Shown: piece after piece, positions 1 through 64,000 of the stretch
Layout of the letters: every line of letters begins with the position of its first letter
How positions within the stretch are numbered: the stretch's first letter is position 1
Assembly (NCBI GenBank): GCA_016839815.1
Contig: JAEOTM010000047.1
Location: forward strand, 1-64,000
Reading direction: 5' to 3'
Length of the DNA stretch: 64,000 nucleotides
From: Candidatus Hodarchaeota archaeon
Lineage (GTDB): Archaea > Asgardarchaeota > Heimdallarchaeia > Hodarchaeales > Hodarchaeaceae
Notes under the pieces: generated by a model
Told to the model about the DNA's origin: nothing
Databases searched by the model: none
Seen by the model: the letters and a program-made list of their open reading frames with translations, nothing else
Translations under genes and position numbers: made by a program

Positions 1-334
1 ACCAAGGCTCTAAAACTTCTTGAGTTATCTGAATTCTTCGATCTGCAGCCTCTGCACCAATCTTGGTCATCTTGATATTTTTCCGTTTCCTATCTCCCTG
101 ATAATCATCAGATATCTCTACCCAATTCGCACCTTCCATCTCTTTTAAAATGGGATAGATACGATTTGCTCCAGGTTTCCACCGGCCATTTGTAATTTTT
201 TCGATTTTCTTCATCAATTCGTACCCGTTTTGGGCTTTCTTTTGTTTAAGGAGATGGAGGACGATCAAACGTAAAAATCCTTGCTTCAAACGCGATTCAA
301 AACGGTCTATACGCTCTTTTTCACTCAAAGCCAT
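1..334 (-). CDS. PadR-family transcriptional regulator (3' end runs off the window)
   Basis: Not in the ORF track. Hand translation from ATG at 334 gives MALSEKERIDRFESRLKQGFLRLIVLHLLKQKKAQNGYELMKKIEKITNGRWKPGANRIYPILKEMEGANWVEISDDYQGDRKRKNIKMTKIG..., which fits the PadR wHTH pattern (GYEL, IYPxL, RK..TxxG). Confidence 0.9.
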   Translation of the reverse strand, partial: MALSEKERIDRFESRLKQGFLRLIVLHLLKQKKAQNGYELMKKIEKITNGRWKPGANRIYPILKEMEGANWVEISDDYQGDRKRKNIKMTKIGAEAADRRIQITQEVLEPW

Positions 335-361
335 GTAAAAAACCTTTTATCTAGTGAGTTA

Positions 362-384
362 TATATACCAAATTCAGATATATC
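362..384. promoter_or_regulatory. Putative PadR operator 1 (TATATACC-AAATTCA-GATATATC)
   Basis: Two octamer boxes 15 bp apart, just upstream of the padR start and in the divergent padR/SDR promoter. Confidence 0.75.
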
Positions 385-508
385 AGAAATAAGAAGTGCT
401 TAAAATCTTTATTCAATATATTACAATATGTGTAATTTAGAACTTTCCTCAATGTCAAAATCTTCAATTTGCACATGAACCGAAGGTTATTCTTTTACAA
501 ACAAACTT

Positions 509-1342
509 ATGCTAACAAACGAGATGTATATTCAAATGATGCTAAAAGATGGAACTGTTGCCGTAGTAACAGGTGGAGCTATGGGATTGGGATTATCGAT
601 CGCAAGAGAATTTGGCCAGGCTGGAGCTAATGTTGTCCTGCTAGATATTAATGAAGAAGCACTGAGTTCAAGCGTTACACAGTTAACCAAGGAAGGAAAT
701 TCCATTATTGGATTAGTTTGTGATGTATCAAACAATATGGATGTCCAAAAGACATTTGATGACATAAACCACCGATTTGGTCGAATTGATATTCTCGTAA
801 ACAATGCTGCTATTGCCCCAGAAACTCCTTTCATGCAATGCTCTGAAGAAACCTGGGATAAAATAATGAAGGTGAACTTGAAAGGATATTTTCTCTGTGC
901 GCAAGCTGCAGTTAAACATATGCTGGCGAAGAATATACCTGGCAGAATAGTCAACCTATCATCAATTTTAGGACTTAGACCAAAAGCTCTTCTCATTGCT
1001 TATACCACAACCAAAGGGGCTATTATTAGTTTAACACATTCCATGGCCTCTGAGCTTGGAGAACATGGTATCAGAGTAAATGCCATTGCTCCAGGAATGA
1101 TTGATACACCCATGACCACAAAAGGGTTTACTCCAATGGTAAAGAAGATGATAACTAATAGTATCCCTCTCAAACGATTAGGATCTCCAAGAGAAATTGG
1201 GAAAGCAGCTCTATTTCTATGCTCAGAATATTCTTCTTTTATTAATGGTCATGTTTTGGTTGTTGACGGGGGACAGCATACTGGTATTGTATCACAAAAA
1301 AGAAGCATAGAAAGCAGCGAAAAACCAATGCATGGACTTTGA
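509..1342 (+). CDS. SDR family oxidoreductase (FabG-like)
   Basis: TGGAMGLG, NNAA, catalytic YTTTK, VNAIAPG. Confidence 0.9.
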   Translation: MLTNEMYIQMMLKDGTVAVVTGGAMGLGLSIAREFGQAGANVVLLDINEEALSSSVTQLTKEGNSIIGLVCDVSNNMDVQKTFDDINHRFGRIDILVNNAAIAPETPFMQCSEETWDKIMKVNLKGYFLCAQAAVKHMLAKNIPGRIVNLSSILGLRPKALLIAYTTTKGAIISLTHSMASELGEHGIRVNAIAPGMIDTPMTTKGFTPMVKKMITNSIPLKRLGSPREIGKAALFLCSEYSSFINGHVLVVDGGQHTGIVSQKRSIESSEKPMHGL

Positions 1343-1395
1343 ATATTGTTCTAAAAAAAGAAAAAAATGAAAGAAAAAGAGAATGAAATTTCTCT

Positions 1396-2652
1396 TTAGT
1401 TCTTCTTTCGACGACTAATAACAGCTACTCCGATCAAGGAAATAAGAAGAAAAACTGCTTCAAATCCAGGAGTACCGTCATCTTCAGTTGTAGTTGTAGG
1501 TTCTTCGTCTGTGGTAGTCAATTCAGGTTCAGTTGTAGTTGTATCCGTGGGATCAGAAGTACCGAGAAGTCTAAGTTCGGAAACTGTTCCAAAACCCATC
1601 ATTTGAATCCAGAAGTCTTTAAGATGGAATTCATCAACTAATCCATTTGTTCGATCCCAAAGCATTTTGAGCAGAGGGCCACCCATGGTTGAACCAGATT
1701 GATAACCAAAGTGTGTAGCATTGTTTGTTACTATGTAACCTTTGTAGGTGTAATAAAGTTGAAAATGGTTCCATTCGCGTGATTTAACGTAACCCATGAG
1801 CATTGTTTCATTAGAGCTAACGTCACCGAAAACGAATTTTCCATATACTGAAGTTCCCATGAAGGATGTATTTATTGCAGTGATTTCAATATAGAAAACA
1901 TCACCTTGGGAGATTTGGGAGTCAGGAGCATCTGGATATGAATATGATCCATCAGTAATAGGATTACCCTCTGAATCTTTTAGCATATCCCACTTTAGCC
2001 AAATTTTATCGCCAACAGAAGCGCCATAATCAGTAACAGATTCATATCGCTGGATTAAGATTTCACTAAGTGTACCAAAACCCATCATTTGAATCCACAT
2101 ACCAGTCATTTCCCACTCTAACATGGCACCGTCATTAGCATCCCATTTGAATCGAAGTTCTCCACCCATTAAGGTGGTGTTGTATTGAAAGTAATCTCCT
2201 GGGACATAATCGACTGTATAACCTTTGCCTTCGTAATCATTTTGCCAATAGGTCCAATTGTACTCACTAGAATTCATTGGTTTGAAATAACCTCTAAGGG
2301 TTACATTTGGGGTGGATGATCCATCAGCGAATGAGAAAATACCATATGTATAAGGAGAAGTTTCACCTGAAGTCTGGTTAATGACAGTCATGTTTATCTC
2401 GGTAATATCGAGATAAAAATGATCTCCTTCTGATATATTAGAATCAGGGGCGTCTGGATATGAATAGCTACCATCCAAAATAGGATTTCCTTCACTATCC
2501 TTCACAGATGCCCATACATATTCAAATTGATCCCCAACTTCCACATTATAGTGACCCTCATGGGCAACAGCAGCTAATGCAGTATTATCCCAAGCTAACG
2601 GTACACTTGCTAATAAGAAGCTGAGAATAAGAATTATGTTTCTTTTTTTCAT
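1396..2652 (-). CDS. Cell-anchored protein with two tandem ~160-aa repeats and a PGF-type sorting tail
   Basis: Signal peptide. Duplicated KDSEGNPIxDGSYSYPDAPDS and WIQMMGFGT blocks. Thr/Glu linker, then TPGFE + TM helix + RRKKN. Confidence 0.85.
   Translation of the reverse strand: MKKRNIILILSFLLASVPLAWDNTALAAVAHEGHYNVEVGDQFEYVWASVKDSEGNPILDGSYSYPDAPDSNISEGDHFYLDITEINMTVINQTSGETSPYTYGIFSFADGSSTPNVTLRGYFKPMNSSEYNWTYWQNDYEGKGYTVDYVPGDYFQYNTTLMGGELRFKWDANDGAMLEWEMTGMWIQMMGFGTLSEILIQRYESVTDYGASVGDKIWLKWDMLKDSEGNPITDGSYSYPDAPDSQISQGDVFYIEITAINTSFMGTSVYGKFVFGDVSSNETMLMGYVKSREWNHFQLYYTYKGYIVTNNATHFGYQSGSTMGGPLLKMLWDRTNGLVDEFHLKDFWIQMMGFGTVSELRLLGTSDPTDTTTTEPELTTTDEEPTTTTEDDGTPGFEAVFLLISLIGVAVISRRKKN
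1589..2097. repeat. 23-bp exact direct repeat CCAAAACCCATCATTTGAATCCA (1589-1611 and 2075-2097)
   Basis: Offset is 486 bp (162 codons). It encodes the WIQMMGFG motif of the two protein repeats. Confidence 0.9.
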
Positions 2653-2748
2653 TTAAAAAAACTCACCGTTTTTAATTTATTGAAATCAATTCCTAATTAG
2701 GAAATTAACTCGAGTTGTTAGTTTTTTTATTACAATTAAAAGTGTATT

Positions 2749-2771
2749 GATATATTTTCTTTGGATATATC
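2749..2771. promoter_or_regulatory. Putative PadR operator 2 (GATATATT-TTCTTTG-GATATATC)
   Basis: 15-bp period. The second box sits in the perfect palindrome TTTGGATATATCCAAA (2760-2775). Upstream of the 2652 start. Confidence 0.75.
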
Positions 2772-2791
2772 CAAATTCACAAAAATCCCTT

Positions 2792-3136
2792 TCATGATTT
2801 CTGAGTGAAGAAGATATACCCTTTTTTCTTAAGATTCAAAAGAAAAGTAGCTAAACTTGATCGGACATTATCTTTATCTTGGCCTGCGTCTTTGATTAAC
2901 ATTTTTTCTATAACTCTGACGGAGTGTGATCCGTCACATAAATCCCAGACAAATTGACCAATTTCATCAATAACAATCACTTTCTTTTCCCGTTTATGAT
3001 CAATTATGTACTTTTTCCCCGGTTCCCAGTATCCCAGAAAAACATCAGGAAGTTTTTCTGGAAATAAATGATTTAGTTGAACACTATCACTCGGAAAAAC
3101 TGATTTACTTGCTTTATGTTCAGTTTTTCTGTTCAT
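2792..3136 (-). CDS. Stand-alone PqqD-family / RiPP recognition element (RRE) protein
   Basis: VIDEIGQFVWDLCDGSHSVRVI...SLATFLLNLKKKGYI is the typical PqqD wHTH signature. Confidence 0.85.
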   Translation of the reverse strand: MNRKTEHKASKSVFPSDSVQLNHLFPEKLPDVFLGYWEPGKKYIIDHKREKKVIVIDEIGQFVWDLCDGSHSVRVIEKMLIKDAGQDKDNVRSSLATFLLNLKKKGYIFFTQKS

Positions 3137-3227
3137 TTAACATTCCCACTAAATAGCACTGAATTTGTATTGGTTAATCCTATATTTCATGATGTGAAAA
3201 GAAAACTTCCTGAGATATTATAGACTT

Positions 3228-3269
3228 TTTAGAAAAAGGAAAGAGGGTGGAAGGTGTTTTTTACTTCCA
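3228..3269 (-). terminator. Possible terminator (TGGAAG...CTTCCA hairpin followed by a U/C-rich tract)
   Basis: Inverted repeat 3248-3253/3264-3269 just after the stop at 3286. A pyrimidine tract follows on the minus strand. Confidence 0.4.
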
Positions 3270-3285
3270 AGTTGAATTACTGAAG

Positions 3286-4209
3286 TTAATTCCGTTTTCT
3301 TTTGTAAAAGAGAACCACTAGTACAGTAAATCCAAAGATTGTAAATGGGAATGCGAATCCAGGTGAGCTTTCCTCAACATATTCACCAAGAATGGATATA
3401 GAACCCCATGTCTCTTGATCACTGAAGTTTGCATCCGATGGCCAGTCTATAAAGGGACCTCCTTCAGGATTAGCATCAGGGTCATTTGTTATTGACTCAT
3501 AGAGTGTCATTGATAACCCAACAGTTAAGGGAAGAGTTGGAGCAACAACATCATCAGGAAAACCTGGATTGAAGCTCGTTAAAGGAATTTTAAATGAAAA
3601 CATTTGATGAGGATTGGCTTCGTTCCATGATGATTGAAAGAAACCCCATAGTTGCAATGGAGGGATTAATCCCTGAGGTGGCATGTTGTGACAATAAGAG
3701 ACATCGAATCCATGGACTTCGCCGTCTTCTTCGTTTATACTTGCATTATACAACACTTGTTGACTGAAGTAAACATGACTCTCTCCAAATGTAGTGAAGA
3801 AGTACATATCGGTATTAGAAGTACCTACTTTGTCATGCATCGTATCAAAAGCAATTTGAGCATAATCTAATCGTGTTTGTTCTTGTACATAGATTGAATC
3901 GGCAAGAACGTAAAGGAATGTATTATCGTGTGCGATGTAAACAAATCCACCTTCGAGAGTTCGATTTTCATAATCACTTCCTGCTTCTCCAGGATTCGGG
4001 ATTAGAGAAATCTTTGTTACATCTTCATGTTCCCATTCTGCTTGCTTGATATTTCCAACTGTGATTGAATGATTTATTGGATAAAGGTCGTAATGTGTTA
4101 CCTCTTCTTGTACAACGTCAGTTGTATTAGCAGAAACCGATGGTACACCAACTACAATTACTGATAGTACCAAAATCATAGTAAAAATGAATTTTTTCAT
4201 TTCTTTCAA
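3286..4209 (-). CDS. Cell-anchored DOMON/CBM9-like beta-sandwich protein with PGF-type tail (start may be ATG 4200)
   Basis: Signal peptide. ITVGNIKQAEW...VYIAHDNTFLYV pattern. SPGFA + TM + KRKRN. The domain call is inferred. Confidence 0.65.
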   Translation of the reverse strand: MKEMKKFIFTMILVLSVIVVGVPSVSANTTDVVQEEVTHYDLYPINHSITVGNIKQAEWEHEDVTKISLIPNPGEAGSDYENRTLEGGFVYIAHDNTFLYVLADSIYVQEQTRLDYAQIAFDTMHDKVGTSNTDMYFFTTFGESHVYFSQQVLYNASINEEDGEVHGFDVSYCHNMPPQGLIPPLQLWGFFQSSWNEANPHQMFSFKIPLTSFNPGFPDDVVAPTLPLTVGLSMTLYESITNDPDANPEGGPFIDWPSDANFSDQETWGSISILGEYVEESSPGFAFPFTIFGFTVLVVLFYKRKRN

Positions 4210-4333
4210 ATCTCCATATCTTATAGATTTTTAACTTGACAGCTGTCTTTTTAAAAAGCCTATGGATAGCCAAACATCCATATTTTGAATATAATTTGAA
4301 ACATTCAAGATTCTTATTATAAGTTTCGTTTCT

Positions 4334-4356
4334 GATATATCAGGAATTGTTATATA
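4334..4356. promoter_or_regulatory. Putative PadR operator 3 (GATATATC-AGGAATT-GTTATATA)
   Basis: In the divergent promoter between 4209(-) and 4411(+). Nearly identical to the reverse complement of operator 1. Confidence 0.78.
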
Positions 4357-4410
4357 GAAATTTACGGAAATTTATGATATTGAAATGGTCTTTGGATCTT
4401 CCAAAATATC

Positions 4411-5178
4411 TTGACAGAGATGATAATTCATATGAATGTTGACTATTCAAAGATAGAGGAAAACAAAATAGTTATTACGGCTGATAACGAAACAATTACG
4501 TATGTACGAAAGGGTTTGCCACCATCAATTTTTGATTTCTTGATTGATTACCGATTAAGGGCAATTAAAGTAATGGTAGGGGAACAAGAAGATACTGATA
4601 ATGTTTCAGTGACTTCATCAATGTTACATTCACCTCCCATGGCAACAAGAGGATCTCCTGGGTTTTTCCCAGTCAATACCGCAGCAAAGGGAATTGGATT
4701 CATCCCTCAACAAGTCCATTTGGAGAAGTGGGTCGAGAAGTATGATGCTCTAATCAATGAAGCTTTAGAAAAGGGGGAAGATACGAATCGAGAAGCTCGT
4801 TTTGGAGCTCTTCTAGATTTGTATAATTCCAAAAATGAAATTGATCCAAAAAATCTTGGTACAATAGAACTTTTCGGCTTAAGATCTTGGAGAAATATGC
4901 AACAAGATCCTAGAGTGTCAATATTGTACAATGCAAATTATAGAACTAGCTCTGGTCGTCCACAATACATTTCCTTTGAAGTACGAGGGATTGTCGAGAT
5001 AATTCCCAAGGATACTCTCCGCTGGAGATGGCAACGAAATATTCATGATTTGTTTCACCTTCGAGGTGCAAAGGAACGACGAGCTGGTGATTGGCCAGTA
5101 GCAGTATTGAACATCCATGTAACAGAAGTGATTGACAAAAGGCCATTTGGTACTGCAAGTCAGGAGATCCTCGAATGA
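4411..5178 (+). CDS. Pyridoxamine-5'-phosphate-oxidase-like (FMN split-barrel) protein
   Basis: RSWRNMQQDPRVSILY and SFEVRGIVEII resemble split-barrel motifs. Confidence 0.6.
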   Translation: MTEMIIHMNVDYSKIEENKIVITADNETITYVRKGLPPSIFDFLIDYRLRAIKVMVGEQEDTDNVSVTSSMLHSPPMATRGSPGFFPVNTAAKGIGFIPQQVHLEKWVEKYDALINEALEKGEDTNREARFGALLDLYNSKNEIDPKNLGTIELFGLRSWRNMQQDPRVSILYNANYRTSSGRPQYISFEVRGIVEIIPKDTLRWRWQRNIHDLFHLRGAKERRAGDWPVAVLNIHVTEVIDKRPFGTASQEILE

Positions 5179-5219
5179 ATCGCTTTAGCTATTAATATGA
5201 AAATAGGTGAACTTGGATT

Positions 5220-6662
5220 ATGGAAGATCGTCTTTCTGAACTAGTAGACATAGCTATGCAACATAGCTGCAATTATACCGATTGCCGTTTTGTAAAGGAT
5301 GAATATGAACTTATTGAAGCAAAAAATGGATCTCCATCTAGAGTATCTAATTCCAATCGATTTGGAATTGGTATTCGTGTATTATTCAATGGAGCGTGGG
5401 GATTTGCTTCAACTAACAAACTAGAAAAAGTAGCATTACTAAAAAGTTTGGAGACTGCAATTAAAATAGCTAAAGTAACCGCAGAAAATACTAAAGTAAG
5501 GAAAGCCCTCTCTAATGAAAGATCATACGAAGATACCTATACAACCCCTCACAAGATTGACCCATTTTCTATTGACCCAAGTGAAAAAATAGAACCATTA
5601 ACAGAAGGAACAAAGCTACTAGCAGAGCAAGATTCTCGTATACGAAACGCTACTGCTACCTTATTAAGTAGAAAGTATTTTACTGAGCTTACTACCTCTG
5701 AAGGAACCCATATTTTACAATCCTTAATTCAATGTGGCGCTTCACTCACTGGAATGCTTATGGCTGGTCCTGGTGGAATGTCCATTCGAACTAGCGAAAA
5801 CTATAAAGCTCAAGGATATGAATTTATTGATGAGTTTGATCTCGATGAACAGGCTAGTATCGTAGGTAGCGATTTGAAGATCTTAGCTGACAAAGCAGTA
5901 AAAGCACCTTCAGGAACCTATAATCTGATTCTCGAACCATCACATCTAGGTCTAGCAATACACGAAAGCGTTGGTCACCCAACTGAACTTGATCGGGTAC
6001 TTGGTAGAGAAGCAGATTTTGCAGGAACATCATTTCTTACTCCCTCACACCTGAAGGGAGGTTTCAAATACGGTTCAGAACTTGTAAACATTGTACAGGA
6101 TCCTACTTTAACACCAGCCTTAGGAACTTATGCTTATGACGATGATGGTACGAAATCGCGTCGATTATATGTGATAGAAAATGGAGAATTTAATGCATTT
6201 CAAAGTGATCGATCAACAGCCAATGAAATCGGATCATCTCGCTCTAGTGGGAATAATCGAGCTCATGGGCATGATAGACTGCCTATAAATCGCATGGCAA
6301 ACCTTTACTTAGAACCAAACACCAAATATGCTCTTTCTTCTCTGGATGAACTCCTGGAAGAAGCAAAAACAGGAGTTTATGCCCTTTATTCAAGAACTCA
6401 CTCGATTTCACCAAATCGATCCAATTTTCAATTCACAACTCAGATGGGTTATTTGATCGAGGATGGGGAACTTACTACACCATTAAAGAACGTTGTTTAT
6501 GGGAGTCGAACCTTAGATTTCTGGAGGAACTGTCTTGCAACAACTAAGTCGGTCGAAATTTTTGGAACTCCCAATTGTGGGAAAGGAAATCCAGGTCAAA
6601 CTATCTGGACCTCTCATGGGGGTAGTCATACTTTGTTTGGAGACATACGAATAGGTGCGTGA
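5220..6662 (+). CDS. tldD: TldD metalloprotease (pair 1, catalytic subunit)
   Basis: GIGIRV..GAWGFAST, HESVGH, DDDG, RMAN, C-terminal CGKG. Confidence 0.92.
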   Translation: MEDRLSELVDIAMQHSCNYTDCRFVKDEYELIEAKNGSPSRVSNSNRFGIGIRVLFNGAWGFASTNKLEKVALLKSLETAIKIAKVTAENTKVRKALSNERSYEDTYTTPHKIDPFSIDPSEKIEPLTEGTKLLAEQDSRIRNATATLLSRKYFTELTTSEGTHILQSLIQCGASLTGMLMAGPGGMSIRTSENYKAQGYEFIDEFDLDEQASIVGSDLKILADKAVKAPSGTYNLILEPSHLGLAIHESVGHPTELDRVLGREADFAGTSFLTPSHLKGGFKYGSELVNIVQDPTLTPALGTYAYDDDGTKSRRLYVIENGEFNAFQSDRSTANEIGSSRSSGNNRAHGHDRLPINRMANLYLEPNTKYALSSLDELLEEAKTGVYALYSRTHSISPNRSNFQFTTQMGYLIEDGELTTPLKNVVYGSRTLDFWRNCLATTKSVEIFGTPNCGKGNPGQTIWTSHGGSHTLFGDIRIGA

Positions 6663-8058
6663 TCAGATGAAAGATAAATTAGTCTCAAAAGAAGCGAATG
6701 AGCTTGCACAAGATATTATTAGTATTGGATTAGAACAAGGTGCTTCAGAGTTTCAGGTAAAGATTCGTGACACTTACGCAATTTATATTCGATTTGCCAA
6801 CTCAGAAATTCATCAATTCTCTACGGAAAATATTCGTGAAATTAAGCTAGTAGCTCTAATTGGTAAGAAAAAAGGATTATCTCTCGTCGTACCCACAACA
6901 GATGAAGATCTAATAAGGTCAATTAATTATCTAGTTTCTGCTACCAAGGTAAATTCAGAAGATCCAGATCAGTTATCTTTTTACTCATCAGGAAAGGAGT
7001 ATCAAGATTTAAAATTAGTAGATGAATCATTTAAATCTTGGGATCAGGAGTATATGGCTAAAATTGTTTCCAATGTAATCCAAACAGCACATCAAGTTGA
7101 TGACAGGGTTAAAAATGTCAGTGGAATGTTACAAGCAATGAACCATCAGATATTCTTGGTGAATAGTCAAGAATTAGCCCTTAAAACTAATCAAACTGAA
7201 TATTGGTACGGTGTCGATGTTCTTGCTAAAAAAGGAGGAAAATCTGGTAGAAACTCCCAAGGAGAGACAAATCGTTTCGCTAAGAATATTCCATTTAACG
7301 AACTTGCTGAAACTGCTGCAAAATATGCTATTCTGGGAATTAATCCAGTAAAGCTTGAACCAGGAGATTATCCTGCCATTTTAGATTATTATGCTGTTCT
7401 TGAACCAATTGTATTCGTCAATCTTGGGCTTAGTGGACTATTTGTCAAACAACACAGAAGCTTTCTTGCTCGAAAAATGGGAAAAAAAATATTTTCTGAA
7501 AAATTCAATTTAAAACATTCTCCTTTCTTATCATCACTGGTAACTTCGAAAGCGTTTGATGATGAAGGAATTCCAACACAAGAATTCTATTTCATTAAAG
7601 AAGGAGTCTTAGAATCACTCGCTCATAACAGATTGACAGCCTCTCAGATGGAGAAAGAGCCTAATGGATGTGGTTATGAGTCAGAACGGACATCATTTGG
7701 TATTCCGACAGCTACGCTTCTTGAACCTTCGGAAGAGATAGGTATGGAAGATTTGATACGAGAAATGGACCGTGGAATTTTAATCTCTAGATTATACTAT
7801 TCCAATTGGGCTAATCCTATGGCAGGAATTTTAACAGGTACCACAAGAAACGGATTCTTTAAAGTTGAATCAGGAGAAATAACTACCGCTCTGCATCCTA
7901 TGAGACATAGTACGTCTATTTTTGAAATGTTTGGTGAGGGAATAAGATTAGCTAACAAGGTTCACCAACCACCAATGCAAATGATGCCTGGGGTACAATC
8001 CATTATGGTTCCTGCTTTAATGTCTTCTAAAATGCATATGACTACATATTCAAACTAG
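6655..8058 (+). CDS. pmbA: TldE/PmbA subunit (pair 1)
   Basis: RFANSEI, FDDEG, TGTTRNG. Lacks HExxxH. Overlaps the tldD stop. Confidence 0.88.
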   Translation: MRDQMKDKLVSKEANELAQDIISIGLEQGASEFQVKIRDTYAIYIRFANSEIHQFSTENIREIKLVALIGKKKGLSLVVPTTDEDLIRSINYLVSATKVNSEDPDQLSFYSSGKEYQDLKLVDESFKSWDQEYMAKIVSNVIQTAHQVDDRVKNVSGMLQAMNHQIFLVNSQELALKTNQTEYWYGVDVLAKKGGKSGRNSQGETNRFAKNIPFNELAETAAKYAILGINPVKLEPGDYPAILDYYAVLEPIVFVNLGLSGLFVKQHRSFLARKMGKKIFSEKFNLKHSPFLSSLVTSKAFDDEGIPTQEFYFIKEGVLESLAHNRLTASQMEKEPNGCGYESERTSFGIPTATLLEPSEEIGMEDLIREMDRGILISRLYYSNWANPMAGILTGTTRNGFFKVESGEITTALHPMRHSTSIFEMFGEGIRLANKVHQPPMQMMPGVQSIMVPALMSSKMHMTTYSN

Positions 8059-8082
8059 TGTCAGTAAAGGGATATAATAATT

Positions 8083-8592
8083 ATGAAAGAAGCAATTATT
8101 TTAGCGATGCATGGTGCTCCTCCTAATGATTTCCCTTCCGAAGAGATGGAAGAATTCTTTCGACTCCATAGCCAGCATGAAGCATCCCCAGAGAGGTTAA
8201 GTGAGGAAGCAGAATCCCGCTTGCATGTTCTGGAAAAAAAGATGAGAGAGTGGCCACGGAATGCAAGTAATGATCCCTACTTTTACGGCTCATTAGACAT
8301 TGCAGAACAGCTTAGAAAAGTTACAGACAAATCAGTAACCGTAGGCTTTAATGAATTTTGTTCACCTACCATTCTGGAAGCGATAGAACAAATAATTAAA
8401 GAAGGAGCTAAGAAAATTATTGTTTTGACCACAATGTTAACACGTGGAGGAAATCATTCAGAAAAAGACATCCCCAAAGAAATTTCCAAGGCCAAGAAGC
8501 GGTTTCCTAAAGTTCCAATAACCTATCTCTGGCCATATGACTCTCTATCAATTGCAGAGTTTCTATCACAAGAAATTAAGAAGATTATTTAA
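8083..8592 (+). CDS. CbiX/SirB-like class II chelatase-family protein
   Basis: IILAMHG, GFNEFCSPTI, GGNHSEKDIP (two His metal ligands). Confidence 0.8.
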   Translation: MKEAIILAMHGAPPNDFPSEEMEEFFRLHSQHEASPERLSEEAESRLHVLEKKMREWPRNASNDPYFYGSLDIAEQLRKVTDKSVTVGFNEFCSPTILEAIEQIIKEGAKKIIVLTTMLTRGGNHSEKDIPKEISKAKKRFPKVPITYLWPYDSLSIAEFLSQEIKKII

Positions 8593-9329
8593 CAGATAGG
8601 GATCTGTACATCTTCTCCTGTTAACTCTAAGATCATTCTTTTCTGATCCCTGACTATTTGACCATCACGTAACCAACATATTCTGTCTGCGATGTCAATC
8701 AGTTTTAAATCATGTGTTGTATTTATTACAGTTACACCCGTCTCTCGATTTAGCTTTTTAAGCAATTCCACAATTTGAGTTCCTGTTTGAAGATCTAAAT
8801 TAGCTGTTGGTTCATCTGCAAGAATTAAACTTGGCTTATTTGCAATCGCTCGAGCTATTGCAACTCGTTGTTGTTGTCCCCCACTTAATTCTCCTGGTAA
8901 ATGGTGCATTCTGTTTTCTAAGCCAACCAATGTCAAAGCTTCCTTGGCCCGTGCACTAATTTCTTTCCTAGATTTTCCTGACAATTGTAAGGGGAATGCT
9001 ACGTTGTCTAATGCTGTTAAAGAGTCAATGAGGTTAAATGTTTGAAAAACAAATCCTATCTTAAAGACCCGAAGGGATGAAAGTTCTGGTTTATCGAGAT
9101 CAGATAGAGCTAATCCGTCAATTAAACATTCTCCTTCACTTGGTACATCCAGAGCTCCTACCATATTCAATAATGTTGTTTTTCCTGATCCAGATGGTCC
9201 CATTATGACAATGTACTCCCCTGGACTTACTTTCAGGTTGATTCCTCGTAATGCATGAACTTTTTCATCCCCAATTTCGAAATACTTGCGTAAATCTTGA
9301 ATTTGGACTGTTAATTTTGCATCTGACAT
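8589..9329 (-). CDS. ABC ATP-binding protein (LolD/MacB type)
   Basis: [27 protein letters not shown]. Confidence 0.93.
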
Positions 9330-9332
9330 TTC

Positions 9333-10091
9333 TTATTCTGCTCCGATTGTAGGGTCCTCACAAGCGCCTTCATCTCCCGCAAGGGTCACTTTCACATTAT
9401 GAATAGTTTCAATACGCTTGATTTTTCCATCTTCAATCCATATAATACGATCCGATACATCAATCATCTTAAGATCATGAGTAGCAGTTAGAATGGTTGT
9501 ACCTTGTTCTGTGTTTAAATCACGCAATAAAGTTATAATCTCTAATCCTGTTTCAAGGTCTAGATTTCCAGTTGGTTCATCTGCAAGAATAATAGCCGGT
9601 TCATTGACAAGTGATCGTGCAATGGCTACTCGTTGTTGCTGTCCCCCACTCAACTGAGCTGGTCGATGATCCATACGATCGCCTAATCCCACTAGTTTTA
9701 ATACTTCTTCTACTTTCTTCTGACGAGGTTCTCTAGGTTTTTTAGCAAATATCGCAGGCATCTCGACATTTTCAAATGCTGTAAGATTCGGAATTAAATT
9801 GAATGTTTGGAAAATATACCCGATTTTTCTGCAACGAAGCCATGCTAGTTCATATGCATCCAATTTAGCAATGTCAACCTCATCAATATACACTCGGCCC
9901 TTTGTTGGTTGATCTAATCCACCTACGCAATTGAAAAATGTTGTTTTTCCACTACCAGATGGTCCCATTAAACTTACATATTCTCCATGCTTGATTTGAA
10001 CAGAAATTCCTTGTAAAGCGTCAACTCTTTCTTGTCCCATAAAATATGTTCTATAGATGTCTTCTACTTTAAGCGTATACTGAAAACTCAT
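9333..10091 (-). CDS. ABC ATP-binding protein (LolD/MacB type), paralog
   Basis: [31 protein letters not shown]. Confidence 0.93.
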   Translation of the reverse strand: MSFQYTLKVEDIYRTYFMGQERVDALQGISVQIKHGEYVSLMGPSGSGKTTFFNCVGGLDQPTKGRVYIDEVDIAKLDAYELAWLRCRKIGYIFQTFNLIPNLTAFENVEMPAIFAKKPREPRQKKVEEVLKLVGLGDRMDHRPAQLSGGQQQRVAIARSLVNEPAIILADEPTGNLDLETGLEIITLLRDLNTEQGTTILTATHDLKMIDVSDRIIWIEDGKIKRIETIHNVKVTLAGDEGACEDPTIGAE

Positions 10092-10110
10092 TGTTTACAC
10101 CCAGGTTTCT

Positions 10111-10740
10111 TTACGTTCTTCTTAATGCCTCGGCTGGATTCAATCTGGAAGCTCCATATACAGGAATTATGGATGCAAAGACAACTAATATGCTTGACAA
10201 AATTACTCCTCCAATACCTAAAAGACCAATAAACTCCGTTTGTGTATTTAGGAAAGCCATTGTAGAATCATAGTTAAATTCCAACAATGTTAATCCAATT
10301 CCAATCAGTACTCCTAAAATCGAACCAAATATCCCTGATATAATCCCTATGAAGAGACTTTCAAAGAGGAAAAGTTTGATTACATGACTGGGTAGAGTAC
10401 CAAGAGTCATGTATGTTCCAATTTCTCCACTACGCTGTCCCACTTCCATGAACATAGAATTAGTGACACCTACAACACATAATATTAGTCCTACTAAAAA
10501 TAAGTAACTCTGTTCTCTCGCTATATTAGATGTTGGATCAAAATGGTCTACTAACATTGAATAGACAATCAGGGTAATAATAAAGGAGATACCCAGTATG
10601 ATACCGACACTAGTAATTAGTACTCGTCCTTTTCTCTGACGGATATTTTTCCATGCATGCTTAAGAGCTGTTGTGGAAGTATATTGGGTTTTGGGTAATC
10701 CTAACCTGTTCAGTTTAGTCATTAACAATATCCTCCTCAA
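10111..10740 (-). CDS. Short FtsX-like ABC permease
   Basis: Four TM helices, QRSGEIGTYMTLG, C-terminal LNPAEALR. Almost no extracellular domain. Confidence 0.85.
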   Translation of the reverse strand: MRRILLMTKLNRLGLPKTQYTSTTALKHAWKNIRQRKGRVLITSVGIILGISFIITLIVYSMLVDHFDPTSNIAREQSYLFLVGLILCVVGVTNSMFMEVGQRSGEIGTYMTLGTLPSHVIKLFLFESLFIGIISGIFGSILGVLIGIGLTLLEFNYDSTMAFLNTQTEFIGLLGIGGVILSSILVVFASIIPVYGASRLNPAEALRRT

Positions 10741-11101
10741 TCTCTTCTGGATGTTCCAAAGTTTCTAGCTTCAAACTATCATCAATGATTTGTCTCCACT
10801 GGATTTTTTCTGTAATTAACTCTTCAAGATGAGATTTGAGAACTATTCTTGCTTTCTCTTCACCCAATCGTGTTGCATTCCACGTAACATATGGGGAATA
10901 AAATCTTGCACGTTCTAACTGAGCTTGATTCTCAACAATTTCAAATTTAATAAATCCTAACTCTCCTAAATAGCAAACTGAATTTGGACAAAGAATATCA
11001 ACTTCTCTCATTTCCTTTTTAAGGTAAAGTATGTTATAATCAGAAGAGTCATTCAATTTGTGGCCACAAGGACATTGTGCATGTGTTTCTTTAGAATCCA
11101 T
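10715..11101 (-). CDS. Hypothetical Cys-rich (zinc-ribbon-like) protein
   Basis: CPCGH and CPNSVC motifs. First gene of the ABC operon. Confidence 0.65.
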   Translation of the reverse strand: MDSKETHAQCPCGHKLNDSSDYNILYLKKEMREVDILCPNSVCYLGELGFIKFEIVENQAQLERARFYSPYVTWNATRLGEEKARIVLKSHLEELITEKIQWRQIIDDSLKLETLEHPEEIEEDIVND

Positions 11102-11218
11102 TTCTAAACTTCCAAAGAGACGAAATAAAACTGAGATTACTGGTAACTACTGTGTAGTGGTATTTTATTTCCCCTATTTATCGTGATTGGTCTTATTTTC
11201 TTAAGTGTTGTCTTCTCT

Positions 11219-11256
11219 GATATATTGGATTTTGATATATCGGTGTTTGATATTTA
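11219..11256. promoter_or_regulatory. Putative PadR operator 4, triple box (GATATATT-N7-GATATATC-N7-GATATTTA)
   Basis: Three octamers at 11219, 11234 and 11249, upstream of the ABC operon. Confidence 0.8.
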
Positions 11257-11266
11257 AAAATGATCC

Positions 11267-12664
11267 CTATCCAACAATTTTCCCAAGTTTGGTTTTTCTG
11301 GGTTTCCCAAGAATTCTTAGATGATCAACTCGCATACTCGGAATTTTTGAAAAGTATCCTGAATCTACTTCATCACCAATTCCTGATATCTTACCTAATA
11401 GTTCATAGATATTTCCAAAAATCGATATTTTACCCACAGCCTTTGATTCTTTTCCATTTTTTATGTTAAAGGCTTCTGATGTCCTCAATTCGAAATCTCC
11501 AGTAAGAATATCTAGATAATTCAAAGAAGCAATCCCATTAACCCTTACTCCATTCGTTATTCCCTCCTGCAATTGATTATCCCCCTGTTTGGTCGGTTTA
11601 ATCAATAAATTTGTTAGAATAATAGAGGGGGGAATACGATGTATAGGATTACCTATGATATCTGGTATGCCTCGTAACGTATTTCCAGAGGGCGATTGAT
11701 TACCTGCATGTATCAGATCTTTGGGCTTATTTTTTAGCATTCCTTCACGATATAGTAGTAATTCTTTCGTTTGTATTCCCTCATGGTCAAATGGACTAGA
11801 ACCTAGCCGTGTAGCATCATTCGCATCCTCTCGTACTTCAATCAAAGGTGAGATTTGCCTTGGTAAATCAGGATTTTTGGGATTTATTGAATTTGAAAGG
11901 AGAGGACGGAGAATCAGATCACCAATTTGACACATTGCACTAGTATCAAAAACGACTGTCAGGATTTGATTATCTGTTATTCTTTTAGGTTTTGTATATT
12001 CCTTTGACTCAGCTAGTTCAGCATCAAAATCTATTGACAAAGCATCTGTAAGATTCCGATAAATTCTCCTATAATTCTTTTCAAAAATAATCTCAGCTTT
12101 AAGACCTGCTATAAACCGCGCTTGAGTCATTATAAAAGAATCAGAGTGATTGATACTTAAATCATTAGAATTAACTATTGCAATATCTCGTTTTTTAGTC
12201 GCTACAACACCCGATTCAAGATATATGGGCACTTTATGAGCTTGAACGGAATCTCGAAGAGTTTGAGCGTGTTCTACTATTTCGGTTAAAGAAAATCTAT
12301 CGATTTTTGAATCATATTGATTCAGAAATTCATTATTCATCTGAGGTTTTTCGGATGCAAATTCAAATATTTTCGAAGAAAAAGCTGGAACAGAGGAATT
12401 CAAAATAGAACTTAGCTTATCTTCAAGGGTTTCCTTATTGTATCCATCAATCGTTTGGAAAACCATTTGACTATTCTTTTGGTAGCGAATACCAAATCCA
12501 AGTTCTTCTGATGTGGAAAGATCCACAATCTTACTTGAGGAAAATAATACCTGTTTTACTATAGATTGAGTCCCGAATACCTCCGCTGTAGCAGCTCCAG
12601 ATTTCATAACTTCATCGTATACTTCTCTCGTTTGTTCCAACAGGGTGTTTTGGGTTGATTCCAT
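11267..12664 (-). CDS. pmbA: Divergent TldE/PmbA-like subunit (pair 2)
   Basis: GFGIR, SSPFDHEG, TGDFEL, GNIYELL. Confidence 0.8.
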   Translation of the reverse strand: MESTQNTLLEQTREVYDEVMKSGAATAEVFGTQSIVKQVLFSSSKIVDLSTSEELGFGIRYQKNSQMVFQTIDGYNKETLEDKLSSILNSSVPAFSSKIFEFASEKPQMNNEFLNQYDSKIDRFSLTEIVEHAQTLRDSVQAHKVPIYLESGVVATKKRDIAIVNSNDLSINHSDSFIMTQARFIAGLKAEIIFEKNYRRIYRNLTDALSIDFDAELAESKEYTKPKRITDNQILTVVFDTSAMCQIGDLILRPLLSNSINPKNPDLPRQISPLIEVREDANDATRLGSSPFDHEGIQTKELLLYREGMLKNKPKDLIHAGNQSPSGNTLRGIPDIIGNPIHRIPPSIILTNLLIKPTKQGDNQLQEGITNGVRVNGIASLNYLDILTGDFELRTSEAFNIKNGKESKAVGKISIFGNIYELLGKISGIGDEVDSGYFSKIPSMRVDHLRILGKPRKTKLGKIVG

Positions 12665-12683
12665 TCGTATTTCGTCCTCTTAC

Positions 12684-14069
12684 CTATCTTTCTTGAACTT
12701 GAAATCGTTCGAAAAGCATACTTGGGGAAACTACTCCACAGATGATACCACCACCTTTTGTACAGTGGATCCCTGACACAACAGCTTTATTTCCAATCTT
12801 TTGAAGGCCTGTAGTAAAATCTTTGATTGGTGAAGTAATGATTACTGACAGGGGGAGATCTTTATGCAATTCTCCATTTGTAAAAAGAAGAGAATGTTCT
12901 GGTAATATTTTCAATGTATTATTTGGCCAATCTACCGAGACTTCCAAAGATCCTTGACAAAAAACCCCTTGTTGAGCTTTAGTCATCATTTCGTGAATAC
13001 TCGCATCCCCAGGTTGTATCTTGAGATTTGTAGTTACAGGGAAGAGATACTGGTTATTCAATGATAAACGTGCATTTCCACTGTTTTTTACTTTTAGAGT
13101 TTCTGCAGAGTTAGAATCTGTAATATAGCTAGTAACTACTCCATCTTTCACTAGAATCGTTTCTGTACTCGGTAATCCCTCAGCATCGAGATAAAACTTT
13201 ACTAGTCGAGGATCCGAATAATTTGGTATGTCATGAATGCTTATAGCTTTTGAAAAAATCCTTTTCTTATATTTTTTCCTCCAAGGACTCCCAGAAACAG
13301 CAAAATCACCATCTAAACCATGGATCAGTTCATGAAATATAGCTCCTGTCAGATTTCCGTCCATAATGACGGGCATCCTTTTCTTGGGTGGTAAGGTAAC
13401 AAGTGTCGAATTTAGAAATCTCTGAGCTTTGGTTTTACCAGTTATTGCAGCAAGTTTTGGAGAAAAATTTGTTTTGTTTATTGCCCCAGCTAAAGTAAAA
13501 GACCGATGTAGTTTTTTCAGTGCATATTCATAATGCATATTAAGATCCAAGTTAAATTCTGATATTGGATAAGACACAAATTGAGCGTTAGAATTACCTA
13601 AGTATAACATTCCCTCTCTATCCTGATATCTAAAACTAGTTTCTATTCTTGAAGAAATTTCCCTAATTGATGAATCAATCTTCTTCAGAAAGTTAATCTT
13701 TTCCCTATCTGAAATATCCTGTTCTTTTTCCTCTAATAATCGACTAGATTTCATGTCATTTAATTTATGAAGGACTGGCTTTTGAGAAATCTGAGGTTCT
13801 ATCGAACCAGATGTTCGAAGGGATGAAAAAGCATTTTCAACTACTTGGTTGAGAGACTGATCAGATATAGATGTTGTATGGCTATGACCAAAGGATTCAT
13901 CAATCCAGAGAGCTAGGTATAATTCGATACGATCTGAAGTATGATTCCACTCTTTTTTCCCTTGTGAAAACGTTAATTCAAAACATTTAAGCTGTGTTAA
14001 TCTAATCTCAGAGTAAGTGGCACCTTGTTCTTTACAAAGAGTGGTAATAATCTTAAAAGTATTGTACAA
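12684..14069 (-). CDS. tldD: Divergent TldD-like subunit (pair 2)
   Basis: FHELIHG, DAEG, SGNAR, C-terminal CTKGG. Confidence 0.8.
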   Translation of the reverse strand: MYNTFKIITTLCKEQGATYSEIRLTQLKCFELTFSQGKKEWNHTSDRIELYLALWIDESFGHSHTTSISDQSLNQVVENAFSSLRTSGSIEPQISQKPVLHKLNDMKSSRLLEEKEQDISDREKINFLKKIDSSIREISSRIETSFRYQDREGMLYLGNSNAQFVSYPISEFNLDLNMHYEYALKKLHRSFTLAGAINKTNFSPKLAAITGKTKAQRFLNSTLVTLPPKKRMPVIMDGNLTGAIFHELIHGLDGDFAVSGSPWRKKYKKRIFSKAISIHDIPNYSDPRLVKFYLDAEGLPSTETILVKDGVVTSYITDSNSAETLKVKNSGNARLSLNNQYLFPVTTNLKIQPGDASIHEMMTKAQQGVFCQGSLEVSVDWPNNTLKILPEHSLLFTNGELHKDLPLSVIITSPIKDFTTGLQKIGNKAVVSGIHCTKGGGIICGVVSPSMLFERFQVQER

Positions 14070-14166
14070 TCAAAAACCTCAGGTTTGAAGAATATTGGGA
14101 GGGAATAGCTATTGTTTACAATTGAATTCTGTTGAGTTAAATAATTAGTTTAAAGGAATATGAATG

Positions 14167-14201
14167 AAAAAAAACGAAGAAAGGAAGTATATTCTTCCTT
14201 T
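14167..14201 (-). terminator. Hairpin plus U-tract terminator after the OPT gene
   Basis: AAAGGAAG-TATATT-CTTCCTTT (14180-14201) followed on the minus strand by CTTCG and T8. Confidence 0.6.
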
Positions 14202-14220
14202 ATTCTACTTAGAGTCTATC

Positions 14221-16413
14221 TTATGTCTTGGGTTTTCGTAGATAACCAAGATTCTTTCTTCTGGTGAGTAAGGAATATATAATTATGACGATTACAATCA
14301 CTGCTATCCCAAGTACAATTGCTATAATTGCTCCAGGATCGAACGCGAAATAGAGGTTAATAAATACATCTACTGCTGTTATCACACCAACTCCAGTTAA
14401 TGCACCGGCTCCAATTGGCATACCTATGTCCATGAAGCCCTCGACTCCTTTACTTCGAATAAATACTATTCTAATTAATCCACCAATACCCATGGTGACA
14501 ATTAAGAACGGTGGCATTGCTGTACCAATACCTACACCTATAGGATTTATAGGAGCAAACCCTAATGGAATTCGAATTAAGACAAGAATAACACCGATAA
14601 GAGCACCTAATAATAATGGTAAAATTTTGAAAACCTCTAAGCTCCCTGATAAAAAGGCAAGAGAGGTCTCAATTCCGGGATCCCATGCTTGAGTGGGTAA
14701 TTTCTCTGATCTAAGTCCATAAGCACTCCAAAGAAATAATGCTACAAAAGGACCAATGAGCATAGGAATCCCACGTCTTATAAATTCACTTGCTCCTACC
14801 TTCCAGAATGTTAAATTGATCTGTTCAGCCATAACACAATGAGCAATATACCCACAACCAGATTGTTGTGCGGAAAACGTAACACCACCTATTGAATATG
14901 CAGGATAATTCATACGAATTCCCGATAGGAAAATTGTCAAATCGAACAATTGTGGAGAGGGGGCCATACCCATTCCCATTGTACCGAGAGATCTTGTAAT
15001 CATCAAGTTTGATAGAAGCGGAAAAATCGTCACTAGAAAAAGTACTACAATAATCCACAGAGGATCGAAATAATCTGATAAAACGATCCATATTATCCCG
15101 TATACAATTCCTACCCCAAAGAAAACTAGTAAGCTGGTAGTTAATGGTAATTCCCCTTGTTTTGATATAGATCGCATCTTTTTCAGATCTCTTAAAGAAG
15201 CGACTAATAATTTACTAGAAAGTAGTAGGGGAAGCATTGAACCAACAAAAATGATTGCTGCTGAGAATGAAATTCCCCAAATGCTTTGAGATTCTCCCCA
15301 AAGTGCCATTATTGCTCCCTTAGAACCCCCTTCACTCGTATACTTCAGAAATGGCCATAAACCTTCAAAGTTTATTCCTTCAGCAAACCAGGAAAGATCT
15401 GCATACTTGCCATAAGGATTAAATCCAATTGTCCACATAATTGCTAACATAGGCATAATTACTAAAGAGAAGGTCAGGGCACCCAAAAGAGCTCCAAAGG
15501 AAACCTCTTTTGGTACTAAAAAGCCTAGGATTAAGAAAAAGGCGTTAAAGCTAACAGCAAAGAATGCACCTTTTAATAGTGGATGAATATTCCATAATTC
15601 TTCTGTGAAAAAGATACTTGTTTCAATAATCCCGCCCCGTGAACCTGGATCATCCACAGGTAATGCAGGATTCAAAAAAGGAAGCCAATCTAGAATAGAT
15701 CGAATCGGTTCAATTTTGGTTATATTATACATCAAATCGGGCATATTTACATCAAGAGTATTTGGAATGTACAGTATCGTCATTACAATTGTAGCACCAA
15801 GAAGTCCTCTTACGAAATATTTGAATCGATAATCCATTTTACCAGAGGCTAGATTCTGGACTGTTTCCGCTTTTAGGGAATGGATTGGCCATGGCATGAC
15901 TTCTAATTCCATATAGTATTTTCTAAGAATAAACCCAAATCCTAAACCACTTAAGATACCAATTTGGTAGAGAAGGAAGAAAAATATTATAGGATAAAGC
16001 CATTCAACAGCAATAGGTATTCTATCCGCAATTATACCTGAATTTATATCAGGCAACATCCACCATGGTAAGGTTATTCCTGCATCGATTATTTTCTCGT
16101 GAGTAGCAAACTGAATCCAATATACAACTGATGAGGCGGACAAAGCAGGTGTTGCAGCTAAGACTAATCCTAATTCTTGTTTTGTGGCTTTTTCTCCAGT
16201 CCATGCAAAATACCTAGAGATTATTAATCCCGCAACAAACATGAAGGCCCAACCACTGAAGATACCAGTAGTCATATCTGCATAAGTGGCTGCGAATGAG
16301 AAAAAACCGCCTAAGACGGTCATGGCAAGAATTACTCGTAGTGACATTTCCCGTTTTTTGTTAACATTTACTGCTGAGGCCTTTAGAACCTCTTCTGCAT
16401 TATAATCACTCAT
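14221..16413 (-). CDS. OPT/YSL-superfamily oligopeptide transporter
   Basis: About 730 aa, highly polytopic. N-terminal SLRVILA, TKQEL, MPWP, C-terminal GVGIG..PP motif. Confidence 0.75.
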   Translation of the reverse strand: MSDYNAEEVLKASAVNVNKKREMSLRVILAMTVLGGFFSFAATYADMTTGIFSGWAFMFVAGLIISRYFAWTGEKATKQELGLVLAATPALSASSVVYWIQFATHEKIIDAGITLPWWMLPDINSGIIADRIPIAVEWLYPIIFFFLLYQIGILSGLGFGFILRKYYMELEVMPWPIHSLKAETVQNLASGKMDYRFKYFVRGLLGATIVMTILYIPNTLDVNMPDLMYNITKIEPIRSILDWLPFLNPALPVDDPGSRGGIIETSIFFTEELWNIHPLLKGAFFAVSFNAFFLILGFLVPKEVSFGALLGALTFSLVIMPMLAIMWTIGFNPYGKYADLSWFAEGINFEGLWPFLKYTSEGGSKGAIMALWGESQSIWGISFSAAIIFVGSMLPLLLSSKLLVASLRDLKKMRSISKQGELPLTTSLLVFFGVGIVYGIIWIVLSDYFDPLWIIVVLFLVTIFPLLSNLMITRSLGTMGMGMAPSPQLFDLTIFLSGIRMNYPAYSIGGVTFSAQQSGCGYIAHCVMAEQINLTFWKVGASEFIRRGIPMLIGPFVALFLWSAYGLRSEKLPTQAWDPGIETSLAFLSGSLEVFKILPLLLGALIGVILVLIRIPLGFAPINPIGVGIGTAMPPFLIVTMGIGGLIRIVFIRSKGVEGFMDIGMPIGAGALTGVGVITAVDVFINLYFAFDPGAIIAIVLGIAVIVIVIIIYSLLTRRKNLGYLRKPKT

Positions 16414-16607
16414 TCAGTTTTACCTCTATTTTGTCCATTTCTGATTGAATTATGAAAGCACAAAGATCCTTGGATTATTTATCCAAAAAAGCGATAAGAA
16501 TAAGTCTTTCTTCTTCATTCTTAAGAGTTATGGCATATTCGCTATATTAGCACAAATCCTACCAATTTAGATGTAAAAAAATGAGAATTACCACTTTTTT
16601 ATTTATG

Positions 16608-16630
16608 GATATGTCCGAATCTGATATATC
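16608..16630. promoter_or_regulatory. Putative PadR operator 5 (GATATGTC-CGAATCT-GATATATC)
   Basis: 15-bp period, mid-way in the divergent OPT/FtsX promoter. Confidence 0.75.
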
Positions 16631-16806
16631 AAATGGTTTACTCTTCTACTTTATTTCAAATATCGCCATATTAACTTGAAGGATTTGTAAGTTTAACAGC
16701 ACTCGGATTCAATTCAGCAAATATGGAATATTATCTAAGGAAATTTTCTTTATCAACATAAAATATATCAATATAAAATTCAGACTTTTTTTATGGAGTT
16801 AAATTT

Positions 16807-18546
16807 ATGGTTAATTTCCAGAAGAGCATTGAAACTATGTTAGGTTCCACTGCTGGGTTTATGTTAAATATAAGTGTACGGAATCTTTCACGTCAGCGTA
16901 GAAATACCATTCTTACAATACTAACAATATTTGTTGCTATGTTTAGTTTCTTGCTCTCTGTTTCAATTGTATCTAGTGCTTCAATCAGTGTTCAGGAGTA
17001 CACTGCTACTAGTTCAGGAGAAGGACTAGTAATACATGATTATGGTAATTTCCTTTACCAAGAAGATCTTGACCAATTAAAGACAATCTCATCCATAACG
17101 ACGAGTATCCCACGGATTCGCTTGATTGGCCGATTAGCATATAACCAGCTCACAATAAAAAACAACTCAGATGTCCTTCGTTCCATCTTGTATCCTTTTG
17201 CTAGTAATTTTTCACTGGAGAATGAACTTTCAAATTTGTCAGAGGTTTTAAGTTCGGGGGTGTTACCTAAAGCTGGAAATGACATATGTATTTCTGACAA
17301 CTTAGCTACAGATTTAGAACTGCAACCTGGGGATCAAGTAGCTATTCAAACAGTAGGTTACAATATTTCTGGAATTATAGATTCTTCTGCTCTATTCACA
17401 TTTACAGACTTTACTGGTAACTGGGTTCTCCCAGAAGATGTTGAATCTGGGACTCATCAACCAATTCCGAGTACTAACGTAGCATTCGTGCCCTTCCAAT
17501 TACTCTGGCAAATACTGCCTACAATAAATGAAGCCCTTATTGCGAATAATGCTTATAATGAAATTCAAGTGAGCTTAGAACCTGATGCTGAGACTTTTGA
17601 CTTAATTGAGCAATTACTTCCTATAGAAGTTGATCAAACAAAAGAAATTACCGTTATCGAGGGATTTAATCAGTTTAAATATCAGGTTGAGACCCAAATC
17701 TCAGTACGTGGATTCACCTTTATGATCTTCGTATTAATCATCGCAGGTTTAATTATATTAAATACACTACTAGGGGCAATTACTGCTCGAATGAAGGACA
17801 TTGAAGTTTGGTCTAGTGTAGGAGCGAATCCTAGTCACATTAAGTATAATTTCATGTTTGAAAGTATGATCTTTGGTGCTATTGGTGGAACTCTAGGCTA
17901 TATTGCTGCAATTATGTTTTCACTCACTGGTATACTACTTGGATTTCAAACCAGTATTACTCCCGATAAATATGACTTTAACTGGCTATTCTTAACCGTC
18001 TTAGTAGCAGTTATATTGAGTCTACTCTCCGCAATTTATCCTTCAAGAAAAGCCTCAACAGCGGTTGTTCCTAGTTTGAAAAGATCCTGGAAACCAGGAC
18101 TAGGGGAGATGTTAACTCAGCAATACACATTCGATGAAGAAGAAATTCCGATCACACTTGAACCACAAGATTTTGAAGATTATGCATCTTATATTCAGAC
18201 AAGGATGGATATTCCGACTTTTTTCAAGGTAAAGCGGAAATGGCCCGTTCAAGTTCAGAGTCTTGAAAATGATCAAGTAAAGAGATCATTCAAACTGGAT
18301 GTCGCTGTTTTTTCCGCGGAAGGAACTTACGCCTTAATTTCCATATGGAGTATAGAGGAACCTGATATACATACAATGAAAGTATATGCACAGGTTAACC
18401 CTTATTCCTCATTTGGAGAAAGTTCAGGATGGGCACAAAGTAGCACGAATTTTAACAAAGCTGCGTTTGATGTTCTCAATATGCTTAGACAATTATCACT
18501 TAAATGGCGTGTGGAAGGTAGAAAATTCGTTATTGAGCGCGAATAA
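16807..18546 (+). CDS. FtsX/MacB-like ABC permease with extracellular domain and C-terminal cytoplasmic extension
   Basis: RNLSRQRRNTILT, RMKDIEVWSSVGANP, IYPSRKAS...VPS. Confidence 0.85.
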   Translation: MVNFQKSIETMLGSTAGFMLNISVRNLSRQRRNTILTILTIFVAMFSFLLSVSIVSSASISVQEYTATSSGEGLVIHDYGNFLYQEDLDQLKTISSITTSIPRIRLIGRLAYNQLTIKNNSDVLRSILYPFASNFSLENELSNLSEVLSSGVLPKAGNDICISDNLATDLELQPGDQVAIQTVGYNISGIIDSSALFTFTDFTGNWVLPEDVESGTHQPIPSTNVAFVPFQLLWQILPTINEALIANNAYNEIQVSLEPDAETFDLIEQLLPIEVDQTKEITVIEGFNQFKYQVETQISVRGFTFMIFVLIIAGLIILNTLLGAITARMKDIEVWSSVGANPSHIKYNFMFESMIFGAIGGTLGYIAAIMFSLTGILLGFQTSITPDKYDFNWLFLTVLVAVILSLLSAIYPSRKASTAVVPSLKRSWKPGLGEMLTQQYTFDEEEIPITLEPQDFEDYASYIQTRMDIPTFFKVKRKWPVQVQSLENDQVKRSFKLDVAVFSAEGTYALISIWSIEEPDIHTMKVYAQVNPYSSFGESSGWAQSSTNFNKAAFDVLNMLRQLSLKWRVEGRKFVIERE

Positions 18547-18579
18547 TAAATTATTCCCCGCATATAGAAAGGAAATACA

Positions 18580-20034
18580 ATGGAAATCACAAATGATTAC
18601 TCTGAGCTGATGGACTATGCAATATCCATTTTAAATCAGAGAAATGTAAATTATGGAGATGTTAGATATACAAAACACCTCGAACTCAAATTAATTGCTC
18701 GTGATTCAAGAATCGCAGAGATTACGAGAAGCTCCGAGACAGGGATTGGTATTCGTGTTCAATCAGAAAAAGGGGCTCCACTTGCTTTTGTATCTACAAG
18801 CAATGTCTCTCAAGAGTCTTTACGGCATATAATTGATGAAGCCTATCAAAGCAGTCTTACTCTTTCTCACCTGTCTTCAAACGGTTCCACTCATCTTGCA
18901 GATCAACCACTAATAACACGAAATCTTGTTCATACATCTAAAGATTCAATATTTACCTCTGATATAACCGATGTCAAAGATTATGCGTTATCTCATGTAA
19001 ATGAAATTAAGGAAAACGATGTTTCATCCGCAAGTTGTGGATTGGCAGGTATCATTTCTTATAAACACATCATGACTACAGAAGGTACTGATGCAACTTT
19101 CTTAGTGGATGGAGTTGGATATAAAGGTGATGCAACAATTAGAAAGATGGGTCAGTTCCAAACTTATGCAGATCGGAAAGGAGGAACTTTTGGGTTAAAA
19201 GATCTATATTCGCTTTTAGATGATGGAAACCTAGCTCAAGAGATAGGAAAAACTGTTAGTATGATGGTCAAAGGTAAACCTATTGATTCAGGACAGTTTG
19301 ATGTGATTATTGATCCTGCATTCGCAGGTCTTCTCGCTCATGAATCCTTCGGTCACATGACGGAAGCTGATGCAGTAACAACACGCGCTTCAGCTCTTAC
19401 TGATCGTTTAGGTGAACGATTAGCACCAGATTTTGTGTCTATTGTTGACGATCCTACCTATAACCACGGTGCATGGAATTTTCTTGATGATGAAGGAGTT
19501 ATCGGAAAACGGAATATCATCTTAAACAAAGGGATTCTTGAAAACTACATGTCCGATCGAAGAAATGCCTACAAATTAGACACCGCAAGTACTGGAAATA
19601 GTCGAGCTTCTGATTATGGATATCCGCCAATTGTAAGGATGACAAATACCTGTTTCCTTCCCCACGATCATTCACTCGACGAAATGGTCGAGGACGTGAA
19701 AGATGGACTATTTTTGAAAGGACATGCTGGAGGAGAATCAGGAACTACTGGTAAATTCTCCTTTAGAAGTCAAGTCGGGTTTCTAATAAAAAATGGAGAA
19801 ATCGGTAGTGTGATTTCTAGTGTCACCCTTAATGGAAACATTCTTGATTACTTGAAAAAGATCGATGCGGTTGGACGGGAGTTCTCCTTAGAAGTCGATT
19901 GTGGCTTTGGAGGATGTGGAAAAGGAGGACAAAGAGCACTAGTGGGCTTAGGAGGAACATATATTCGATTCAGAGATGTTTCGGTAACTTCGATATCCAA
20001 ACCGAAGATGCCAATGATGGGGATGATGAAATGA
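18580..20034 (+). CDS. tldD: TldD metalloprotease (pair 3)
   Basis: GIGIRV, HESFGH, DDEG, RMTNT, CGKGGQ. Confidence 0.92.
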   Translation: MEITNDYSELMDYAISILNQRNVNYGDVRYTKHLELKLIARDSRIAEITRSSETGIGIRVQSEKGAPLAFVSTSNVSQESLRHIIDEAYQSSLTLSHLSSNGSTHLADQPLITRNLVHTSKDSIFTSDITDVKDYALSHVNEIKENDVSSASCGLAGIISYKHIMTTEGTDATFLVDGVGYKGDATIRKMGQFQTYADRKGGTFGLKDLYSLLDDGNLAQEIGKTVSMMVKGKPIDSGQFDVIIDPAFAGLLAHESFGHMTEADAVTTRASALTDRLGERLAPDFVSIVDDPTYNHGAWNFLDDEGVIGKRNIILNKGILENYMSDRRNAYKLDTASTGNSRASDYGYPPIVRMTNTCFLPHDHSLDEMVEDVKDGLFLKGHAGGESGTTGKFSFRSQVGFLIKNGEIGSVISSVTLNGNILDYLKKIDAVGREFSLEVDCGFGGCGKGGQRALVGLGGTYIRFRDVSVTSISKPKMPMMGMMK

Positions 20035-21443
20035 GTGATACTAACAATTTATCACGAATCACGGAGAAATTAGTACAATATGGGTTAGCCAATGGTGCTG
20101 ATGAAACTGAAATATTCGGTGTTAATGAAAAACGTACTTCTATCAGCCACAATGGAGAATCTGTTGTTACCAATTCAAATGTAACAGCTGGTCTTGGAAT
20201 CCGAGTAGCTATCGGTAAGAAATGGGCTTTTACCTCATCCTCTTCTCTCGATTTAACTAGTGCTCAAACAGAGATTAATGAGGCAATCAAGATAGCACGT
20301 ATACGGGAAGAAGACCCTGATTTCGCTGGATTTCCTATAGGAGGGAATATTGCTCCATTCAAGCCAGATCTTAAAGATTTAAACAACATTCAGATCGATA
20401 AGATAATCTCTTCACTTATAGATGCACGCAAAAAGGCACTTGATCTAGATAGAAATCTTAGTAATGTCCAAGGCTCTTTTCAATTTATTATTGGAGAACG
20501 AGCGATTTCTAATTCTTCTGGATTGGATTATTCTTATGATCGCGGTAGCTACTCTGCTAGTTTTTCTGCAGTGGGTTCATATGGAGAAAATCGGTTCTCT
20601 GAAAACTCTTTTACTGGAGGAACCAAACTTGATTATGACTTTGACAACCTTGCTTTAGACGCAGCCCAAAGAACAGTCGATATGTTTCAAAAGAGTGAAT
20701 CTGTTGGGGAAGGATCCATGGAAGTATTAATGGAACCTTTTGCTGCTGCCATCTTCTTCATTGGTATTAGCAGATTAATGTTTAAAGGAAATATGGCTTT
20801 AACAAATAGAAGTATCTTAACCTTAAATGATATTGGAACTCAGGTTGGATCAAAAGCATTAACATTTATTGATGATGGTCTTTTAGAGGGAGGAATAAAA
20901 GCGGCCCCCATTGATGATGAAGGTACACCAAGTTCTACAACTCCTCTAATTAAAGAGGGGGTTCTGAAGAATTTTCTTTATGATCATTCTAGTGCAAAGA
21001 AAGCAAGTGCAAAACCCACAGGGAATGCCATGAGAGGGATTGGTCACGGTGCTAGATCTTATACTGCTTTACCAACAATTGGAGCCCGTGATAGAGTAAT
21101 TCAAGCGGGACCTAAATCTCAAGCTAATCTTGTTTCTCAAATTGATAAAGGAATACTGATTGGGTATCCTGCAGGAATCTTCCTAGGAAATCCTATGACA
21201 ACTGATTTTACCATATTTCCCACACGTGTTCTTAAAATTCAGAACGGTGAAATCTTGGGTCCTGTTACCGGAATCTCAATGGCTGGAAATGGTCTGCAAT
21301 GGTTAAAGAATATCAATTCCATTGGCAATGATTCAAAGATGATGGAATCTGTAGTATCCCCTTCAGTTCTGTTTTCGAATATTGCTGTTAATACCAGTCG
21401 AAAAAGAAAAACAGCTAAATCCATGCCTCCTATGATGGGTTAA
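20031..21443 (+). CDS. pmbA: TldE/PmbA subunit (pair 3); start revised to ATG 20031
   Basis: ATGA overlap with the tldD stop. GLGIRV, DDEG, PTGNA. Confidence 0.88.
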   Translation: MSDTNNLSRITEKLVQYGLANGADETEIFGVNEKRTSISHNGESVVTNSNVTAGLGIRVAIGKKWAFTSSSSLDLTSAQTEINEAIKIARIREEDPDFAGFPIGGNIAPFKPDLKDLNNIQIDKIISSLIDARKKALDLDRNLSNVQGSFQFIIGERAISNSSGLDYSYDRGSYSASFSAVGSYGENRFSENSFTGGTKLDYDFDNLALDAAQRTVDMFQKSESVGEGSMEVLMEPFAAAIFFIGISRLMFKGNMALTNRSILTLNDIGTQVGSKALTFIDDGLLEGGIKAAPIDDEGTPSSTTPLIKEGVLKNFLYDHSSAKKASAKPTGNAMRGIGHGARSYTALPTIGARDRVIQAGPKSQANLVSQIDKGILIGYPAGIFLGNPMTTDFTIFPTRVLKIQNGEILGPVTGISMAGNGLQWLKNINSIGNDSKMMESVVSPSVLFSNIAVNTSRKRKTAKSMPPMMG

Positions 21444-21474
21444 GAATTATTTCACAAATACTTAGTGATTTACA

Positions 21475-22692
21475 TTGACGAGTCTAATTACAGAAATAAT
21501 AAGTCACGTCTGGTCATCAAAAGAGTTACTTTCTCCAATTTTTCACTTATGTGACAAAATTGGGCCACGTCCATCTGGTTCCAGAGCAGCTGACAACGCA
21601 GCAAACTTCATTCGATCGAAATTTGATGATTCCCAACTCACAACCTCTATTCACGAATTTTCCCACGGTTCTTGGACAGCAGAGAAGCATTTCCTTGCTA
21701 TTGATAATCAAGAATTCCCTTCAACCCCATTTAATCTTTCAGGAAATGGTCAGCTATCTGGTGAATGCTTTTATCTTCCTAATCCCTCAAAAGAAGCCTT
21801 TGAACACGCTCATTTTGAGGGAAAAATCCTTCTAGCTGAAGCGGTACATGGAATGGGAATGCATCGAACTGAAATTCTTAAAAGAGCTGTTGAAGGTGGG
21901 GCACTTGCTTATATCCAGATCTCTAAAATTCCTGGAGGGATTGTTGAAACAGGTAACATTTCTACAAAAGGAGTTGCTAACATTCCTGCCCTTTGTATTT
22001 CCTATGAAACAGGTCATTTTCTAAGAAGAAAAATCCAGCAAGGAGATGGACGAGTAACTTTAAGTGTAAAAGGATCAGAATTTGAAGTTAAGGGCAAAAA
22101 TGTGATTGGAAATATTGACAGTGGATCAGACGATACTATCATCATAGGAGCTCATTATGATACTTGGGAAAATGGTCCTGGGGCGTTTGATAATGGTACT
22201 GGAATAGCAACCTTGCTAGAGCTATCTAAAACTTTGTCCAAACTACAACAGTCAGGTGTAAATTTTCAATTTATTGCCTTTAGTGCAGAGGAATTAGGTT
22301 TTAAAGGATCGATGGCCTATAAAAAAGAGGTAATTGAGTCGAACAAACTTCAAATTCCAATAATGATGAACCTTGACTGCACAGCTTATCCGAAGGGGCA
22401 AAGAACTTTATCTGTTTCAAATTCTGAAGAAGATTTTGCCATTATAAATCAATTAATTAATTCTTATAATTTCAATTCTGTACTCAACACTCGACCTCCA
22501 TTTGGTACGGATGGATTTCCTTTTTATCTATCTAAAATTCCAGTAGTAAGCTTAGAACAGATAGATAGAACAAAACCTTCGTTTATGCATACTCCATTCG
22601 ATACCCCTGAAAAATTAACTGAGAATTCTTTGAAAAATTCCACAGCAATTGCAGGAGCAATATTAGGAACATTAGTCCAAAAATATCAATAG
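21475..22692 (+). CDS. M28 family metallopeptidase with PA domain
   Basis: GAHYD, GAFDNGTG, AEELG, NLDC, GTD, MHTPFD. No signal peptide. Confidence 0.88.
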   Translation: MTSLITEIISHVWSSKELLSPIFHLCDKIGPRPSGSRAADNAANFIRSKFDDSQLTTSIHEFSHGSWTAEKHFLAIDNQEFPSTPFNLSGNGQLSGECFYLPNPSKEAFEHAHFEGKILLAEAVHGMGMHRTEILKRAVEGGALAYIQISKIPGGIVETGNISTKGVANIPALCISYETGHFLRRKIQQGDGRVTLSVKGSEFEVKGKNVIGNIDSGSDDTIIIGAHYDTWENGPGAFDNGTGIATLLELSKTLSKLQQSGVNFQFIAFSAEELGFKGSMAYKKEVIESNKLQIPIMMNLDCTAYPKGQRTLSVSNSEEDFAIINQLINSYNFNSVLNTRPPFGTDGFPFYLSKIPVVSLEQIDRTKPSFMHTPFDTPEKLTENSLKNSTAIAGAILGTLVQKYQ

Positions 22693-22696
22693 ACAC

Positions 22697-23944
22697 GTGA
22701 ATGTTATGAGAGAACCTATTGGCGATATTATTGGGAATATCTGGAGTTCTACGGATATTTCAAATAATTTAAACTACATCTGTGACACATTTGGGCCACG
22801 ACCAGCAGGAAGTGAATCAGCAGATTTAGCTGGGGATTATATTAAGAATAAACTTGATGAATATGGATTAGATACGCATAAACATCAGTTTGAACATGCA
22901 TACTGGGAAAAAGAAAAAGCGGAGTTCTATCTTGACAATAACAAACTGCATGCTATTCCATTTCACTTTTCTAAGTCAGAGGAGCTTACAGGGGATTGTT
23001 TCATATTAAAAACTCCTTCAGAGAAATCCTTTGAAAAAGCGAATTTCCAAGGAAAGATCCTCCTCGTAACACCAACTAAGCAACGTCATGGTGGAATGAG
23101 TAGGAAGGAAATGTTCAGACGAGCTGTTGAAGGAGGAGCTATTGGTTTTATTCAAATGTCAAGTATTATGGGAGGAGTTCTAGAAACAGGAAGTATAGGT
23201 AATGACTTTACTGAAATTCCTGCATTTTCCTGTTCATTTGAGAATGGAAGGTTAATCGAACGATTGCAGAATAAAGGAAAAGGGAAAATTTCTCTCTCAA
23301 TTCAAGGAAAAAAAGTGAAAAAATCTTCATATAATATAATCGGGGATATAAAAGGGAGTTCAGATAACATGGTTATATCTGGGGCTCATTATGATACCTG
23401 GGATATCGGCCCAGGTGCTTTTGATAATGGTACTGGTGTTTCGACTGTTTTAGCATTAGCAGAGGTATATAGTAAATCGACAGTCAAAGATAAATTCGAT
23501 GATACATTACGATTCATCTTCTTTTCTGGTGAGGAATTAGGAATTCTTGGATCTGAAGCCTACACAAAGGATTATATTGATACAGATAGAACCCCAAAAG
23601 TATCACTCATGTGTAATTATGATTGCACGAACATTAAGGGTGGTGTGAGAGGTGCATTTACTTCTAATAGTATGTCAATGCATAAAAGTATCGTTAATTT
23701 TGTTGAATCGCGAGGATTCGATATTAAGATGAGTTTACGTCCACCCCATGGAACAGATGCAATTCATTTTTCAAATCGGAAAATACCGACATTCGGATTA
23801 GCCCAATTTACCGCTCCCAGTTATATGCACACGGCATTTGATACTCCAGATAAGATAGACATCTCTGAATTGAAAAATTCAACCGCAATTGCAGGTGCGA
23901 TATTAGCTGATCTACTTATCACAGGAAAAATGAAAAACGTTTAA
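22697..23944 (+). CDS. M28 family metallopeptidase with PA domain, tandem paralog
   Basis: GAHYD, GAFDNGTG, GEELG, NYDC, GTD, MHTAFD. Confidence 0.88.
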   Translation: MNVMREPIGDIIGNIWSSTDISNNLNYICDTFGPRPAGSESADLAGDYIKNKLDEYGLDTHKHQFEHAYWEKEKAEFYLDNNKLHAIPFHFSKSEELTGDCFILKTPSEKSFEKANFQGKILLVTPTKQRHGGMSRKEMFRRAVEGGAIGFIQMSSIMGGVLETGSIGNDFTEIPAFSCSFENGRLIERLQNKGKGKISLSIQGKKVKKSSYNIIGDIKGSSDNMVISGAHYDTWDIGPGAFDNGTGVSTVLALAEVYSKSTVKDKFDDTLRFIFFSGEELGILGSEAYTKDYIDTDRTPKVSLMCNYDCTNIKGGVRGAFTSNSMSMHKSIVNFVESRGFDIKMSLRPPHGTDAIHFSNRKIPTFGLAQFTAPSYMHTAFDTPDKIDISELKNSTAIAGAILADLLITGKMKNV

Positions 23945-23958
23945 TTTCTGTGAAAGAA

Positions 23959-24498
23959 TCACCAATCTGATTTAAGAAGATCCATTATAATGGAATCAAT
24001 ATATAGACCATTATTAAAATAGGCCTCACGACGTCTCCCGACCTCTTTGAATCCTATTTTTTCATAACACCGTTGAGCCTGAGGATGTCCTGAAAATAGT
24101 TCTAATTCTATAGAGTGAAGATTAAGAGTGTTGAAAGCATATTCTACAATGAGTTGCATTGATTCCGTTCCCAATCCCTTATTCCAATAATCCTTATTGA
24201 AAATTACAATTCCCAAACTACCCCGCCTTGCTGTTGAATCTTTAATTTCAAGTCCTAAATGCCCAATGTAAAGATTTGTCTCTTTGTAGACAATAGCAAA
24301 AATATACCCTTTTCCTTCACTCCTCAACTGCCATCCACCCTTGATCCATTCAATTTCTTCATCTCTAGATTGAGGAGCTTTATTTAAAATGTTTATTCGA
24401 TGTTCTGGTTTATTCCAGTGTTTCATTAATTCGTCTACGTCACTAATTTCCAAACCACGTAGGATAATATTTGATCCTTCTAACATAATAAACCACAC
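23959..24498 (-). CDS. RimJ/RimL-like GNAT acetyltransferase
   Basis: YWNKGLGTE, YEKIGFKEVG. Confidence 0.85.
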   Translation of the reverse strand: MWFIMLEGSNIILRGLEISDVDELMKHWNKPEHRINILNKAPQSRDEEIEWIKGGWQLRSEGKGYIFAIVYKETNLYIGHLGLEIKDSTARRGSLGIVIFNKDYWNKGLGTESMQLIVEYAFNTLNLHSIELELFSGHPQAQRCYEKIGFKEVGRRREAYFNNGLYIDSIIMDLLKSDW

Positions 24499-24502
24499 TC
24501 AT

Positions 24503-25402
24503 CTAACTGGATAATTGGTCAAGTGTTTGTTGTAATTCATTGGGTGAAAAATTGCATAAGTTACGTAGGTATCTTCGAAAAGATCTATCTTTTCGTAAAT
24601 CTTCAGAAATCTGGTTAATAGGTCGTTTATATTTTCTCTCGACAATAGCAAAAAATATCTTCTCTTGTCTGAACATTTGTTCGCTTATAGCGTTCATTAC
24701 GCGGAGTGCAATTTTCTTTGCTGTTGGAAAGAAATCAGGATCATCTTCGAACCATCCTCCTTCACGTTCATACTCCGCGAAGGACAGAGGATCCCCAAAT
24801 GATACAGAGATATAGGATTTATATCTTGGAAAAAATCCACCACGAGCAAGTGCAGCTCCTGCCCCATGAATGAACAGAGGGACTACTGGTAATTTACCAT
24901 TCATTAAGAGAACAACTCGTCCAATTCCACTCCTTGGATCTTTTGTTAAATTGAAGTAGTCGTCAACAGGTGTGCTTCCAATCCGTCTTCCCTGAGGCGA
25001 CATATAGAGGCCTTTACCTTCCTTTAACGTTTTTGCTGCAAATTTTAGTCCAGGACTTGGATTTTCACGATAAACTGGGAAAGCTCCAGCCCATGTAAGC
25101 TGACGGTAGAACCAATTCTCTTTCATAACGTACCCGTTCCCCATGAATGATAAAAACCGACGTGTTCCATAAGGTTCTGCAATAGCTCCTCCTACTATTA
25201 AAGCATCCAAGTTAGATTGGTGATTGCTGCAAAAAACAACGGGTTCCCCTTCATGGTATTGATTTCCTACTTTTTTATCGTAAATTACAAAACGGAAGTA
25301 GTTATGGATAAACCATGGCACTAGCTTAAAAATGATAAGGTATCTAGCTCTCTTAAAGAATGACCAGTGTTTAGGTTTCTTTTTAGTCGTAGTTTTGGAC
25401 AT
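24503..25402 (-). CDS. Lysophospholipid/glycerolipid acyltransferase (PlsC-like)
   Basis: NHQSNLD (HX4D), GAFPVYR, PQGRR, PVVP. Confidence 0.85.
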   Translation of the reverse strand: MSKTTTKKKPKHWSFFKRARYLIIFKLVPWFIHNYFRFVIYDKKVGNQYHEGEPVVFCSNHQSNLDALIVGGAIAEPYGTRRFLSFMGNGYVMKENWFYRQLTWAGAFPVYRENPSPGLKFAAKTLKEGKGLYMSPQGRRIGSTPVDDYFNLTKDPRSGIGRVVLLMNGKLPVVPLFIHGAGAALARGGFFPRYKSYISVSFGDPLSFAEYEREGGWFEDDPDFFPTAKKIALRVMNAISEQMFRQEKIFFAIVERKYKRPINQISEDLRKDRSFRRYLRNLCNFSPNELQQTLDQLSS

Positions 25403-25498
25403 TGAAATCCCTTTTTAGAATGAAAACGCTACTTTTTGATTACTTTATATCAGTGAGGAAACGAGGTTCCCGCAATCTATGGAAACCTAAATTTCTTC

Positions 25499-26158
25499 TC
25501 AAATCTTTAATTTTTTTCCAAAGATTAATGTCTTTACATCTGGCGCATCAGGCCATAATCCCATAAGTGAAGGGGAAGAATGAAGTAAATTATACTCCGA
25601 TTTTTTGTAAAAGGGTATAGCTTTAATATTCTTATCAGAGGTATATAAATGGACACCTTTGCAGCTGTTTAATAGGAGGTGTTCTTCTAAACGAAGTAAT
25701 AACTTTGTTCCAATCCCTTGCTGGTGATAATGAGGAAGAACATTGATATGGAGATGAGCAGGATAATCCACAACTAGCTCCTGTTTAAAGGAATTATCTT
25801 GTTTAGATTCTAATCGTCTCATATGTCGAATAATATTGAAGCTTCTTCTGTAACGCCATAGACTATAGAATATAACTCGTATCAATATTTTAGGGATCAT
25901 CTTACGTGTAAAAGCAGATTTTTGTACCTTGGAATCTAAGCTACTCAATATATATCCAACAACTGTACCCTCCTTGTCATCAATAGCAACAAAACAATTT
26001 TCTGGTTCATAATCAACATAATATAAGCAAAATAATAGACCAAATAAATAATGATCATCAAAACGGTCTCTTGCATCCTCACCCATATAACCAGTCTGAA
26101 TACAAATATCAATTATTCCTTTACGGTCATCTTTCTTGTATTTTCGAATTTCAATCAA
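25499..26158 (-). CDS. GNAT family acetyltransferase
   Basis: YPAHLHINVLP, QQGIG, AIPFY. Confidence 0.85.
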   Translation of the reverse strand: MIEIRKYKKDDRKGIIDICIQTGYMGEDARDRFDDHYLFGLLFCLYYVDYEPENCFVAIDDKEGTVVGYILSSLDSKVQKSAFTRKMIPKILIRVIFYSLWRYRRSFNIIRHMRRLESKQDNSFKQELVVDYPAHLHINVLPHYHQQGIGTKLLLRLEEHLLLNSCKGVHLYTSDKNIKAIPFYKKSEYNLLHSSPSLMGLWPDAPDVKTLIFGKKLKI

Positions 26159-26191
26159 AATTCTACCTTCTATTCCTTCAAAAAGTCTGTT

Positions 26192-27802
26192 TTATTTTCG
26201 TTTGCGGGATACTTTCCTGCGTAGAATAATAACTGATAAGATCAGTAAGACCTCGAAAATTAGAATTCCAGAAGAATCGTTCTCGGTGGAAATTTCAGAT
26301 GTTGTTAAATTTTTCTCTGTCGTAGTCGGGTTTGGACTATATGTTGATTCAGAAGTGGGAATTTGGGTAGTACTTGTAGTCGTAGTTGTAGTTGTTTCTT
26401 GATATGGAGCAGTAGTTTCATTCACAGAATATACTGTATATCCTTTTGGAGGAGCCCATATTTCGGTCCAACCTTCAGAATTTGTTTCCTCATCAATAGC
26501 ATGACCTGTGTAGTCTGATAGGGTGGAATTAACCCATTTTGACTGAATATATTCTCCTCGCCATTCTGTACCATCATTCAATGCAATGATACATCCTGGA
26601 TCTCCATTTCGTTGAGCAATATAAAAATTTTCATCAGAATATAGGATGGTAGTAGAACCTTTAGCAAACTGATTATGAATGTCAATGAGAGTATTAATAG
26701 GGATTTTCAAGGCAGGATTTCGCCAATCGCGCCAGAATATACTGGGATATCCCTCAGAAGTAAGAATGAAAGCGTAAGCCATCATTTTATTATTAACAAT
26801 CTCGTCAGTATCATGATTCGCGATGAAAGTTACGCTCTGAAGGGGGCGATTCCCCATTACTCCAAGATATACCGGATTTGCAAGATTCCTCATATCATAA
26901 GAACCATCTCCATTACAAAAATCTCTCAACGTGTAATATAAGGGAAAGTCGAATGCACTTACTGTATTTCCTGTACTGTCTAAATAATCAAAAATTAAAT
27001 CTTTATTTCCATCCCAGAATTCAGCTACACCCCAGCCTCCAACGATATCCATCCAATCCTCAACCATACTTGCATGATATCCTTTAACATAATCAAACCG
27101 CCATCCAGAATAGCCTATGTCATCTCGTAACCATTCTCCCCATTGAAGGAGGCTTTCATTCACATATGGATTGGCATGACACAAATCAGGAAATCCTCCG
27201 AAAATCCCTTCATCAGATGTTTCAAAAGTGCTTGGATGAAAATCATTATACCCACGTAGAAATTTAGTACTTACCACGGTCGAAAAATCTGTGTAAGTGC
27301 TAGAATTTGTATTTGGGTTGAATTCTTGATTACCCCCACTATTATGGTTTAAAACTAAATCTCCGATTACAGAAAGTCCTAAGGATCGGCTATGATTTAA
27401 GAGTGAAATTAGATGAGATTTGACACCAAACCTCGTAGCAATTGATCCCTTCTGATTGAATTCACCTAAGTCATAATAATCATATGGGTCGTATCCCATT
27501 GAATTTCCCCCGCTTTGGGCTTTACTCGGAGGAGGTAACCATATTGAATCAAAACCCGAAGCATTAATTTCAGGAAGAGTCTCATTGATTGTATTATACC
27601 AAGTGTACTGAGGAACGTCCCAATAGAATGCTTGTAGCATAACTTTACTTCCGATAACTGTCGATGAATCAGAAATAACCTCTTGAGTAGTTATCTTCTT
27701 AATGCTTGGAGAGTTTGTTAGAGAAATGAATTCTGCTAACCCAACAAGGGGAAGAGTGAGTGAAATAAAGCAAATTACCAATAAAGGTTTTTTAAGCATC
27801 AT
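26192..27802 (-). CDS. Secreted, membrane-anchored GH13 alpha-amylase (Thermococcales-like type)
   Basis: MLQAFYWDVP, GYDPYDYYDLG, WRFDYVKG, AEFWD, NHDTD. Thr-rich linker and C-terminal TM with basic tail. Confidence 0.9.
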   Translation of the reverse strand: MMLKKPLLVICFISLTLPLVGLAEFISLTNSPSIKKITTQEVISDSSTVIGSKVMLQAFYWDVPQYTWYNTINETLPEINASGFDSIWLPPPSKAQSGGNSMGYDPYDYYDLGEFNQKGSIATRFGVKSHLISLLNHSRSLGLSVIGDLVLNHNSGGNQEFNPNTNSSTYTDFSTVVSTKFLRGYNDFHPSTFETSDEGIFGGFPDLCHANPYVNESLLQWGEWLRDDIGYSGWRFDYVKGYHASMVEDWMDIVGGWGVAEFWDGNKDLIFDYLDSTGNTVSAFDFPLYYTLRDFCNGDGSYDMRNLANPVYLGVMGNRPLQSVTFIANHDTDEIVNNKMMAYAFILTSEGYPSIFWRDWRNPALKIPINTLIDIHNQFAKGSTTILYSDENFYIAQRNGDPGCIIALNDGTEWRGEYIQSKWVNSTLSDYTGHAIDEETNSEGWTEIWAPPKGYTVYSVNETTAPYQETTTTTTTSTTQIPTSESTYSPNPTTTEKNLTTSEISTENDSSGILIFEVLLILSVIILRRKVSRKRK

Positions 27803-28290
27803 TAATGCAACAACTTCAGCTGATTCACAATCATTTCCGATATCTGTCGTAAATATTTCTGATCAACATCATCAAATGCACCAACTTGATCTGAATCGAC
27901 ATCAATTTGCCCAATAATGATTTCATTGTCTTCAATCAGGACCACAATTTCCGAACGAGTTCCGACAGAACAGGCTAAATAATTAGTTAATTCCCTTACA
28001 TCTTGAATTACTTTATCCGTCCTATCTGCCACAGCCGATCCGCACACACCTTGACCGACTGGAATTCGTATGTGTTCAGTTTCTAACCCGATATAGTTAT
28101 CAAGATTTAACTCCTGCTTCTCAGAATCTAAAAGATATATACCTACCCAATCAAAATATGGGATATTTGATAATTCTCCAACTACCGTCATGTAAATTTC
28201 TGTTGGGTCAATCATTTCGGTTGAATCAAACGTTTCTGTTAAATTATTAATAATTTTGGTGAAGTGGGCAATTTTTTCATTTGGATCCAT
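27802..28290 (-). CDS. GAF-domain protein (free methionine-R-sulfoxide reductase MsrC-like)
   Basis: DWVGIY, GQGVCG, YLACS, SEIVV, DVDS. Confidence 0.75.
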   Translation of the reverse strand: MDPNEKIAHFTKIINNLTETFDSTEMIDPTEIYMTVVGELSNIPYFDWVGIYLLDSEKQELNLDNYIGLETEHIRIPVGQGVCGSAVADRTDKVIQDVRELTNYLACSVGTRSEIVVLIEDNEIIIGQIDVDSDQVGAFDDVDQKYLRQISEMIVNQLKLLH

Positions 28291-28451
28291 TTTTCCAGCG
28301 CATCCATAGGTTTTACTTTTCTTCTGGTTTGTATGAAGAGAGAAAGATTGATGTTTTCAGAGTTACCTCTACATTGATATTAGTTGTTTTCCTTAACACT
28401 TAATAACCCTTGATGTGAGAACCTTTTAGGATTTTAATGAGGTAATTAAAA

Positions 28452-29852
28452 ATGAAGCAATTCAAAAAACTGACTTCTCTACTCTTAATTCTAAGTATAA
28501 CTGTTATTATGACAAGTAACGCACAAACCATTGCACAACCTGAAAAACAGATGGCTGTCCAAGCGTTTGAGCCTTATAAGTTTATCGCCTATGGTGATAC
28601 ACGGAACACCCCTACAGGCGACAATACAGGGATAGAAAAAACATCTGTAATGATTGAAGATGTTATGGCCGAACACGATATCGCATTTATCTTACATGTT
28701 GGCGACATGATGGATTCAGGGGGCTCACAAGACGAATATGATGACTATTGGTGGCCTCATATGGGTGATATTGTGAACCAAGTACCTTTTTACGTTGCTG
28801 CTGGTAATCATGAATACGTACCCTTAAGTGGACCCGATGATGTGGATTTGTCCGTTTTTAGATCGAATGTAGTAAACTTGAATAATTCTCCTTATTCTGA
28901 ACAGTTCTTTAGTTTTGATCAACCAAATGGGGATACTCATTTCATAGTTTTAAATGGTGTCTACTATTTTGAACATGGAATGAATACAACCCTGCAAGCT
29001 GAACAATATGCTTGGATGGAAGCTGATTTGGCCGCAACTAATGCTTCTCGTATTGTTGTGATGAATCACTATCCTCTTTATGGAGCAAGTATCGCAAGAA
29101 TCGGTGAGCGGGAAATAATGCGGAACGAATTTTTAGATCTCTTTATTCAGTATGATGTTGATTTTGTAATCGCGGGACACGATCATCAAGTCGTCCATCA
29201 ATACAGAAATGAAACAGATCACCTAATTATTGGTGCAGGAACTGCAGCTTATACCTATCCTACTCCCCCTCAAGGGTTAGGTAATGAATGGGAGGATGGC
29301 GATTATGCCATCGGTGGGGTGTATGCAATTTCACTGGTAGAAGTAACAGCGGCAGGATTTGATGTAGATGTCATCTTAGATAATGGTACAACCGTTTATG
29401 AATTCTTTGTTGATGCTGCTATGCCTGATGATGTTGCTCCTGATCTTACTTCTCCTTCTGATCTATCTTTCACAGTAGGAGACACTGGAAAAGAAGTTTC
29501 TTGGACAGTTACCGATGTTAATTCAGGTACTTATTCAATAACGGTAGATGGTGTAGAAGAAGATTCAGGGCCTTGGAATAGTGGTGATACCATTACGTAT
29601 GATGTTAGTTCCTTTGCAGTTGGGACATATAGTGTTGTATTCAATGCAACAGACTCTGCTGGGAATTCAGCCACTGATACGGTTCAAGTACAAGTTTCGG
29701 ATGTGGTAGTGACCACTACAACGACAACAACGACGGCAGCGGCGACAACAACCGATGATGAACCTTCAGATGCTCCTGGTTTTGAAATTCTCATTGGTCT
29801 TGTAGCGTCGCTATCATTAGCAATTTTGTATAAGAGAAAGAAGAGATCTTAA
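28452..29852 (+). CDS. Cell-anchored calcineurin-like metallophosphoesterase with Ig-like domain and PGF-type tail
   Basis: YGD, HVGD, GNHE, GHDH. Ig-like domain, Thr linker, APGFE + TM + KRKKRS. Confidence 0.87.
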   Translation: MKQFKKLTSLLLILSITVIMTSNAQTIAQPEKQMAVQAFEPYKFIAYGDTRNTPTGDNTGIEKTSVMIEDVMAEHDIAFILHVGDMMDSGGSQDEYDDYWWPHMGDIVNQVPFYVAAGNHEYVPLSGPDDVDLSVFRSNVVNLNNSPYSEQFFSFDQPNGDTHFIVLNGVYYFEHGMNTTLQAEQYAWMEADLAATNASRIVVMNHYPLYGASIARIGEREIMRNEFLDLFIQYDVDFVIAGHDHQVVHQYRNETDHLIIGAGTAAYTYPTPPQGLGNEWEDGDYAIGGVYAISLVEVTAAGFDVDVILDNGTTVYEFFVDAAMPDDVAPDLTSPSDLSFTVGDTGKEVSWTVTDVNSGTYSITVDGVEEDSGPWNSGDTITYDVSSFAVGTYSVVFNATDSAGNSATDTVQVQVSDVVVTTTTTTTTAAATTTDDEPSDAPGFEILIGLVASLSLAILYKRKKRS

Positions 29853-29890
29853 TTTCCTCTTTCCTCTCTTTTTCTTTTTTGTTTATTTTA
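29853..29890 (+). terminator. Archaeal-type oligo-U terminator
   Basis: TTTCCTCTTTCCTCTCTTTTTCTTTTTTGTTT directly after the stop codon. Confidence 0.5.
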
Positions 29891-29964
29891 AAAGTACATT
29901 TCGTCCTCTTATATTCAGAATCGTAATCATAAACACATTCAACTCAATTACTAGGATACTTAGA

Positions 29965-31140
29965 ATGACCACGTCCCCATTCAAACAAATTTTTGAGGCT
30001 AAATCGACACCAGTTTACTGGCTTGAAACTCTGGAAGATGTTACTCACTTTGGAGAGATTTTACGAGAATCCCACGTAAAAAAAATAGCCATTGATCAAG
30101 AGCGTGCTCCTTACAATAAATTTTATCATCAAATTCCCTGTCTATTACAAATTGCCACAGAAGAAATAATCGGATTCATCGACTTATTGAATAATCCTCA
30201 TGTCGTAGATCCCATAAAAGATATCCTTCAAGACCCCTCAATTAAGAAAATCTTTTTTGATGCTCCCTGGGATATCTTTTACTATCGTAAATATTTAGAT
30301 TTAGACATCAAAGGGATTAAGGATATTCAAGTCGCATCTTCTTTACTTCATCCAACTTTAGGAACAGCAAGTTTGATCTCCCTTGTTAACGATGAATTTC
30401 ATGTAGAGATTATGAAATCTAAGAAACAACAGAAAAGTGATTGGACCAAACGTCCCCTAAAAAATCAACAAATTGCGTACGCAAGTCATGAAATCGTATG
30501 GTTCTTACCCGTCTATGAGGCCCTTATTCAAAAACTTAAACAGAATGATTTACTTGAATTTTTTCATTATGGGAATAGTAGAATCAATCTAGAAGTGCCT
30601 AATCTTGAATATTCACCTATGAATATCCGACGAGTCAAAGGATACGATTCTCTCTCTAACCAAGAAAAACGAAGGCTTATCCAACTGGGAATAATTCGTG
30701 ATCAACTTGCCCGAGAGTGGAATCGCCCAATTTTTCATGTTTTAACGAACCAACAACTACTGACATTAGCCAATAAGGGAACTATGCTCCAAGATGTACT
30801 CACATCAAGACAGAAATTTTCAAAAAGGGCTAAAAATCTTATTAAAAAGGTATTAAAGGATTCTCATCCAGATACACCAATCGAAAATGGTAATTCTCAC
30901 TCAAAGGATATCCTACCCTTAAAACAACTTTTGTTAAACTGGAGATTTTCGGCTAGTAAAATCCATCAAATACCTAAAAGATTCATAATCAGTGCAAATG
31001 AGATTGAGGATTTAGATGATCAGAAATTTAATTCTATTAAAATGTTATTAGAGTCAATCTGGTTTACTAAATGCCAAGATCCAAAGTGTAAAACTTTAAC
31101 CGCAGAATTGGAAGAATATCTGAAATTAAACTCCTCTTAA
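29965..31140 (+). CDS. rnd: RNase D-like 3'-5' exonuclease with HRDC domains
   Basis: AIDQE, LLQIAT, SDWTKRPL..QIAYA, then an HRDC-like RDQLAREWNRP segment. Confidence 0.8.
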   Translation: MTTSPFKQIFEAKSTPVYWLETLEDVTHFGEILRESHVKKIAIDQERAPYNKFYHQIPCLLQIATEEIIGFIDLLNNPHVVDPIKDILQDPSIKKIFFDAPWDIFYYRKYLDLDIKGIKDIQVASSLLHPTLGTASLISLVNDEFHVEIMKSKKQQKSDWTKRPLKNQQIAYASHEIVWFLPVYEALIQKLKQNDLLEFFHYGNSRINLEVPNLEYSPMNIRRVKGYDSLSNQEKRRLIQLGIIRDQLAREWNRPIFHVLTNQQLLTLANKGTMLQDVLTSRQKFSKRAKNLIKKVLKDSHPDTPIENGNSHSKDILPLKQLLLNWRFSASKIHQIPKRFIISANEIEDLDDQKFNSIKMLLESIWFTKCQDPKCKTLTAELEEYLKLNSS

Positions 31141-31291
31141 ATTTCCTAAAAATTGACTGTAGAGAGGTTATTACCGTTTCAGTTATATTCCGAACATTTA
31201 TTCTCTGAGGGAGAATCACTATCATATCCTTGACCGCCGCATTCTCAAATTCTATAAATGTCGCCAGACTATACTTAATCTGTTTAGGGAT

Positions 31292-31783
31292 GTGACTGTA
31301 ATGCAAGTGAATATGTCAAATACTGGCACCAGTATAAGTAAATTGATTGTTAGAGGGATCGTAGGATTCTTAGTTCTCTGGATGATGCTCATCCTCGGTG
31401 TTACAGGATTTACTTTCACTTTAGCAGGAGGACTCGTTACTGCATTATCTTGGATTCCAATCGTCTATCCAGAGCTAGCTCAATTCTCGGTGTATATTGA
31501 CGGAGGATATGTATTGGTTGATCCAGCAATCATCGTTCTTTTGTTAGCTTTTGTTGGTATCGTACTCTTGACTCTGGGAATTGCGTTAATCGTGCTAACC
31601 GTGACGATTGGTAAAAAAGCTGTTGGATGGGATAAGAAAATTATTTCCTATATAGATAAGAAGCTTATTCCCACAAAAAACAATAGACTTGCGCAACTGG
31701 AACGTCTTAGTAATCTTTACGATCGGGGTTTTATATCTGAAGAGGAATTTCAACAGGAAAAGAGTCTTTTACTCTCCAATTAG
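31292..31783 (+). CDS. Membrane protein with C-terminal SHOCT domain
   Basis: Hydrophobic helices followed by LERLSNLYDRGFISEEEFQQEK. Confidence 0.75.
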   Translation: MTVMQVNMSNTGTSISKLIVRGIVGFLVLWMMLILGVTGFTFTLAGGLVTALSWIPIVYPELAQFSVYIDGGYVLVDPAIIVLLLAFVGIVLLTLGIALIVLTVTIGKKAVGWDKKIISYIDKKLIPTKNNRLAQLERLSNLYDRGFISEEEFQQEKSLLLSN

Positions 31784-31793
31784 AGTTTAGAAG

Positions 31794-32372
31794 TCAAAAA
31801 TTAGGGTTAATTACTTTTGAACGATCCCCAGCAACAGAAATTTGAACTAAGGATCGAGCAGTAACACCAGTTTCTTTTTTTACTCTCTCTACCCCCTTAT
31901 ATTCTATCTTTTCAGCCAATATTATAACATCAACAATTTTTGCTCCCACCTTTTGTAAAGTCTTAATAATTCCAATCATGGTTCCTCCTGTGCTTATAAT
32001 ATCATCAATAATGATAACACGGTCATCCTTATCTATTCCACTCAGGTAAAGGGTGCCCTCTTTCACATACTCGCATGAAAAGATTTCAGAAACTTGATTA
32101 GCTAATTGATTAGGTACCCAGCGAACCATTCCAAAAGATAAACCGGTTTTTAAAGATACAGCGGCTAGAAGAATCCCTCCTTTGTCTTCTTCGGTTAAAA
32201 GTTTATCACAATCAGGTGTTATTTCAGCGGTAATCCATTCCGCAGCTAGTTCCAATAGATTGGAGGATGTGGCGGGAACTTGTTCAGTCAGAGAGTTGAG
32301 AATGAACTTATATCCCTCAACTTCATAGAGTGGTTGATCGTGGAAATTTTCGCAAACAAGAGCAAATCTCAT
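31794..32372 (-). CDS. Purine phosphoribosyltransferase (APRT/HPRT-like, archaeal type)
   Basis: PRPP-binding loop IIIDDIISTGGT. Confidence 0.85.
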   Translation of the reverse strand: MRFALVCENFHDQPLYEVEGYKFILNSLTEQVPATSSNLLELAAEWITAEITPDCDKLLTEEDKGGILLAAVSLKTGLSFGMVRWVPNQLANQVSEIFSCEYVKEGTLYLSGIDKDDRVIIIDDIISTGGTMIGIIKTLQKVGAKIVDVIILAEKIEYKGVERVKKETGVTARSLVQISVAGDRSKVINPNF

Positions 32373-32449
32373 AATTAATCAATTCTCTTGGGTGGATAGA
32401 ATATAATAAGTTAATGCCTTTATCAATTCTATTCTTGATAGGTGATAAT

Positions 32450-32791
32450 ATGTCGAAGATAAAAGAATTTAATGAATTCAGATCAAAAATGAATGAAGTC
32501 ATTTTGAGTAAAAAACATCAAGGAATTAATCGATTCTTTGCTCTTGATACAAGAGCATATGAGGAAGGAGCGCTTGAACCGAAAATTAAGGAACTTCTGG
32601 GATTAGTAGCTAGTATGGTACTACGATGTAACGATTGTATAACTTACCATATCCTAGAGTGCCATAAACATGGAGTAACTGAACAAGAATTCCTAGAAGC
32701 ATTCAATGTGGCACTGATCGTAGGTGGTTCCATTGTTATTCCTCATCTACGAGTAGCTATGGAAATAGTTGAAGAATGTATACATAAATAA
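32450..32791 (+). CDS. Carboxymuconolactone decarboxylase/AhpD family protein (start revised to ATG 32450)
   Basis: KELLGLVASMVLRCNDCITYH. GGTGA ribosome-binding site before the ATG. Confidence 0.85.
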   Translation: MSKIKEFNEFRSKMNEVILSKKHQGINRFFALDTRAYEEGALEPKIKELLGLVASMVLRCNDCITYHILECHKHGVTEQEFLEAFNVALIVGGSIVIPHLRVAMEIVEECIHK

Positions 32792-32816
32792 CAGGTCTTC
32801 ATGAATAGAAGATTCT

Positions 32817-33425
32817 TCACCCAAAATAATCAGGTTCATTCCCTTCTTTCCATTTAATATTACACCCGATACTAGGAATTTGATCTTTAGGTGACTCTTT
32901 TCCTGCTAGTAATAAATCTAGAGCGTTTCTTAGGTCATTACCAGTCACTGGATTTTCATTTTTTGGACGACTAGCATCCAATTGTCCACGATAGTACAAC
33001 TTCAGATCTTCATCAAATAAGAAGAAATCTGGAGTACAGGCGGCTTTGTAACTCTTCGCTACTTCCTGTGATTCGTCCCAGCAATATGGAAATTCCCATC
33101 CTTTCTCTTCTGCGAGCTCCTTCATATGCTCTGGAGCGTCAATTGGATAAGAATCTACATCGTTAGCTCCAATTGCGATAAAAGACACACCACGAAAATT
33201 ATAATCATCATAAATAGATTTAAAGTGATCACGTACATGAATAACATAAGGACAATGATTACTAATAAAAAAAACTAATGTAGCTTTGGTACCACGTACT
33301 TTATACAAGGAAATTTCTTTATTATTAACACTATTTGGTAATGTAAATTCAGGAGCCTTAGTTCCTAAGGGTAACATTTGGGATTCAACAGAAACCATTT
33401 TTTTCAACCGTTTAAGTACTCTCAC
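32817..33425 (-). CDS. Thioredoxin-like/AhpC-TSA family protein (start probably 33398)
   Basis: SNHCPYV, ACTPDFF, YRGQLD, SIGCNIKW. Confidence 0.85.
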   Translation of the reverse strand: MRVLKRLKKMVSVESQMLPLGTKAPEFTLPNSVNNKEISLYKVRGTKATLVFFISNHCPYVIHVRDHFKSIYDDYNFRGVSFIAIGANDVDSYPIDAPEHMKELAEEKGWEFPYCWDESQEVAKSYKAACTPDFFLFDEDLKLYYRGQLDASRPKNENPVTGNDLRNALDLLLAGKESPKDQIPSIGCNIKWKEGNEPDYFG

Positions 33426-33531
33426 GTCTGTAAATTAAGTATATGTGTTTGAAAATGGGAATATTCACTTTCTATTTTTCCCGCAAAATATCTTAATATG
33501 CACACCAAACTCCGCAAGGGATGAATAAACT

Positions 33532-34071
33532 ATGGAACACGGCTGCAAATGCACTCAACAGATAGTCGCGCTGGATGTGGAGAGTGTCCTTGCTGATATT
33601 CACACAGCATGGATTGATCATTATAATAAAAAATTCACAATAAAAGATATTACAGATTGGGATTTTTTAAGTTTACAAAAATGGGATGAAACCTTAACCT
33701 CGTTCTTGGAAGAGACAGATGATCTATGGGTTAATCATCCAAAGAAAATACCTCCCACCATCCCAAATCTGAGAGAAGCGACTAAACACATCCGACCATT
33801 TGATATCGTTACTTCTAGACGTACTCTCGGAGGCATAATCGAGTGGGTTGAACATCACAAGTTAGATTACCGTGCAATAGTCTATGTCCCTGATGATAAA
33901 GCAGATCTTGACTATTGCATGTACATTGATGACAATCCTAATCTTGCCAAGAAACTAAAAGATAATCAATTCTTATGGCTGATTTCGCAACCTTATAATC
34001 AGGAAATTCAGGAAACATCGCAAGTACGAAGAATTACTTCAATTCTTGAAGCAGTTAATCAAAAAGGATAA
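33532..34071 (+). CDS. HAD-superfamily 5'(3')-deoxyribonucleotidase-like protein
   Basis: LDVESVLAD, IVTSR, IDDNP, PYN. Confidence 0.7.
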   Translation: MEHGCKCTQQIVALDVESVLADIHTAWIDHYNKKFTIKDITDWDFLSLQKWDETLTSFLEETDDLWVNHPKKIPPTIPNLREATKHIRPFDIVTSRRTLGGIIEWVEHHKLDYRAIVYVPDDKADLDYCMYIDDNPNLAKKLKDNQFLWLISQPYNQEIQETSQVRRITSILEAVNQKG

Positions 34072-34084
34072 TTTCTTGTAAATT

Positions 34085-34945
34085 TCAACCTACAGAAAAT
34101 TTCACCTTATAGTAAATACGTGTTCTTGTACCCACCTTATTAGATATAAAAGTATAATCATATTGCTGATTATTCAACTCTTCTTCTAAGACAGACTTCA
34201 ATCTTGGTAGAGTCAATTGGAAAAAGACTGGAGGGGGATCCAAAAAGTCTCTCACTTCAGATAACAGAGAAAGAATAAATTCATGGCCAATTGGCCCTCC
34301 CACTAGTTCATAGTAATTGCCTACAAACCCTCTGGTAGAGGATTTGTGCTGTTGGTAAAAGGTTTCATCATATTGAGGGGGATTGCATAAGATTAAATCG
34401 AAGGTAGAAAGATCATCAATCAAACCCTGAATGATTTTGTTTTCAGCTTGTACTAAAGTAATACGATTTGAAAGTCCATTTCTTTGAATATTCGAATTCG
34501 CATATTGAAGAGCAATCTCATCGACTTCAGTTGCAGTAACAGTAATTCCCAAACGTCCTAGCATTAAAGAAAGAATTCCCGATGCCCCAGTACCGATTTC
34601 TAAAACATTAGATGGATTTTGTCGTAGGATATACTTCACAAAAGTCCAACGACTACATATAGTAGGAATTAAGTAACCTTCGGGCAAATCAAATTCCAAA
34701 GCCATGAATTCTCTAAGGATTACCTTGTTATAAAGGATTAAAGCCTTGGTATTACCTAATTCGAGTTTATTATTTGTTACATATTGAGATAGTTTAGGTT
34801 CAAGCTTCAATGCCTGTTTAATAGGGACACCACACTTTTTAGCTGGAAAGGAGAGGAAATTCATATGTATTCTACACAATGAAGTATGTGAATATCTTAC
34901 CAAAAAAGAATTGGGTGAAAGAAAGAATGAGTGGGTACAAATCAA
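34085..34945 (-). CDS. SAM-dependent methyltransferase, RlmF/METTL16-related (start probably 34864)
   Basis: LIPTICSR, EIGTGASG, CNPPQY. Confidence 0.75.
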   Translation of the reverse strand: MICTHSFFLSPNSFLVRYSHTSLCRIHMNFLSFPAKKCGVPIKQALKLEPKLSQYVTNNKLELGNTKALILYNKVILREFMALEFDLPEGYLIPTICSRWTFVKYILRQNPSNVLEIGTGASGILSLMLGRLGITVTATEVDEIALQYANSNIQRNGLSNRITLVQAENKIIQGLIDDLSTFDLILCNPPQYDETFYQQHKSSTRGFVGNYYELVGGPIGHEFILSLLSEVRDFLDPPPVFFQLTLPRLKSVLEEELNNQQYDYTFISNKVGTRTRIYYKVKFSVG

Positions 34946-34978
34946 ATCAGGCTAAAAAAGCGGTAGAAGGATTTATTC

Positions 34979-36211
34979 ATGACAAATAGTAAAATTCCTA
35001 ATTGGAAGATCCATACATTGGCATTACATGGTGGGGAAGAAGAAAAATTTGCAGATTCGCATTTAATGCCTATATTTACTTCATCTACCTTTACATTTCC
35101 GAATGTGGATGTTGGAATAGCACGATTCTCCGGTGAAGAGCCAGGTTACATCTATACTCGCTTAGGGAACCCTACAATCCGAGAATCAGAGAGAAAACTT
35201 GCGTTATTGGAGGGACGAGAATTGATGAAAGAGGGAAGAAGAGTAGAAGGACATGCATTTGCGACAGGTATGGGAAGTATTTCTTCAGCATTAATGGCCC
35301 TAACGAAATCTGATGAAAATATTATCGCGACCAATCCATTATATGGAGGTACTAACTATCTCCTTGATGGAATCCTAAAACCTTATGGTGTATCAACAAC
35401 TTTCGTCGATACGTCTGGAGAAAGAGGGCCTGAAAGAATTAATGAACAAATTAAGAATTATACTAAAGCAATTTATTTGGAAAGTCCCACAAATCCTAAT
35501 CTAGTAATTTGTGATATTCTGGAGATCTCAAAAGTTGCTAGAGATAGTGAAATACCTGTAGTAATAGATAATACGTTCGCTACCCCAGTTCTTCAGCGTC
35601 CATTGGAGTTAGGAGCAAGTATTTCTCTTCATTCCACTACAAAATATTTGAATGGTCATGGTACCACAGTATCTGGAATTTTAGCCGCGAGTTTATCTGA
35701 TGAACACGAAAATAGGCTTGAATTCGTAAAAAAGAACTTAGGAGCGACACAATCTCCATTTGATAGTTTTCTTGTCTTGCAGGGAATGAAAACCCTTCCT
35801 TTACGAATGGAAAGACATTGTGCAAATGCACAGATAATTGCAGAATATTTGGAAGAGCATCCTAAAGTTGATACAGTCTATTATCCTGGCTTAAGTTCAC
35901 ATCCACAGCACTCATTAGCGAAAAAACAAATGATAGGAGGATATGGAGGAATGGTTGCATGTGAGCTTAAGGGAGGTATCGAAGCAGGAAAGATATTACA
36001 GAATTCAGTTGAGGTATTTACATTAGCAGTGTCGCTAGGATGTGTAGATTCATTGATACAACATCCAGCAAGTATGACTCATGTTTCTGTCCCACGAGAG
36101 ATCCGTTTACAAGGAGGTATTACTGATGGATTGGTTCGAATTTCAGTTGGGCTTGAAGATACTGATGATTTAATTGAAGATCTATCACAAGCACTGGCAA
36201 AGATCTCATGA
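34979..36211 (+). CDS. megL: Methionine gamma-lyase / transsulfuration PLP enzyme
   Basis: YTRLGNPT, ESPTNP, DNTFATP, HSTTKYLNGH, AVSLG. Confidence 0.8.
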   Translation: MTNSKIPNWKIHTLALHGGEEEKFADSHLMPIFTSSTFTFPNVDVGIARFSGEEPGYIYTRLGNPTIRESERKLALLEGRELMKEGRRVEGHAFATGMGSISSALMALTKSDENIIATNPLYGGTNYLLDGILKPYGVSTTFVDTSGERGPERINEQIKNYTKAIYLESPTNPNLVICDILEISKVARDSEIPVVIDNTFATPVLQRPLELGASISLHSTTKYLNGHGTTVSGILAASLSDEHENRLEFVKKNLGATQSPFDSFLVLQGMKTLPLRMERHCANAQIIAEYLEEHPKVDTVYYPGLSSHPQHSLAKKQMIGGYGGMVACELKGGIEAGKILQNSVEVFTLAVSLGCVDSLIQHPASMTHVSVPREIRLQGGITDGLVRISVGLEDTDDLIEDLSQALAKIS

Positions 36212-36213
36212 TA

Positions 36214-37092
36214 TTATGATATCTTTTTTCTAATAAATTCCTCTATAAGATCTGCAATCATGATTGCTCCTTCTGTATTTAGATGGAGATAATCTAGATG
36301 AAGCTTAAATCCAGCTTTTTTTGATATTATATCCCAACTTCGAAATAATCCATAGTGTTGAATAGCCGCCCACAATGTTAACCTCATCCCATCTTCATAA
36401 TCAAAACGTGGGTGGGCAGAGTTCTTTACTAGATAATCAATCATCTGCTTTTCAAGTGGAAGACAGTCACATCCATGTTTTATCGCCGTTTCTCGTATGA
36501 TTTCGCTGTATTCGTTCGTACAATGAAAAATTTTGCTATTAGGAGACTCACCAATTGTAGGAAGAGTTATAAGCGCAATTTGGGCACTAGTTTTGTTTTT
36601 GAGTAAACTAACAATGTCGTTTAATGAAGTTTTATACCATTCAAGATCAGGTTTTTCTGGTAAACCCATCCTCCTGATATAATCAGCCATATTTTGCCTA
36701 GAAAGAGTAGCATTTACATCATTTGTACCAATTAGTATAGTAATAAAATCAGGTTTACACTCAATTATACCTGGTAATCGTTCCAGTACATTCCATGCAA
36801 GATTAGAATTAACACCTGCATTAACAAACTCGTAATCTGGTCCAAATCTCTCCCGTAACATTCTGACATAGTTTGAACTTATCCTTCCATGAGTAAGACT
36901 ATCGCCTACACATACTACCACAGATTTTTGTTCAAGATTCAAACGTTTTCTGCGAATAAATCGTTCAGGAGTAATGTTAGGTAATTTCATCACTTGGTAG
37001 TTTATGTAATACGCGATAAGAAGTACTAGTGTAAGTAAAACGATAAATATTAGTGAAATTCCTAAAAAGGTTTCTAAAAACTCATTTGGCAT
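36214..37092 (-). CDS. SGNH/GDSL hydrolase with N-terminal TM
   Basis: GDSLT, NAG, GTND, DYLH. Confidence 0.87.
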   Translation of the reverse strand: MPNEFLETFLGISLIFIVLLTLVLLIAYYINYQVMKLPNITPERFIRRKRLNLEQKSVVVCVGDSLTHGRISSNYVRMLRERFGPDYEFVNAGVNSNLAWNVLERLPGIIECKPDFITILIGTNDVNATLSRQNMADYIRRMGLPEKPDLEWYKTSLNDIVSLLKNKTSAQIALITLPTIGESPNSKIFHCTNEYSEIIRETAIKHGCDCLPLEKQMIDYLVKNSAHPRFDYEDGMRLTLWAAIQHYGLFRSWDIISKKAGFKLHLDYLHLNTEGAIMIADLIEEFIRKKIS

Positions 37093-37209
37093 TATCTGAA
37101 GATAAAAACCAAATTTCTATTGAAGGTTTCTGGGGTAGAAGGAAAAAAATATTTTGGAAAAAGATAATATGTATAGTAACACTATGAAAAAAAGAGAAGG
37201 ATGTCGCGT

Positions 37210-38946
37210 TTAGCGACGTTTTCGGAGTGCGATCAGAGTAGCCAAAACAAACGGGAGAAAAATAAGTTCAAATCCAGGACTGATGGTTGGTGTAGTTTCC
37301 CTGTCATCAGTTGAGGTATTGTCTTCAACTGGTATTGTTGCTGAAATAGTAGAAGTAGTAGTATTCTCAGGTGGTAATCCATCATCTGTGGATTCCCACC
37401 AGCAGTCGTCATCCCAGATTTGACCTGTTTCGTCAGTGACGGTCAGTATAACAGTATATGATCCTTTTTCGTCAAATACAAATTCTACTTGGTCAGACCA
37501 ATTTCCGAAAGCAGGGAACAAAAACGAGGTATTATAGAAAATAACTTCACCACTCGGTTTTTTCATTTTGGCTTCAATATAAACGTATTTATCGACAGAA
37601 AAATGTGAAAATACTACAAATTCCATTGTACCACCTTCACCCACCTTGACATAATAGTCTTGATGAATGTGTACCTCAAAAGCTTTATCGTCGTCCAAGA
37701 CATCATAGTAACATGAAGCGTAATAGTATTCATTGTTGATATTATCTCTGACAACTAATTCTACACCATAATAGCCTGGTATATAGAATACGTATGAAAC
37801 CTGTTGAGACCAGGTTGACATGGAATGTAGGGTCACATTCGCATCAGAAAAGGTAATATTACTATATTCGTTACCACCTATAGGCCCATTAAATGTCAAT
37901 TCCACCGCGATCGATGTATCATTCTGCAAGAACGACCGGATTACTATGGTTAAATATTCAGGTTTCCCTACTTGAGCTACATAATCTTGTTCAAGGAATA
38001 CGACTATGTCACCATCAGTTACTTCCCACCAACAGTCGTCTTTCCAGGGATTATCCATATCATCAATGACAGTAAAGAATACATCGTAATATCCTACCTC
38101 CAAGAAGGTATGGGTCACTTCTGTGTGCCAGAATTCTCCTGAAAAAAGAAGGACCGAGAGGTTTTGGTAAAGAGTAATCTCTGTACCTGAAGGAAGTATC
38201 ATTGTTATAAACACTTGAACCGTCATGTTATGTTGAAAAGCGGAATAAATTTCGAAACCCATCCAACCAGAATCACCAATACGTGCATAGTTTTCCTGAT
38301 AGATCTTTATACTAAGGAATTCAGGAATATAGGGTTCTCCAGATTCAATCTTGATATCATCTATTAGCCAGCCTCGCATATCATTTGCGACTTCATCTCC
38401 TGTATCAAAATGAAATCGTACCTTAACAGAATTGTTTTTAAAAGGAGTTAGATCGAAGGCATATCTATACCATGAAGTGTGCATCGAAACATTCCCAATA
38501 TTTGTCCAGGTTAAGCCATCATCTGTTGAGATAAAGACCATCTTGTGATCGTAGTAGTCTCCAAGCTCAGTATCAGCATAACTCATGAGACTGAGGACAA
38601 TATTTCCACTTAGCCCAGTCAAATCCAAGTTTTCAGATATAAGATCTCCTGAATTATTAGTCTCTGTTCCAAACCCATCAAATGTCTCATAAGTCCCTGT
38701 TCGATTGTCTCCATACCAAGCGTAATATTTTCCGCTAGGAACATTACCTATTGGATGATTGGAGAGATCATCATTTTCTATATGCCATAAACCGGTTGCT
38801 TTCCACGGTAATAATGATCCTGATTCGAAATCCTCATATAGATCATCTCCCAGTACAGCAACTCCAGCAGGCATCATATTTAACATTCCTAGTGCAAATA
38901 TGACTAGGAATAAGCCATTTATTAATCGTGATCTCACAAATTTCAC
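37210..38946 (-). CDS. Cell-surface protein: jelly-roll domain, about three Ig-like repeats and PGF-type tail
   Basis: EDFESG...GWLIDDI domain. Repeats of IxQDYxAxVG...GYYxV...DDCWWE. SPGFE + TM + RKRR. Confidence 0.75.
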   Translation of the reverse strand: MKFVRSRLINGLFLVIFALGMLNMMPAGVAVLGDDLYEDFESGSLLPWKATGLWHIENDDLSNHPIGNVPSGKYYAWYGDNRTGTYETFDGFGTETNNSGDLISENLDLTGLSGNIVLSLMSYADTELGDYYDHKMVFISTDDGLTWTNIGNVSMHTSWYRYAFDLTPFKNNSVKVRFHFDTGDEVANDMRGWLIDDIKIESGEPYIPEFLSIKIYQENYARIGDSGWMGFEIYSAFQHNMTVQVFITMILPSGTEITLYQNLSVLLFSGEFWHTEVTHTFLEVGYYDVFFTVIDDMDNPWKDDCWWEVTDGDIVVFLEQDYVAQVGKPEYLTIVIRSFLQNDTSIAVELTFNGPIGGNEYSNITFSDANVTLHSMSTWSQQVSYVFYIPGYYGVELVVRDNINNEYYYASCYYDVLDDDKAFEVHIHQDYYVKVGEGGTMEFVVFSHFSVDKYVYIEAKMKKPSGEVIFYNTSFLFPAFGNWSDQVEFVFDEKGSYTVILTVTDETGQIWDDDCWWESTDDGLPPENTTTSTISATIPVEDNTSTDDRETTPTISPGFELIFLPFVLATLIALRKRR

Positions 38947-39171
38947 CTTTGCAAAGAAGTTACTCGAGAAGAGTAACTCGACCTATATTGATAATGGAAT
39001 GACTTTTTTTTAAACCCCTTTGGAATGAACTTCCGCAGAAAAGTGTTTGAACCGAAATCACTAAATCTAATCTCGGAGCTAATTGGTTCTCACAATTTTT
39101 TCATGGAGAGAATTCTTTATAGGGAAACAACTGAAAAACTAAAAAACTGATATTCAAGGACTGATAAAATT

Positions 39172-40863
39172 ATGAGCTTCCGAGAAATGGTACAATCAGG
39201 AAAATCTAGTCATCTTTTCATAGCTATTCTACCCTCTTCTTATTTCTGGATAGCAGGAACTTTCTTCTTCCTGATTAATGGCTTAAAATTAATTGAGTAT
39301 GCTAAAGACCAGAATTTACTAACTGGATTTCTAGGCACAACAGCTTTAGGAGATTTATTAATTGGAATCTTTTACGCAATTCCTCCTCTATTAGCAATAG
39401 GTCTTGTTGGTCAATTAATTGATAATCGGCCATATTTACTCGGTACAATTACACTGATCAGTTTACTCATCTCAGCTAGTGCCCTTTTTCTTTTCGTGAT
39501 TGCGTTGAAACTTCTTATCGCACCGGTGACTTTGATACTTGTCACGGTGTTTTTAACTGGATTAGCCTGTCTTGCTACAGCAAGTCATACAATTTATGGA
39601 GCGGTCACAAAATGGAGTCATAGGGGACGGGGATTTGCTGTTGGAAATTTAATATTTGGGTTGACAATTGTGATTTTACTGCTAATTTCAGGAATGTTTA
39701 ACTTGGATTTTTTCTTTTCACTATTAATAATTTCTTTACTTGGGTTTTTACTGAGTGCATTATTCTATTATACGACTCGAGACTGGATATATTGGCGAAA
39801 TGACGATTGGCCAACTAAAACTTCACAAATCCTTGTACGGCAATCAGTAAAAGCATATTTTTTCTCCCATATTCTTATTTATTTCATGTTAGGATTGACG
39901 ATCGGTAGTTTAGCTCAGGAAGGAGTAAATGAAAACTATTCTAGTTTCTTAGGGATTGAATTAGGTGCGTTTGAAACATTCTGGGCTATAGTAATCTTAG
40001 GTACTGTGATCTTCGTCATCCCTGCAGGATATCTATCCGACAAAATTGGTAGAAAAGATTTAACGATCATGGCAACCTATGGTATCGTTCTAGCCTCGCT
40101 GATAACGTCTTTGAATGGTTTACTGGACCCGAACTTTGATTCTATAGTTTATGTTCTAACAGCCTTTACAATTGGAGTATCGTTTGCGTTTCTTCATCCT
40201 ACACTGGACAGTAGCTTATGGATTGATTTATCATCCAAGGACTCTATTGGTCGATATTGTGACATTAATGTCTATTCTCTTGTAACAGGGTTGGCTGCTG
40301 GGTTTGGAATAAGCTATTTCTTTTTGACAACACTCATAGAATATAGAAATATTATGGTTTTAATGTATATAGGATTAGCTGTGCTAGCAGTACTTCCTTT
40401 ATTCTGGGTGAGTGATTCTTTTCCTCCCCTTGAGTTTTTCCTATTATTAGTTATAAATGATGCAGGAGTTCCTATCTTTCACTACTCTTTTGGTAGAAAA
40501 AAAGAACTACAAGTCGATCTCCCTTTAATAGCGGGAGCATTGTCAGCAGTTGGCTCATTCATGTTAGAGGCAACTGGAGAAGCAGGAGCTAAACTCAATC
40601 TTGTTAGGCATGGTACTCATTTTATTCTCTCAGACCAAAGTAGCGATATAGGACTGACAGCAACGATTTTTGCTAATAAAAATGATCCAGAACTGCAAAT
40701 AGTTCTCTCAAAATTCCTTCGTAGATTCAGGAAAAGATTTTCCAAGGAGCTACACGAATGGAAAGGAGATATTCAATTATTCGAGAGTGCATTAGAAGAT
40801 GCAGAAGAAATCTTCGGTCCATTAATCACCATAGCGACAGGTGAACAAATGATCACTGAATGA
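39172..40863 (+). CDS. MFS-like membrane protein fused to a C-terminal longin/roadblock-like domain
   Basis: About 12 TM with GYLSDKIGRK (MFS motif A). Soluble tail LLVINDAGVPIF...LIAGALSAVGSFMLE. Confidence 0.75.
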   Translation: MSFREMVQSGKSSHLFIAILPSSYFWIAGTFFFLINGLKLIEYAKDQNLLTGFLGTTALGDLLIGIFYAIPPLLAIGLVGQLIDNRPYLLGTITLISLLISASALFLFVIALKLLIAPVTLILVTVFLTGLACLATASHTIYGAVTKWSHRGRGFAVGNLIFGLTIVILLLISGMFNLDFFFSLLIISLLGFLLSALFYYTTRDWIYWRNDDWPTKTSQILVRQSVKAYFFSHILIYFMLGLTIGSLAQEGVNENYSSFLGIELGAFETFWAIVILGTVIFVIPAGYLSDKIGRKDLTIMATYGIVLASLITSLNGLLDPNFDSIVYVLTAFTIGVSFAFLHPTLDSSLWIDLSSKDSIGRYCDINVYSLVTGLAAGFGISYFFLTTLIEYRNIMVLMYIGLAVLAVLPLFWVSDSFPPLEFFLLLVINDAGVPIFHYSFGRKKELQVDLPLIAGALSAVGSFMLEATGEAGAKLNLVRHGTHFILSDQSSDIGLTATIFANKNDPELQIVLSKFLRRFRKRFSKELHEWKGDIQLFESALEDAEEIFGPLITIATGEQMITE

Positions 40864-41167
40864 ATTGAGTTACTTTATATATCATATGATCTTCATAGTA
40901 TCTTTGTATAGTCTTGAACAGTATTTCAGATACCTTTTTAAATAGAGTTTCCTTTGAATAACCTACACCTACAATGGAGTTTTTCTCATGGCTGTTAGTT
41001 CGCGCACACCGTCAAAATTTGCTGAAGTTGCCTTTCCATCCCTTATTCCAGTAATTTTAAGCTTATATAAAGCGAAAACTGATATTCAGAACAAGAAGAG
41101 AGACCCTAAATAAGTACTTTTGAGGATTGAGATTAATTTTATTAACTCAATCCCATCACTTGTTCTT

Positions 41168-41779
41168 ATGGCAGATGATATCATAATTAGAGCTTTTGAA
41201 TTCGCATATCAGGCTCATAGTAACACCAAGCGTAAAGGATCGACTAGCCCCTATATTACTCATCCTATGACTGTAGCTACCATACTAATGCGTCATAATC
41301 TTCCTGATGAAATTATCGCGGCATCATTACTTCATGATGTGGTTGAAGATGAAAACATCACCTTTGATGAGATACAAGGACAATTTGGAGAAGAAGTATG
41401 CTTTTATGTAAGGTCAGTAACGGAACCACCTTCTTTGGATAATTCACCAGCTGAAAGAAAAAGATCTTGGAAAACACGAAAACGAGATACAATTAACTCA
41501 TTAATTACTGCAAATAAGAATGTAAAAATGCTTTCATGTGCCGATAAAGTTGCAAACTTGTCTGACATGGAAAGAGATCTTGCCAATCAAGGAGATAAGC
41601 TATGGACTAGATTCAATGCTCCAAAATCAGAACAAAGATGGTATTATCACTCTCTTATGGAGTCCTATATTTCTGAACCGGACAGTCTCAAGGATTCTCC
41701 CCTGTATAAGGAATTTTGTACCCTTGTGGGGAGAATCTTCTTTAAAAATAGAAAGGGGAGAAAGGAAAAATATCATTGA
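41168..41779 (+). CDS. HD-domain small alarmone hydrolase-like (SpoT/Mesh1) protein
   Basis: AH..KRKG..PYITHP, LLHDVVED, ADKVAN. Start revised to ATG 41168. Confidence 0.85.
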   Translation: MADDIIIRAFEFAYQAHSNTKRKGSTSPYITHPMTVATILMRHNLPDEIIAASLLHDVVEDENITFDEIQGQFGEEVCFYVRSVTEPPSLDNSPAERKRSWKTRKRDTINSLITANKNVKMLSCADKVANLSDMERDLANQGDKLWTRFNAPKSEQRWYYHSLMESYISEPDSLKDSPLYKEFCTLVGRIFFKNRKGRKEKYH

Positions 41780-41843
41780 ACAGGTTGTATATAACCCATA
41801 TCTGAATGCATGGAAAAACACCATTAGACGGGTTTAATCGGGC

Positions 41844-43154
41844 TTAAACAGGTTTAATATATCCCCATTTCTGGAGGGCAGCTTTTAATTCTTTATAACT
41901 TTCTGCCTTTTCCTCTAACGTGATTCCATCCCTGATTGCTTCCAACGCTTGGACTGTAGCTTTAGCTCCAGCGTGAGAACCCTCAGGGTGACCATGAATT
42001 CCCCCGCCAACTTGTAAAGCCATGTTAGTTGTCCCATATACCTCCATCACTTCAGGGAGAACACCTGGGTGTAGCCCACCAGAAGCGACTGGCAATGTAC
42101 CCTTCAAATCTCCCCAATTCTGATAAAGATTTCTCTCGGGGTTCTCCTTTACTTCTTTATTGAGAAGCATATCTCTCATATCAAGAACATCTTGTTTAGG
42201 AGAATCAAGTTTGCCTACCACCGTTCCAATATGAATTTGATCTACTCCTATCAATCTCATAAGTTTAGCAAGCATATACATGGAAACGCCATGAGTATAA
42301 TGTTTTGTAAAGGTAGCGTGCATTGCACGATGTGCATGGATTGCCATGTCTAAGTCACCAGCTAAGTTTCTGAGGGTTTGAACAGCTGAAAAACCTGTTG
42401 TAACAACATCAACCATGAAATACCGGAATCCATTATCATGTAATAATTTTACTCTGCGTTCCATTTCGTGAGTTTCTGCAGTAACATTGATAAACGCATC
42501 TTTAATGTCTCCAGTTTCATTCTGAACTTTATCACGAGCTTTTGCCATTTTTACAACACGAGATTCGAATTTGTTCCAAGATTGTGATGTGAGATTCTCA
42601 TCATCTTTAATAGCATCTATTCCACCGCTCCAAACATCTATTGCGACTTGAACATGCTGATCTGTGGTCATGCCAATTTTAGGCTTAGGAACACAAGAAG
42701 TGATGGGACCTACATCTCTTTTAAAAATCCTTTTAATTGCATCCACTCCCATGTGCGGACCCTTGCTTCCTTTAATGTAATCCAAAGGTAAAGTAGTATC
42801 TATAAGGCGTAAATTAAGAACAGCTTTCATTCCGAAGATGTTTCCCGCAATCCCACTCATCAGTTGAGGTACATTATTTAATTCCCACAATTCAAGTGGA
42901 TAAGAGATTTTTACATGATTATCTGTATTCCAAAACGCTCTTGCTCGTTTCTTAAAGATCTCATCATCCAATGTTCCTAATGTTGTCCATGTTCCTATAC
43001 TGGATTCAGAGGCAAGTCTTCCAATGAGATCGTCAACTGAGACTGAATCAGCCTTATCAAAGTAGAAAAGGGAGACAAGTTCATCATCCCTTGGTGTATG
43101 TTCTCTATCAATGAAGTCATGATACCATTCAATTTTTTCTTTGTCCTTAGTCAA
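41844..43154 (-). CDS. rbcL: Ribulose-1,5-bisphosphate carboxylase, form III-like
   Basis: ESSIGTWT, KPKIG, KDDENL, HAHRAMH, SGGLHP, GGGIHGHP. GGAGG ribosome-binding site before TTG. Confidence 0.92.
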   Translation of the reverse strand: MTKDKEKIEWYHDFIDREHTPRDDELVSLFYFDKADSVSVDDLIGRLASESSIGTWTTLGTLDDEIFKKRARAFWNTDNHVKISYPLELWELNNVPQLMSGIAGNIFGMKAVLNLRLIDTTLPLDYIKGSKGPHMGVDAIKRIFKRDVGPITSCVPKPKIGMTTDQHVQVAIDVWSGGIDAIKDDENLTSQSWNKFESRVVKMAKARDKVQNETGDIKDAFINVTAETHEMERRVKLLHDNGFRYFMVDVVTTGFSAVQTLRNLAGDLDMAIHAHRAMHATFTKHYTHGVSMYMLAKLMRLIGVDQIHIGTVVGKLDSPKQDVLDMRDMLLNKEVKENPERNLYQNWGDLKGTLPVASGGLHPGVLPEVMEVYGTTNMALQVGGGIHGHPEGSHAGAKATVQALEAIRDGITLEEKAESYKELKAALQKWGYIKPV

Positions 43155-43343
43155 TTTAATTCCTCCATACGGGAAAATAATTTCTTATAATAAGTTGTAA
43201 ACAATTTATTAGTTACCAAAACGAGTCTTGGTATGATTAATACGCATTCTGATACTACTTTCAATCAATGATGATTTCATTTGCCCTTCTAGATGTTATA
43301 AAAAATTCACTTTTAGCTGAGATACCTTTCTTTTCAATACCCC

Positions 43344-44387
43344 TTAAGGAGTATCATGATAGAGAACTTGATATTGAGTTTCAGAGATTTTGTTAAAGTT
43401 TTGAGCAATGGGAAAACATAATTGGGTTTCCTGCCTGGTCATTACTGGAAAATTATAATTTTCATTTATATATTTCAATTTTCCAACATTTGCTTCTCTA
43501 AGTTTTACAAAATTGAGATGGTTTTCAATTCGTTCATTAATACGACTTTGTGATAGTTTAACAACCTCTTCCATTCTACTAACGATTGTGTCCTTGAAGT
43601 TCTCATCTATTTCAATTCCAATACTATTCCTCCCGCTAGCCATTGCTGCTATCATCGTGGTACCAGTACCTAGGAATGGGTCTAGTACGGTATCAGTAAG
43701 TACTGAAAACATATTGATTAAGCGATATGCTAATTCAAAAGGAAAAGCTGCACTTCGATCTCTGGTAGGGGTGTTCTTTAGAATTTGACTTACTCCCTTT
43801 AAATCCCACGTATCTGAAAACCATTTGTTTCTTTCTTCCCAAAAAAAGGCACTTTTTCGTCGAATAAGTTTCTCTGATTCGGTTTTAAATTCACGTTTCC
43901 CTCCTTTCCTAAAGATTAGTATGTATTCATGTTCTAAAGTAACGTAAGCTCCAGGAGGAAGCATTCCAGAACCCATGAATTTATTAGGAGCATTAGTCGG
44001 CTTCTTCCATAAGATACAGGGAAGTACATTGAAACCCAGTCTAGAACAATAATCGACAATCCTTGTATGATTTGGATAAAGCCGAAAATCCTTACCGATA
44101 GTTCGAACTGCATCCCCAATGTTGATACAAGCAATTCCTCCTGGTATTAGGACACGATGGACTTCTTCCCATATTTTATCTAGTTCTTTATGCATTAATT
44201 CAAACGCTAACAACCCATTACTATTTGATAAAGCCGTTCCAATCTCAGAATTTAATTCTGTAAATAAAGTATCCCAAAGCTCGATGATAGGGTATACACA
44301 TGAAGTCACAACTAAATCAATACTCAAATTCTCAACCGAATTCATATTCTGAGCATTTTCTAAAACTAAATCATGAGTTGTAAGCAT
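43344..44387 (-). CDS. N4/N6 DNA methyltransferase (beta class) with altered catalytic motif
   Basis: DLVVTSCVYP where SPPY is expected. AAFPFELAYRLI, VLDPFLGTGTT. Confidence 0.82.
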   Translation of the reverse strand: MLTTHDLVLENAQNMNSVENLSIDLVVTSCVYPIIELWDTLFTELNSEIGTALSNSNGLLAFELMHKELDKIWEEVHRVLIPGGIACINIGDAVRTIGKDFRLYPNHTRIVDYCSRLGFNVLPCILWKKPTNAPNKFMGSGMLPPGAYVTLEHEYILIFRKGGKREFKTESEKLIRRKSAFFWEERNKWFSDTWDLKGVSQILKNTPTRDRSAAFPFELAYRLINMFSVLTDTVLDPFLGTGTTMIAAMASGRNSIGIEIDENFKDTIVSRMEEVVKLSQSRINERIENHLNFVKLREANVGKLKYINENYNFPVMTRQETQLCFPIAQNFNKISETQYQVLYHDTP

Positions 44388-44526
44388 AAGACCTTATCAT
44401 CTCAATTTGAATAAAGGAGTTACAATAAATCTAGATATAAACTTATCGTAAAAATACTTAGAGCTGAGTGACTCTAATTCTATCGAGAATCCTTAGGTTA
44501 TCTAGAAAGGGATCTTGGTCATTAAT

Positions 44527-45441
44527 TCACTCAATTTCGACTTCTGAATAATCCTTTAAACTTTCTTCAGAAACATAGGGTTCGAGATGAACAATCATGG
44601 ATGCATTTTGTTCCTGCTTCAGAAGAGAAACTACTTGCTCAGATATCTTATGGCCATCAAGAACAGAAAGAGAAGGATTTACCAGGATGTGCATATCACC
44701 CATATATCCACCTTGGATGGTTCGAGCACGTATTAAATGCACTTCTTTAACTCCTGGAACCCCCAATGCAAGCGAATGAAAAGATTTTAGAATTTCTTCA
44801 GGAGGAGCTTTATCAACGAGAATATTCCAGCCTTCGATAAATATAGATAAACCAGTATATCCTATCAGGGCACAGATGACAATAGCCATTATGGAATCTA
44901 GCATTCCTATCTCAAAAAAGGCAAAGATCATGCTCACTCCGACTAATACTGATGAAAATACATCTGTACGAAAATTCTTAGCATTCGCAATCAATGCAGG
45001 GGAACGTACTCTGTTTCCGATTCCTAGGATGATGTAAGAGATCAGTACTTTAAGGAGTACACTAAAGATTGCTATAATTAATCCTGATATATCAAAAATG
45101 AACTCTTGCTGGGATAGCAATTGATTTAACGCTGTCAGGAAGATTTGAATACTGGAGTAAGTAATCAGTACGAAAATACCGAGGGAAAAGAAAATCTCCA
45201 TCTTTTCATGACCATAAGGATGAGAGGTGTCAGGAGGTCTGTTAGCAACTCTAACCCCTATATATGCAAAAATAGAAGTGATTATATCTAGAAAAGAGTC
45301 AACTCCGTCTGCTAATAGTGCAGTACTCCCAATTACGATTCCAATCATTAATTTAAGTATAGCTAGTATCATATTGACTGATATGGCAAGTACTGTGGCA
45401 ATACGGATAAGTTGTTGGTCAGAATAGTTAGCAAACAACAA
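44527..45441 (-). CDS. Cation diffusion facilitator (FieF-like)
   Basis: ALLADGVDSFLD, HPYGHEK, C-terminal IVHLEP. Confidence 0.9.
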   Translation of the reverse strand: MLFANYSDQQLIRIATVLAISVNMILAILKLMIGIVIGSTALLADGVDSFLDIITSIFAYIGVRVANRPPDTSHPYGHEKMEIFFSLGIFVLITYSSIQIFLTALNQLLSQQEFIFDISGLIIAIFSVLLKVLISYIILGIGNRVRSPALIANAKNFRTDVFSSVLVGVSMIFAFFEIGMLDSIMAIVICALIGYTGLSIFIEGWNILVDKAPPEEILKSFHSLALGVPGVKEVHLIRARTIQGGYMGDMHILVNPSLSVLDGHKISEQVVSLLKQEQNASMIVHLEPYVSEESLKDYSEVEIE

Positions 45442-45652
45442 GAATCACGTAAGTAAGGATTAATTATTACACTTTAAGTGAATCTTGTTTTTCATTATCG
45501 AATAAGTACATCTACTAAAATATGGTAATTATAGATTGTTGTCTTGTTTCAACTAAAGACTAAAAAATCCTTTTGTCTACAGAGCTCATGGATCTTAGGA
45601 GTAGTTTATTATAAGTTCAAACGAATTTTATGATTCCTTTGTCACATCGGCT

Positions 45653-47011
45653 TTGTATTATACCAAAAAAAACTCCCTTAAGATACAATCTCTCTTATTA
45701 GAAGCACCTTCAGCCCTACCATCCACACTGATCACAGATGATGTCCTTCTTGTTTCTAGTTCACCTTCTATAGATTCTACTAGAGGCACCAGCACTTTAT
45801 CCTTAGAAGAAGAGCAAAAACCAGCATCAAAAGTCCAAAAGAAGATAAAAGAACCAGAAATAGACCTAACGCCATTAACAATCCCCCATTTTTATCCTGA
45901 TATTCCTGAATTAGAAGAAATACCCTTAAGACCTAAGAAGAAGGGAAAAAAAAAGAATTCAACGACAAAACAACTTCTCTTAGAGGCTCTAACGAATAGC
46001 AAAAAACAGATTGAGGAAAAATCAAAGAAGAAGGGAAAAAAAAGAGGAAGAAATGCCCCAAAAACCCCTCATCTGACAAAACGCCAAAGAAAGGAAATTG
46101 AACATAAACGTACCATTGATTTAACTAAATTTATCCCTCAGAAATCCGATAAACCAGCACACTCTACTCAAATACAGGGACAGCAAGAATCCACTAGTAA
46201 TACACCAGCATCCTCTCTTTCAAAACCTATAATAAGATCAAATATTCCCGTATTAAATGAGTCAGATCCATTTCCCTTTACTACCTTATCAGAATGGCTT
46301 ATTTGGCACAGCCATTTTCCAGAATTGGCATTTGTTCGTGAAGCTTACGATCTAGATAATGTACCGACAGACTCTGATGAAATATATTGGATAAATGTGA
46401 TGAATGAACCTGAATTCTTTAATTCCAATTGGAAGATGGCTGGTTCAATAATTCATGATATAAATCAAGCAAAAATGCAGGGTCCTCCTAGTGGAACACC
46501 TGATTTCGATATGGATCATGTACTAACAGAGGGATTTTCCACTTTATTTACTGACATTTATCTAATCCTTACTAAGATGCCTCAAGGATTGAAAAATCAA
46601 AGGAACCCCGTACTTCAATTAGCCCTTAAAGGATTATTATTGCTTGATCTTGTATTTATAGACCAAAATAAATGGTATGCTAAGGAATCAGAAGAAGAAT
46701 TAGATCGAAGAGTGAAAGAATTAGATAATTTTATTCTTCAGCAAAACGACATAGAAATCTATGAAAGGAATGTCCATGAGCTTTTAAAATTAGGAGAATG
46801 GAGAAATGGTGTAATTTGCTTTGATCTACTAATTACTAAATCCATTTACTTGTCTACTTTCTCCCAGACACACCTAACAGAGGATTTGAAATTAACTAAC
46901 TTACTTGAGAATCAGATTCAAGTGGAGATAATTCTTGCTCTAGAGAAGGTAAGATCTATGGATCAACTAAAAGTGAGAGGTCTTTCATCTAAATTAAGAG
47001 TTAACGCGTAA
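45653..47011 (+). CDS. Hypothetical protein with Lys-rich disordered N-terminal half
   Basis: 452-aa ORF with no recognisable motif. Start uncertain. Confidence 0.55.
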   Translation: MYYTKKNSLKIQSLLLEAPSALPSTLITDDVLLVSSSPSIDSTRGTSTLSLEEEQKPASKVQKKIKEPEIDLTPLTIPHFYPDIPELEEIPLRPKKKGKKKNSTTKQLLLEALTNSKKQIEEKSKKKGKKRGRNAPKTPHLTKRQRKEIEHKRTIDLTKFIPQKSDKPAHSTQIQGQQESTSNTPASSLSKPIIRSNIPVLNESDPFPFTTLSEWLIWHSHFPELAFVREAYDLDNVPTDSDEIYWINVMNEPEFFNSNWKMAGSIIHDINQAKMQGPPSGTPDFDMDHVLTEGFSTLFTDIYLILTKMPQGLKNQRNPVLQLALKGLLLLDLVFIDQNKWYAKESEEELDRRVKELDNFILQQNDIEIYERNVHELLKLGEWRNGVICFDLLITKSIYLSTFSQTHLTEDLKLTNLLENQIQVEIILALEKVRSMDQLKVRGLSSKLRVNA

Positions 47012-48095
47012 TTTTGAAACCCATAACTGCATCTCTTAATTCTCGTAATTTGGAATTATTCTCGAATGCATCCCTCACTGGTTCAATAAGCTCATTTAGA
47101 TAGTAAGAAACTCCATTTTTTAGATCTGCGGGATGCAGATCTTTCTTCAAGTATGCTTGTTCTAAATCATCATAAGAAGCATATTCTAAATCGCCCCCGA
47201 ATTTTTTAGAGCGTTCGATCTTCATCGTATCGTAGCTCTCAAAGATGAAGTATTTTGTATAATCCAGTATTGGATTATCTTCAACTCCTTCTGGGCAGTA
47301 CGATTTGTTAATCTTCTTCTTTATTTGGGCTTTTGTATCAGTCATAAAGATAGTAGCATCGGGTTTCGATTTTGACATCTTTAAATCCATAACACGATCT
47401 TCTAAAGTATCATAAGACTCCTTTGGAGTATTAAGACCCAAAACCATATGATGAGAAATTACGACAGGTTTGGTATCGTACAATTTAGGACCGACTTCTC
47501 GGGCTAGCATATTTACTTTGCGTTGATCCATACCTAACTGACACACATCCAGCGGGTTACCATTATCCAAGTGGAAAATATCAGCACATTGCATACATGG
47601 ATAAAGAATCTGTGAAGCCTGTAATGCCTCTGATTGACTCCTACCCATAATCTGAGCAGTCCTCAGGATACGTTTTAGCGTAGAGTTTCTAGCAATTTGC
47701 ATAACTTTTTTCCAGTATGAATCGTCTTGTACAAGGTCAGAAGCCCAAATAAAATCTACATTTTTTAAATCCATACCAGTTAAACGCCATACTTCAATCA
47801 AATACTTACCAGTGGTCTGAATGTTGTCCAAATTTCCCCCGAGTTTATTATTGGCCCATGCATGCCAATCAGCCACCAGCATTTTGAAACGAGCGCCTGC
47901 TTTAATCATTTTATTGACATTAGTTGCACGAAGAACACCCTGTGCAATGTGTACTTGGCCAGAAGGTTCGAATCCATCATAAGCTGTAAAGGTTTTCTTT
48001 GCTGTTAGAAGTTCCTCCAATTCCCCTTCTGTTACTATTTCCTCTCCCACAGTTTTTATCAAAGCCATTCTTTCTTTTATATCCATAATACTCAC
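47001..48095 (-). CDS. tyrS: Tyrosine--tRNA ligase (archaeal type)
   Basis: YDGFEPSG, HIAQ, YPCMQCAD, GMDQRK, KMSKS. Confidence 0.95.
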   Translation of the reverse strand: MSIMDIKERMALIKTVGEEIVTEGELEELLTAKKTFTAYDGFEPSGQVHIAQGVLRATNVNKMIKAGARFKMLVADWHAWANNKLGGNLDNIQTTGKYLIEVWRLTGMDLKNVDFIWASDLVQDDSYWKKVMQIARNSTLKRILRTAQIMGRSQSEALQASQILYPCMQCADIFHLDNGNPLDVCQLGMDQRKVNMLAREVGPKLYDTKPVVISHHMVLGLNTPKESYDTLEDRVMDLKMSKSKPDATIFMTDTKAQIKKKINKSYCPEGVEDNPILDYTKYFIFESYDTMKIERSKKFGGDLEYASYDDLEQAYLKKDLHPADLKNGVSYYLNELIEPVRDAFENNSKLRELRDAVMGFKITR

Positions 48096-48169
48096 CAGAA
48101 ATGAGTAGAAAACCTCTACTGAAGTTTATAATAAAAATACTCTAATAATGAATTTTTCTTGATATTAAC

Positions 48170-48931
48170 TTAACGCTTTTCTTGTGTGTCTTTCCATCGG
48201 TTCTCGCTTACTTTTTCTTTCCTATTTCTTAATTTTTTTGCTGGAAGACCGATCCAAACCTCATTGGGAGGAATTTTTTGTCCCTTTATGACTCCTGATT
48301 TAGCTCCGAGGATAGAATTGTCCCCAAATTCGACTCCGCAGGCTACTATACTGTAGGTACCCACCATACAGTTCTTTCCGACTTTAGTGGGACTAACTAC
48401 AATGGAAGTACCTTCATTGGCGTGTCCAGTCACTACTGAATTATATCCGATGAAAGAGTTGTCTCCTATCTCAACCAATCCTGCAGTTTCAATATATGTC
48501 CTTGTAGTAATGTAAACATTTTTACCAACTTTCAACCCATACAATCGCATCAATTGTGGGAATAGGAATATTCCCCATACAAACGGAAGGGCGGTATAAA
48601 CTTTCAACATGGATTTGAAGATCCCATCAGCTGCAATCCTGACAGCAATTAATCGTCCTTGTGATGAATAACGAGGGTAAATTCCTGGCTTGATGAGGAA
48701 AGGGAGCGTTAATCTAACGACAATTTGGGAATGAAACACTCCAAAAAAGAGGACAGTAAATGAATACGCTAAAAACAAATAAAGGGGAGAGAGAAGAAAG
48801 TGTATTAATCCTAAATCAGATGTGGTGACAAGAAAATACACTAACCATCCTTCTGGAAAAAATGAAACAACCAATAGAATACAGGTAAGTGCAAAATACA
48901 GGACAATACGCAAATCATTTACTAATGACAT
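48170..48931 (-). CDS. Membrane-associated hexapeptide-repeat acyltransferase
   Basis: N-terminal TMs, then left-handed beta-helix repeats (VGKNVY, IGDNSFIG, VGKNCMVG) and WIGLPAK. Confidence 0.8.
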   Translation of the reverse strand: MSLVNDLRIVLYFALTCILLVVSFFPEGWLVYFLVTTSDLGLIHFLLSPLYLFLAYSFTVLFFGVFHSQIVVRLTLPFLIKPGIYPRYSSQGRLIAVRIAADGIFKSMLKVYTALPFVWGIFLFPQLMRLYGLKVGKNVYITTRTYIETAGLVEIGDNSFIGYNSVVTGHANEGTSIVVSPTKVGKNCMVGTYSIVACGVEFGDNSILGAKSGVIKGQKIPPNEVWIGLPAKKLRNRKEKVSENRWKDTQEKR

Positions 48932-49037
48932 ACTCGTATGCTTTAGAGAGGTAATTATATCTCTTCAGATATTTCACTCAACATCTACTTTTTAAGCGAA
49001 ATCATTCTACATGATTCATTATTCTTATTAGAGATGA

Positions 49038-50723
49038 TTGATGATGAAACTGCAAACGATTTTTCTGGAACTCGTATTAATTCTCAGTCTTTGTTCAATA
49101 GTATCAACAAATGCCTTTAACAGGACTTATGTCAGTTCTATCCAAGTTCAGGGAAAAAATTTTTCTTCAACTACCTCAGCAATAGATGAAATCGAATTAA
49201 AATATCCAACAGGATATCACAACTTGTCTCAAGTCTATGAAGAGTTAGAACATTTCAACAATTCAGCAGAAAAATTCATCAATTATACTAATATCGGGTT
49301 GTCATATAGAGAAAATCCCATTCCATTAATTACGTTAACTAATGAAAAAATACCAAGCTATTCCAAAGGAAAGACATTTATCGTTGCACACCATCATGCT
49401 CGAGAATTTTGTACTATTGAACACGTTTTAAGAATGATCCGAGATTTACTAAATGAATATGGATCGGATAAATCGACAACCTTTCTTTTAGATCATTTTA
49501 TTGTCTATATTATTGTCACATTGAATCCTGATGCATTGAACATTGCATTATATGAGAATGCTTATCAAAGAAAGACTACTCAACCCATTGATGAAGATGA
49601 AGATGGATTATTTGATGAGGATCCCCCCGAGGATGTTGATGGTGATGGTCGAATAAGTGAATATGTAACAGCCCGTAAAGGGGAATGGGATTGGGATAGA
49701 TCGTTTGAAGGGATAGATAATGATAATGATTCTTTAATCAATGAAGACCGTATTGGTGGAGTTGATCTCAATCGGAATTATCCATTTCATTGGAATGATA
49801 ATACTACCGATAGTGGTTGGGGAAACGATTCATCTTCATTCACTTTTCCAGGTTACAGCCCTCTTTCTGAACCAGAATCACTCGCATTAACCACTTTTGT
49901 TGCCAAACACAATTTTACCCAATCTCTTAGCCTTCATTCAGGGACAAATACTTCATTATTAGGTTGGTCTTACACCAATGCTTCCCAAGCAGAAGCTTCA
50001 CTCTATACAAATATATTGTATTTCCTAGAACTACAAGAATTACTTCCAGATAGTTTTTTTTCTAAAGAAAACGAGCTAGACTATTCTACAGCAGGTGAAT
50101 GGGGGGATTGGATGTACACTACACAGAAATCTATTCCGATGACTTTAGAGATATATCATATGGCTGGAAGCGAACAGTGGTATTTTTATGAAGAAAATTC
50201 TACACATGAGACTTGGACTCGTAATACTATCTGCGAATACTTTAATCCTCCTGCCGAGAAACTCGATTCCCTTCACCAAGATCTAATGCCATTTGAAAAA
50301 TATTGGATTAGTTTGACTCCTTCTATTGAATTTGAGGGATTTAGAAACGGGAGTATTTCAAAGGATATCTATCAAATAGGTATTATAGTAGCCACTGGAT
50401 CGCAATTTTTCAATACAACTGACAATCCTCGTATTATTGTATCTCCTTCACATTCTGATATCATAACGGATTATCCTCAAACAATACCCACTTTGCTCAG
50501 GAATTCTGATACTAATGTGAATATCCAATTAATTAAAAACATTCCACCAGGATTCTTTTTCGATCTAAATGTTACTTCTGAATGGGCAAGTGACCTTTAT
50601 TTACGAGTTTATGTTAATGCTTCCCAAATAAAGAGTACTCAAGGAATAAACTACATCTTTGTCATAACTGGAATCGTTGTCGCTAACGTGCTACTAAAAA
50701 AGAAAAGAAAACTACAATATTGA
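49038..50723 (+). CDS. Secreted, anchored M14 zinc carboxypeptidase with Ca-binding Asp-rich insert
   Basis: HHARE, NPD, DLNRNY, SEPE, LHS, LEI. DxDxDG-type repeats. C-terminal TM + KKKRK. Confidence 0.87.
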   Translation: MMMKLQTIFLELVLILSLCSIVSTNAFNRTYVSSIQVQGKNFSSTTSAIDEIELKYPTGYHNLSQVYEELEHFNNSAEKFINYTNIGLSYRENPIPLITLTNEKIPSYSKGKTFIVAHHHAREFCTIEHVLRMIRDLLNEYGSDKSTTFLLDHFIVYIIVTLNPDALNIALYENAYQRKTTQPIDEDEDGLFDEDPPEDVDGDGRISEYVTARKGEWDWDRSFEGIDNDNDSLINEDRIGGVDLNRNYPFHWNDNTTDSGWGNDSSSFTFPGYSPLSEPESLALTTFVAKHNFTQSLSLHSGTNTSLLGWSYTNASQAEASLYTNILYFLELQELLPDSFFSKENELDYSTAGEWGDWMYTTQKSIPMTLEIYHMAGSEQWYFYEENSTHETWTRNTICEYFNPPAEKLDSLHQDLMPFEKYWISLTPSIEFEGFRNGSISKDIYQIGIIVATGSQFFNTTDNPRIIVSPSHSDIITDYPQTIPTLLRNSDTNVNIQLIKNIPPGFFFDLNVTSEWASDLYLRVYVNASQIKSTQGINYIFVITGIVVANVLLKKKRKLQY

Positions 50724-51695
50724 TTATCTATTGATTTCTCCTGGAAGATAGAAATTATAGGTTTTTCCAAGCATACGGGTCTGTAAGTAACGATCGATTC
50801 TTCGTGCGGTCTGGAAAACAACCCAAATTTGTTTATCACCTAGAAAACCGTTATAATACCTATCAACTTCTTTATAGGTTATTGGTTCAATATCTAAATC
50901 TGAAACCTCAGTTAGGAAGAAATTATTTACAAGTTTAAGTAAGCCTGGGATCAGCTCAGCTTTCTGCTCTTTGAAAAAATTGGCTATTAGATCAATAGTT
51001 ACTAATCGGAAGTCGTAATACCGATCAACAACTTCATCTAGGAACAAAGCTTCCAATGCCCATCTTAAGAATGAAGGAGCACTTTTTAAAAAGAGGATTG
51101 GTTCCATTGCGTCAATACCATAAATACGTATCATTGGAGTACTTGTATCCAGATAAAAGAGTTCTGTTGAATCAGAGATGTTAGGATCTTCAGCGTTATA
51201 CCCACGTACAGCCCAATTCGAGATTTGTCCATCAATTCCGACTTGAAATTTTCGAGAACTTTTGTTAAAAAACCAGATTTTTGATAGTTGTCGCATTATC
51301 AGATGTAGTAACGCGTAGATTTCCTTTTGACTTATCGAATGGTGGATAATCGCGTTCCCGATAGATTGCGGATCAATTTTTTGTTGTGCACAATAGAGTA
51401 CAATTGATCCATCTTTTGACTTTAACCAGTAGGAAGCTTCAGAAGGGACTTCAATTCCAATTTTCGTCAAGATTTGATGATAAATTTCATATGCACGTAC
51501 ATGCCTTTTTACCTGTTTTTCAGTATCGAATATAGGCAATCTCTTATATGCAATAGAATCAGTAGAACTCTTAAATTCAAAAACTAAACTTATCTCACCA
51601 TAACCCAATATTCCTATGGGAACAACCCCTTTTTCAGGATGTAGTGTATTAATAGTTTTTTCAAAATCCTGAATTTGGGTTATATCAATCTTCAT
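50724..51695 (-). CDS. Conserved hypothetical protein (DUF6206-like, possible kinase-like fold)
   Basis: LGYGEIS, AYKRLP, GIDGQISNW, YLDTSTP. Family name is from recall. Confidence 0.6.
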   Translation of the reverse strand: MKIDITQIQDFEKTINTLHPEKGVVPIGILGYGEISLVFEFKSSTDSIAYKRLPIFDTEKQVKRHVRAYEIYHQILTKIGIEVPSEASYWLKSKDGSIVLYCAQQKIDPQSIGNAIIHHSISQKEIYALLHLIMRQLSKIWFFNKSSRKFQVGIDGQISNWAVRGYNAEDPNISDSTELFYLDTSTPMIRIYGIDAMEPILFLKSAPSFLRWALEALFLDEVVDRYYDFRLVTIDLIANFFKEQKAELIPGLLKLVNNFFLTEVSDLDIEPITYKEVDRYYNGFLGDKQIWVVFQTARRIDRYLQTRMLGKTYNFYLPGEINR

Positions 51696-51852
51696 GACGG
51701 AACCACAGAACCTTAGACTAAGTGATAACTTTGAAGATTGGTCACCAGATAAAAGTGTTTATATCAATTCAGAGAATTCCTTTTACATCTATTGGTCAAA
51801 TGATCCAATTCTTTATAATTATTAGGAGTTCTCCTATTTTTTAGATTTTAAT

Positions 51853-52491
51853 ATGACCCAACCCATAATTTCGTATTTTGGACAATCCTGCTTTCTATTG
51901 GAATTCGAATCTACAAAAATACTTATTGATCCTGGGAATAAGAAGCTTGGGAAGATAGAAGCTGATATCGTTTATTCCACTCACAGTCATTTCGACCATG
52001 CCTCTGGAATAAATGAATTTTTAGATTTCAATAAAGAATCTGCGATATTCATTAGTAATAAAGAAGTAACAAAGAAGTACACGGAATGGGGTAGTCGGGT
52101 GAAGACAATTGAAGACGGAACCCAATTAAATATTGGAGAATTAACTCTTGAATTCATTTATGCCCGTCACGGTATCTTTAAAGGTGAACTAAATCTAGGA
52201 ATCGTAATAAGCACTCCTACATTCAAGTTTGGTCATGTAGGAGATGGTGTTTCATTCCAAGGATTTCGCAAAAAAAAACTTGATATCTTAGCTGTACCAA
52301 TCAGTGGTTTATTTGCTGCTTCACCCAATCGTGTTCTTCAGGAATTACCCTCTTTTGAGGAACCATTACCTACTATTATACCAATGCACTGGTTATTTAG
52401 ATCTCCAAAGAAATTTTGCAAAAAACTATCCAAAGAATTTCCTCAAATAAAGTGTATCGTTCCTAAGAAAGAAGAAATTGTATCTTATTAA
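51853..52491 (+). CDS. MBL-fold metallo-hydrolase
   Basis: LIDPG, THSHFDH, HVGD, IPMHW. Confidence 0.87.
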   Translation: MTQPIISYFGQSCFLLEFESTKILIDPGNKKLGKIEADIVYSTHSHFDHASGINEFLDFNKESAIFISNKEVTKKYTEWGSRVKTIEDGTQLNIGELTLEFIYARHGIFKGELNLGIVISTPTFKFGHVGDGVSFQGFRKKKLDILAVPISGLFAASPNRVLQELPSFEEPLPTIIPMHWLFRSPKKFCKKLSKEFPQIKCIVPKKEEIVSY

Positions 52492-52506
52492 GATGGAGAA
52501 GATAAT

Positions 52507-53283
52507 ATGCGTATTCAATTAGTTTTAAACGTATGGGAGAGTAAAGCGTTCATTGCGAAGGCAATAATGAATCATCCTGACATTCAGGAGTATTTAGCAA
52601 CTGGTACTATTGCAATCGGAAGAGGTATAACTAATGCATTTATTTTACGCGAATTTCTAAGCGCTACAGAAAATTCAGATTTTGATATTGATATAGATAA
52701 TTATGTTGCTGGAGTAATTGATGGATCGTTATGGGTTTCGCACCCAGATACACGCACACCCGAAGTTGTATTTCGTCAAGGAAAGCCCAGTATAGAACCA
52801 ATTGCTCAATCAGTAGAATCATGTGACCTGATAATTAAGGGGGGAAATGCATTAGGTTCCGACTGGGTAGCAGGAGTCTTATGTGCACATCCACAAGGAG
52901 GAACAATAGGCTCTGTATATTCAATAGCCCTTTCAAGAGGCATTAAGATACTTGTACCAATATCTATCCAAAAAACAATTCCGCTAGCTATTACTGAAAT
53001 AATATCAGAACTTGGTGGACAGAATAATATTGATTATGCGAGGGGATTGCCAGTAAGTTTGTTTCCAATTATAGGGGGTGAAATATTCTCGGAAATTGAA
53101 GCGATAGATACGGTAGCAACAGTAAATGCCTATCCAATTGCTGCGGGAGGGGTATATGAGGGTGCAGGATCGTCTGTATTTGAGATTTCTGGTCCAGATA
53201 CTGAAGTAGAAAAGGTCAAGAAATTATTCAATAAGATAAAAGATACTAAACCATTAAATGTGAATCTAAAACCCCATTCATAA
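52507..53283 (+). CDS. Conserved hypothetical protein
   Basis: ESKAFIAKA, KGGNALG, GGTIG, AAGG. Confidence 0.6.
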   Translation: MRIQLVLNVWESKAFIAKAIMNHPDIQEYLATGTIAIGRGITNAFILREFLSATENSDFDIDIDNYVAGVIDGSLWVSHPDTRTPEVVFRQGKPSIEPIAQSVESCDLIIKGGNALGSDWVAGVLCAHPQGGTIGSVYSIALSRGIKILVPISIQKTIPLAITEIISELGGQNNIDYARGLPVSLFPIIGGEIFSEIEAIDTVATVNAYPIAAGGVYEGAGSSVFEISGPDTEVEKVKKLFNKIKDTKPLNVNLKPHS

Positions 53284-53298
53284 AGAAGTGAACAATGG

Positions 53299-54237
53299 AT
53301 GAAGAAATACTCCTACGTTACCCGATATGAAAAAAATCCGATTTTAACTAAGGAAGACATTCCATATCAAGTTGAAACCGTTCATAATGCAGGAGTTACT
53401 AAATATAATGGTAAGTATATTATGATCTTTAGATCCCACTTAAGGACTGGAAGATCAATCATAGGGTTAGCTGAAAGTAAAAACGGTTTTGATTTCGATG
53501 TAAGCGAAGATCCGTTTATGATTCCTTCTCAACAACCTTTTTTCAAAGATTACGAAGAATATGGTGTTGAAGATCCAAGAATTTCTCAAATTGGAGATGA
53601 ATACTACATCACATACTCTGCCTACTCGAAATTTGGTGTTAGAATTGGATTAGCTAAAACTCAGGATTTTCAATCAGTGGAACGAATAGCATTTATAACA
53701 CAATCAGATTACAGAAATACTGTTATTTTTCCAGAGATAATTAATAATGAATACATTAAACTAGATAGACCTCATTCTGATATTAGTCCTTGGAGTATTT
53801 GGATAAGTTACTCCCCCGATTTAATTCACTGGGGGAAATCTAAAGTTATTATGAAACCAGTAATTTATCACTGGGATGAGATGAAAATAGGAGCAGGAGC
53901 CCCTCCAATAAAAACAAAAAAAGGATGGTTAAATATTTATCATGGTGTATTTCCAACAATGGACGGTTCAATCTATCGATTAGGGGTGGCTTTACATGAT
54001 TTGAAAGATCCTTCAAAATTACTCGGAATCAGTGATGAATGGATTTTACAACCAGAAGATCCGTGGGAAGTCACAGGGTATGTTCATAATGTAGTTTTTA
54101 GTTGTGGGGCAGTTCCTGAACCCAATGGAGAAGTAAAGATTTATTGGGGAGGAGCAGATACAGTTATGTGCGTTGGGACTGCGAAAATTGACGCATTGGT
54201 TAATTTATGTCTTTCTAAATCACGTGATCCCTACTAG
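53299..54237 (+). CDS. GH130 glycoside phosphorylase/hydrolase (beta-mannoside)
   Basis: NPIL, VHNAG, EDPR, KIGAGAPP, YHGV, NVVFSCG, YWGGAD. Confidence 0.9.
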   Translation: MKKYSYVTRYEKNPILTKEDIPYQVETVHNAGVTKYNGKYIMIFRSHLRTGRSIIGLAESKNGFDFDVSEDPFMIPSQQPFFKDYEEYGVEDPRISQIGDEYYITYSAYSKFGVRIGLAKTQDFQSVERIAFITQSDYRNTVIFPEIINNEYIKLDRPHSDISPWSIWISYSPDLIHWGKSKVIMKPVIYHWDEMKIGAGAPPIKTKKGWLNIYHGVFPTMDGSIYRLGVALHDLKDPSKLLGISDEWILQPEDPWEVTGYVHNVVFSCGAVPEPNGEVKIYWGGADTVMCVGTAKIDALVNLCLSKSRDPY

Positions 54238-54241
54238 ATAC

Positions 54242-54922
54242 TTAACAGAATCTAGAGAGATCTAATTCAGAAAAAGAATCTATTATAAGATCTGCCTCTT
54301 CAAGTTTTTTTCTAGGAAAAGAAGTTGTTATTGCAATGACATGCATTCCTGCTTGATTTGCAGCACTAATACCATGAGGGGCGTCTTCAATTGCGACACA
54401 TTCTGAAGGAGAAACATTAAGCTTTTCCGCAGCATTCAAGAAAATATCGGGAAAAGGTTTACTCCGTATACCAGGTTCAGCTCCTGCAATAGAATCAAAT
54501 TCATTTTCTAGAGATACTTGTTGAAGATTAAAGGTTATTTTCTTAAGTGTACCAGAAGAAGCTACTCCAATTTTCCATTTAAGATCACGAGCTTGCTTAA
54601 TAATCAGATCAATACCCGAGACTCTTTTTAACTTATTTTCTGCTATTTCTAAGTATACTTCGTCTTTCAATCTCATCAGATATTGGATTTTTTCTTCAGT
54701 ACCACTTAAATTAAATGTTTTGAAGTAATAATCTACTGAAGCTCTTGAAGTACCCCCCAAAATTTCCTCGTAATTCGTCCCAATATCCACACCATATTCC
54801 TGCTCAAATACGATATTCCATGCCCCGCAACTTAATGGTTCTGAATCTACAATTACTCCATCACAATCTAGAATTAATGCCTTTATGGGTTTATCAAAAC
54901 TAGAGGAAAGGTGGTTTCTCAT
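54242..54922 (-). CDS. HAD phosphatase (beta-phosphoglucomutase-like)
   Basis: DCDGVIVDSE, KPFPD, EDAPHG. Confidence 0.87.
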   Translation of the reverse strand: MRNHLSSSFDKPIKALILDCDGVIVDSEPLSCGAWNIVFEQEYGVDIGTNYEEILGGTSRASVDYYFKTFNLSGTEEKIQYLMRLKDEVYLEIAENKLKRVSGIDLIIKQARDLKWKIGVASSGTLKKITFNLQQVSLENEFDSIAGAEPGIRSKPFPDIFLNAAEKLNVSPSECVAIEDAPHGISAANQAGMHVIAITTSFPRKKLEEADLIIDSFSELDLSRFC

Positions 54923-54938
54923 GCAAATAGAAAATTAT

Positions 54939-56219
54939 TTAGAGATTCATTAATGCTGTGGTTATCCTTTCAAGAATCTCGGTAATTTGGTTTTCAGAAA
55001 TGATTAGGGGAGGTAGGAATTTGCTTGTGGCTTTATGATTTCCGCAATAATCACAAAATACCCCATTTCTTACAGAACTTAATACAAAATAGAGTGAGGT
55101 AAAATCATCAATGAATTCGACTCCCCACATTAGGCCTCTTCCTCTCACATCCACTATTTTATCAGAAAAGTCATTTTTTAGCTTATTTAGACCTTGACCA
55201 AATAGTTTTCCGACATTCTCCACATGGGCTAAGAATGACGGGGTTGATATAATATCCAACATTTTTCGAGTAATATAACATCCTAATTCCGATCCTCCTG
55301 TCGTACTGATATGTAAAAATGGATCTTCCTCAAATACTGACTCTAATTCAGGGATGTAACTAGTTGTTGACAAAGGATAAACTCCTGAACTCATCCCTTT
55401 TGCTAGCACCATAATATCAGGGACAACCTGTTCCTTATCGTATAGGCCCCCATAGATTCCCCACATCTTCCCTGTCCTTCCCAGCCCTGTTTGTACTTCA
55501 TCAGCAATCATTACGACATTTTTATCATCACAAAGCTCACGAACTTCCCGAAAATAGCCTTCAGGAGGAATTAAAATTCCTCCAGTTGCAGGAATGGTTT
55601 CAAAGAGTACACATGCAGTTTCTTCATCCATAACTTCCCTTAGTGCATTTATATCTGCAAATGGAACCTGTAAAAAGTCAGGTGAATCCCAGAAGAATGG
55701 ATCCTTAAAACTTGGGGCACATGCTCCAAGAGCAAATCCTGTTACTCCGTGATAAGCCCTTTTTGCCGAAATTATCTTTTTTCGCTTTGTAAATGCCCTT
55801 GAAAGTTTAATCGCTAGATCGATTGCTTCACCACCTCCCACAGAAAACATAGTTTTCGAGATTCTACCAGGTAAGAGATCAGCTAGTTGTTTAGCCAATA
55901 GAGCTCGTTGTTCGCTCAATAAGTGATGATCCCCTATATCAAGACCTAGATTTAAACCTTCTTTTAATGCAGCATTAATCTCGGGATGATGGTGTCCCAA
56001 ATTAAAGACACCTCCACTCGTATGACAATCTATCAATTCTAAGGGGCCATTACCATCCTCTCCCTCAAGCATATGTATTTTAATTCCTTCTCGTTTAGCT
56101 TGAATCAATCCTAAGCCAATTTGAGTGAAAAAAGAAGCCTTCGGCTCTGATACATACTTCGCATACAAATCTACCAATGATTTTTGATCTTTGGTTCCAA
56201 AAACCTTTTTCTGATGCAT
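54939..56219 (-). CDS. Class III PLP aminotransferase (putrescine/acetylornithine type)
   Basis: GGEA, YHG, DEVQTGLGRTG, AKGMSSG, VRGRGL. Confidence 0.9.
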   Translation of the reverse strand: MHQKKVFGTKDQKSLVDLYAKYVSEPKASFFTQIGLGLIQAKREGIKIHMLEGEDGNGPLELIDCHTSGGVFNLGHHHPEINAALKEGLNLGLDIGDHHLLSEQRALLAKQLADLLPGRISKTMFSVGGGEAIDLAIKLSRAFTKRKKIISAKRAYHGVTGFALGACAPSFKDPFFWDSPDFLQVPFADINALREVMDEETACVLFETIPATGGILIPPEGYFREVRELCDDKNVVMIADEVQTGLGRTGKMWGIYGGLYDKEQVVPDIMVLAKGMSSGVYPLSTTSYIPELESVFEEDPFLHISTTGGSELGCYITRKMLDIISTPSFLAHVENVGKLFGQGLNKLKNDFSDKIVDVRGRGLMWGVEFIDDFTSLYFVLSSVRNGVFCDYCGNHKATSKFLPPLIISENQITEILERITTALMNL

Positions 56220-56272
56220 AGAACTTTACTTCGTGACCTCCAAATAAAAATCTATTGAAGTCAATGATGAGC

Positions 56273-57232
56273 CTAGAAATAGGTAGCCAATAGGGTTGGG
56301 GAGTACAATAATCCAAAAATAACTGCCCCCCCACCACTAGTAATCATAATAGTTCTGTATAATAACAAAGCACCTTCTTGATCCTGTCTTCTTAATAAAT
56401 TGAAAACAGCAACGATTTCAATTATACCCAGTAAAAAAGGAGTCCAATTCGCGATTAAAAGGTTATTATTCATTAAATAAATGTTTAAAAGTACCAATAG
56501 CAATACTCGAACAAGTACCACTCCTGCAGTTAATTTTATTGCTTTGGATCTCCCAAGAAACACAACTGTTGTCTTATCCCCAACCGTTTGATCGGTTTCA
56601 ATGTCTATCAACATTGTAGGTAGATGTATTCCCATAACTAGTATAAAATTAAGTAGAATACCAAGGCCAACTAAGTCCAACTCAACAAATGTAGTTGGAC
56701 CTAGTAATCCAACGTATATGGGAATAAAAACCCCGATTATTACGAGTGTATCTAAGATATCCAAGATAGGACGAGATTTTAATTTGAAGGGAGGAACTGA
56801 ATATAAAACTGAACCAATTATTCCAATTAAGCAGGCTAAAATTAATAAGAGAATTTTAGAGACCGTTCTGCTATTCGGAACTAGTAAAAGATTGAAAGGA
56901 ACTAATAAGATCCAGATCAGTATAGTCCATGAAAGTATCTGCACTTTTTGTAGTGGATTTGATTCACCAAGAGGATTTCGGAGAGATAAACCACGTGGAT
57001 TTATAGAATCGCTTTCTCGATCATAATATCCATTTAAGCTGAAATGACCTAAACTGAAGAGAAAAATGGATAGAGAACTGGAGATCAATGAGTTAACTGG
57101 AAGTCGATATAAGAGAGCGATCATAAGGGCTACTTGGGAAAAAATAAATCCCCATTCAGGGCGGGATACCAATAAAAGATACCAAGAATATTCTTTGACT
57201 CTAACTAATCGATTCGTTTCTGATTTCATCAA
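56273..57232 (-). CDS. UbiA-family prenyltransferase
   Basis: NGYYDRESD, YSVPPFKLK, DIETD..GDKT. Confidence 0.85.
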   Translation of the reverse strand: MMKSETNRLVRVKEYSWYLLLVSRPEWGFIFSQVALMIALLYRLPVNSLISSSLSIFLFSLGHFSLNGYYDRESDSINPRGLSLRNPLGESNPLQKVQILSWTILIWILLVPFNLLLVPNSRTVSKILLLILACLIGIIGSVLYSVPPFKLKSRPILDILDTLVIIGVFIPIYVGLLGPTTFVELDLVGLGILLNFILVMGIHLPTMLIDIETDQTVGDKTTVVFLGRSKAIKLTAGVVLVRVLLLVLLNIYLMNNNLLIANWTPFLLGIIEIVAVFNLLRRQDQEGALLLYRTIMITSGGGAVIFGLLYSPTLLATYF

Positions 57233-57409
57233 ATAATTCTGGAAAGATTTTCTTTAAATTTAATATTGCTAATCAATGAAAGTTCAAAAGATAATCGTAA
57301 GATATCATTTTGTGGCCAGACACAAATATTTATAATGTCATACATGTTTATCTTGTCATACCGTCATACAAGTCAAAGCGATGACTTGAAAAACCGATTG
57401 GTGAAAAAA

Positions 57410-57949
57410 ATGTCAGAATACGATGATTGGTCAGATAAGGAAATAAGCGACTTGAAAAAGATGAAAAATGTAACGATACGTGGAATCGACTCGGAAATCT
57501 ATGATGAATTCTCTTCTTCCATTAAGTCCCTCAAAATGAACATTGGAGAAGCTATCACGCAGATGATGCAAGATGTAATGGAAGATTTTGGTGAGACATT
57601 TCCTAATTTGACCGCTAAAGGATCACTAGGTAAAATGAGGAAAGATCGCATTTCCATTAATGCTCTTGATACCTTGAGAGTATCCAAGAAGGATTTGGAA
57701 GAAGCAGGTGCAGAAATCAGATTTTCTCACGTAACCAAATTAATCTTTGAACCTGATGTGGATTTAACTACCTTTAACAAGTATGTTCGAGGAATTTCGC
57801 ATTGTGATTATGTAAAAATTCCCGCTTTTCTTCCAAAGCTTGTTTTATTGTCGAAAACTCAGTATTGTGGTAAAGTTGAATCATATCCCGTGGAAGAATC
57901 TGCTAAAATGACCGCAAAGTCGTTTCATGACTCATATGAAGAAGAATAA
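57410..57949 (+). CDS. Hypothetical protein: RHH-like N-terminus plus beta-solenoid-like domain (start revised)
   Basis: VTIRGIDSEIYDEF..IGEAITQMM. Paralog of the next gene. Confidence 0.6.
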   Translation: MSEYDDWSDKEISDLKKMKNVTIRGIDSEIYDEFSSSIKSLKMNIGEAITQMMQDVMEDFGETFPNLTAKGSLGKMRKDRISINALDTLRVSKKDLEEAGAEIRFSHVTKLIFEPDVDLTTFNKYVRGISHCDYVKIPAFLPKLVLLSKTQYCGKVESYPVEESAKMTAKSFHDSYEEE

Positions 57950-57969
57950 GAGAAATTCTCCTCAGAGAG

Positions 57970-58704
57970 GTGATTGAAACGACTGTAGAGATTATAAATC
58001 CTAGCCAGCTTAAAACTTCATTATCACACCAAATATTTAAACTAACTGAGAATCTTAAAGCCGAGAATATCTCGTATGAAGAAATATTAGATCTCTTTCG
58101 GAATATCATTAAGGAGAGGGAGTTTTTAATTTCAGAGATAGATAATTTGAAATCCATCCTACAGACATATGAGTCAGTAATGCAAGTTAAATCTAATCCT
58201 TTGGTAATTACTTTATCAGAAATTGAAGAAAACTTGTACAATGATTTTGAAAGTTTGTCAAGCAAACTTGGTAGAAGTGATGGGGAAATTTTAAACATTT
58301 TGATGGAACTTTTTCTTGCGCGTAATGAGAAATATGCGTTTCCTAAGCTAACTGCGTCTGAACTAGTGGGAAGAGTAAAAGGAACTATTTCAACGGTGAG
58401 AATTCGAAATCATCGATTTTTGAGAATTTCTGACCAAGACCTAGAGAATTTGGATGGAAAGATAGATTTCGATAATATTAAGACCATTATCCTTGATGTT
58501 ACTCCAGAGAATTTCGTTAAGTATGTCAATTCAATAAAAAGGTGTGCAGAGGTTCATGTTTCCACCACAATATCGAAGTTGATGGTATATGCGCGAACTA
58601 GTGAATGTCAAGAAATACACTTCATTCCTCCTCAATCAGAGAATTGTCTGGAATATGCAAAAGAGGCAAATCAGGTTGTAGAAGAATGGAATAGTTACAA
58701 ATGA
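57970..58704 (+). CDS. Hypothetical protein, paralog of the upstream gene with coiled-coil N-terminal extension
   Basis: Shares the FPxLTA, LRxSxxDLE, FxKYVxxIxxC and KL motifs. Confidence 0.6.
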   Translation: MIETTVEIINPSQLKTSLSHQIFKLTENLKAENISYEEILDLFRNIIKEREFLISEIDNLKSILQTYESVMQVKSNPLVITLSEIEENLYNDFESLSSKLGRSDGEILNILMELFLARNEKYAFPKLTASELVGRVKGTISTVRIRNHRFLRISDQDLENLDGKIDFDNIKTIILDVTPENFVKYVNSIKRCAEVHVSTTISKLMVYARTSECQEIHFIPPQSENCLEYAKEANQVVEEWNSYK

Positions 58705-58770
58705 TCTATTTTTCCTTAAACCACCTTTACCATCCTGATTTACACTATGTAGGGCCCATATATTATCTGA

Positions 58771-59988
58771 TCAAAATGCTGTCATAATCAAGTAACCTGC
58801 AAGTGGTAAAATCAGAAGAGGGACTATTCCAATTAATAATCTCATTATTGATATTCTCTTCGTATCCATATCTGCGTTGTATTTTTCTAATGGCTTAAAT
58901 CCTCGTCCAGTCATTTTATATTTGTTGTCGATAAGAATTGTCAGACTTGGTTGCTGGAAGAAAGAAATTCTATCAAATAATACATTTTCAAGTTCCTGAA
59001 TTAATCCTTCAAATTTAATTTGTGCAGCGGATAAATCACTAATAAGAGATTCATGGGGAGTATTTTTTAGTTCATCAAGAGTGATTTCTTTTGCTTCGAT
59101 TAATTCTTTCAAAGAAGTATCAATCTCCACATTACCCCCTTGGTACTTAAATATCCCAGATGCTCTCCAGTATTTGAACTCGTACTTTTGGGCTTGGAAT
59201 TCTCCAAAATAACCTTCACCACCGCAAGAAGAACATTTTTGTTTTCCTGTTCCTTGACATGATGTGCAGGTTCTCTGTCCTGATCCACTACATGATATAC
59301 ATCGTTCTCTTCTCGTTTCAGATGTCTTCTTAGCATAGTTATATTGAGTTCGTGTTACTGAACCACTACCACCACAACTAGTGCATCGACTCTTTCCAGT
59401 AGAACTACACATTGAACAGTGTGACTTTCCTTGTCCACCACAACGCATACAAGACTGTTTCTTTAACGTACCAGCCACAGGATAGATTTTTGTGCTTTTC
59501 TCAAATGTTGTTGGAAAATCTACGTTAATAGGTTCTGAAAAAAACTGTTGCTTTTGTGCTTCAGAATAACCCATTTTCTTAGATATGGTAGAAACTTTGT
59601 AAAATTCAGCTTCTCCTCTTGCTTCAAATAATAGTGCTCCTTCATCCGCAGTCCATTTCAAGCTCTTCAGGGGAGGAGTAGATCGTAATAAACCCCTTAT
59701 TCCTCTCTGATGACTCCACCACCAAAAATTAATCAGATCGTCTGTATCTAGAGGTATTTCCGAAGCAGGATGATCGAGAATCTCTGGACGTTTTATGGGA
59801 CGAATTTTGGCATAAAAAAGAAATATTACTAAATAGATACCAATAGCTATACCCGAATATATTAACAAATGTGTGTCTATTTGAAAATCTTGGTTGATTA
59901 CACCGTCATAAAGCCAAAACGTAAGCACTCCCTCTAAAATAATTAGGATCGCTCCAAAGAAAATTACAGAATATATTTTTTTCATCAT
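58771..59988 (-). CDS. Membrane protein with DnaJ-type zinc finger (six CxxCxGxG-type repeats), no J domain
   Basis: CMRCGGQG, CSMCSSTG, CTSCGGSG, CISCSGSG, CTSCQGTG, CSSCGGEG. Two N-terminal and one C-terminal TM. Confidence 0.75.
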   Translation of the reverse strand: MMKKIYSVIFFGAILIILEGVLTFWLYDGVINQDFQIDTHLLIYSGIAIGIYLVIFLFYAKIRPIKRPEILDHPASEIPLDTDDLINFWWWSHQRGIRGLLRSTPPLKSLKWTADEGALLFEARGEAEFYKVSTISKKMGYSEAQKQQFFSEPINVDFPTTFEKSTKIYPVAGTLKKQSCMRCGGQGKSHCSMCSSTGKSRCTSCGGSGSVTRTQYNYAKKTSETRRERCISCSGSGQRTCTSCQGTGKQKCSSCGGEGYFGEFQAQKYEFKYWRASGIFKYQGGNVEIDTSLKELIEAKEITLDELKNTPHESLISDLSAAQIKFEGLIQELENVLFDRISFFQQPSLTILIDNKYKMTGRGFKPLEKYNADMDTKRISIMRLLIGIVPLLILPLAGYLIMTAF

Positions 59989-60204
59989 TTACAACATCAT
60001 TGTACGAGAATTTTCATAACGTACAATTCCTTTTAGCAGTCAATGAATCTTAAAAAAACTTTCTATGGAAATTCATTGGGTTCTTTAGTTAGAGAATCTA
60101 CTATTTATCCTTAGTTCAAAGAAGATTAGTGAAGAATATTCCAAAAATTACCTCCAACTAAAAGTATAAAAATAAAAATGTAAGAAAATTACATAATCAT
60201 TTTA

Positions 60205-60873
60205 TTGGTGAGAAAGAAAATGAAATTTGGTCCAACCTCCTTTTCGCATGATACAGAGCTTACTGAACCCATTACCTCTTTTGGTCCTTTAGTTGCTCGT
60301 GGAAACCTATATGCTCCTAAAATTTCAACTAATGGGCCCTGTTCAATTGGTGAAAACTTAGAAATCGGTGAAGCATTAAAAGTGAATGGGCCCCTAGTTA
60401 TTAAGGGTTCATTTACTTGTCATAAAGATGCTTCGGCCAAAGTAAATGGTCCTGTTACAATAAATGGCGGAGTAATTGGTGGAAAAATAAAAATAAATGG
60501 ACCCATGAAGTCACGTTATGTAGAAGTTAGCTCTCTTAAGGTAAATGGACCAGTAAACATTACAGAAGATATCATTGCTAAAGATAGTGTTGTACTTGGT
60601 GTGGGAAGGTCGAGTAAAAGTCGAGAGAATCAATCTGTAGAAGTGGGAGGAGTCATTGATGCTCCTCACATTCGGATTACAAATTATTCATCGATGTTTT
60701 CACCGGCGAAAATCATCAAAAAAGTAATCGGATTGAAGGATAAGTTTGAGAGAGTCCTAGTTCTGGAAGACCTCAAATTTAAAGCTAAAACTCTTGAATT
60801 AGAGGGAATTGAACTTGAGAATTGTGATACTTCAGAAGTTGATGAGATAATCAAACTCCATTCTACTAAATAA
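60205..60873 (+). CDS. Bactofilin-like (polymer-forming) beta-helix protein
   Basis: Repeated (V/I/T)NGP and FGP units with alternating hydrophobic residues. Confidence 0.65.
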   Translation: MVRKKMKFGPTSFSHDTELTEPITSFGPLVARGNLYAPKISTNGPCSIGENLEIGEALKVNGPLVIKGSFTCHKDASAKVNGPVTINGGVIGGKIKINGPMKSRYVEVSSLKVNGPVNITEDIIAKDSVVLGVGRSSKSRENQSVEVGGVIDAPHIRITNYSSMFSPAKIIKKVIGLKDKFERVLVLEDLKFKAKTLELEGIELENCDTSEVDEIIKLHSTK

Positions 60874-60939
60874 GGGGAAATACTTACCCTGTAGTCTGCA
60901 ATTACATCCAAATCTTTCGAAGATTAACCGTAATTCAAT

Positions 60940-61842
60940 GTGGTCCACAACGTGAATACACCGTCCTCGCAAAAAACGTTTTTTCAAATGGTTCGAGGTC
61001 TTTTTATCCTAGGTAGACCAGTAGATGGAATTATAATTGGGTGTACCGCTGTTCTAGGAATGATAGTTGGCTTACACTCTGTTCCGTCTACATTTCAAAT
61101 AGTTCTCGGAATTTTGTGCGGTATTTTACTCCTCGCAGGAATGGATACCTTCAATGATTACCTGGATATCGAAATAGATAGTATGTCCAAACCATGGCGA
61201 CCACTACCAGCTGGAATTGTAGATCGTCAATTAGCATTACTAGCTGCGATCGTAGAAACCATAAGTGCATTTATTCTAGGTTATATCCTTTTTAACTATC
61301 AAGCAATTGTAATTGGTTTGGTAGCTGTTATCCTGGCGGTTGTATACTCAAAATGGTTAAAACCCATTTTCCTAGCAAAAAATGTTATAGTAGCATTTAG
61401 TTTATCCTTAACATTTCTAGGAGGGGCTTTAGCAGTAAATTCTACCCCAGTGATAGACAATACATTTCTTTTACTACAATCTCTTGTCTTTCTTACAGCG
61501 TTTACTTTTGAAATCCACAAAGATCTAGGAGATCTAGCTGGTGATAAAGATCATGATGTGACAACATTCCCAATTCGATTTGGAATGAGCAATACCGTTT
61601 GGTTTATTAACCTCTGTTATACCTTAGCATGGTGTATTGCTTTGTTATTCATATTCATTCTTGAAATAGATCTTTTTTATCTTATTATTGTTATGATAAC
61701 AGCAATATTATTGGCATTAGTGATGTATTTATTAATTAAAAATCCTGTAAAGTATATCGAATTGACTAGAAGAATCACAACCCTAGTAATGGGATTTATC
61801 CTACTTGGTTTAGCTCATATCTCATTATTGACTTATTCTTAA
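60940..61842 (+). CDS. UbiA-family prenyltransferase (DGGGP synthase-like)
   Basis: NDYLDIEID..KPWRPLPAG, KN, EIHKDLGDLAGD. Confidence 0.85.
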   Translation: MVHNVNTPSSQKTFFQMVRGLFILGRPVDGIIIGCTAVLGMIVGLHSVPSTFQIVLGILCGILLLAGMDTFNDYLDIEIDSMSKPWRPLPAGIVDRQLALLAAIVETISAFILGYILFNYQAIVIGLVAVILAVVYSKWLKPIFLAKNVIVAFSLSLTFLGGALAVNSTPVIDNTFLLLQSLVFLTAFTFEIHKDLGDLAGDKDHDVTTFPIRFGMSNTVWFINLCYTLAWCIALLFIFILEIDLFYLIIVMITAILLALVMYLLIKNPVKYIELTRRITTLVMGFILLGLAHISLLTYS

Positions 61843-61852
61843 CGTAAATTGC

Positions 61853-63307
61853 TCATTCTTTCTCCTTAATTCCTGACAGAAATTTCACAATAGCTTTTCT
61901 GGAATCCACATCATATTGCTTGAGAATGGCAATATCTTCCATAACAGGAGACCCACCTCCATGAACTCCAGCTACGGCAAATACACCACCTATCGAAGAG
62001 CATAATACCTCAGAAATAGATCTATAGAGTTTATAGACATCTTTAGCAGGAATATCAGCTTTGCGTTTGATATATTTTTGTAAAAGGGGACCAATCTTCT
62101 CTTCATCAAAAAAATCTCTCTCGAAAGGTAGGGTTGCGGGTAAACCACCTGATAAATCAGCTAGTATATCCATTTCATGATAATAATTCTTCCCAGCATG
62201 TTTTCTACCAACATTACAGAACATTGGGTCAGGAATCATTGTTCCACACTCATCCTTGGTTGCTTTATATGCAGCGGCAATACCACTGGCGTAAACTAAT
62301 TCAGCAACACTAATCAAATCTGCTAGTTTAGATTGGACATGTTTTTTATCTTCAATACCATTGTATTCACTCACAAGGGCAGAATACCCTAATATGATAT
62401 CTGTTGAGGAAGGTTTACATCCTGTATAGCTATGTCGATGGTACAAAGCAAAAAGAAGAGCTAACCAACCACCGAATTGATGTTCACCCTCATAACCTCC
62501 TAAAAACACTCGTTCATTAGGGATAAAAACATCATCAAAAACAACAGTGGTTTCAACATCCCCAAAAAAGCCAGCGGGGTAGGGATCAAACTCTGATTGC
62601 CTTTTTGATTCAGCACGTGTGACAAGATAAACACCTTCCCAGTCGCCCGGGATCGAAAATGCGACAGAATATTCATCCTCTTCAGGAGTGAGAAAACGAG
62701 TAGGAGTTACAATGATCTCTTCTGCAACAGAAGCAGCAGTAATATGGTGTTTAGCTCCTCTAACAACAATTCCATCCTCTCTATGTTCAATTACTCGTAA
62801 ATAAAGGTCGGGATCAGCCTGTTGATGTGGTCTTAAGGATCGATCACCTTTAGGATCAGTTTGAGCACAACAACCTACAGTATCATCCTCCTGCCAATGT
62901 CTTAACATTGCTAAGAATCGCTGATTGTAAGGTCTTTCAGTCATCATTTCTGCTCTAGCTGTTATAACTGATAAAGCATTCAATGCATCAACCCCCATAC
63001 ACCTAAATATACATCCACCCGTGTAATGACAAATTTCTCTGGTCAAATCTTGTTTCTTTAATAAATCATCTACTGATTGATGGATATGTGTGAATCTGTT
63101 GATTATTTTATCGGTTAAATGAGATTTGGCCACGATTAGATCCTTAAGATTTTTATCATCAACGCAATCAAATGTTTTACAAAGGACATTTATTGCACCT
63201 GCCAGTCTTGGATCATCTCTCCTGACCTGTTCTCCATTAATATAGACATTTGGTTTCATTTTGTATAATTGATCTTTATATTCTTGAGAGGTTTTCACTA
63301 GTTCCAC
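61853..63307 (-). CDS. 4-hydroxybutyryl-CoA dehydratase-like (AbfD/HpaB family)
   Basis: CIFRCMG and HRHSYTGCK Fe-S ligand motifs, TDPKGDRS, HGGGSP. Confidence 0.8.
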   Translation of the reverse strand: MELVKTSQEYKDQLYKMKPNVYINGEQVRRDDPRLAGAINVLCKTFDCVDDKNLKDLIVAKSHLTDKIINRFTHIHQSVDDLLKKQDLTREICHYTGGCIFRCMGVDALNALSVITARAEMMTERPYNQRFLAMLRHWQEDDTVGCCAQTDPKGDRSLRPHQQADPDLYLRVIEHREDGIVVRGAKHHITAASVAEEIIVTPTRFLTPEEDEYSVAFSIPGDWEGVYLVTRAESKRQSEFDPYPAGFFGDVETTVVFDDVFIPNERVFLGGYEGEHQFGGWLALLFALYHRHSYTGCKPSSTDIILGYSALVSEYNGIEDKKHVQSKLADLISVAELVYASGIAAAYKATKDECGTMIPDPMFCNVGRKHAGKNYYHEMDILADLSGGLPATLPFERDFFDEEKIGPLLQKYIKRKADIPAKDVYKLYRSISEVLCSSIGGVFAVAGVHGGGSPVMEDIAILKQYDVDSRKAIVKFLSGIKEKE

Positions 63308-63403
63308 AAGCCATTGTATAAATCTACTCTAGTAACCTAGAATTAATATTTTTTAAATCTTCAGGGGGATTTAACAATTGCCAAGATCCAGACTTGTCTA
63401 GGT

Positions 63404-63760
63404 GTGAAATTTATGCAAACTATAACGATAATTCTAAATGATGCTCCCTATGGATCTGAAAGATCCTATAATGGACTAAGAACAGCAATAGCCCTACAAA
63501 AGAAAGATACTCAAGTGAATGTATTTCTAATAGCGGATTCTGTATACTGTGGTCTAGGAGATCAATCAACTCCGGAAGGATATTATAATATTGGACGTAT
63601 GATCCGGGGTGTAACAACGAGGGGAAAAATCGGTTCATGTGGTGCATGTATGGATGCTAGAGGTCTTTCTAATCTTCAATTAATCAAAGGAGTACACAGA
63701 AGCTCAATGGCTGAATTAGCAGATTGGGTTCTATCCAGTGATAAAGTTATTACATTTTAA
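63404..63760 (+). CDS. DsrE/YchN-family protein
   Basis: APYGSERSYNGLR, CGACMDARG. Confidence 0.87.
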   Translation: MKFMQTITIILNDAPYGSERSYNGLRTAIALQKKDTQVNVFLIADSVYCGLGDQSTPEGYYNIGRMIRGVTTRGKIGSCGACMDARGLSNLQLIKGVHRSSMAELADWVLSSDKVITF

Positions 63761-63783
63761 TCCTAGATGCAAGCAGTTGATTA

Positions 63784-64000
63784 TTAAGTACTCATATGCT
63801 CTGTTCGATGGATAATCTCATTTTGCAATTCTATACCTAAGTTAACAAAGAGATCACTGTAGCCGGCAACTCTAACAATCAAATTTCTGTACTTTTCAGG
63901 ATTTTTCTGAGCATCCCGTAGAGTTTCCACAGATACAACATTAAATTGTATGTGATGACCATCCATCTTAAAATATGAACGTACAAGATGAGCTACTTTC
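63784..64000 (-). CDS. Glycyl radical enzyme, C-terminal end (HypD/PFL2-like); 5' part is outside the window
   Basis: The frame is open to the window edge: KVAHLVRSYFKMDGHHIQFNVV...LIVRVAGYS (glycyl radical motif). Confidence 0.88.
   Translation of the reverse strand, partial: KVAHLVRSYFKMDGHHIQFNVVSVETLRDAQKNPEKYRNLIVRVAGYSDLFVNLGIELQNEIIHRTEHMST

Follow-up and report, generated by a model that had tools for sequence, protein, structure and literature searches.

An apparently co-regulated Hodarchaeales locus of TldD/E peptidases and type VII ABC components that may import and catabolise adduct-bearing peptides

The window, the whole stretch of 64,000 nucleotides that was analysed, starts at base 1 of contig C101 of a Hodarchaeales archaeon whose genome (G000) has a completeness of 89.5%. 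Every component named in the original prediction was located within 1–24 kb: a PadR regulator, a short-chain dehydrogenase/reductase (SDR), two surface proteins, PqqD, a split barrel, three TldD/TldE pairs, CbiX, ABC ATPases, FtsX permeases, a Cys4 protein, an OPT-like permease and M28 peptidases. The locus had been taken to end at position 1; instead the block extends to the left of it and appears to form a single co-regulated gene set of ∼35 kb in total. We found no paper in the literature that describes this system.

The PadR-family regulator (2..334, − strand; PF03551, E = 7e-14) is represented by its 5′ part, as the gene is truncated by the contig start; its orthologues are 125–152 residues long and show 54–71% identity in five genomes. 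The SDR (509..1342, +; profile match) diverges from it. The operator has the form GATATATC-N7-GATATATC, two GATATATC palindromes with a 15 bp period, and a motif scan placed it at five promoter regions (362, 2749, 4334, 11219/11234 and 16608). Operator 1 lies in the divergent PadR/SDR promoter (362..384), upstream of padR itself, operator 2 before surface protein 1 (2749..2771), operator 3 in the divergent promoter of surface protein 2 and the split barrel (4334..4356; present in all relatives checked), operator 4, with three half-sites, before the Cys4/mini-FtsX/ATPase operon (11219..11256) and operator 5 in the divergent promoter of the OPT-like and large FtsX permeases (16608..16630). At a threshold of ≤2 mismatches, six of the ten sites in the genome fall within 1–24 kb, where the same scan gave 0–1 palindromes at other spacings. 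The binomial p of about 7e-12 for this enrichment is circular because the motif was derived from this very stretch; as an independent check, the operator is kept at the orthologous promoters of other genomes. The genome scan and this conservation confirm the common motif that had been claimed for the five promoter regions. Two relatives, G002 and G013, have lost PadR (a 38-codon padR remnant persists in G013) and share deletions, of 32 and 40 bp, by which operators 2 and 5 were lost. The loss of both in the same lineage supports control by PadR, which on this comparative evidence is probably the regulator of the block, as predicted, and a probable repressor.

Three TldD/TldE pairs are present as claimed, and each TldD adjoins a TldE without a metal motif. 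TldD1 (5220..6662, +) has canonical HESVGH and CGKG motifs and TldD3 (18580..20034, +) has canonical HESFGH and CGKG motifs. Profile matches identify TldE1 (6655..8058, +), the fast-evolving TldE2 (11267..12664, −; 38–59% identity) and TldE3 (20034..21443, +), the start of which is most likely near 20034, matching the orthologue starts. In TldD2 (12684..14069, −) a motif check gave HExxH instead of HExxxH (HELIH or HELCH in all orthologues), with the distal Cys retained. TldD2 has the longest branch in the TldD tree, and the three pairs are deep and unrelated to one another. The closest PDB match of TldD is 5nj5 (E = 3e-30). As in Escherichia coli TldD/TldE, known from microcin B17 maturation (PMC5810440), TldD and TldE are adjacent and TldD1 and TldD3 have HExxxH and the distal Cys; unlike E. 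coli, the block has HExxH in TldD2 and places its three deep, unrelated pairs under a single regulon, and no YcaO or convincing precursor was found. Trimming of the modified microcin precursor by TldD/E proceeds until the adduct blocks the channel (PMC5810440). Two PA-M28 peptidases follow, a (21475..22692, +) and b (22697..23944, +), both with intact Zn ligands (H, D, EE, D, H); b is cytoplasmic, and a is assigned to the cytoplasm because it has no signal peptide or TM segment. Every hydrolase of the block is a predicted cytoplasmic peptidase. Four further TldD/E pairs are found in the genome outside the block.

Profile matches also define the transport genes: ABC ATPase 1 of the MacB/LolD type (8589..9329, −), ABC ATPase 2 (9333..10091, −), which is among the most conserved proteins of the block (85–95%), a mini-FtsX permease of 203 residues with four TM segments and no ectodomain (10111..10740, −) and a large FtsX permease of 579 residues with a MacB_PCD ectodomain and a cytoplasmic tail (16807..18546, +). 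With them are the Cys4 protein (10715..11101, −), a stand-alone PqqD/RRE-like protein (2792..3136, −; PF05402, E = 2e-8, 34.9 bits against a cut-off of 23.4) and an OPT-like permease with about 13 predicted TM segments (14221..16413, −). The last scores 21 bits on PF03169, under the Pfam cut-off of 25.8, although one orthologue carries PF03169; a PDB sequence search gave no match, and this subfamily is found only in these loci (76–91% conserved). The RRE, Cys4, mini-FtsX, two ATPases, FtsX tail and OPT constitute a general archaeal and bacterial membrane module that is undescribed, all of it present in the block; Cys4 marks it in Asgard archaea, Bathyarchaeia and Thermoprotei alike. The genome has three further copies, which are accompanied by PqqD/RRE paralogues and adjoin GH13, GH57, amylo-1,6-glucosidase and GH2 genes with anchored surface proteins. 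As these are starch and glycan loci, the RRE tells us nothing specific about RiPPs; it is a routine part of the transport module, and the proposed ‘catabolic use of RiPP-type parts’ is in this respect not supported. TldD/E lies ≤10 kb from Cys4 in three of 76 non-orthologous Cys4 loci, and neither TldD/E nor CbiX is a general companion of the module.

The block shares the Cys4–mini-FtsX–ATPase–ATPase operon, the RRE, the OPT-like permease and a homologous FtsX tail with the M28-FtsX/DUF6785/OPT/RRE form of the module. It differs in having separate anchored proteins, peptidases in place of glycosidases and its own PadR regulon and in having neither DUF6785, which in this genome occurs only on contigs C85 and C104, nor the giant pseudo-M28 ectodomain found in paralogous permeases of 1501–1643 residues. 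The MacB/LolD-type ATPases and the four-TM FtsX with an ectodomain (present in the large permease, lacking in the mini) place the transporter with the type VII ABC systems (MacB, LolCDE, FtsEX, BceAB and HrtBA), from which it departs in its ectodomain-free second permease, extra cytoplasmic tail, Cys4, RRE and OPT-like partners and proposed inward direction.

Both surface proteins carry Heimdall-CTERM/PGF-CTERM anchors and are candidate capture proteins. Surface protein 1 (1396..2652, −), which 5 of 400 Asgard genomes encode, consists of two repeats of ∼170 residues (four in G005) with an invariant Met-rich motif, W.QMMGFGT. Surface protein 2 (3286..4209, −) has an invariant CHNMPP and several His residues; its resemblance to CBM9/DOMON is a lead only. 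The split-barrel protein (4411..5178, +) belongs to an uncharacterized PNPOx-like family with conserved Arg41, His66, Lys86, Glu146, Asn155 and His209; its AF2 model (pLDDT 94.8) and fold searches confirm the fold, which is predicted to bind FMN or haem. In the fold search, haem barrels and flavin barrels score equally (Z = 9.5–10.8), and a conserved His pair and an FMN-like site are both present, the conserved residues looking like the FMN site of PNPOx. The class II chelatase of the CbiX/SirB type (8083..8592, +; PF01903) keeps both metal-binding His residues and has a helical insertion. The operon of TldD1/TldE1 also includes the split barrel and CbiX.

To the left of position 1, on contig C155 and in relatives, lie genes for a PhlACB-like acyltransferase, for split barrels in tandem and for a dead M28 paralogue (EE and the last His missing); the join of C155 to the window is made by synteny and not from the assembly. 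The acyltransferase comprises an HMGS-like subunit without the catalytic Cys, a thiolase-like subunit with the Cys and a GH motif, and DUF35, in the order A-C-B followed by an MFS gene. In the PDB, PhlA (E = 1e-72) and PhlC (E = 4e-42) match best, above archaeal HMGS and thiolase. A PhlA-like gene was not found in the G000 assembly, where it probably falls within a gap, or in either the G002 or the G013 assembly. Subunits, gene order and MFS match the Friedel–Crafts acylases PhlACB of Pseudomonas and MucABC of Streptococcus (PMC6392133; PMC12960953), but these genes are archaeal, have no adjacent PKS or NRPS to make an aromatic or tetramate acceptor and are co-regulated with peptidases, and C-acylation is only predicted. 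The full regulon also has up to three tandem split barrels (with their own operator in three genomes), a split MFS, a ferritin-like protein and, in two near-identical genomes, a creatininase (133 bits on the MftE model against a cut-off of 172). This MftE-like amidohydrolase takes the SDR slot in G019 and GCA_976602785; G019 retains the SDR next to PhlA. These added genes, from acyltransferase to creatininase, point to chemistry on a non-peptide group, beyond peptide cutting.

Five to six relatives have the block in conserved synteny, at 37–92% identity (G002, G013, G005, G019 and two NCBI contigs); all belong to this genus except one possible outlier. It is carried by 5 of 400 Asgard genomes and 5 of 22 congeners, and the whole set is restricted to one lineage rather than widespread across archaea and bacteria. 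The few carriers are archaea of sediments and near kin of the eukaryotic ancestor. In G019 the PhlACB–SDR and tandem-barrel units are relocated to the opposite end with their operators retained, one genome has an insertion after TldE1, and G002 and G013 retain the core despite having lost PadR and the SDR. Conserved order and operators in relatives support the proposal of a single co-regulated unit.

The predicted lack of a radical SAM or YcaO maturase held for the block and both flanks: a profile search found no YcaO in the 89.5% complete genome, no radical SAM motif was found in the block, no RiPP maturase of the YcaO, radical SAM or Lan kind was found in block or flanks in six genomes and the small ORFs of the block include no convincing precursor peptide. 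Inspection leftwards of position 1, as had been advised, revealed further block genes and no maturase. No PKS or NRPS was found in the extended locus, with flanks inspected in relatives. Catabolism is supported, as originally judged, as more likely than biosynthesis. An RRE, proteases, an SDR and, in some genomes, the MftE-like amidohydrolase recall mycofactocin and PQQ clusters, but the radical SAM enzyme (MftC/PqqE) is missing and no precursor was seen. That the block makes and exports a peptide-derived metabolite or cofactor by the same logic, as the RRE, TldD/E, creatininase and phl-like PhlACB–MFS order might imply, seems quite improbable to us given these absences, the routine role of the RRE in transport and the confinement of the creatininase to two near-identical genomes.

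Polysaccharide-utilization loci (PULs; Sus of Bacteroidota) are inducible loci that combine a regulator, surface binding proteins, a transporter and cargo-specific hydrolases. The block has the same combination, with an FtsX/OPT transporter in place of SusC/D, peptidases as hydrolases and an archaeal host. We favour, with somewhat better than even confidence, a PadR-repressed, PUL-like locus that imports and catabolizes peptides carrying a bulky non-peptide adduct. The two anchored proteins would capture the cargo, and the OPT-like permease would import it, coupled to a heteromeric type VII motor of large and mini-FtsX and two ATPases, with Cys4 and the RRE as cytoplasmic subunits; the composition is observed, and coupling and inward direction are inferred. 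The three TldD/E pairs, to judge from their motifs (TldD2 being uncertain), would trim unstructured peptide N-terminally until the adduct blocks the channel, and the two M28 peptidases with intact residues would break down the short peptides so released into amino acids. The remaining group may be processed by four split barrels, the SDR, the PhlACB-like C-acyltransferase and the CbiX-like chelatase, while the ferritin-like protein and split MFS may deal with metal or waste. PadR would be freed from the six or seven operators by the adduct or a product. Synteny, operators that travel with their genes through the G019 rearrangement, the joint loss of PadR and operators 2 and 5, cytoplasmic peptidases as sole hydrolases, the lack of maturase, PKS or NRPS and the co-regulation of PhlACB-like enzymes with peptidases all argue for this model, and the module copies beside glycoside hydrolases and anchored proteins fit import plus cargo-specific hydrolases. 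On the other side, those type VII ABC systems whose function is known act in export or extraction, to our knowledge with no proven importer; TldD/E is rarely near the module (the 3/76 loci above); the PadR/operator loss is one event only, with two operators remaining in both genomes; the C155 join rests on synteny; and characterized PhlACB-type complexes are biosynthetic (PMC12960953).

In culture, Hodarchaeales depend on peptides and fail to grow on free amino acids (bioRxiv 10.1101/2025.02.26.640444), a further point for the preferred model. Such peptidotrophy, the six TldD/E subunits and two intact M28 peptidases that dominate the block, and the survival of the core in G002 and G013 would also suit plain feeding on ordinary oligopeptides, with three pairs for a broader specificity and with redox and acyl enzymes as passengers. 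We consider this rather improbable, since the genome has four other TldD/E pairs, few congeners carry the block, and barrels and CbiX are tied in through the TldD1/E1 operon and the barrels' own operator. MacB/BceAB-type systems serve resistance, and the distribution is patchy. Short PadRs such as LftR control resistance transporters (PMC6457526). A system in which a peptide antibiotic or an aromatic toxin is sensed by PadR, extracted by ABC/FtsX and degraded or (de)acylated by enzymes nonetheless appears to have little chance of being correct: surface capture proteins and an OPT-like permease suit uptake, paralogous modules stand in glycan loci and the degradative enzymes are cytoplasmic. A chance gathering of unrelated genes in a variable region, to which the one-clade restriction, the variable accessory genes and the insertion after TldE1 might point, is largely refuted and extremely improbable; the operator is almost confined to the block, and order and operators are conserved at 50–80% protein identity.

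Within the preferred model of adduct-bearing peptides, the chance that the cargo is haem-c or other tetrapyrrole peptides is a little under even, and that it is other ring-bearing or acylated peptides (modified RiPPs, siderophores, cofactor peptides) a little over even. Haem-c peptides lead among the named cargoes. In the specific form of the model, which is tentative and taken by itself on the unlikely side, the cell would salvage or catabolize such peptides, as fragments of cytochrome c, or other tetrapyrroles from outside. The DOMON-like surface protein would bind haem, TldD/E and M28 would strip the peptide, the barrels would hold or reduce the ring, CbiX would move the metal and the ferritin-like protein store it; speculatively, the SDR and PhlACB-like complex might remove a 1-hydroxyethyl/acetyl side chain. 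Of 22 genomes in the genus, 21 gave no HemB, and those searched for HemC and ferrochelatase gave neither. G000, in which none of the three was found, nonetheless has COX1, Ccm and a seven-haem cytochrome. No carrier has a CbiX besides that of the block, strong matches among the 22 genomes are confined to carriers, and this CbiX would therefore be without a home-made tetrapyrrole substrate; unlike the classical CbiX/SirB setting, its host genome yielded neither HemB nor HemC. For either barrel type the best Foldseek matches bind haem, a remote clade of the barrel family occurs in cytochrome c, CydA-like and PCP_red clusters, and the Cys-His-x-Met of surface protein 2 is invariant. Against this, the auxotrophy is genus-wide, because of which the haem link to the block stays a candidate; COX1 also occurs in 6 of 17 genus genomes without the block; G000 has a FecCD-type importer; the fold tie and FMN-like residues equally suit flavin; the haem-linked clade is only about 25–30% identical and a separate branch of the tree; and CbiX relatives at 45–49% adjoin peptidases or acyl-CoA ligases, not tetrapyrrole genes. 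Haem-utilization operons (hutWXZ, chu, hup) likewise combine split-barrel proteins with dependence on external haem, but the block has no HutW/ChuW radical SAM, HutX or HmuTUV, and its haem binding is only predicted. In the fullest version, which we regard as unlikely, a haem-auxotrophic Asgard archaeon would harvest covalent haem from cytochrome c fragments by ATP-driven FtsX/OPT import and TldD/E stripping of the peptide, with the PhlACB-like complex reversed to deacylate the ring. If true, this would give the widespread FtsX/OPT transporter its first cargo and would add a new route to the recycling of haem in sediments.

The block at window positions 1–23944 is a real, regulated and uncharacterised system, larger than first reported and found in one clade only; what it encodes, its motifs, its operators and its conservation are established. 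Every gene named in the original prediction was found, and each matched its stated family. The OPT transporter gave a weak Pfam match, and neither it nor surface protein 2 (3286–4209) nor PadR had a sequence match in the PDB. The block's surface proteins carry Heimdall-CTERM anchors, with Heimdallarchaeota B3_Heim and Ca. Hodarchaeum mangrovi among the closest loci, and both features assign the host to Hodarchaeales. Surface protein 1 (1396–2652) has two repeats, whereas that of the related genome G005 has four (L037:1581–3872). Two metagenome scans found no relatives of surface protein 2 or of the split barrel. TldD1 and TldD3 both contain, as sequence motifs, the HExxxH and distal Cys that supply the metal ligands of Escherichia coli TldD (PMC5810440); TldD2 has HExxH instead in all orthologues and retains the Cys. 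The three TldDs belong to separate deep lineages, also apart from the four other pairs of the genome, which rules out a recent triplication. Altogether, the genome encodes seven TldD–TldE pairs. The two peptidases M28a and M28b have all of their zinc ligands intact and contain no signal or membrane segments.

The window covers the opening 64 kb of contig C101 in the genome (G000; 4.24 Mb, 89.5% complete). Window position 1 is a contig end, and the left flank was therefore read from relatives. In GCA_054387795 and G005, padR is followed by HMGS-like, thiolase-like and DUF35 genes, a 110-residue membrane protein and a split MFS gene; next in G005, G019 and G000 is a ferritin-like protein, assigned by reading the sequence and without a Pfam match. 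A separate contig of G000, C155, carries the left-flank genes, ending at the start of the thiolase; it also encodes, behind an operator, three proteins of 370 residues and a third M28. Synteny with the relatives makes C155 very probably the left neighbour of the window, which would give a locus of about 35 kb; the predicted block of ∼24 kb is thus borne out in its genes and revised in its extent, which reaches past position 1. In G002, genes like those of C155 adjoin surface protein 1 directly. The HMGS-like protein matches PhlA (E = 1e-72) and the thiolase-like protein PhlC (E = 4e-42) better than either matches the archaeal mevalonate complex. The catalytic Cys is missing from the HMGS-like protein, which is the signature of a repurposed acyltransferase (PMC12960953); its loss and the closer match to PhlA and PhlC rule out a mevalonate complex. 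The 370-residue proteins have a split-barrel fold with two similar halves and occur in four of 301 Asgard genomes, all of them carriers of the block. A profile comparison of the single with the tandem barrels is weak (probability 5%), even though both adopt the split-barrel fold. The third M28 (L019:3086–4336 on C155) is a conserved, catalytically dead PA-M28 which is cytoplasmic and encoded between the tandem barrels. In G019 the PhlACB-like/barrel units have kept their operators but lie at the right-hand end after a relocation, and a creatininase adjoins padR. Unrelated genes break the block after TldE1 in GCA_054387795 (L033:13813–20717), where the OPT orthologue lies on the same 86 kb contig.

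The operator predicted to be shared by five promoter regions is confirmed at 362, 2749, 4334, 11219/11234 and 16608, and consists of two GATATATC palindromes 15 bp apart. Whole-genome pattern searches showed it to be concentrated in the block: six of ten sites genome-wide (≤2 mismatches) fall within its 24 kb, where alternative palindrome spacings give only 0–1 sites. A seventh site lies on C155, and the motif is also present at orthologous promoters in five other genomes. The padR gene is gone from G002 and G013 (a 38-codon remnant is left in G013), and deletions of 32 and 40 bp in both genomes remove two operators, one upstream of surface protein 1 and the other between OPT and FtsX; two further operators are still present despite the loss of padR. 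These losses favour control of the block by PadR but fall short of proof, as they amount to a single evolutionary event and two operators persist. Additional operator-like sites occur in both G005 and G019; most are intragenic, and they yielded no new regulon members. One good operator-like site in G019 (L210:7185) is located between two divergent regulators, close to a further small split barrel and to an FAD oxidoreductase.

The complete locus is confined to one clade, whereas its transport core is far wider. Orthologues of OPT, the split barrel and surface protein 1 are found in the same five of the 22 genomes of the genus, and in five of 400 Asgard genomes. The OPT subfamily forms seven clusters, one labelled Odinarchaeota; an OPT with 72% identity in the Odinarchaeota-labelled MAG (P0183) would reflect either transfer of the block or mis-binning. 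Using the Cys4 protein of the transport module as a marker, 80 loci were found in Bathyarchaeia, Thermoprotei, Brockarchaeota and Asgard archaea, usually with an ATPase and often with a mini-FtsX. The wider co-occurrence that the original prediction proposed to survey did not hold: among the 76 loci that are not orthologous, only three have TldD/E within 10 kb of Cys4, and none has barrels, CbiX or the surface proteins. Away from the rest of the module, the Cys4 gene (L051–L126) is first in a ribosomal-protein operon in Thermoprotei, and sits between the thermosome and EF-2 genes in Brockarchaeota/Nitrososphaerota. G000 has three more copies of the module (L020, L021 and L022 on contigs C85, C104 and C60), two with an RRE of their own; the neighbours of the copies are anchored surface proteins and genes for GH13, GH57, amylo-1,6-glucosidase and GH2. 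A fourth giant FtsX stands alone (G000:C36:25075–28836). The large FtsX of the window has the cytoplasmic tail common to the module but no giant M28-like ectodomain, and the block has no DUF6785 partner, in both of which it differs from the canonical M28–FtsX/DUF6785 module. A predicted complex of the RRE with the membrane-plus-tail half of FtsX scored 0.00, which speaks neither way. The closest relatives of the barrel are on short or uninformative contigs, and those in family f11 (probably Thorarchaeia) have no shared neighbours among the matches listed. Several Asgard genomes, as well as other prokaryotes, share a conserved and apparently unstudied cluster (L127, L128, L129 and L163–L170). 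In it a split barrel of the barrel family is encoded together with a CydA-like membrane protein, a USP–PCP_red fusion and an ABC exporter; some copies also include cytochromes c and a PCP_red radical SAM protein.

Judged from the gene families, the layout is most likely that of a utilisation locus with capture, uptake and cytoplasmic breakdown under a single repressor, working like a polysaccharide-utilisation locus but with peptidases as its hydrolases. The surface proteins would capture the cargo, the transporter would import it and the cytoplasmic peptidases would degrade it, with PadR as the repressor; we infer complex formation, import, the order of the steps and the cargo. TldD/E draws in unfolded N-termini by way of a narrow channel and halts where a bulky modification blocks entry (PMC5810440), which would suit it to stripping the peptide off an adduct. 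The adduct itself may then be the target of the barrels, SDR, acyltransferase and chelatase that are co-regulated with the peptidases. Cultured Hodarchaeales depend on peptides, free amino acids alone not supporting their growth (bioRxiv 10.1101/2025.02.26.640444). A cargo of plain peptide seems unlikely to us.

Haem or another tetrapyrrole is a tentative proposal for the cargo, with haem-c peptides as the best named candidate. Of the 22 genomes of the genus, 21 gave no HemB, and those tested for HemC and ferrochelatase gave neither; G000 nonetheless has COX1, Ccm and a seven-haem cytochrome (G000:C189:58359–59768), an apparent haem auxotrophy that is genus-wide. COX1 is, however, also present in six non-carriers, which rules it out as a marker of the block, and G000 has a FecCD importer. 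CbiX is essentially limited to carriers, with one per carrier, although its relatives elsewhere have no tetrapyrrole context. Haem-binding barrels top the Foldseek lists, and a distant clade of the barrel family lies in cytochrome clusters; against this, haem and flavin barrels score equally in the fold search and the conserved residues of the barrel look like an FMN site, which we take to be akin to that of PNPOx. In favour of haem, surface protein 2 resembles CBM9/DOMON domains and has a Cys-His-x-Met that is invariant. The block matches none of the known haem operons. Some other modified peptide is possible, and we rate it marginally the likelier cargo.

A role in biosynthesis is improbable. 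The relatives have PhlACB-like genes, and not a RiPP maturase, in the DNA left of position 1, ruling out an ordinary RiPP cluster with its maturase there. The predicted absence of RiPP-modifying enzymes and of a precursor holds: no YcaO was found in the G000 genome (89.5% complete), and neither a radical SAM motif nor a convincing precursor was found within the block. Lacking a maturase, the block differs from a RiPP cluster and the suggested link to RiPPs dissolves. A resistance role is similarly improbable. No paper on the gene combination, on DUF6785 or on the module was found, most subscription papers being outside the search; the original prediction likewise knew of no characterised system of this composition.

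The rest of the window contains, by eye, a RuBisCO-like gene (41844–43154; archaeal form III from its translation), a stand-alone DNA methyltransferase-like gene (43344–44387), two tandem paralogous genes with a repeated motif (57266–58704) and a 4-hydroxybutyryl-CoA dehydratase/HpaB-like gene (61853–63307).

Many bacteria as well as archaea carry the FtsX/ABC/OPT/RRE module; we found no paper that describes it. The block is unusually testable, having a defined regulator and operator, a lineage with natural loss of regulation, and candidate capture proteins and enzymes that are soluble. The identity of the cargo would bear on whether a type VII ABC system can drive import. RREs and TldD/E are placed here outside RiPP biosynthesis, which is relevant to RRE-based genome mining, and PhlACB-like enzymes gain an archaeal, non-PKS context, in an order of peptide-dependent archaea that are the closest to eukaryotes.

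Follow-up and report, generated by a model that had tools for sequence, protein, structure and literature searches.

A dyad of the form (G)ATATATC-N7-GATATAT(C) occurs at six promoter regions of a cluster of about 25 genes in this uncultured Hodarchaeales (Asgard) archaeon, where the dyads are probably operators, most likely bound by a homodimer of the PadR-family protein encoded in the same cluster, which would repress the genes. Within the genome the motif is confined to the cluster, it is conserved across species, and it is associated with PadR genes. Five of the loci lie in the stretch of 64,000 nucleotides that was analysed (the window), and the sixth lies on a neighbouring contig (C155:1884). 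As regulatory systems go, the regulon is of an ordinary type; a literature search found no experimentally worked-out transcription-factor regulon for Asgard archaea, and a search for the octamer sequence returned only irrelevant papers. A group of genes is set apart from the rest of the genome by a single dyad, for which there is one candidate regulator, at six promoters.

The five sites in the window, with starts at 362, 2749, 4334, 11219/11234 and 16608, are all intergenic and upstream of transcription units, including padR itself, and their boxes follow the 15-bp period at exactly the coordinates given by the sequence-only reading. Their consensus, (G)ATATATC-N7-GATATAT(C), is an inverted repeat of 21-23 bp. 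The boxes had been described as octamers throughout; one perfect GATATATC is present at each site (377, 2764, 4334, 11234 and 16623), and the partner box 15 bp away carries one or two mismatches, the third box at 11249 carrying two. Each box had also been taken to be palindromic, which did not hold: the inner C is conserved in 33 of 36 half-sites and the outer G in 23 of 36, indicating that the unit is a single inverted repeat, ATATATC-N7-GATATAT, and not two autonomous palindromes. This dyad would most simply be bound by one dimer. The idea that two or three boxes would allow cooperative tandem binding retains the third box of site 4, but such a box is found only there in this genome and relatives have two boxes at that site, so tandem cooperative binding is not general. 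Site 1, read as its reverse complement, and site 3 are nearly identical as claimed (24 of 28 bases agree, and 27 of 33 once flanks are included), and only these two sites have related flanks; spacer sequences vary from site to site. A search of positions 1-24000 against Rfam found no family.

Site 1 (362..384, TATATACC-N7-GATATATC, matrix score 24.2) lies between padR (2..334, minus strand; Pfam PF03551), which runs off the contig start at its 3' end and retains 111 of about 143 amino acids, and a divergent short-chain dehydrogenase (SDR) gene (509..1342, plus strand; Pfam adh_short_C2, E 4e-73), a gene pair that is syntenic in the relative G001. Site 2 (2749..2771, GATATATT-N7-GATATATC, score 18.0) is 97 nt upstream of a gene (1396..2652, minus strand) encoding a surface protein that carries both a signal peptide and a Heimdall-CTERM/PGF-CTERM anchor. 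Site 3 (4334..4356, GATATATC-N7-GTTATATA, score 20.8), the gene-proximal box of which is TATA-like, is followed by an operon for a PNPOx-like protein, TldD1, TldE1 and a CbiX-like protein (4411..8592, plus strand), assigned by Pfam, Atlas features and synteny; divergent from the site are a second Heimdall-CTERM surface protein (3286-4209) and then a PqqD-like protein (2792-3136), together spanning 2792..4209 on the minus strand. Site 4 (11219..11256) consists of three boxes with a 15-bp period, GATATATT, GATATATC and GATATTTA (scores 20.7 and 16.9), and behind it is an operon for a zinc-ribbon protein, a small FtsX permease and two ABC ATPases (8589..11101, minus strand).

Site 5 (16608..16630, GATATGTC-N7-GATATATC), the top-scoring dyad genome-wide (25.6), lies between the divergent OPT and MacB genes. 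Towards the OPT gene the dyad abuts an A/T-rich, TATA-like stretch; the gene there (14221..16413, minus strand) was assigned to the OPT-family oligopeptide transporters by a weak Pfam match (E 1.5e-4, below the cut-off), and hydropathy of its product suggests 15 hydrophobic segments. The TldD2/TldE2 pair (11267..14069, minus strand) has no dyad of its own, the best score in a matrix scan of its upstream region (14070-14220) being only -0.2, and may share a transcript with the OPT gene. On the other side, an operon for a MacB-like permease, TldD3, TldE3 and two M28 aminopeptidases (16807..23944, plus strand) is supported by synteny in G001 and G002. In total, the cluster comprises three TldD/E protease pairs, three M28 aminopeptidases, an OPT importer and MacB/FtsX-type ABC parts, as well as two anchored surface proteins, PNPOx-like proteins, a CbiX-like protein, the SDR gene and padR. 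The grouping of three TldD/E pairs with peptidases, the OPT importer and ABC parts as one co-regulated unit offers a functional hypothesis for these genes. padR is the sole regulator gene recognised in the cluster. The gene unk255 was considered as a hidden regulator and rejected; its product looks PNPOx-like.

Genome-wide scans were consistent in placing the motif in this cluster. N7 dyads with at most two mismatches number 10 in the genome, 6 of them within C101:1-17000, and the chance of at least five loci in 17 kb is about 9e-12 (Poisson). The other spacings from 0 to 15 gave 2-10 matches each genome-wide and none in C101:1-17000, save at site 1, whose TATATATA run also matches at N9 and N11 when read frame-shifted. 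In a matrix scan of the 64-kb window, six dyads scored 16.9-25.6 and the runner-up 12.3, and the paired motif is absent from intergenic DNA beyond 24 kb, as had been noticed. When a matrix trained solely on the sites of G001 and G016 was scanned on 4.24 Mb, including 517,503 intergenic positions, the seven cluster dyads, one of them on C155, were the seven best intergenic matches, and the higher-ranking matches outside the cluster were inside long ORFs. At 36% GC the genome is AT-rich, and its intergenic DNA has an excess of TATA-like 8-mers; intergenic GATATATC has just 25 copies in 4.24 Mb, 6 of these in the cluster. The earlier proposal that the motif defines a local regulon, restricted to the cluster within the genome, is supported by these scans and by conservation upstream of orthologous genes.

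Hodarchaeum mangrovi and Hodarchaeota DZ1M.117 have retained dyads in front of orthologous genes. In G001 and G016, orthologous genes with upstream dyads were found at 58-68% protein identity with flanking DNA that is unalignable. The dyad of site 3 is conserved in 4 of 4 relatives while its flanks diverge. The site 5 dyad is conserved in G001 and G016, with one box lost in G002, and at site 2 the dyad is kept in G016 and a single box is left in G001, G002 and G007. All three genomes with an intact padR have boxes upstream of it, namely a dyad in this genome (G000) and G001, and a related N6 two-box arrangement in G016. The G002/G007 lineage has lost padR or retains only a 3' remnant of it, and G002 keeps just two full dyads despite its closer relationship; in both genomes, which are without padR, dyads with at most two mismatches persist at sites 3 and 4. 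This lineage provides a natural padR deletion for comparison. PadR orthologues (at least 56% identity) are confined to cluster-bearing genomes.

The PadR of the window matched PF03551 with 52 bits against a cut-off of 27, and its orthologues in G001 and G016, which are 143-144 amino acids long, matched with 48 and 46 bits, respectively. The best match of the PadR profile among solved structures was B. subtilis PadR (5x11, E 1.5e-16). Positions corresponding to DNA contacts are kept in the three orthologues, including GY(E/Q)L (Phe in G001), IYPIL and a basic R/K run in the wing, and the conserved contact residues align to positions in 5x11; in B. subtilis PadR the DNA-contact residues are Tyr20, Tyr42 and Lys67 (PMC5728393). 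MarR/PadR proteins have palindromic targets of 20-25 bp (PMC7145548), and the two-fold symmetry of the predicted operator is consistent with a dimeric PadR. A scan of metagenome contigs with the PadR alignment gave no match.

A Pfam-based test on the whole genomes of three unrelated Asgard archaea placed a PadR gene within 500 bp of 6 of 15 dyads, where about 0.06 would be expected. An earlier test within ±1.5 kb of 26 dyads in other genomes had found a PadR gene at 3 of them, with a window that was too narrow and a three-sequence HMM that was too weak. Palindromic dyads are located upstream of PadR genes in G025, G116, G269 and G023; in G269, a PadR without a TRASH domain has a triple-box operator and forms an operon with an ABC ATPase gene, divergent from an M20 peptidase gene. 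The dyad-associated proteins are not joined in one clade of the PadR tree, no common signature was found among their recognition-helix residues, and the clade of the cluster PadR is not sister to the dyad-associated clade of TRASH-bearing PadRs.

The assignment of the dyads to the cluster PadR, which had been offered as an inference from the autoregulatory position of site 1, is supported by comparative evidence: the site at padR itself, the distribution of orthologues, the decay of dyads after deletion of the gene, PadR-adjacent dyads in other genomes and the octamer core in the region of E. coli NfeR all point to it. Counted against this assignment are the surviving dyads of G002 and G007, the separate clade of TRASH-bearing PadRs, the lack of TGT/ACA half-sites and the truncation of padR at the contig end in this genome. 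The first two of these points, together with the 3-8 further PadR paralogues per genome, would favour a real operator that is read by a factor encoded elsewhere, either a PadR paralogue or an unrelated protein. We consider this unlikely, as no second regulator gene is recognised in the cluster, retention of dyads follows the presence of padR and not phylogenetic distance, and all strong intergenic dyads of this genome are in the cluster, which does not indicate a factor with other targets.

In the preferred mechanism, a PadR homodimer would occupy each dyad with one wHTH per half-site and, since the dyad overlaps or abuts TATA-like sequence, would block TBP/TFB and thereby repress transcription, including that of padR, until released from DNA by an effector. 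We infer PadR binding, the dimer stoichiometry, repression by promoter occlusion rather than activation, and the nature of the effector. The proximal box is 27 nt from the padR ATG in this genome, where it is TATA-like, and 21 nt in G269, and box 2 is 46-68 nt from start codons at site 3 and C155-type sites. Genome-wide, TATA-like words showed no positional peak relative to start codons, and the mRNAs of this genome are Shine-Dalgarno-led.

The distances of sites 2, 4 and 5, which are 90-200 nt upstream of start codons, were counted against promoter occlusion there, and PadR bound to these distal dyads may instead activate transcription or play a dual role, with TBP/TFB being recruited from a position upstream of the TATA box. 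At site 5 a conserved A/T-rich, TATA-like stretch follows immediately downstream of the dyad, an arrangement used by archaeal activators. Vibrio AphA (PDB 1yg2) is an activator, an exception among characterised PadR-family members. A dyad in the BRE position would be equally able to block TFB, and the retention of genes in G002 after the loss of padR fits constitutive expression. Both B. subtilis PadR and E. coli NfeR are repressors (PMC5728393, PMC7981267). Activation is considered very unlikely.

Although the AT-rich genome with its intergenic enrichment of TATA-like 8-mers, and an 8-7-8 layout superficially like a recombinase core site, might suggest non-regulatory repeats (chance matches, ordinary TATA boxes, duplicated promoters, or recombination or mobile-element ends such as MITEs), this reading retains hardly any probability and is effectively refuted by the specificity of the N7 spacing, the rarity of the intergenic octamer, the conservation of the motif while flanks diverge, flanks that are unrelated save at sites 1 and 3, the absence of an Rfam family, and spacers that differ between sites, which are incompatible with recombination crossover regions.

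The predicted repression by the cluster PadR can be compared with several known systems. Asgard PadR-TRASH regulators of metal islands, on which no publication was found, have the same GATATATC-N7-GATATATC dyad, which immediately precedes both the PadR gene and target operons in G025, G116, G023 and G397. They differ in having their own C-terminal TRASH-like metal-binding domain, in forming a separate clade, and in their targets, which are heavy-metal P-type ATPases, whereas the predicted targets of the cluster PadR are peptidases and transporters. E. coli NfeR (YqjI), a nickel-dependent member of the PadR family that acts on nfeF (yqjH) and on its own gene, is described as a repressor (PMC7981267). 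NfeR and the cluster PadR are 33% identical over the wHTH (E 5e-11), both have a divergent gene arrangement, and NfeR is autoregulated. The nfeF-nfeR intergenic region contains two perfect AGATATATCT, one near each gene, which have the GATATATC core in common with the cluster but, unlike the cluster sites, no N7 dyad arrangement. The N-terminus of NfeR is His-rich (SHHHEG), which that of the cluster PadR is not, and NfeR controls two genes as compared with about 25 predicted for the cluster PadR.

The use of the same operator by TRASH-bearing PadRs of metal ATPases and the likeness to NfeR suggest that one DNA-reading module has apparently been combined with different sensors. A further-reaching reading, which we regard as rather unlikely, is that GATATATC-N7-GATATATC is an operator code of ancient origin, belonging to a PadR lineage that Asgard archaea have in common with E. 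coli NfeR, and is otherwise linked to metal homeostasis, and that the Hodarchaeales regulon responds to metal or a metal chelate. The orthologue alignment of the cluster PadR contained no Cys, one invariant His and no His-rich segment, and a TRASH search gave no match. If the metal reading were true, the role of TldD/E would be the scavenging or processing of peptide-bound metal or tetrapyrrole rather than general peptide catabolism. The cluster contents set beside this reading are three TldD/E pairs, M28 zinc peptidases, the OPT importer, the CbiX-like chelatase and the PNPOx-like proteins.

B. subtilis PadR (PDB 5x11) and Lactococcus LmrR act as dimers on palindromic operators; both are autoregulated repressors that are released by a ligand. 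The B. subtilis PadR operator is TGT-N8-ACA, whereas the cluster consensus, ATATATC-N7-GATATAT, is without TGT/ACA; the size of the cluster PadR (143 amino acids) is between those of subfamily-2 (11-13 kDa) and subfamily-1 (19-22 kDa), and its context, unlike that of B. subtilis PadR and LmrR, is archaeal TBP/TFB promoters. Among archaeal proteins, RosR of Halobacterium salinarum is a wHTH dimer that recognises a TGT-N10-ACA palindrome and requires about 25 bp of DNA (PMC7145548). This MarR/PadR-like protein was matched by the PadR profile at E 4e-7; it has a different half-site and is a global oxidative-stress regulator, whereas the cluster PadR is predicted to regulate a single cluster.

The source genome of the window, a 4.24-Mb assembly of 36% GC in 206 contigs, carries at the start of contig C101 a cluster of peptidase and transporter genes around padR, which lies on the minus strand at 2-334 with its 3' part cut by the contig end. 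The other cluster genes, all in the first 24 kb of the window, include an SDR gene, genes for two anchored surface proteins and a PqqD-like protein, an operon for PNPOx-like, TldD1, TldE1 and CbiX-like proteins, an operon for a zinc-ribbon protein, a small FtsX permease and two ABC ATPases, a TldD2/TldE2 pair, a gene for an OPT-like transporter (weak Pfam match), and an operon for a MacB-like permease, TldD3, TldE3 and two M28 aminopeptidases. Two cluster proteins bear a Heimdall-CTERM anchor, and no signal peptide was found in any cluster peptidase in these 24 kb. The 128-aa protein (10715-11101) upstream of the small FtsX permease begins with a zinc-ribbon-like CxC...CxxxxC, and its separation from the permease as two ORFs is kept in all relatives.

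Apparently four PNPOx-like split-barrel proteins belong to the regulon, judging from Atlas features (0.94) and weak PF01243 matches: one in the window (4411-5178) and three on contig C155 (locus L033, 614-1741, 1963-3063 and 4377-5492). One of these genes shares an operon with TldD1/E1 and the gene for the putative CbiX-like chelatase, a hint that the chemistry involves flavins or tetrapyrroles. Loci syntenic with TldD1 were found in four MAGs, at identities of 79% in B3_Heim (Heimdallarchaeota), 68% in DZ1M.117 (Hodarchaeota), 64% in Hodarchaeum mangrovi and 82% in the fourth; with the Heimdall-CTERM anchors, these matches point to an uncultured Hodarchaeales-type Asgard archaeon as the host.

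The coordinates assigned to the octamer boxes by the sequence-only reading were correct on re-checking, with dyads at 362, 2749, 4334, 11219/11234 and 16608 (sites 1 to 5). Its paired octamers with a 15-bp period were borne out in their spacing, but perfect GATATATC occurs once per site and the partner box has one or two mismatches. Alone, the GATATATC octamer has 147 copies genome-wide, 25 of them intergenic, including six within the cluster. The box-N7-box dyad with up to two mismatches was found ten times in 4.24 Mb, six of these in C101:1-17000. Fifteen control spacings (0-15) gave 2-10 matches each genome-wide and none in C101:1-17000, except where the TATATATA run at site 1 was read out of frame at N9 and N11. 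Against the dyad rate measured outside C101:1-17000, the Poisson probability of at least five loci per 17 kb is ~9e-12.

Among 36 half-sites from three species, the ATATAT core and the inner C are present in 31-36, and the spacer is A-rich beside the inner C. Each box had been described as palindromic; the outer G is found in only 23 of the 36, and the motif is best written as a single inverted repeat, (G)ATATATC-N7-GATATAT(C). A third box is present only at site 4 of the source genome. Separately, a single AATATATC box at 16762-16769, ~40 nt 5' of the MacB start codon and kept in the closest relative, G002, may be a plain MacB TATA box and not an operator half-site.

The unannotated first gene of the TldD1 operon, used as a marker, has orthologues in 5 of the 24 genomes of the order and only remote homologues (24-31% identity) in the rest of the phylum; cluster synteny is kept in four relatives. 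In two of these that retain padR (G001 and G016), dyads precede the orthologous genes although the flanks are unalignable. A weight matrix trained on 11 sites, all from G001 and G016, was applied to 4.24 million positions of the source genome; the best five matches were cluster sites, the cluster accounted for seven of the best ten, and the remaining matches lay within long ORFs. When the scan was limited to 517,503 intergenic positions, the best seven matches were all cluster sites, among them C155:1884 on a 9.4-kb contig, upstream of an operon for a PNPOx-like paralogue, an M28 peptidase and a second paralogue. Orthologues of this operon are physically linked with the cluster in G001, G002 and G016, and the dyad stands 5' of it in G001 and G016; the gene concerned is absent from G002. 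Since C155:1884 adds to the five window sites, the regulon would comprise six promoter regions and ~25 genes; the matrix scan found no dyad belonging to the TldD2/E2 pair. The cross-species matrix and the conserved dyads strongly support the proposal that the motif defines a regulon.

A one-mismatch dyad outside the cluster in G016 (C105:12184; L015:8185), inside a 244-aa ORF unmatched to cluster genes, could be a chance match or an additional target. The segment from site 4 to the start of the zinc-ribbon/FtsX operon (11102-11218) is unusually conserved across the source genome, G002 and G007 and includes a small hairpin, ACTAC...GTAGT, that is itself conserved. The segment has no Rfam match and may form a structured 5' leader.

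No regulator gene other than padR was recognised in the cluster. The marker gene was considered as a hidden regulator, being the sole unannotated operon-first gene, and was rejected because its product looks PNPOx-like, not DNA-binding. PadR orthologues with 56% identity or more occur only in the source genome, G001 and G016, every one within the cluster. Upstream of padR, a dyad has two mismatches in the source genome and three in G001, and G016 has one perfect GATATATC with GATATATA as its partner at spacing N6. The G002/G007 lineage lacks padR: G007 keeps a pseudogene (L024:1500-1680; C55, about 4179-4350), a 3' remnant of ~residues 94-134 of the G001 orthologue, and G002 shows a clean deletion (L019:9825-10019), in a contiguous 78-kb contig, that also removed site 1 and the SDR gene. 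Two full dyads are left in G002, where sites 2 and 5 have each lost one box and the other three loci are absent, whereas the more distant padR-containing genomes have five or six dyads each. Boxes upstream of padR in three of three genomes and dyad loss with padR loss make the proposed assignment to PadR well supported by comparative genomics. In G016 a KAS-III/thiolase-like gene (L014:13447-14526) replaces padR opposite the SDR gene across the dyad; therefore, the gene that faces the SDR promoter differs from genome to genome.

PadR and MarR proteins bind as dimers to 20-25-bp palindromes; the operator of B. subtilis PadR is TGT-N8-ACA, and that of the archaeal protein RosR is TGT-N10-ACA (PMC5728393, PMC7145548). 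This PadR retains the signature Tyr, Tyr and Lys positions. One dimer per dyad would be the simplest reading, because a dimer needs more DNA than a single box of 8 bp. The gene-proximal box is TATA-like at sites 1 and 3 (GGTATATA, GTTATATA) and is 27 nt away from the ATG of padR in the source genome; for site 3 and the C155-type sites the distance to the start codons is 46-68 nt. At site 5 the dyad borders conserved A/T-rich DNA on the side facing the OPT gene. Bound protein would exclude TBP/TFB, and because the dyad positions fit such exclusion, we infer repression of the cluster and autorepression of PadR, on the model of PadR repressors already characterised (PMC5728393, PMC7981267). Activation instead is possible at sites 2, 4 and 5, which lie 90-200 nt from start codons.

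Across 400 Asgard genomes, dyads with at most one mismatch occurred ~131 times in 82 genomes and a reversed control pattern ~38 times, both approximate hand counts from the survey table. In G025, G269 and G397, selected solely for having several dyads, 6 of 15 dyads lay no more than 500 bp from a PadR gene (27 such genes in all; chance expectation ~0.06). A dyad stands immediately 5' of PadR genes in G025, G116, G269 and probably G023. PadRs of metal islands have TRASH-like C-termini, and dyads there lie upstream of heavy-metal P-type ATPases; the source-genome PadR lacks both a TRASH domain and Cys and has only one invariant His, and its clade (support 100/99) is apart from the TRASH clade (90/98). 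No shared recognition-helix signature was found among dyad-associated PadRs of separate clades. A non-TRASH PadR of G269, with an operator-like triple-box array 21 nt from its ATG, an ABC ATPase gene downstream of it and a divergent M20 peptidase gene, is a parallel to the present cluster. Elsewhere, dyads recurring with a 75-bp period in G072 (C273, L049: 1276, 1501, 1576, 1651) suggest a tandem array, not separate promoters, and the 23-mer GATATCTCCGTGAATGATATATC of G275, present twice and as a two-base variant at a third place (C42:15414, C378:44548, C110:2031), suggests a repeated element or duplicated promoter.

In conclusion, the system appears in kind to be an ordinary local, autoregulated PadR-type repressor-operator. 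What is new is its host, a Hodarchaeales archaeon, its unusual regulon content, and a single operator type probably common to Asgard PadR regulators with differing sensor modules. On sequence grounds this operator type resembles that of E. coli NfeR, which is 33% identical to the archaeal PadR across the wHTH and whose nfeF-nfeR intergenic region contains two perfect AGATATATCT.
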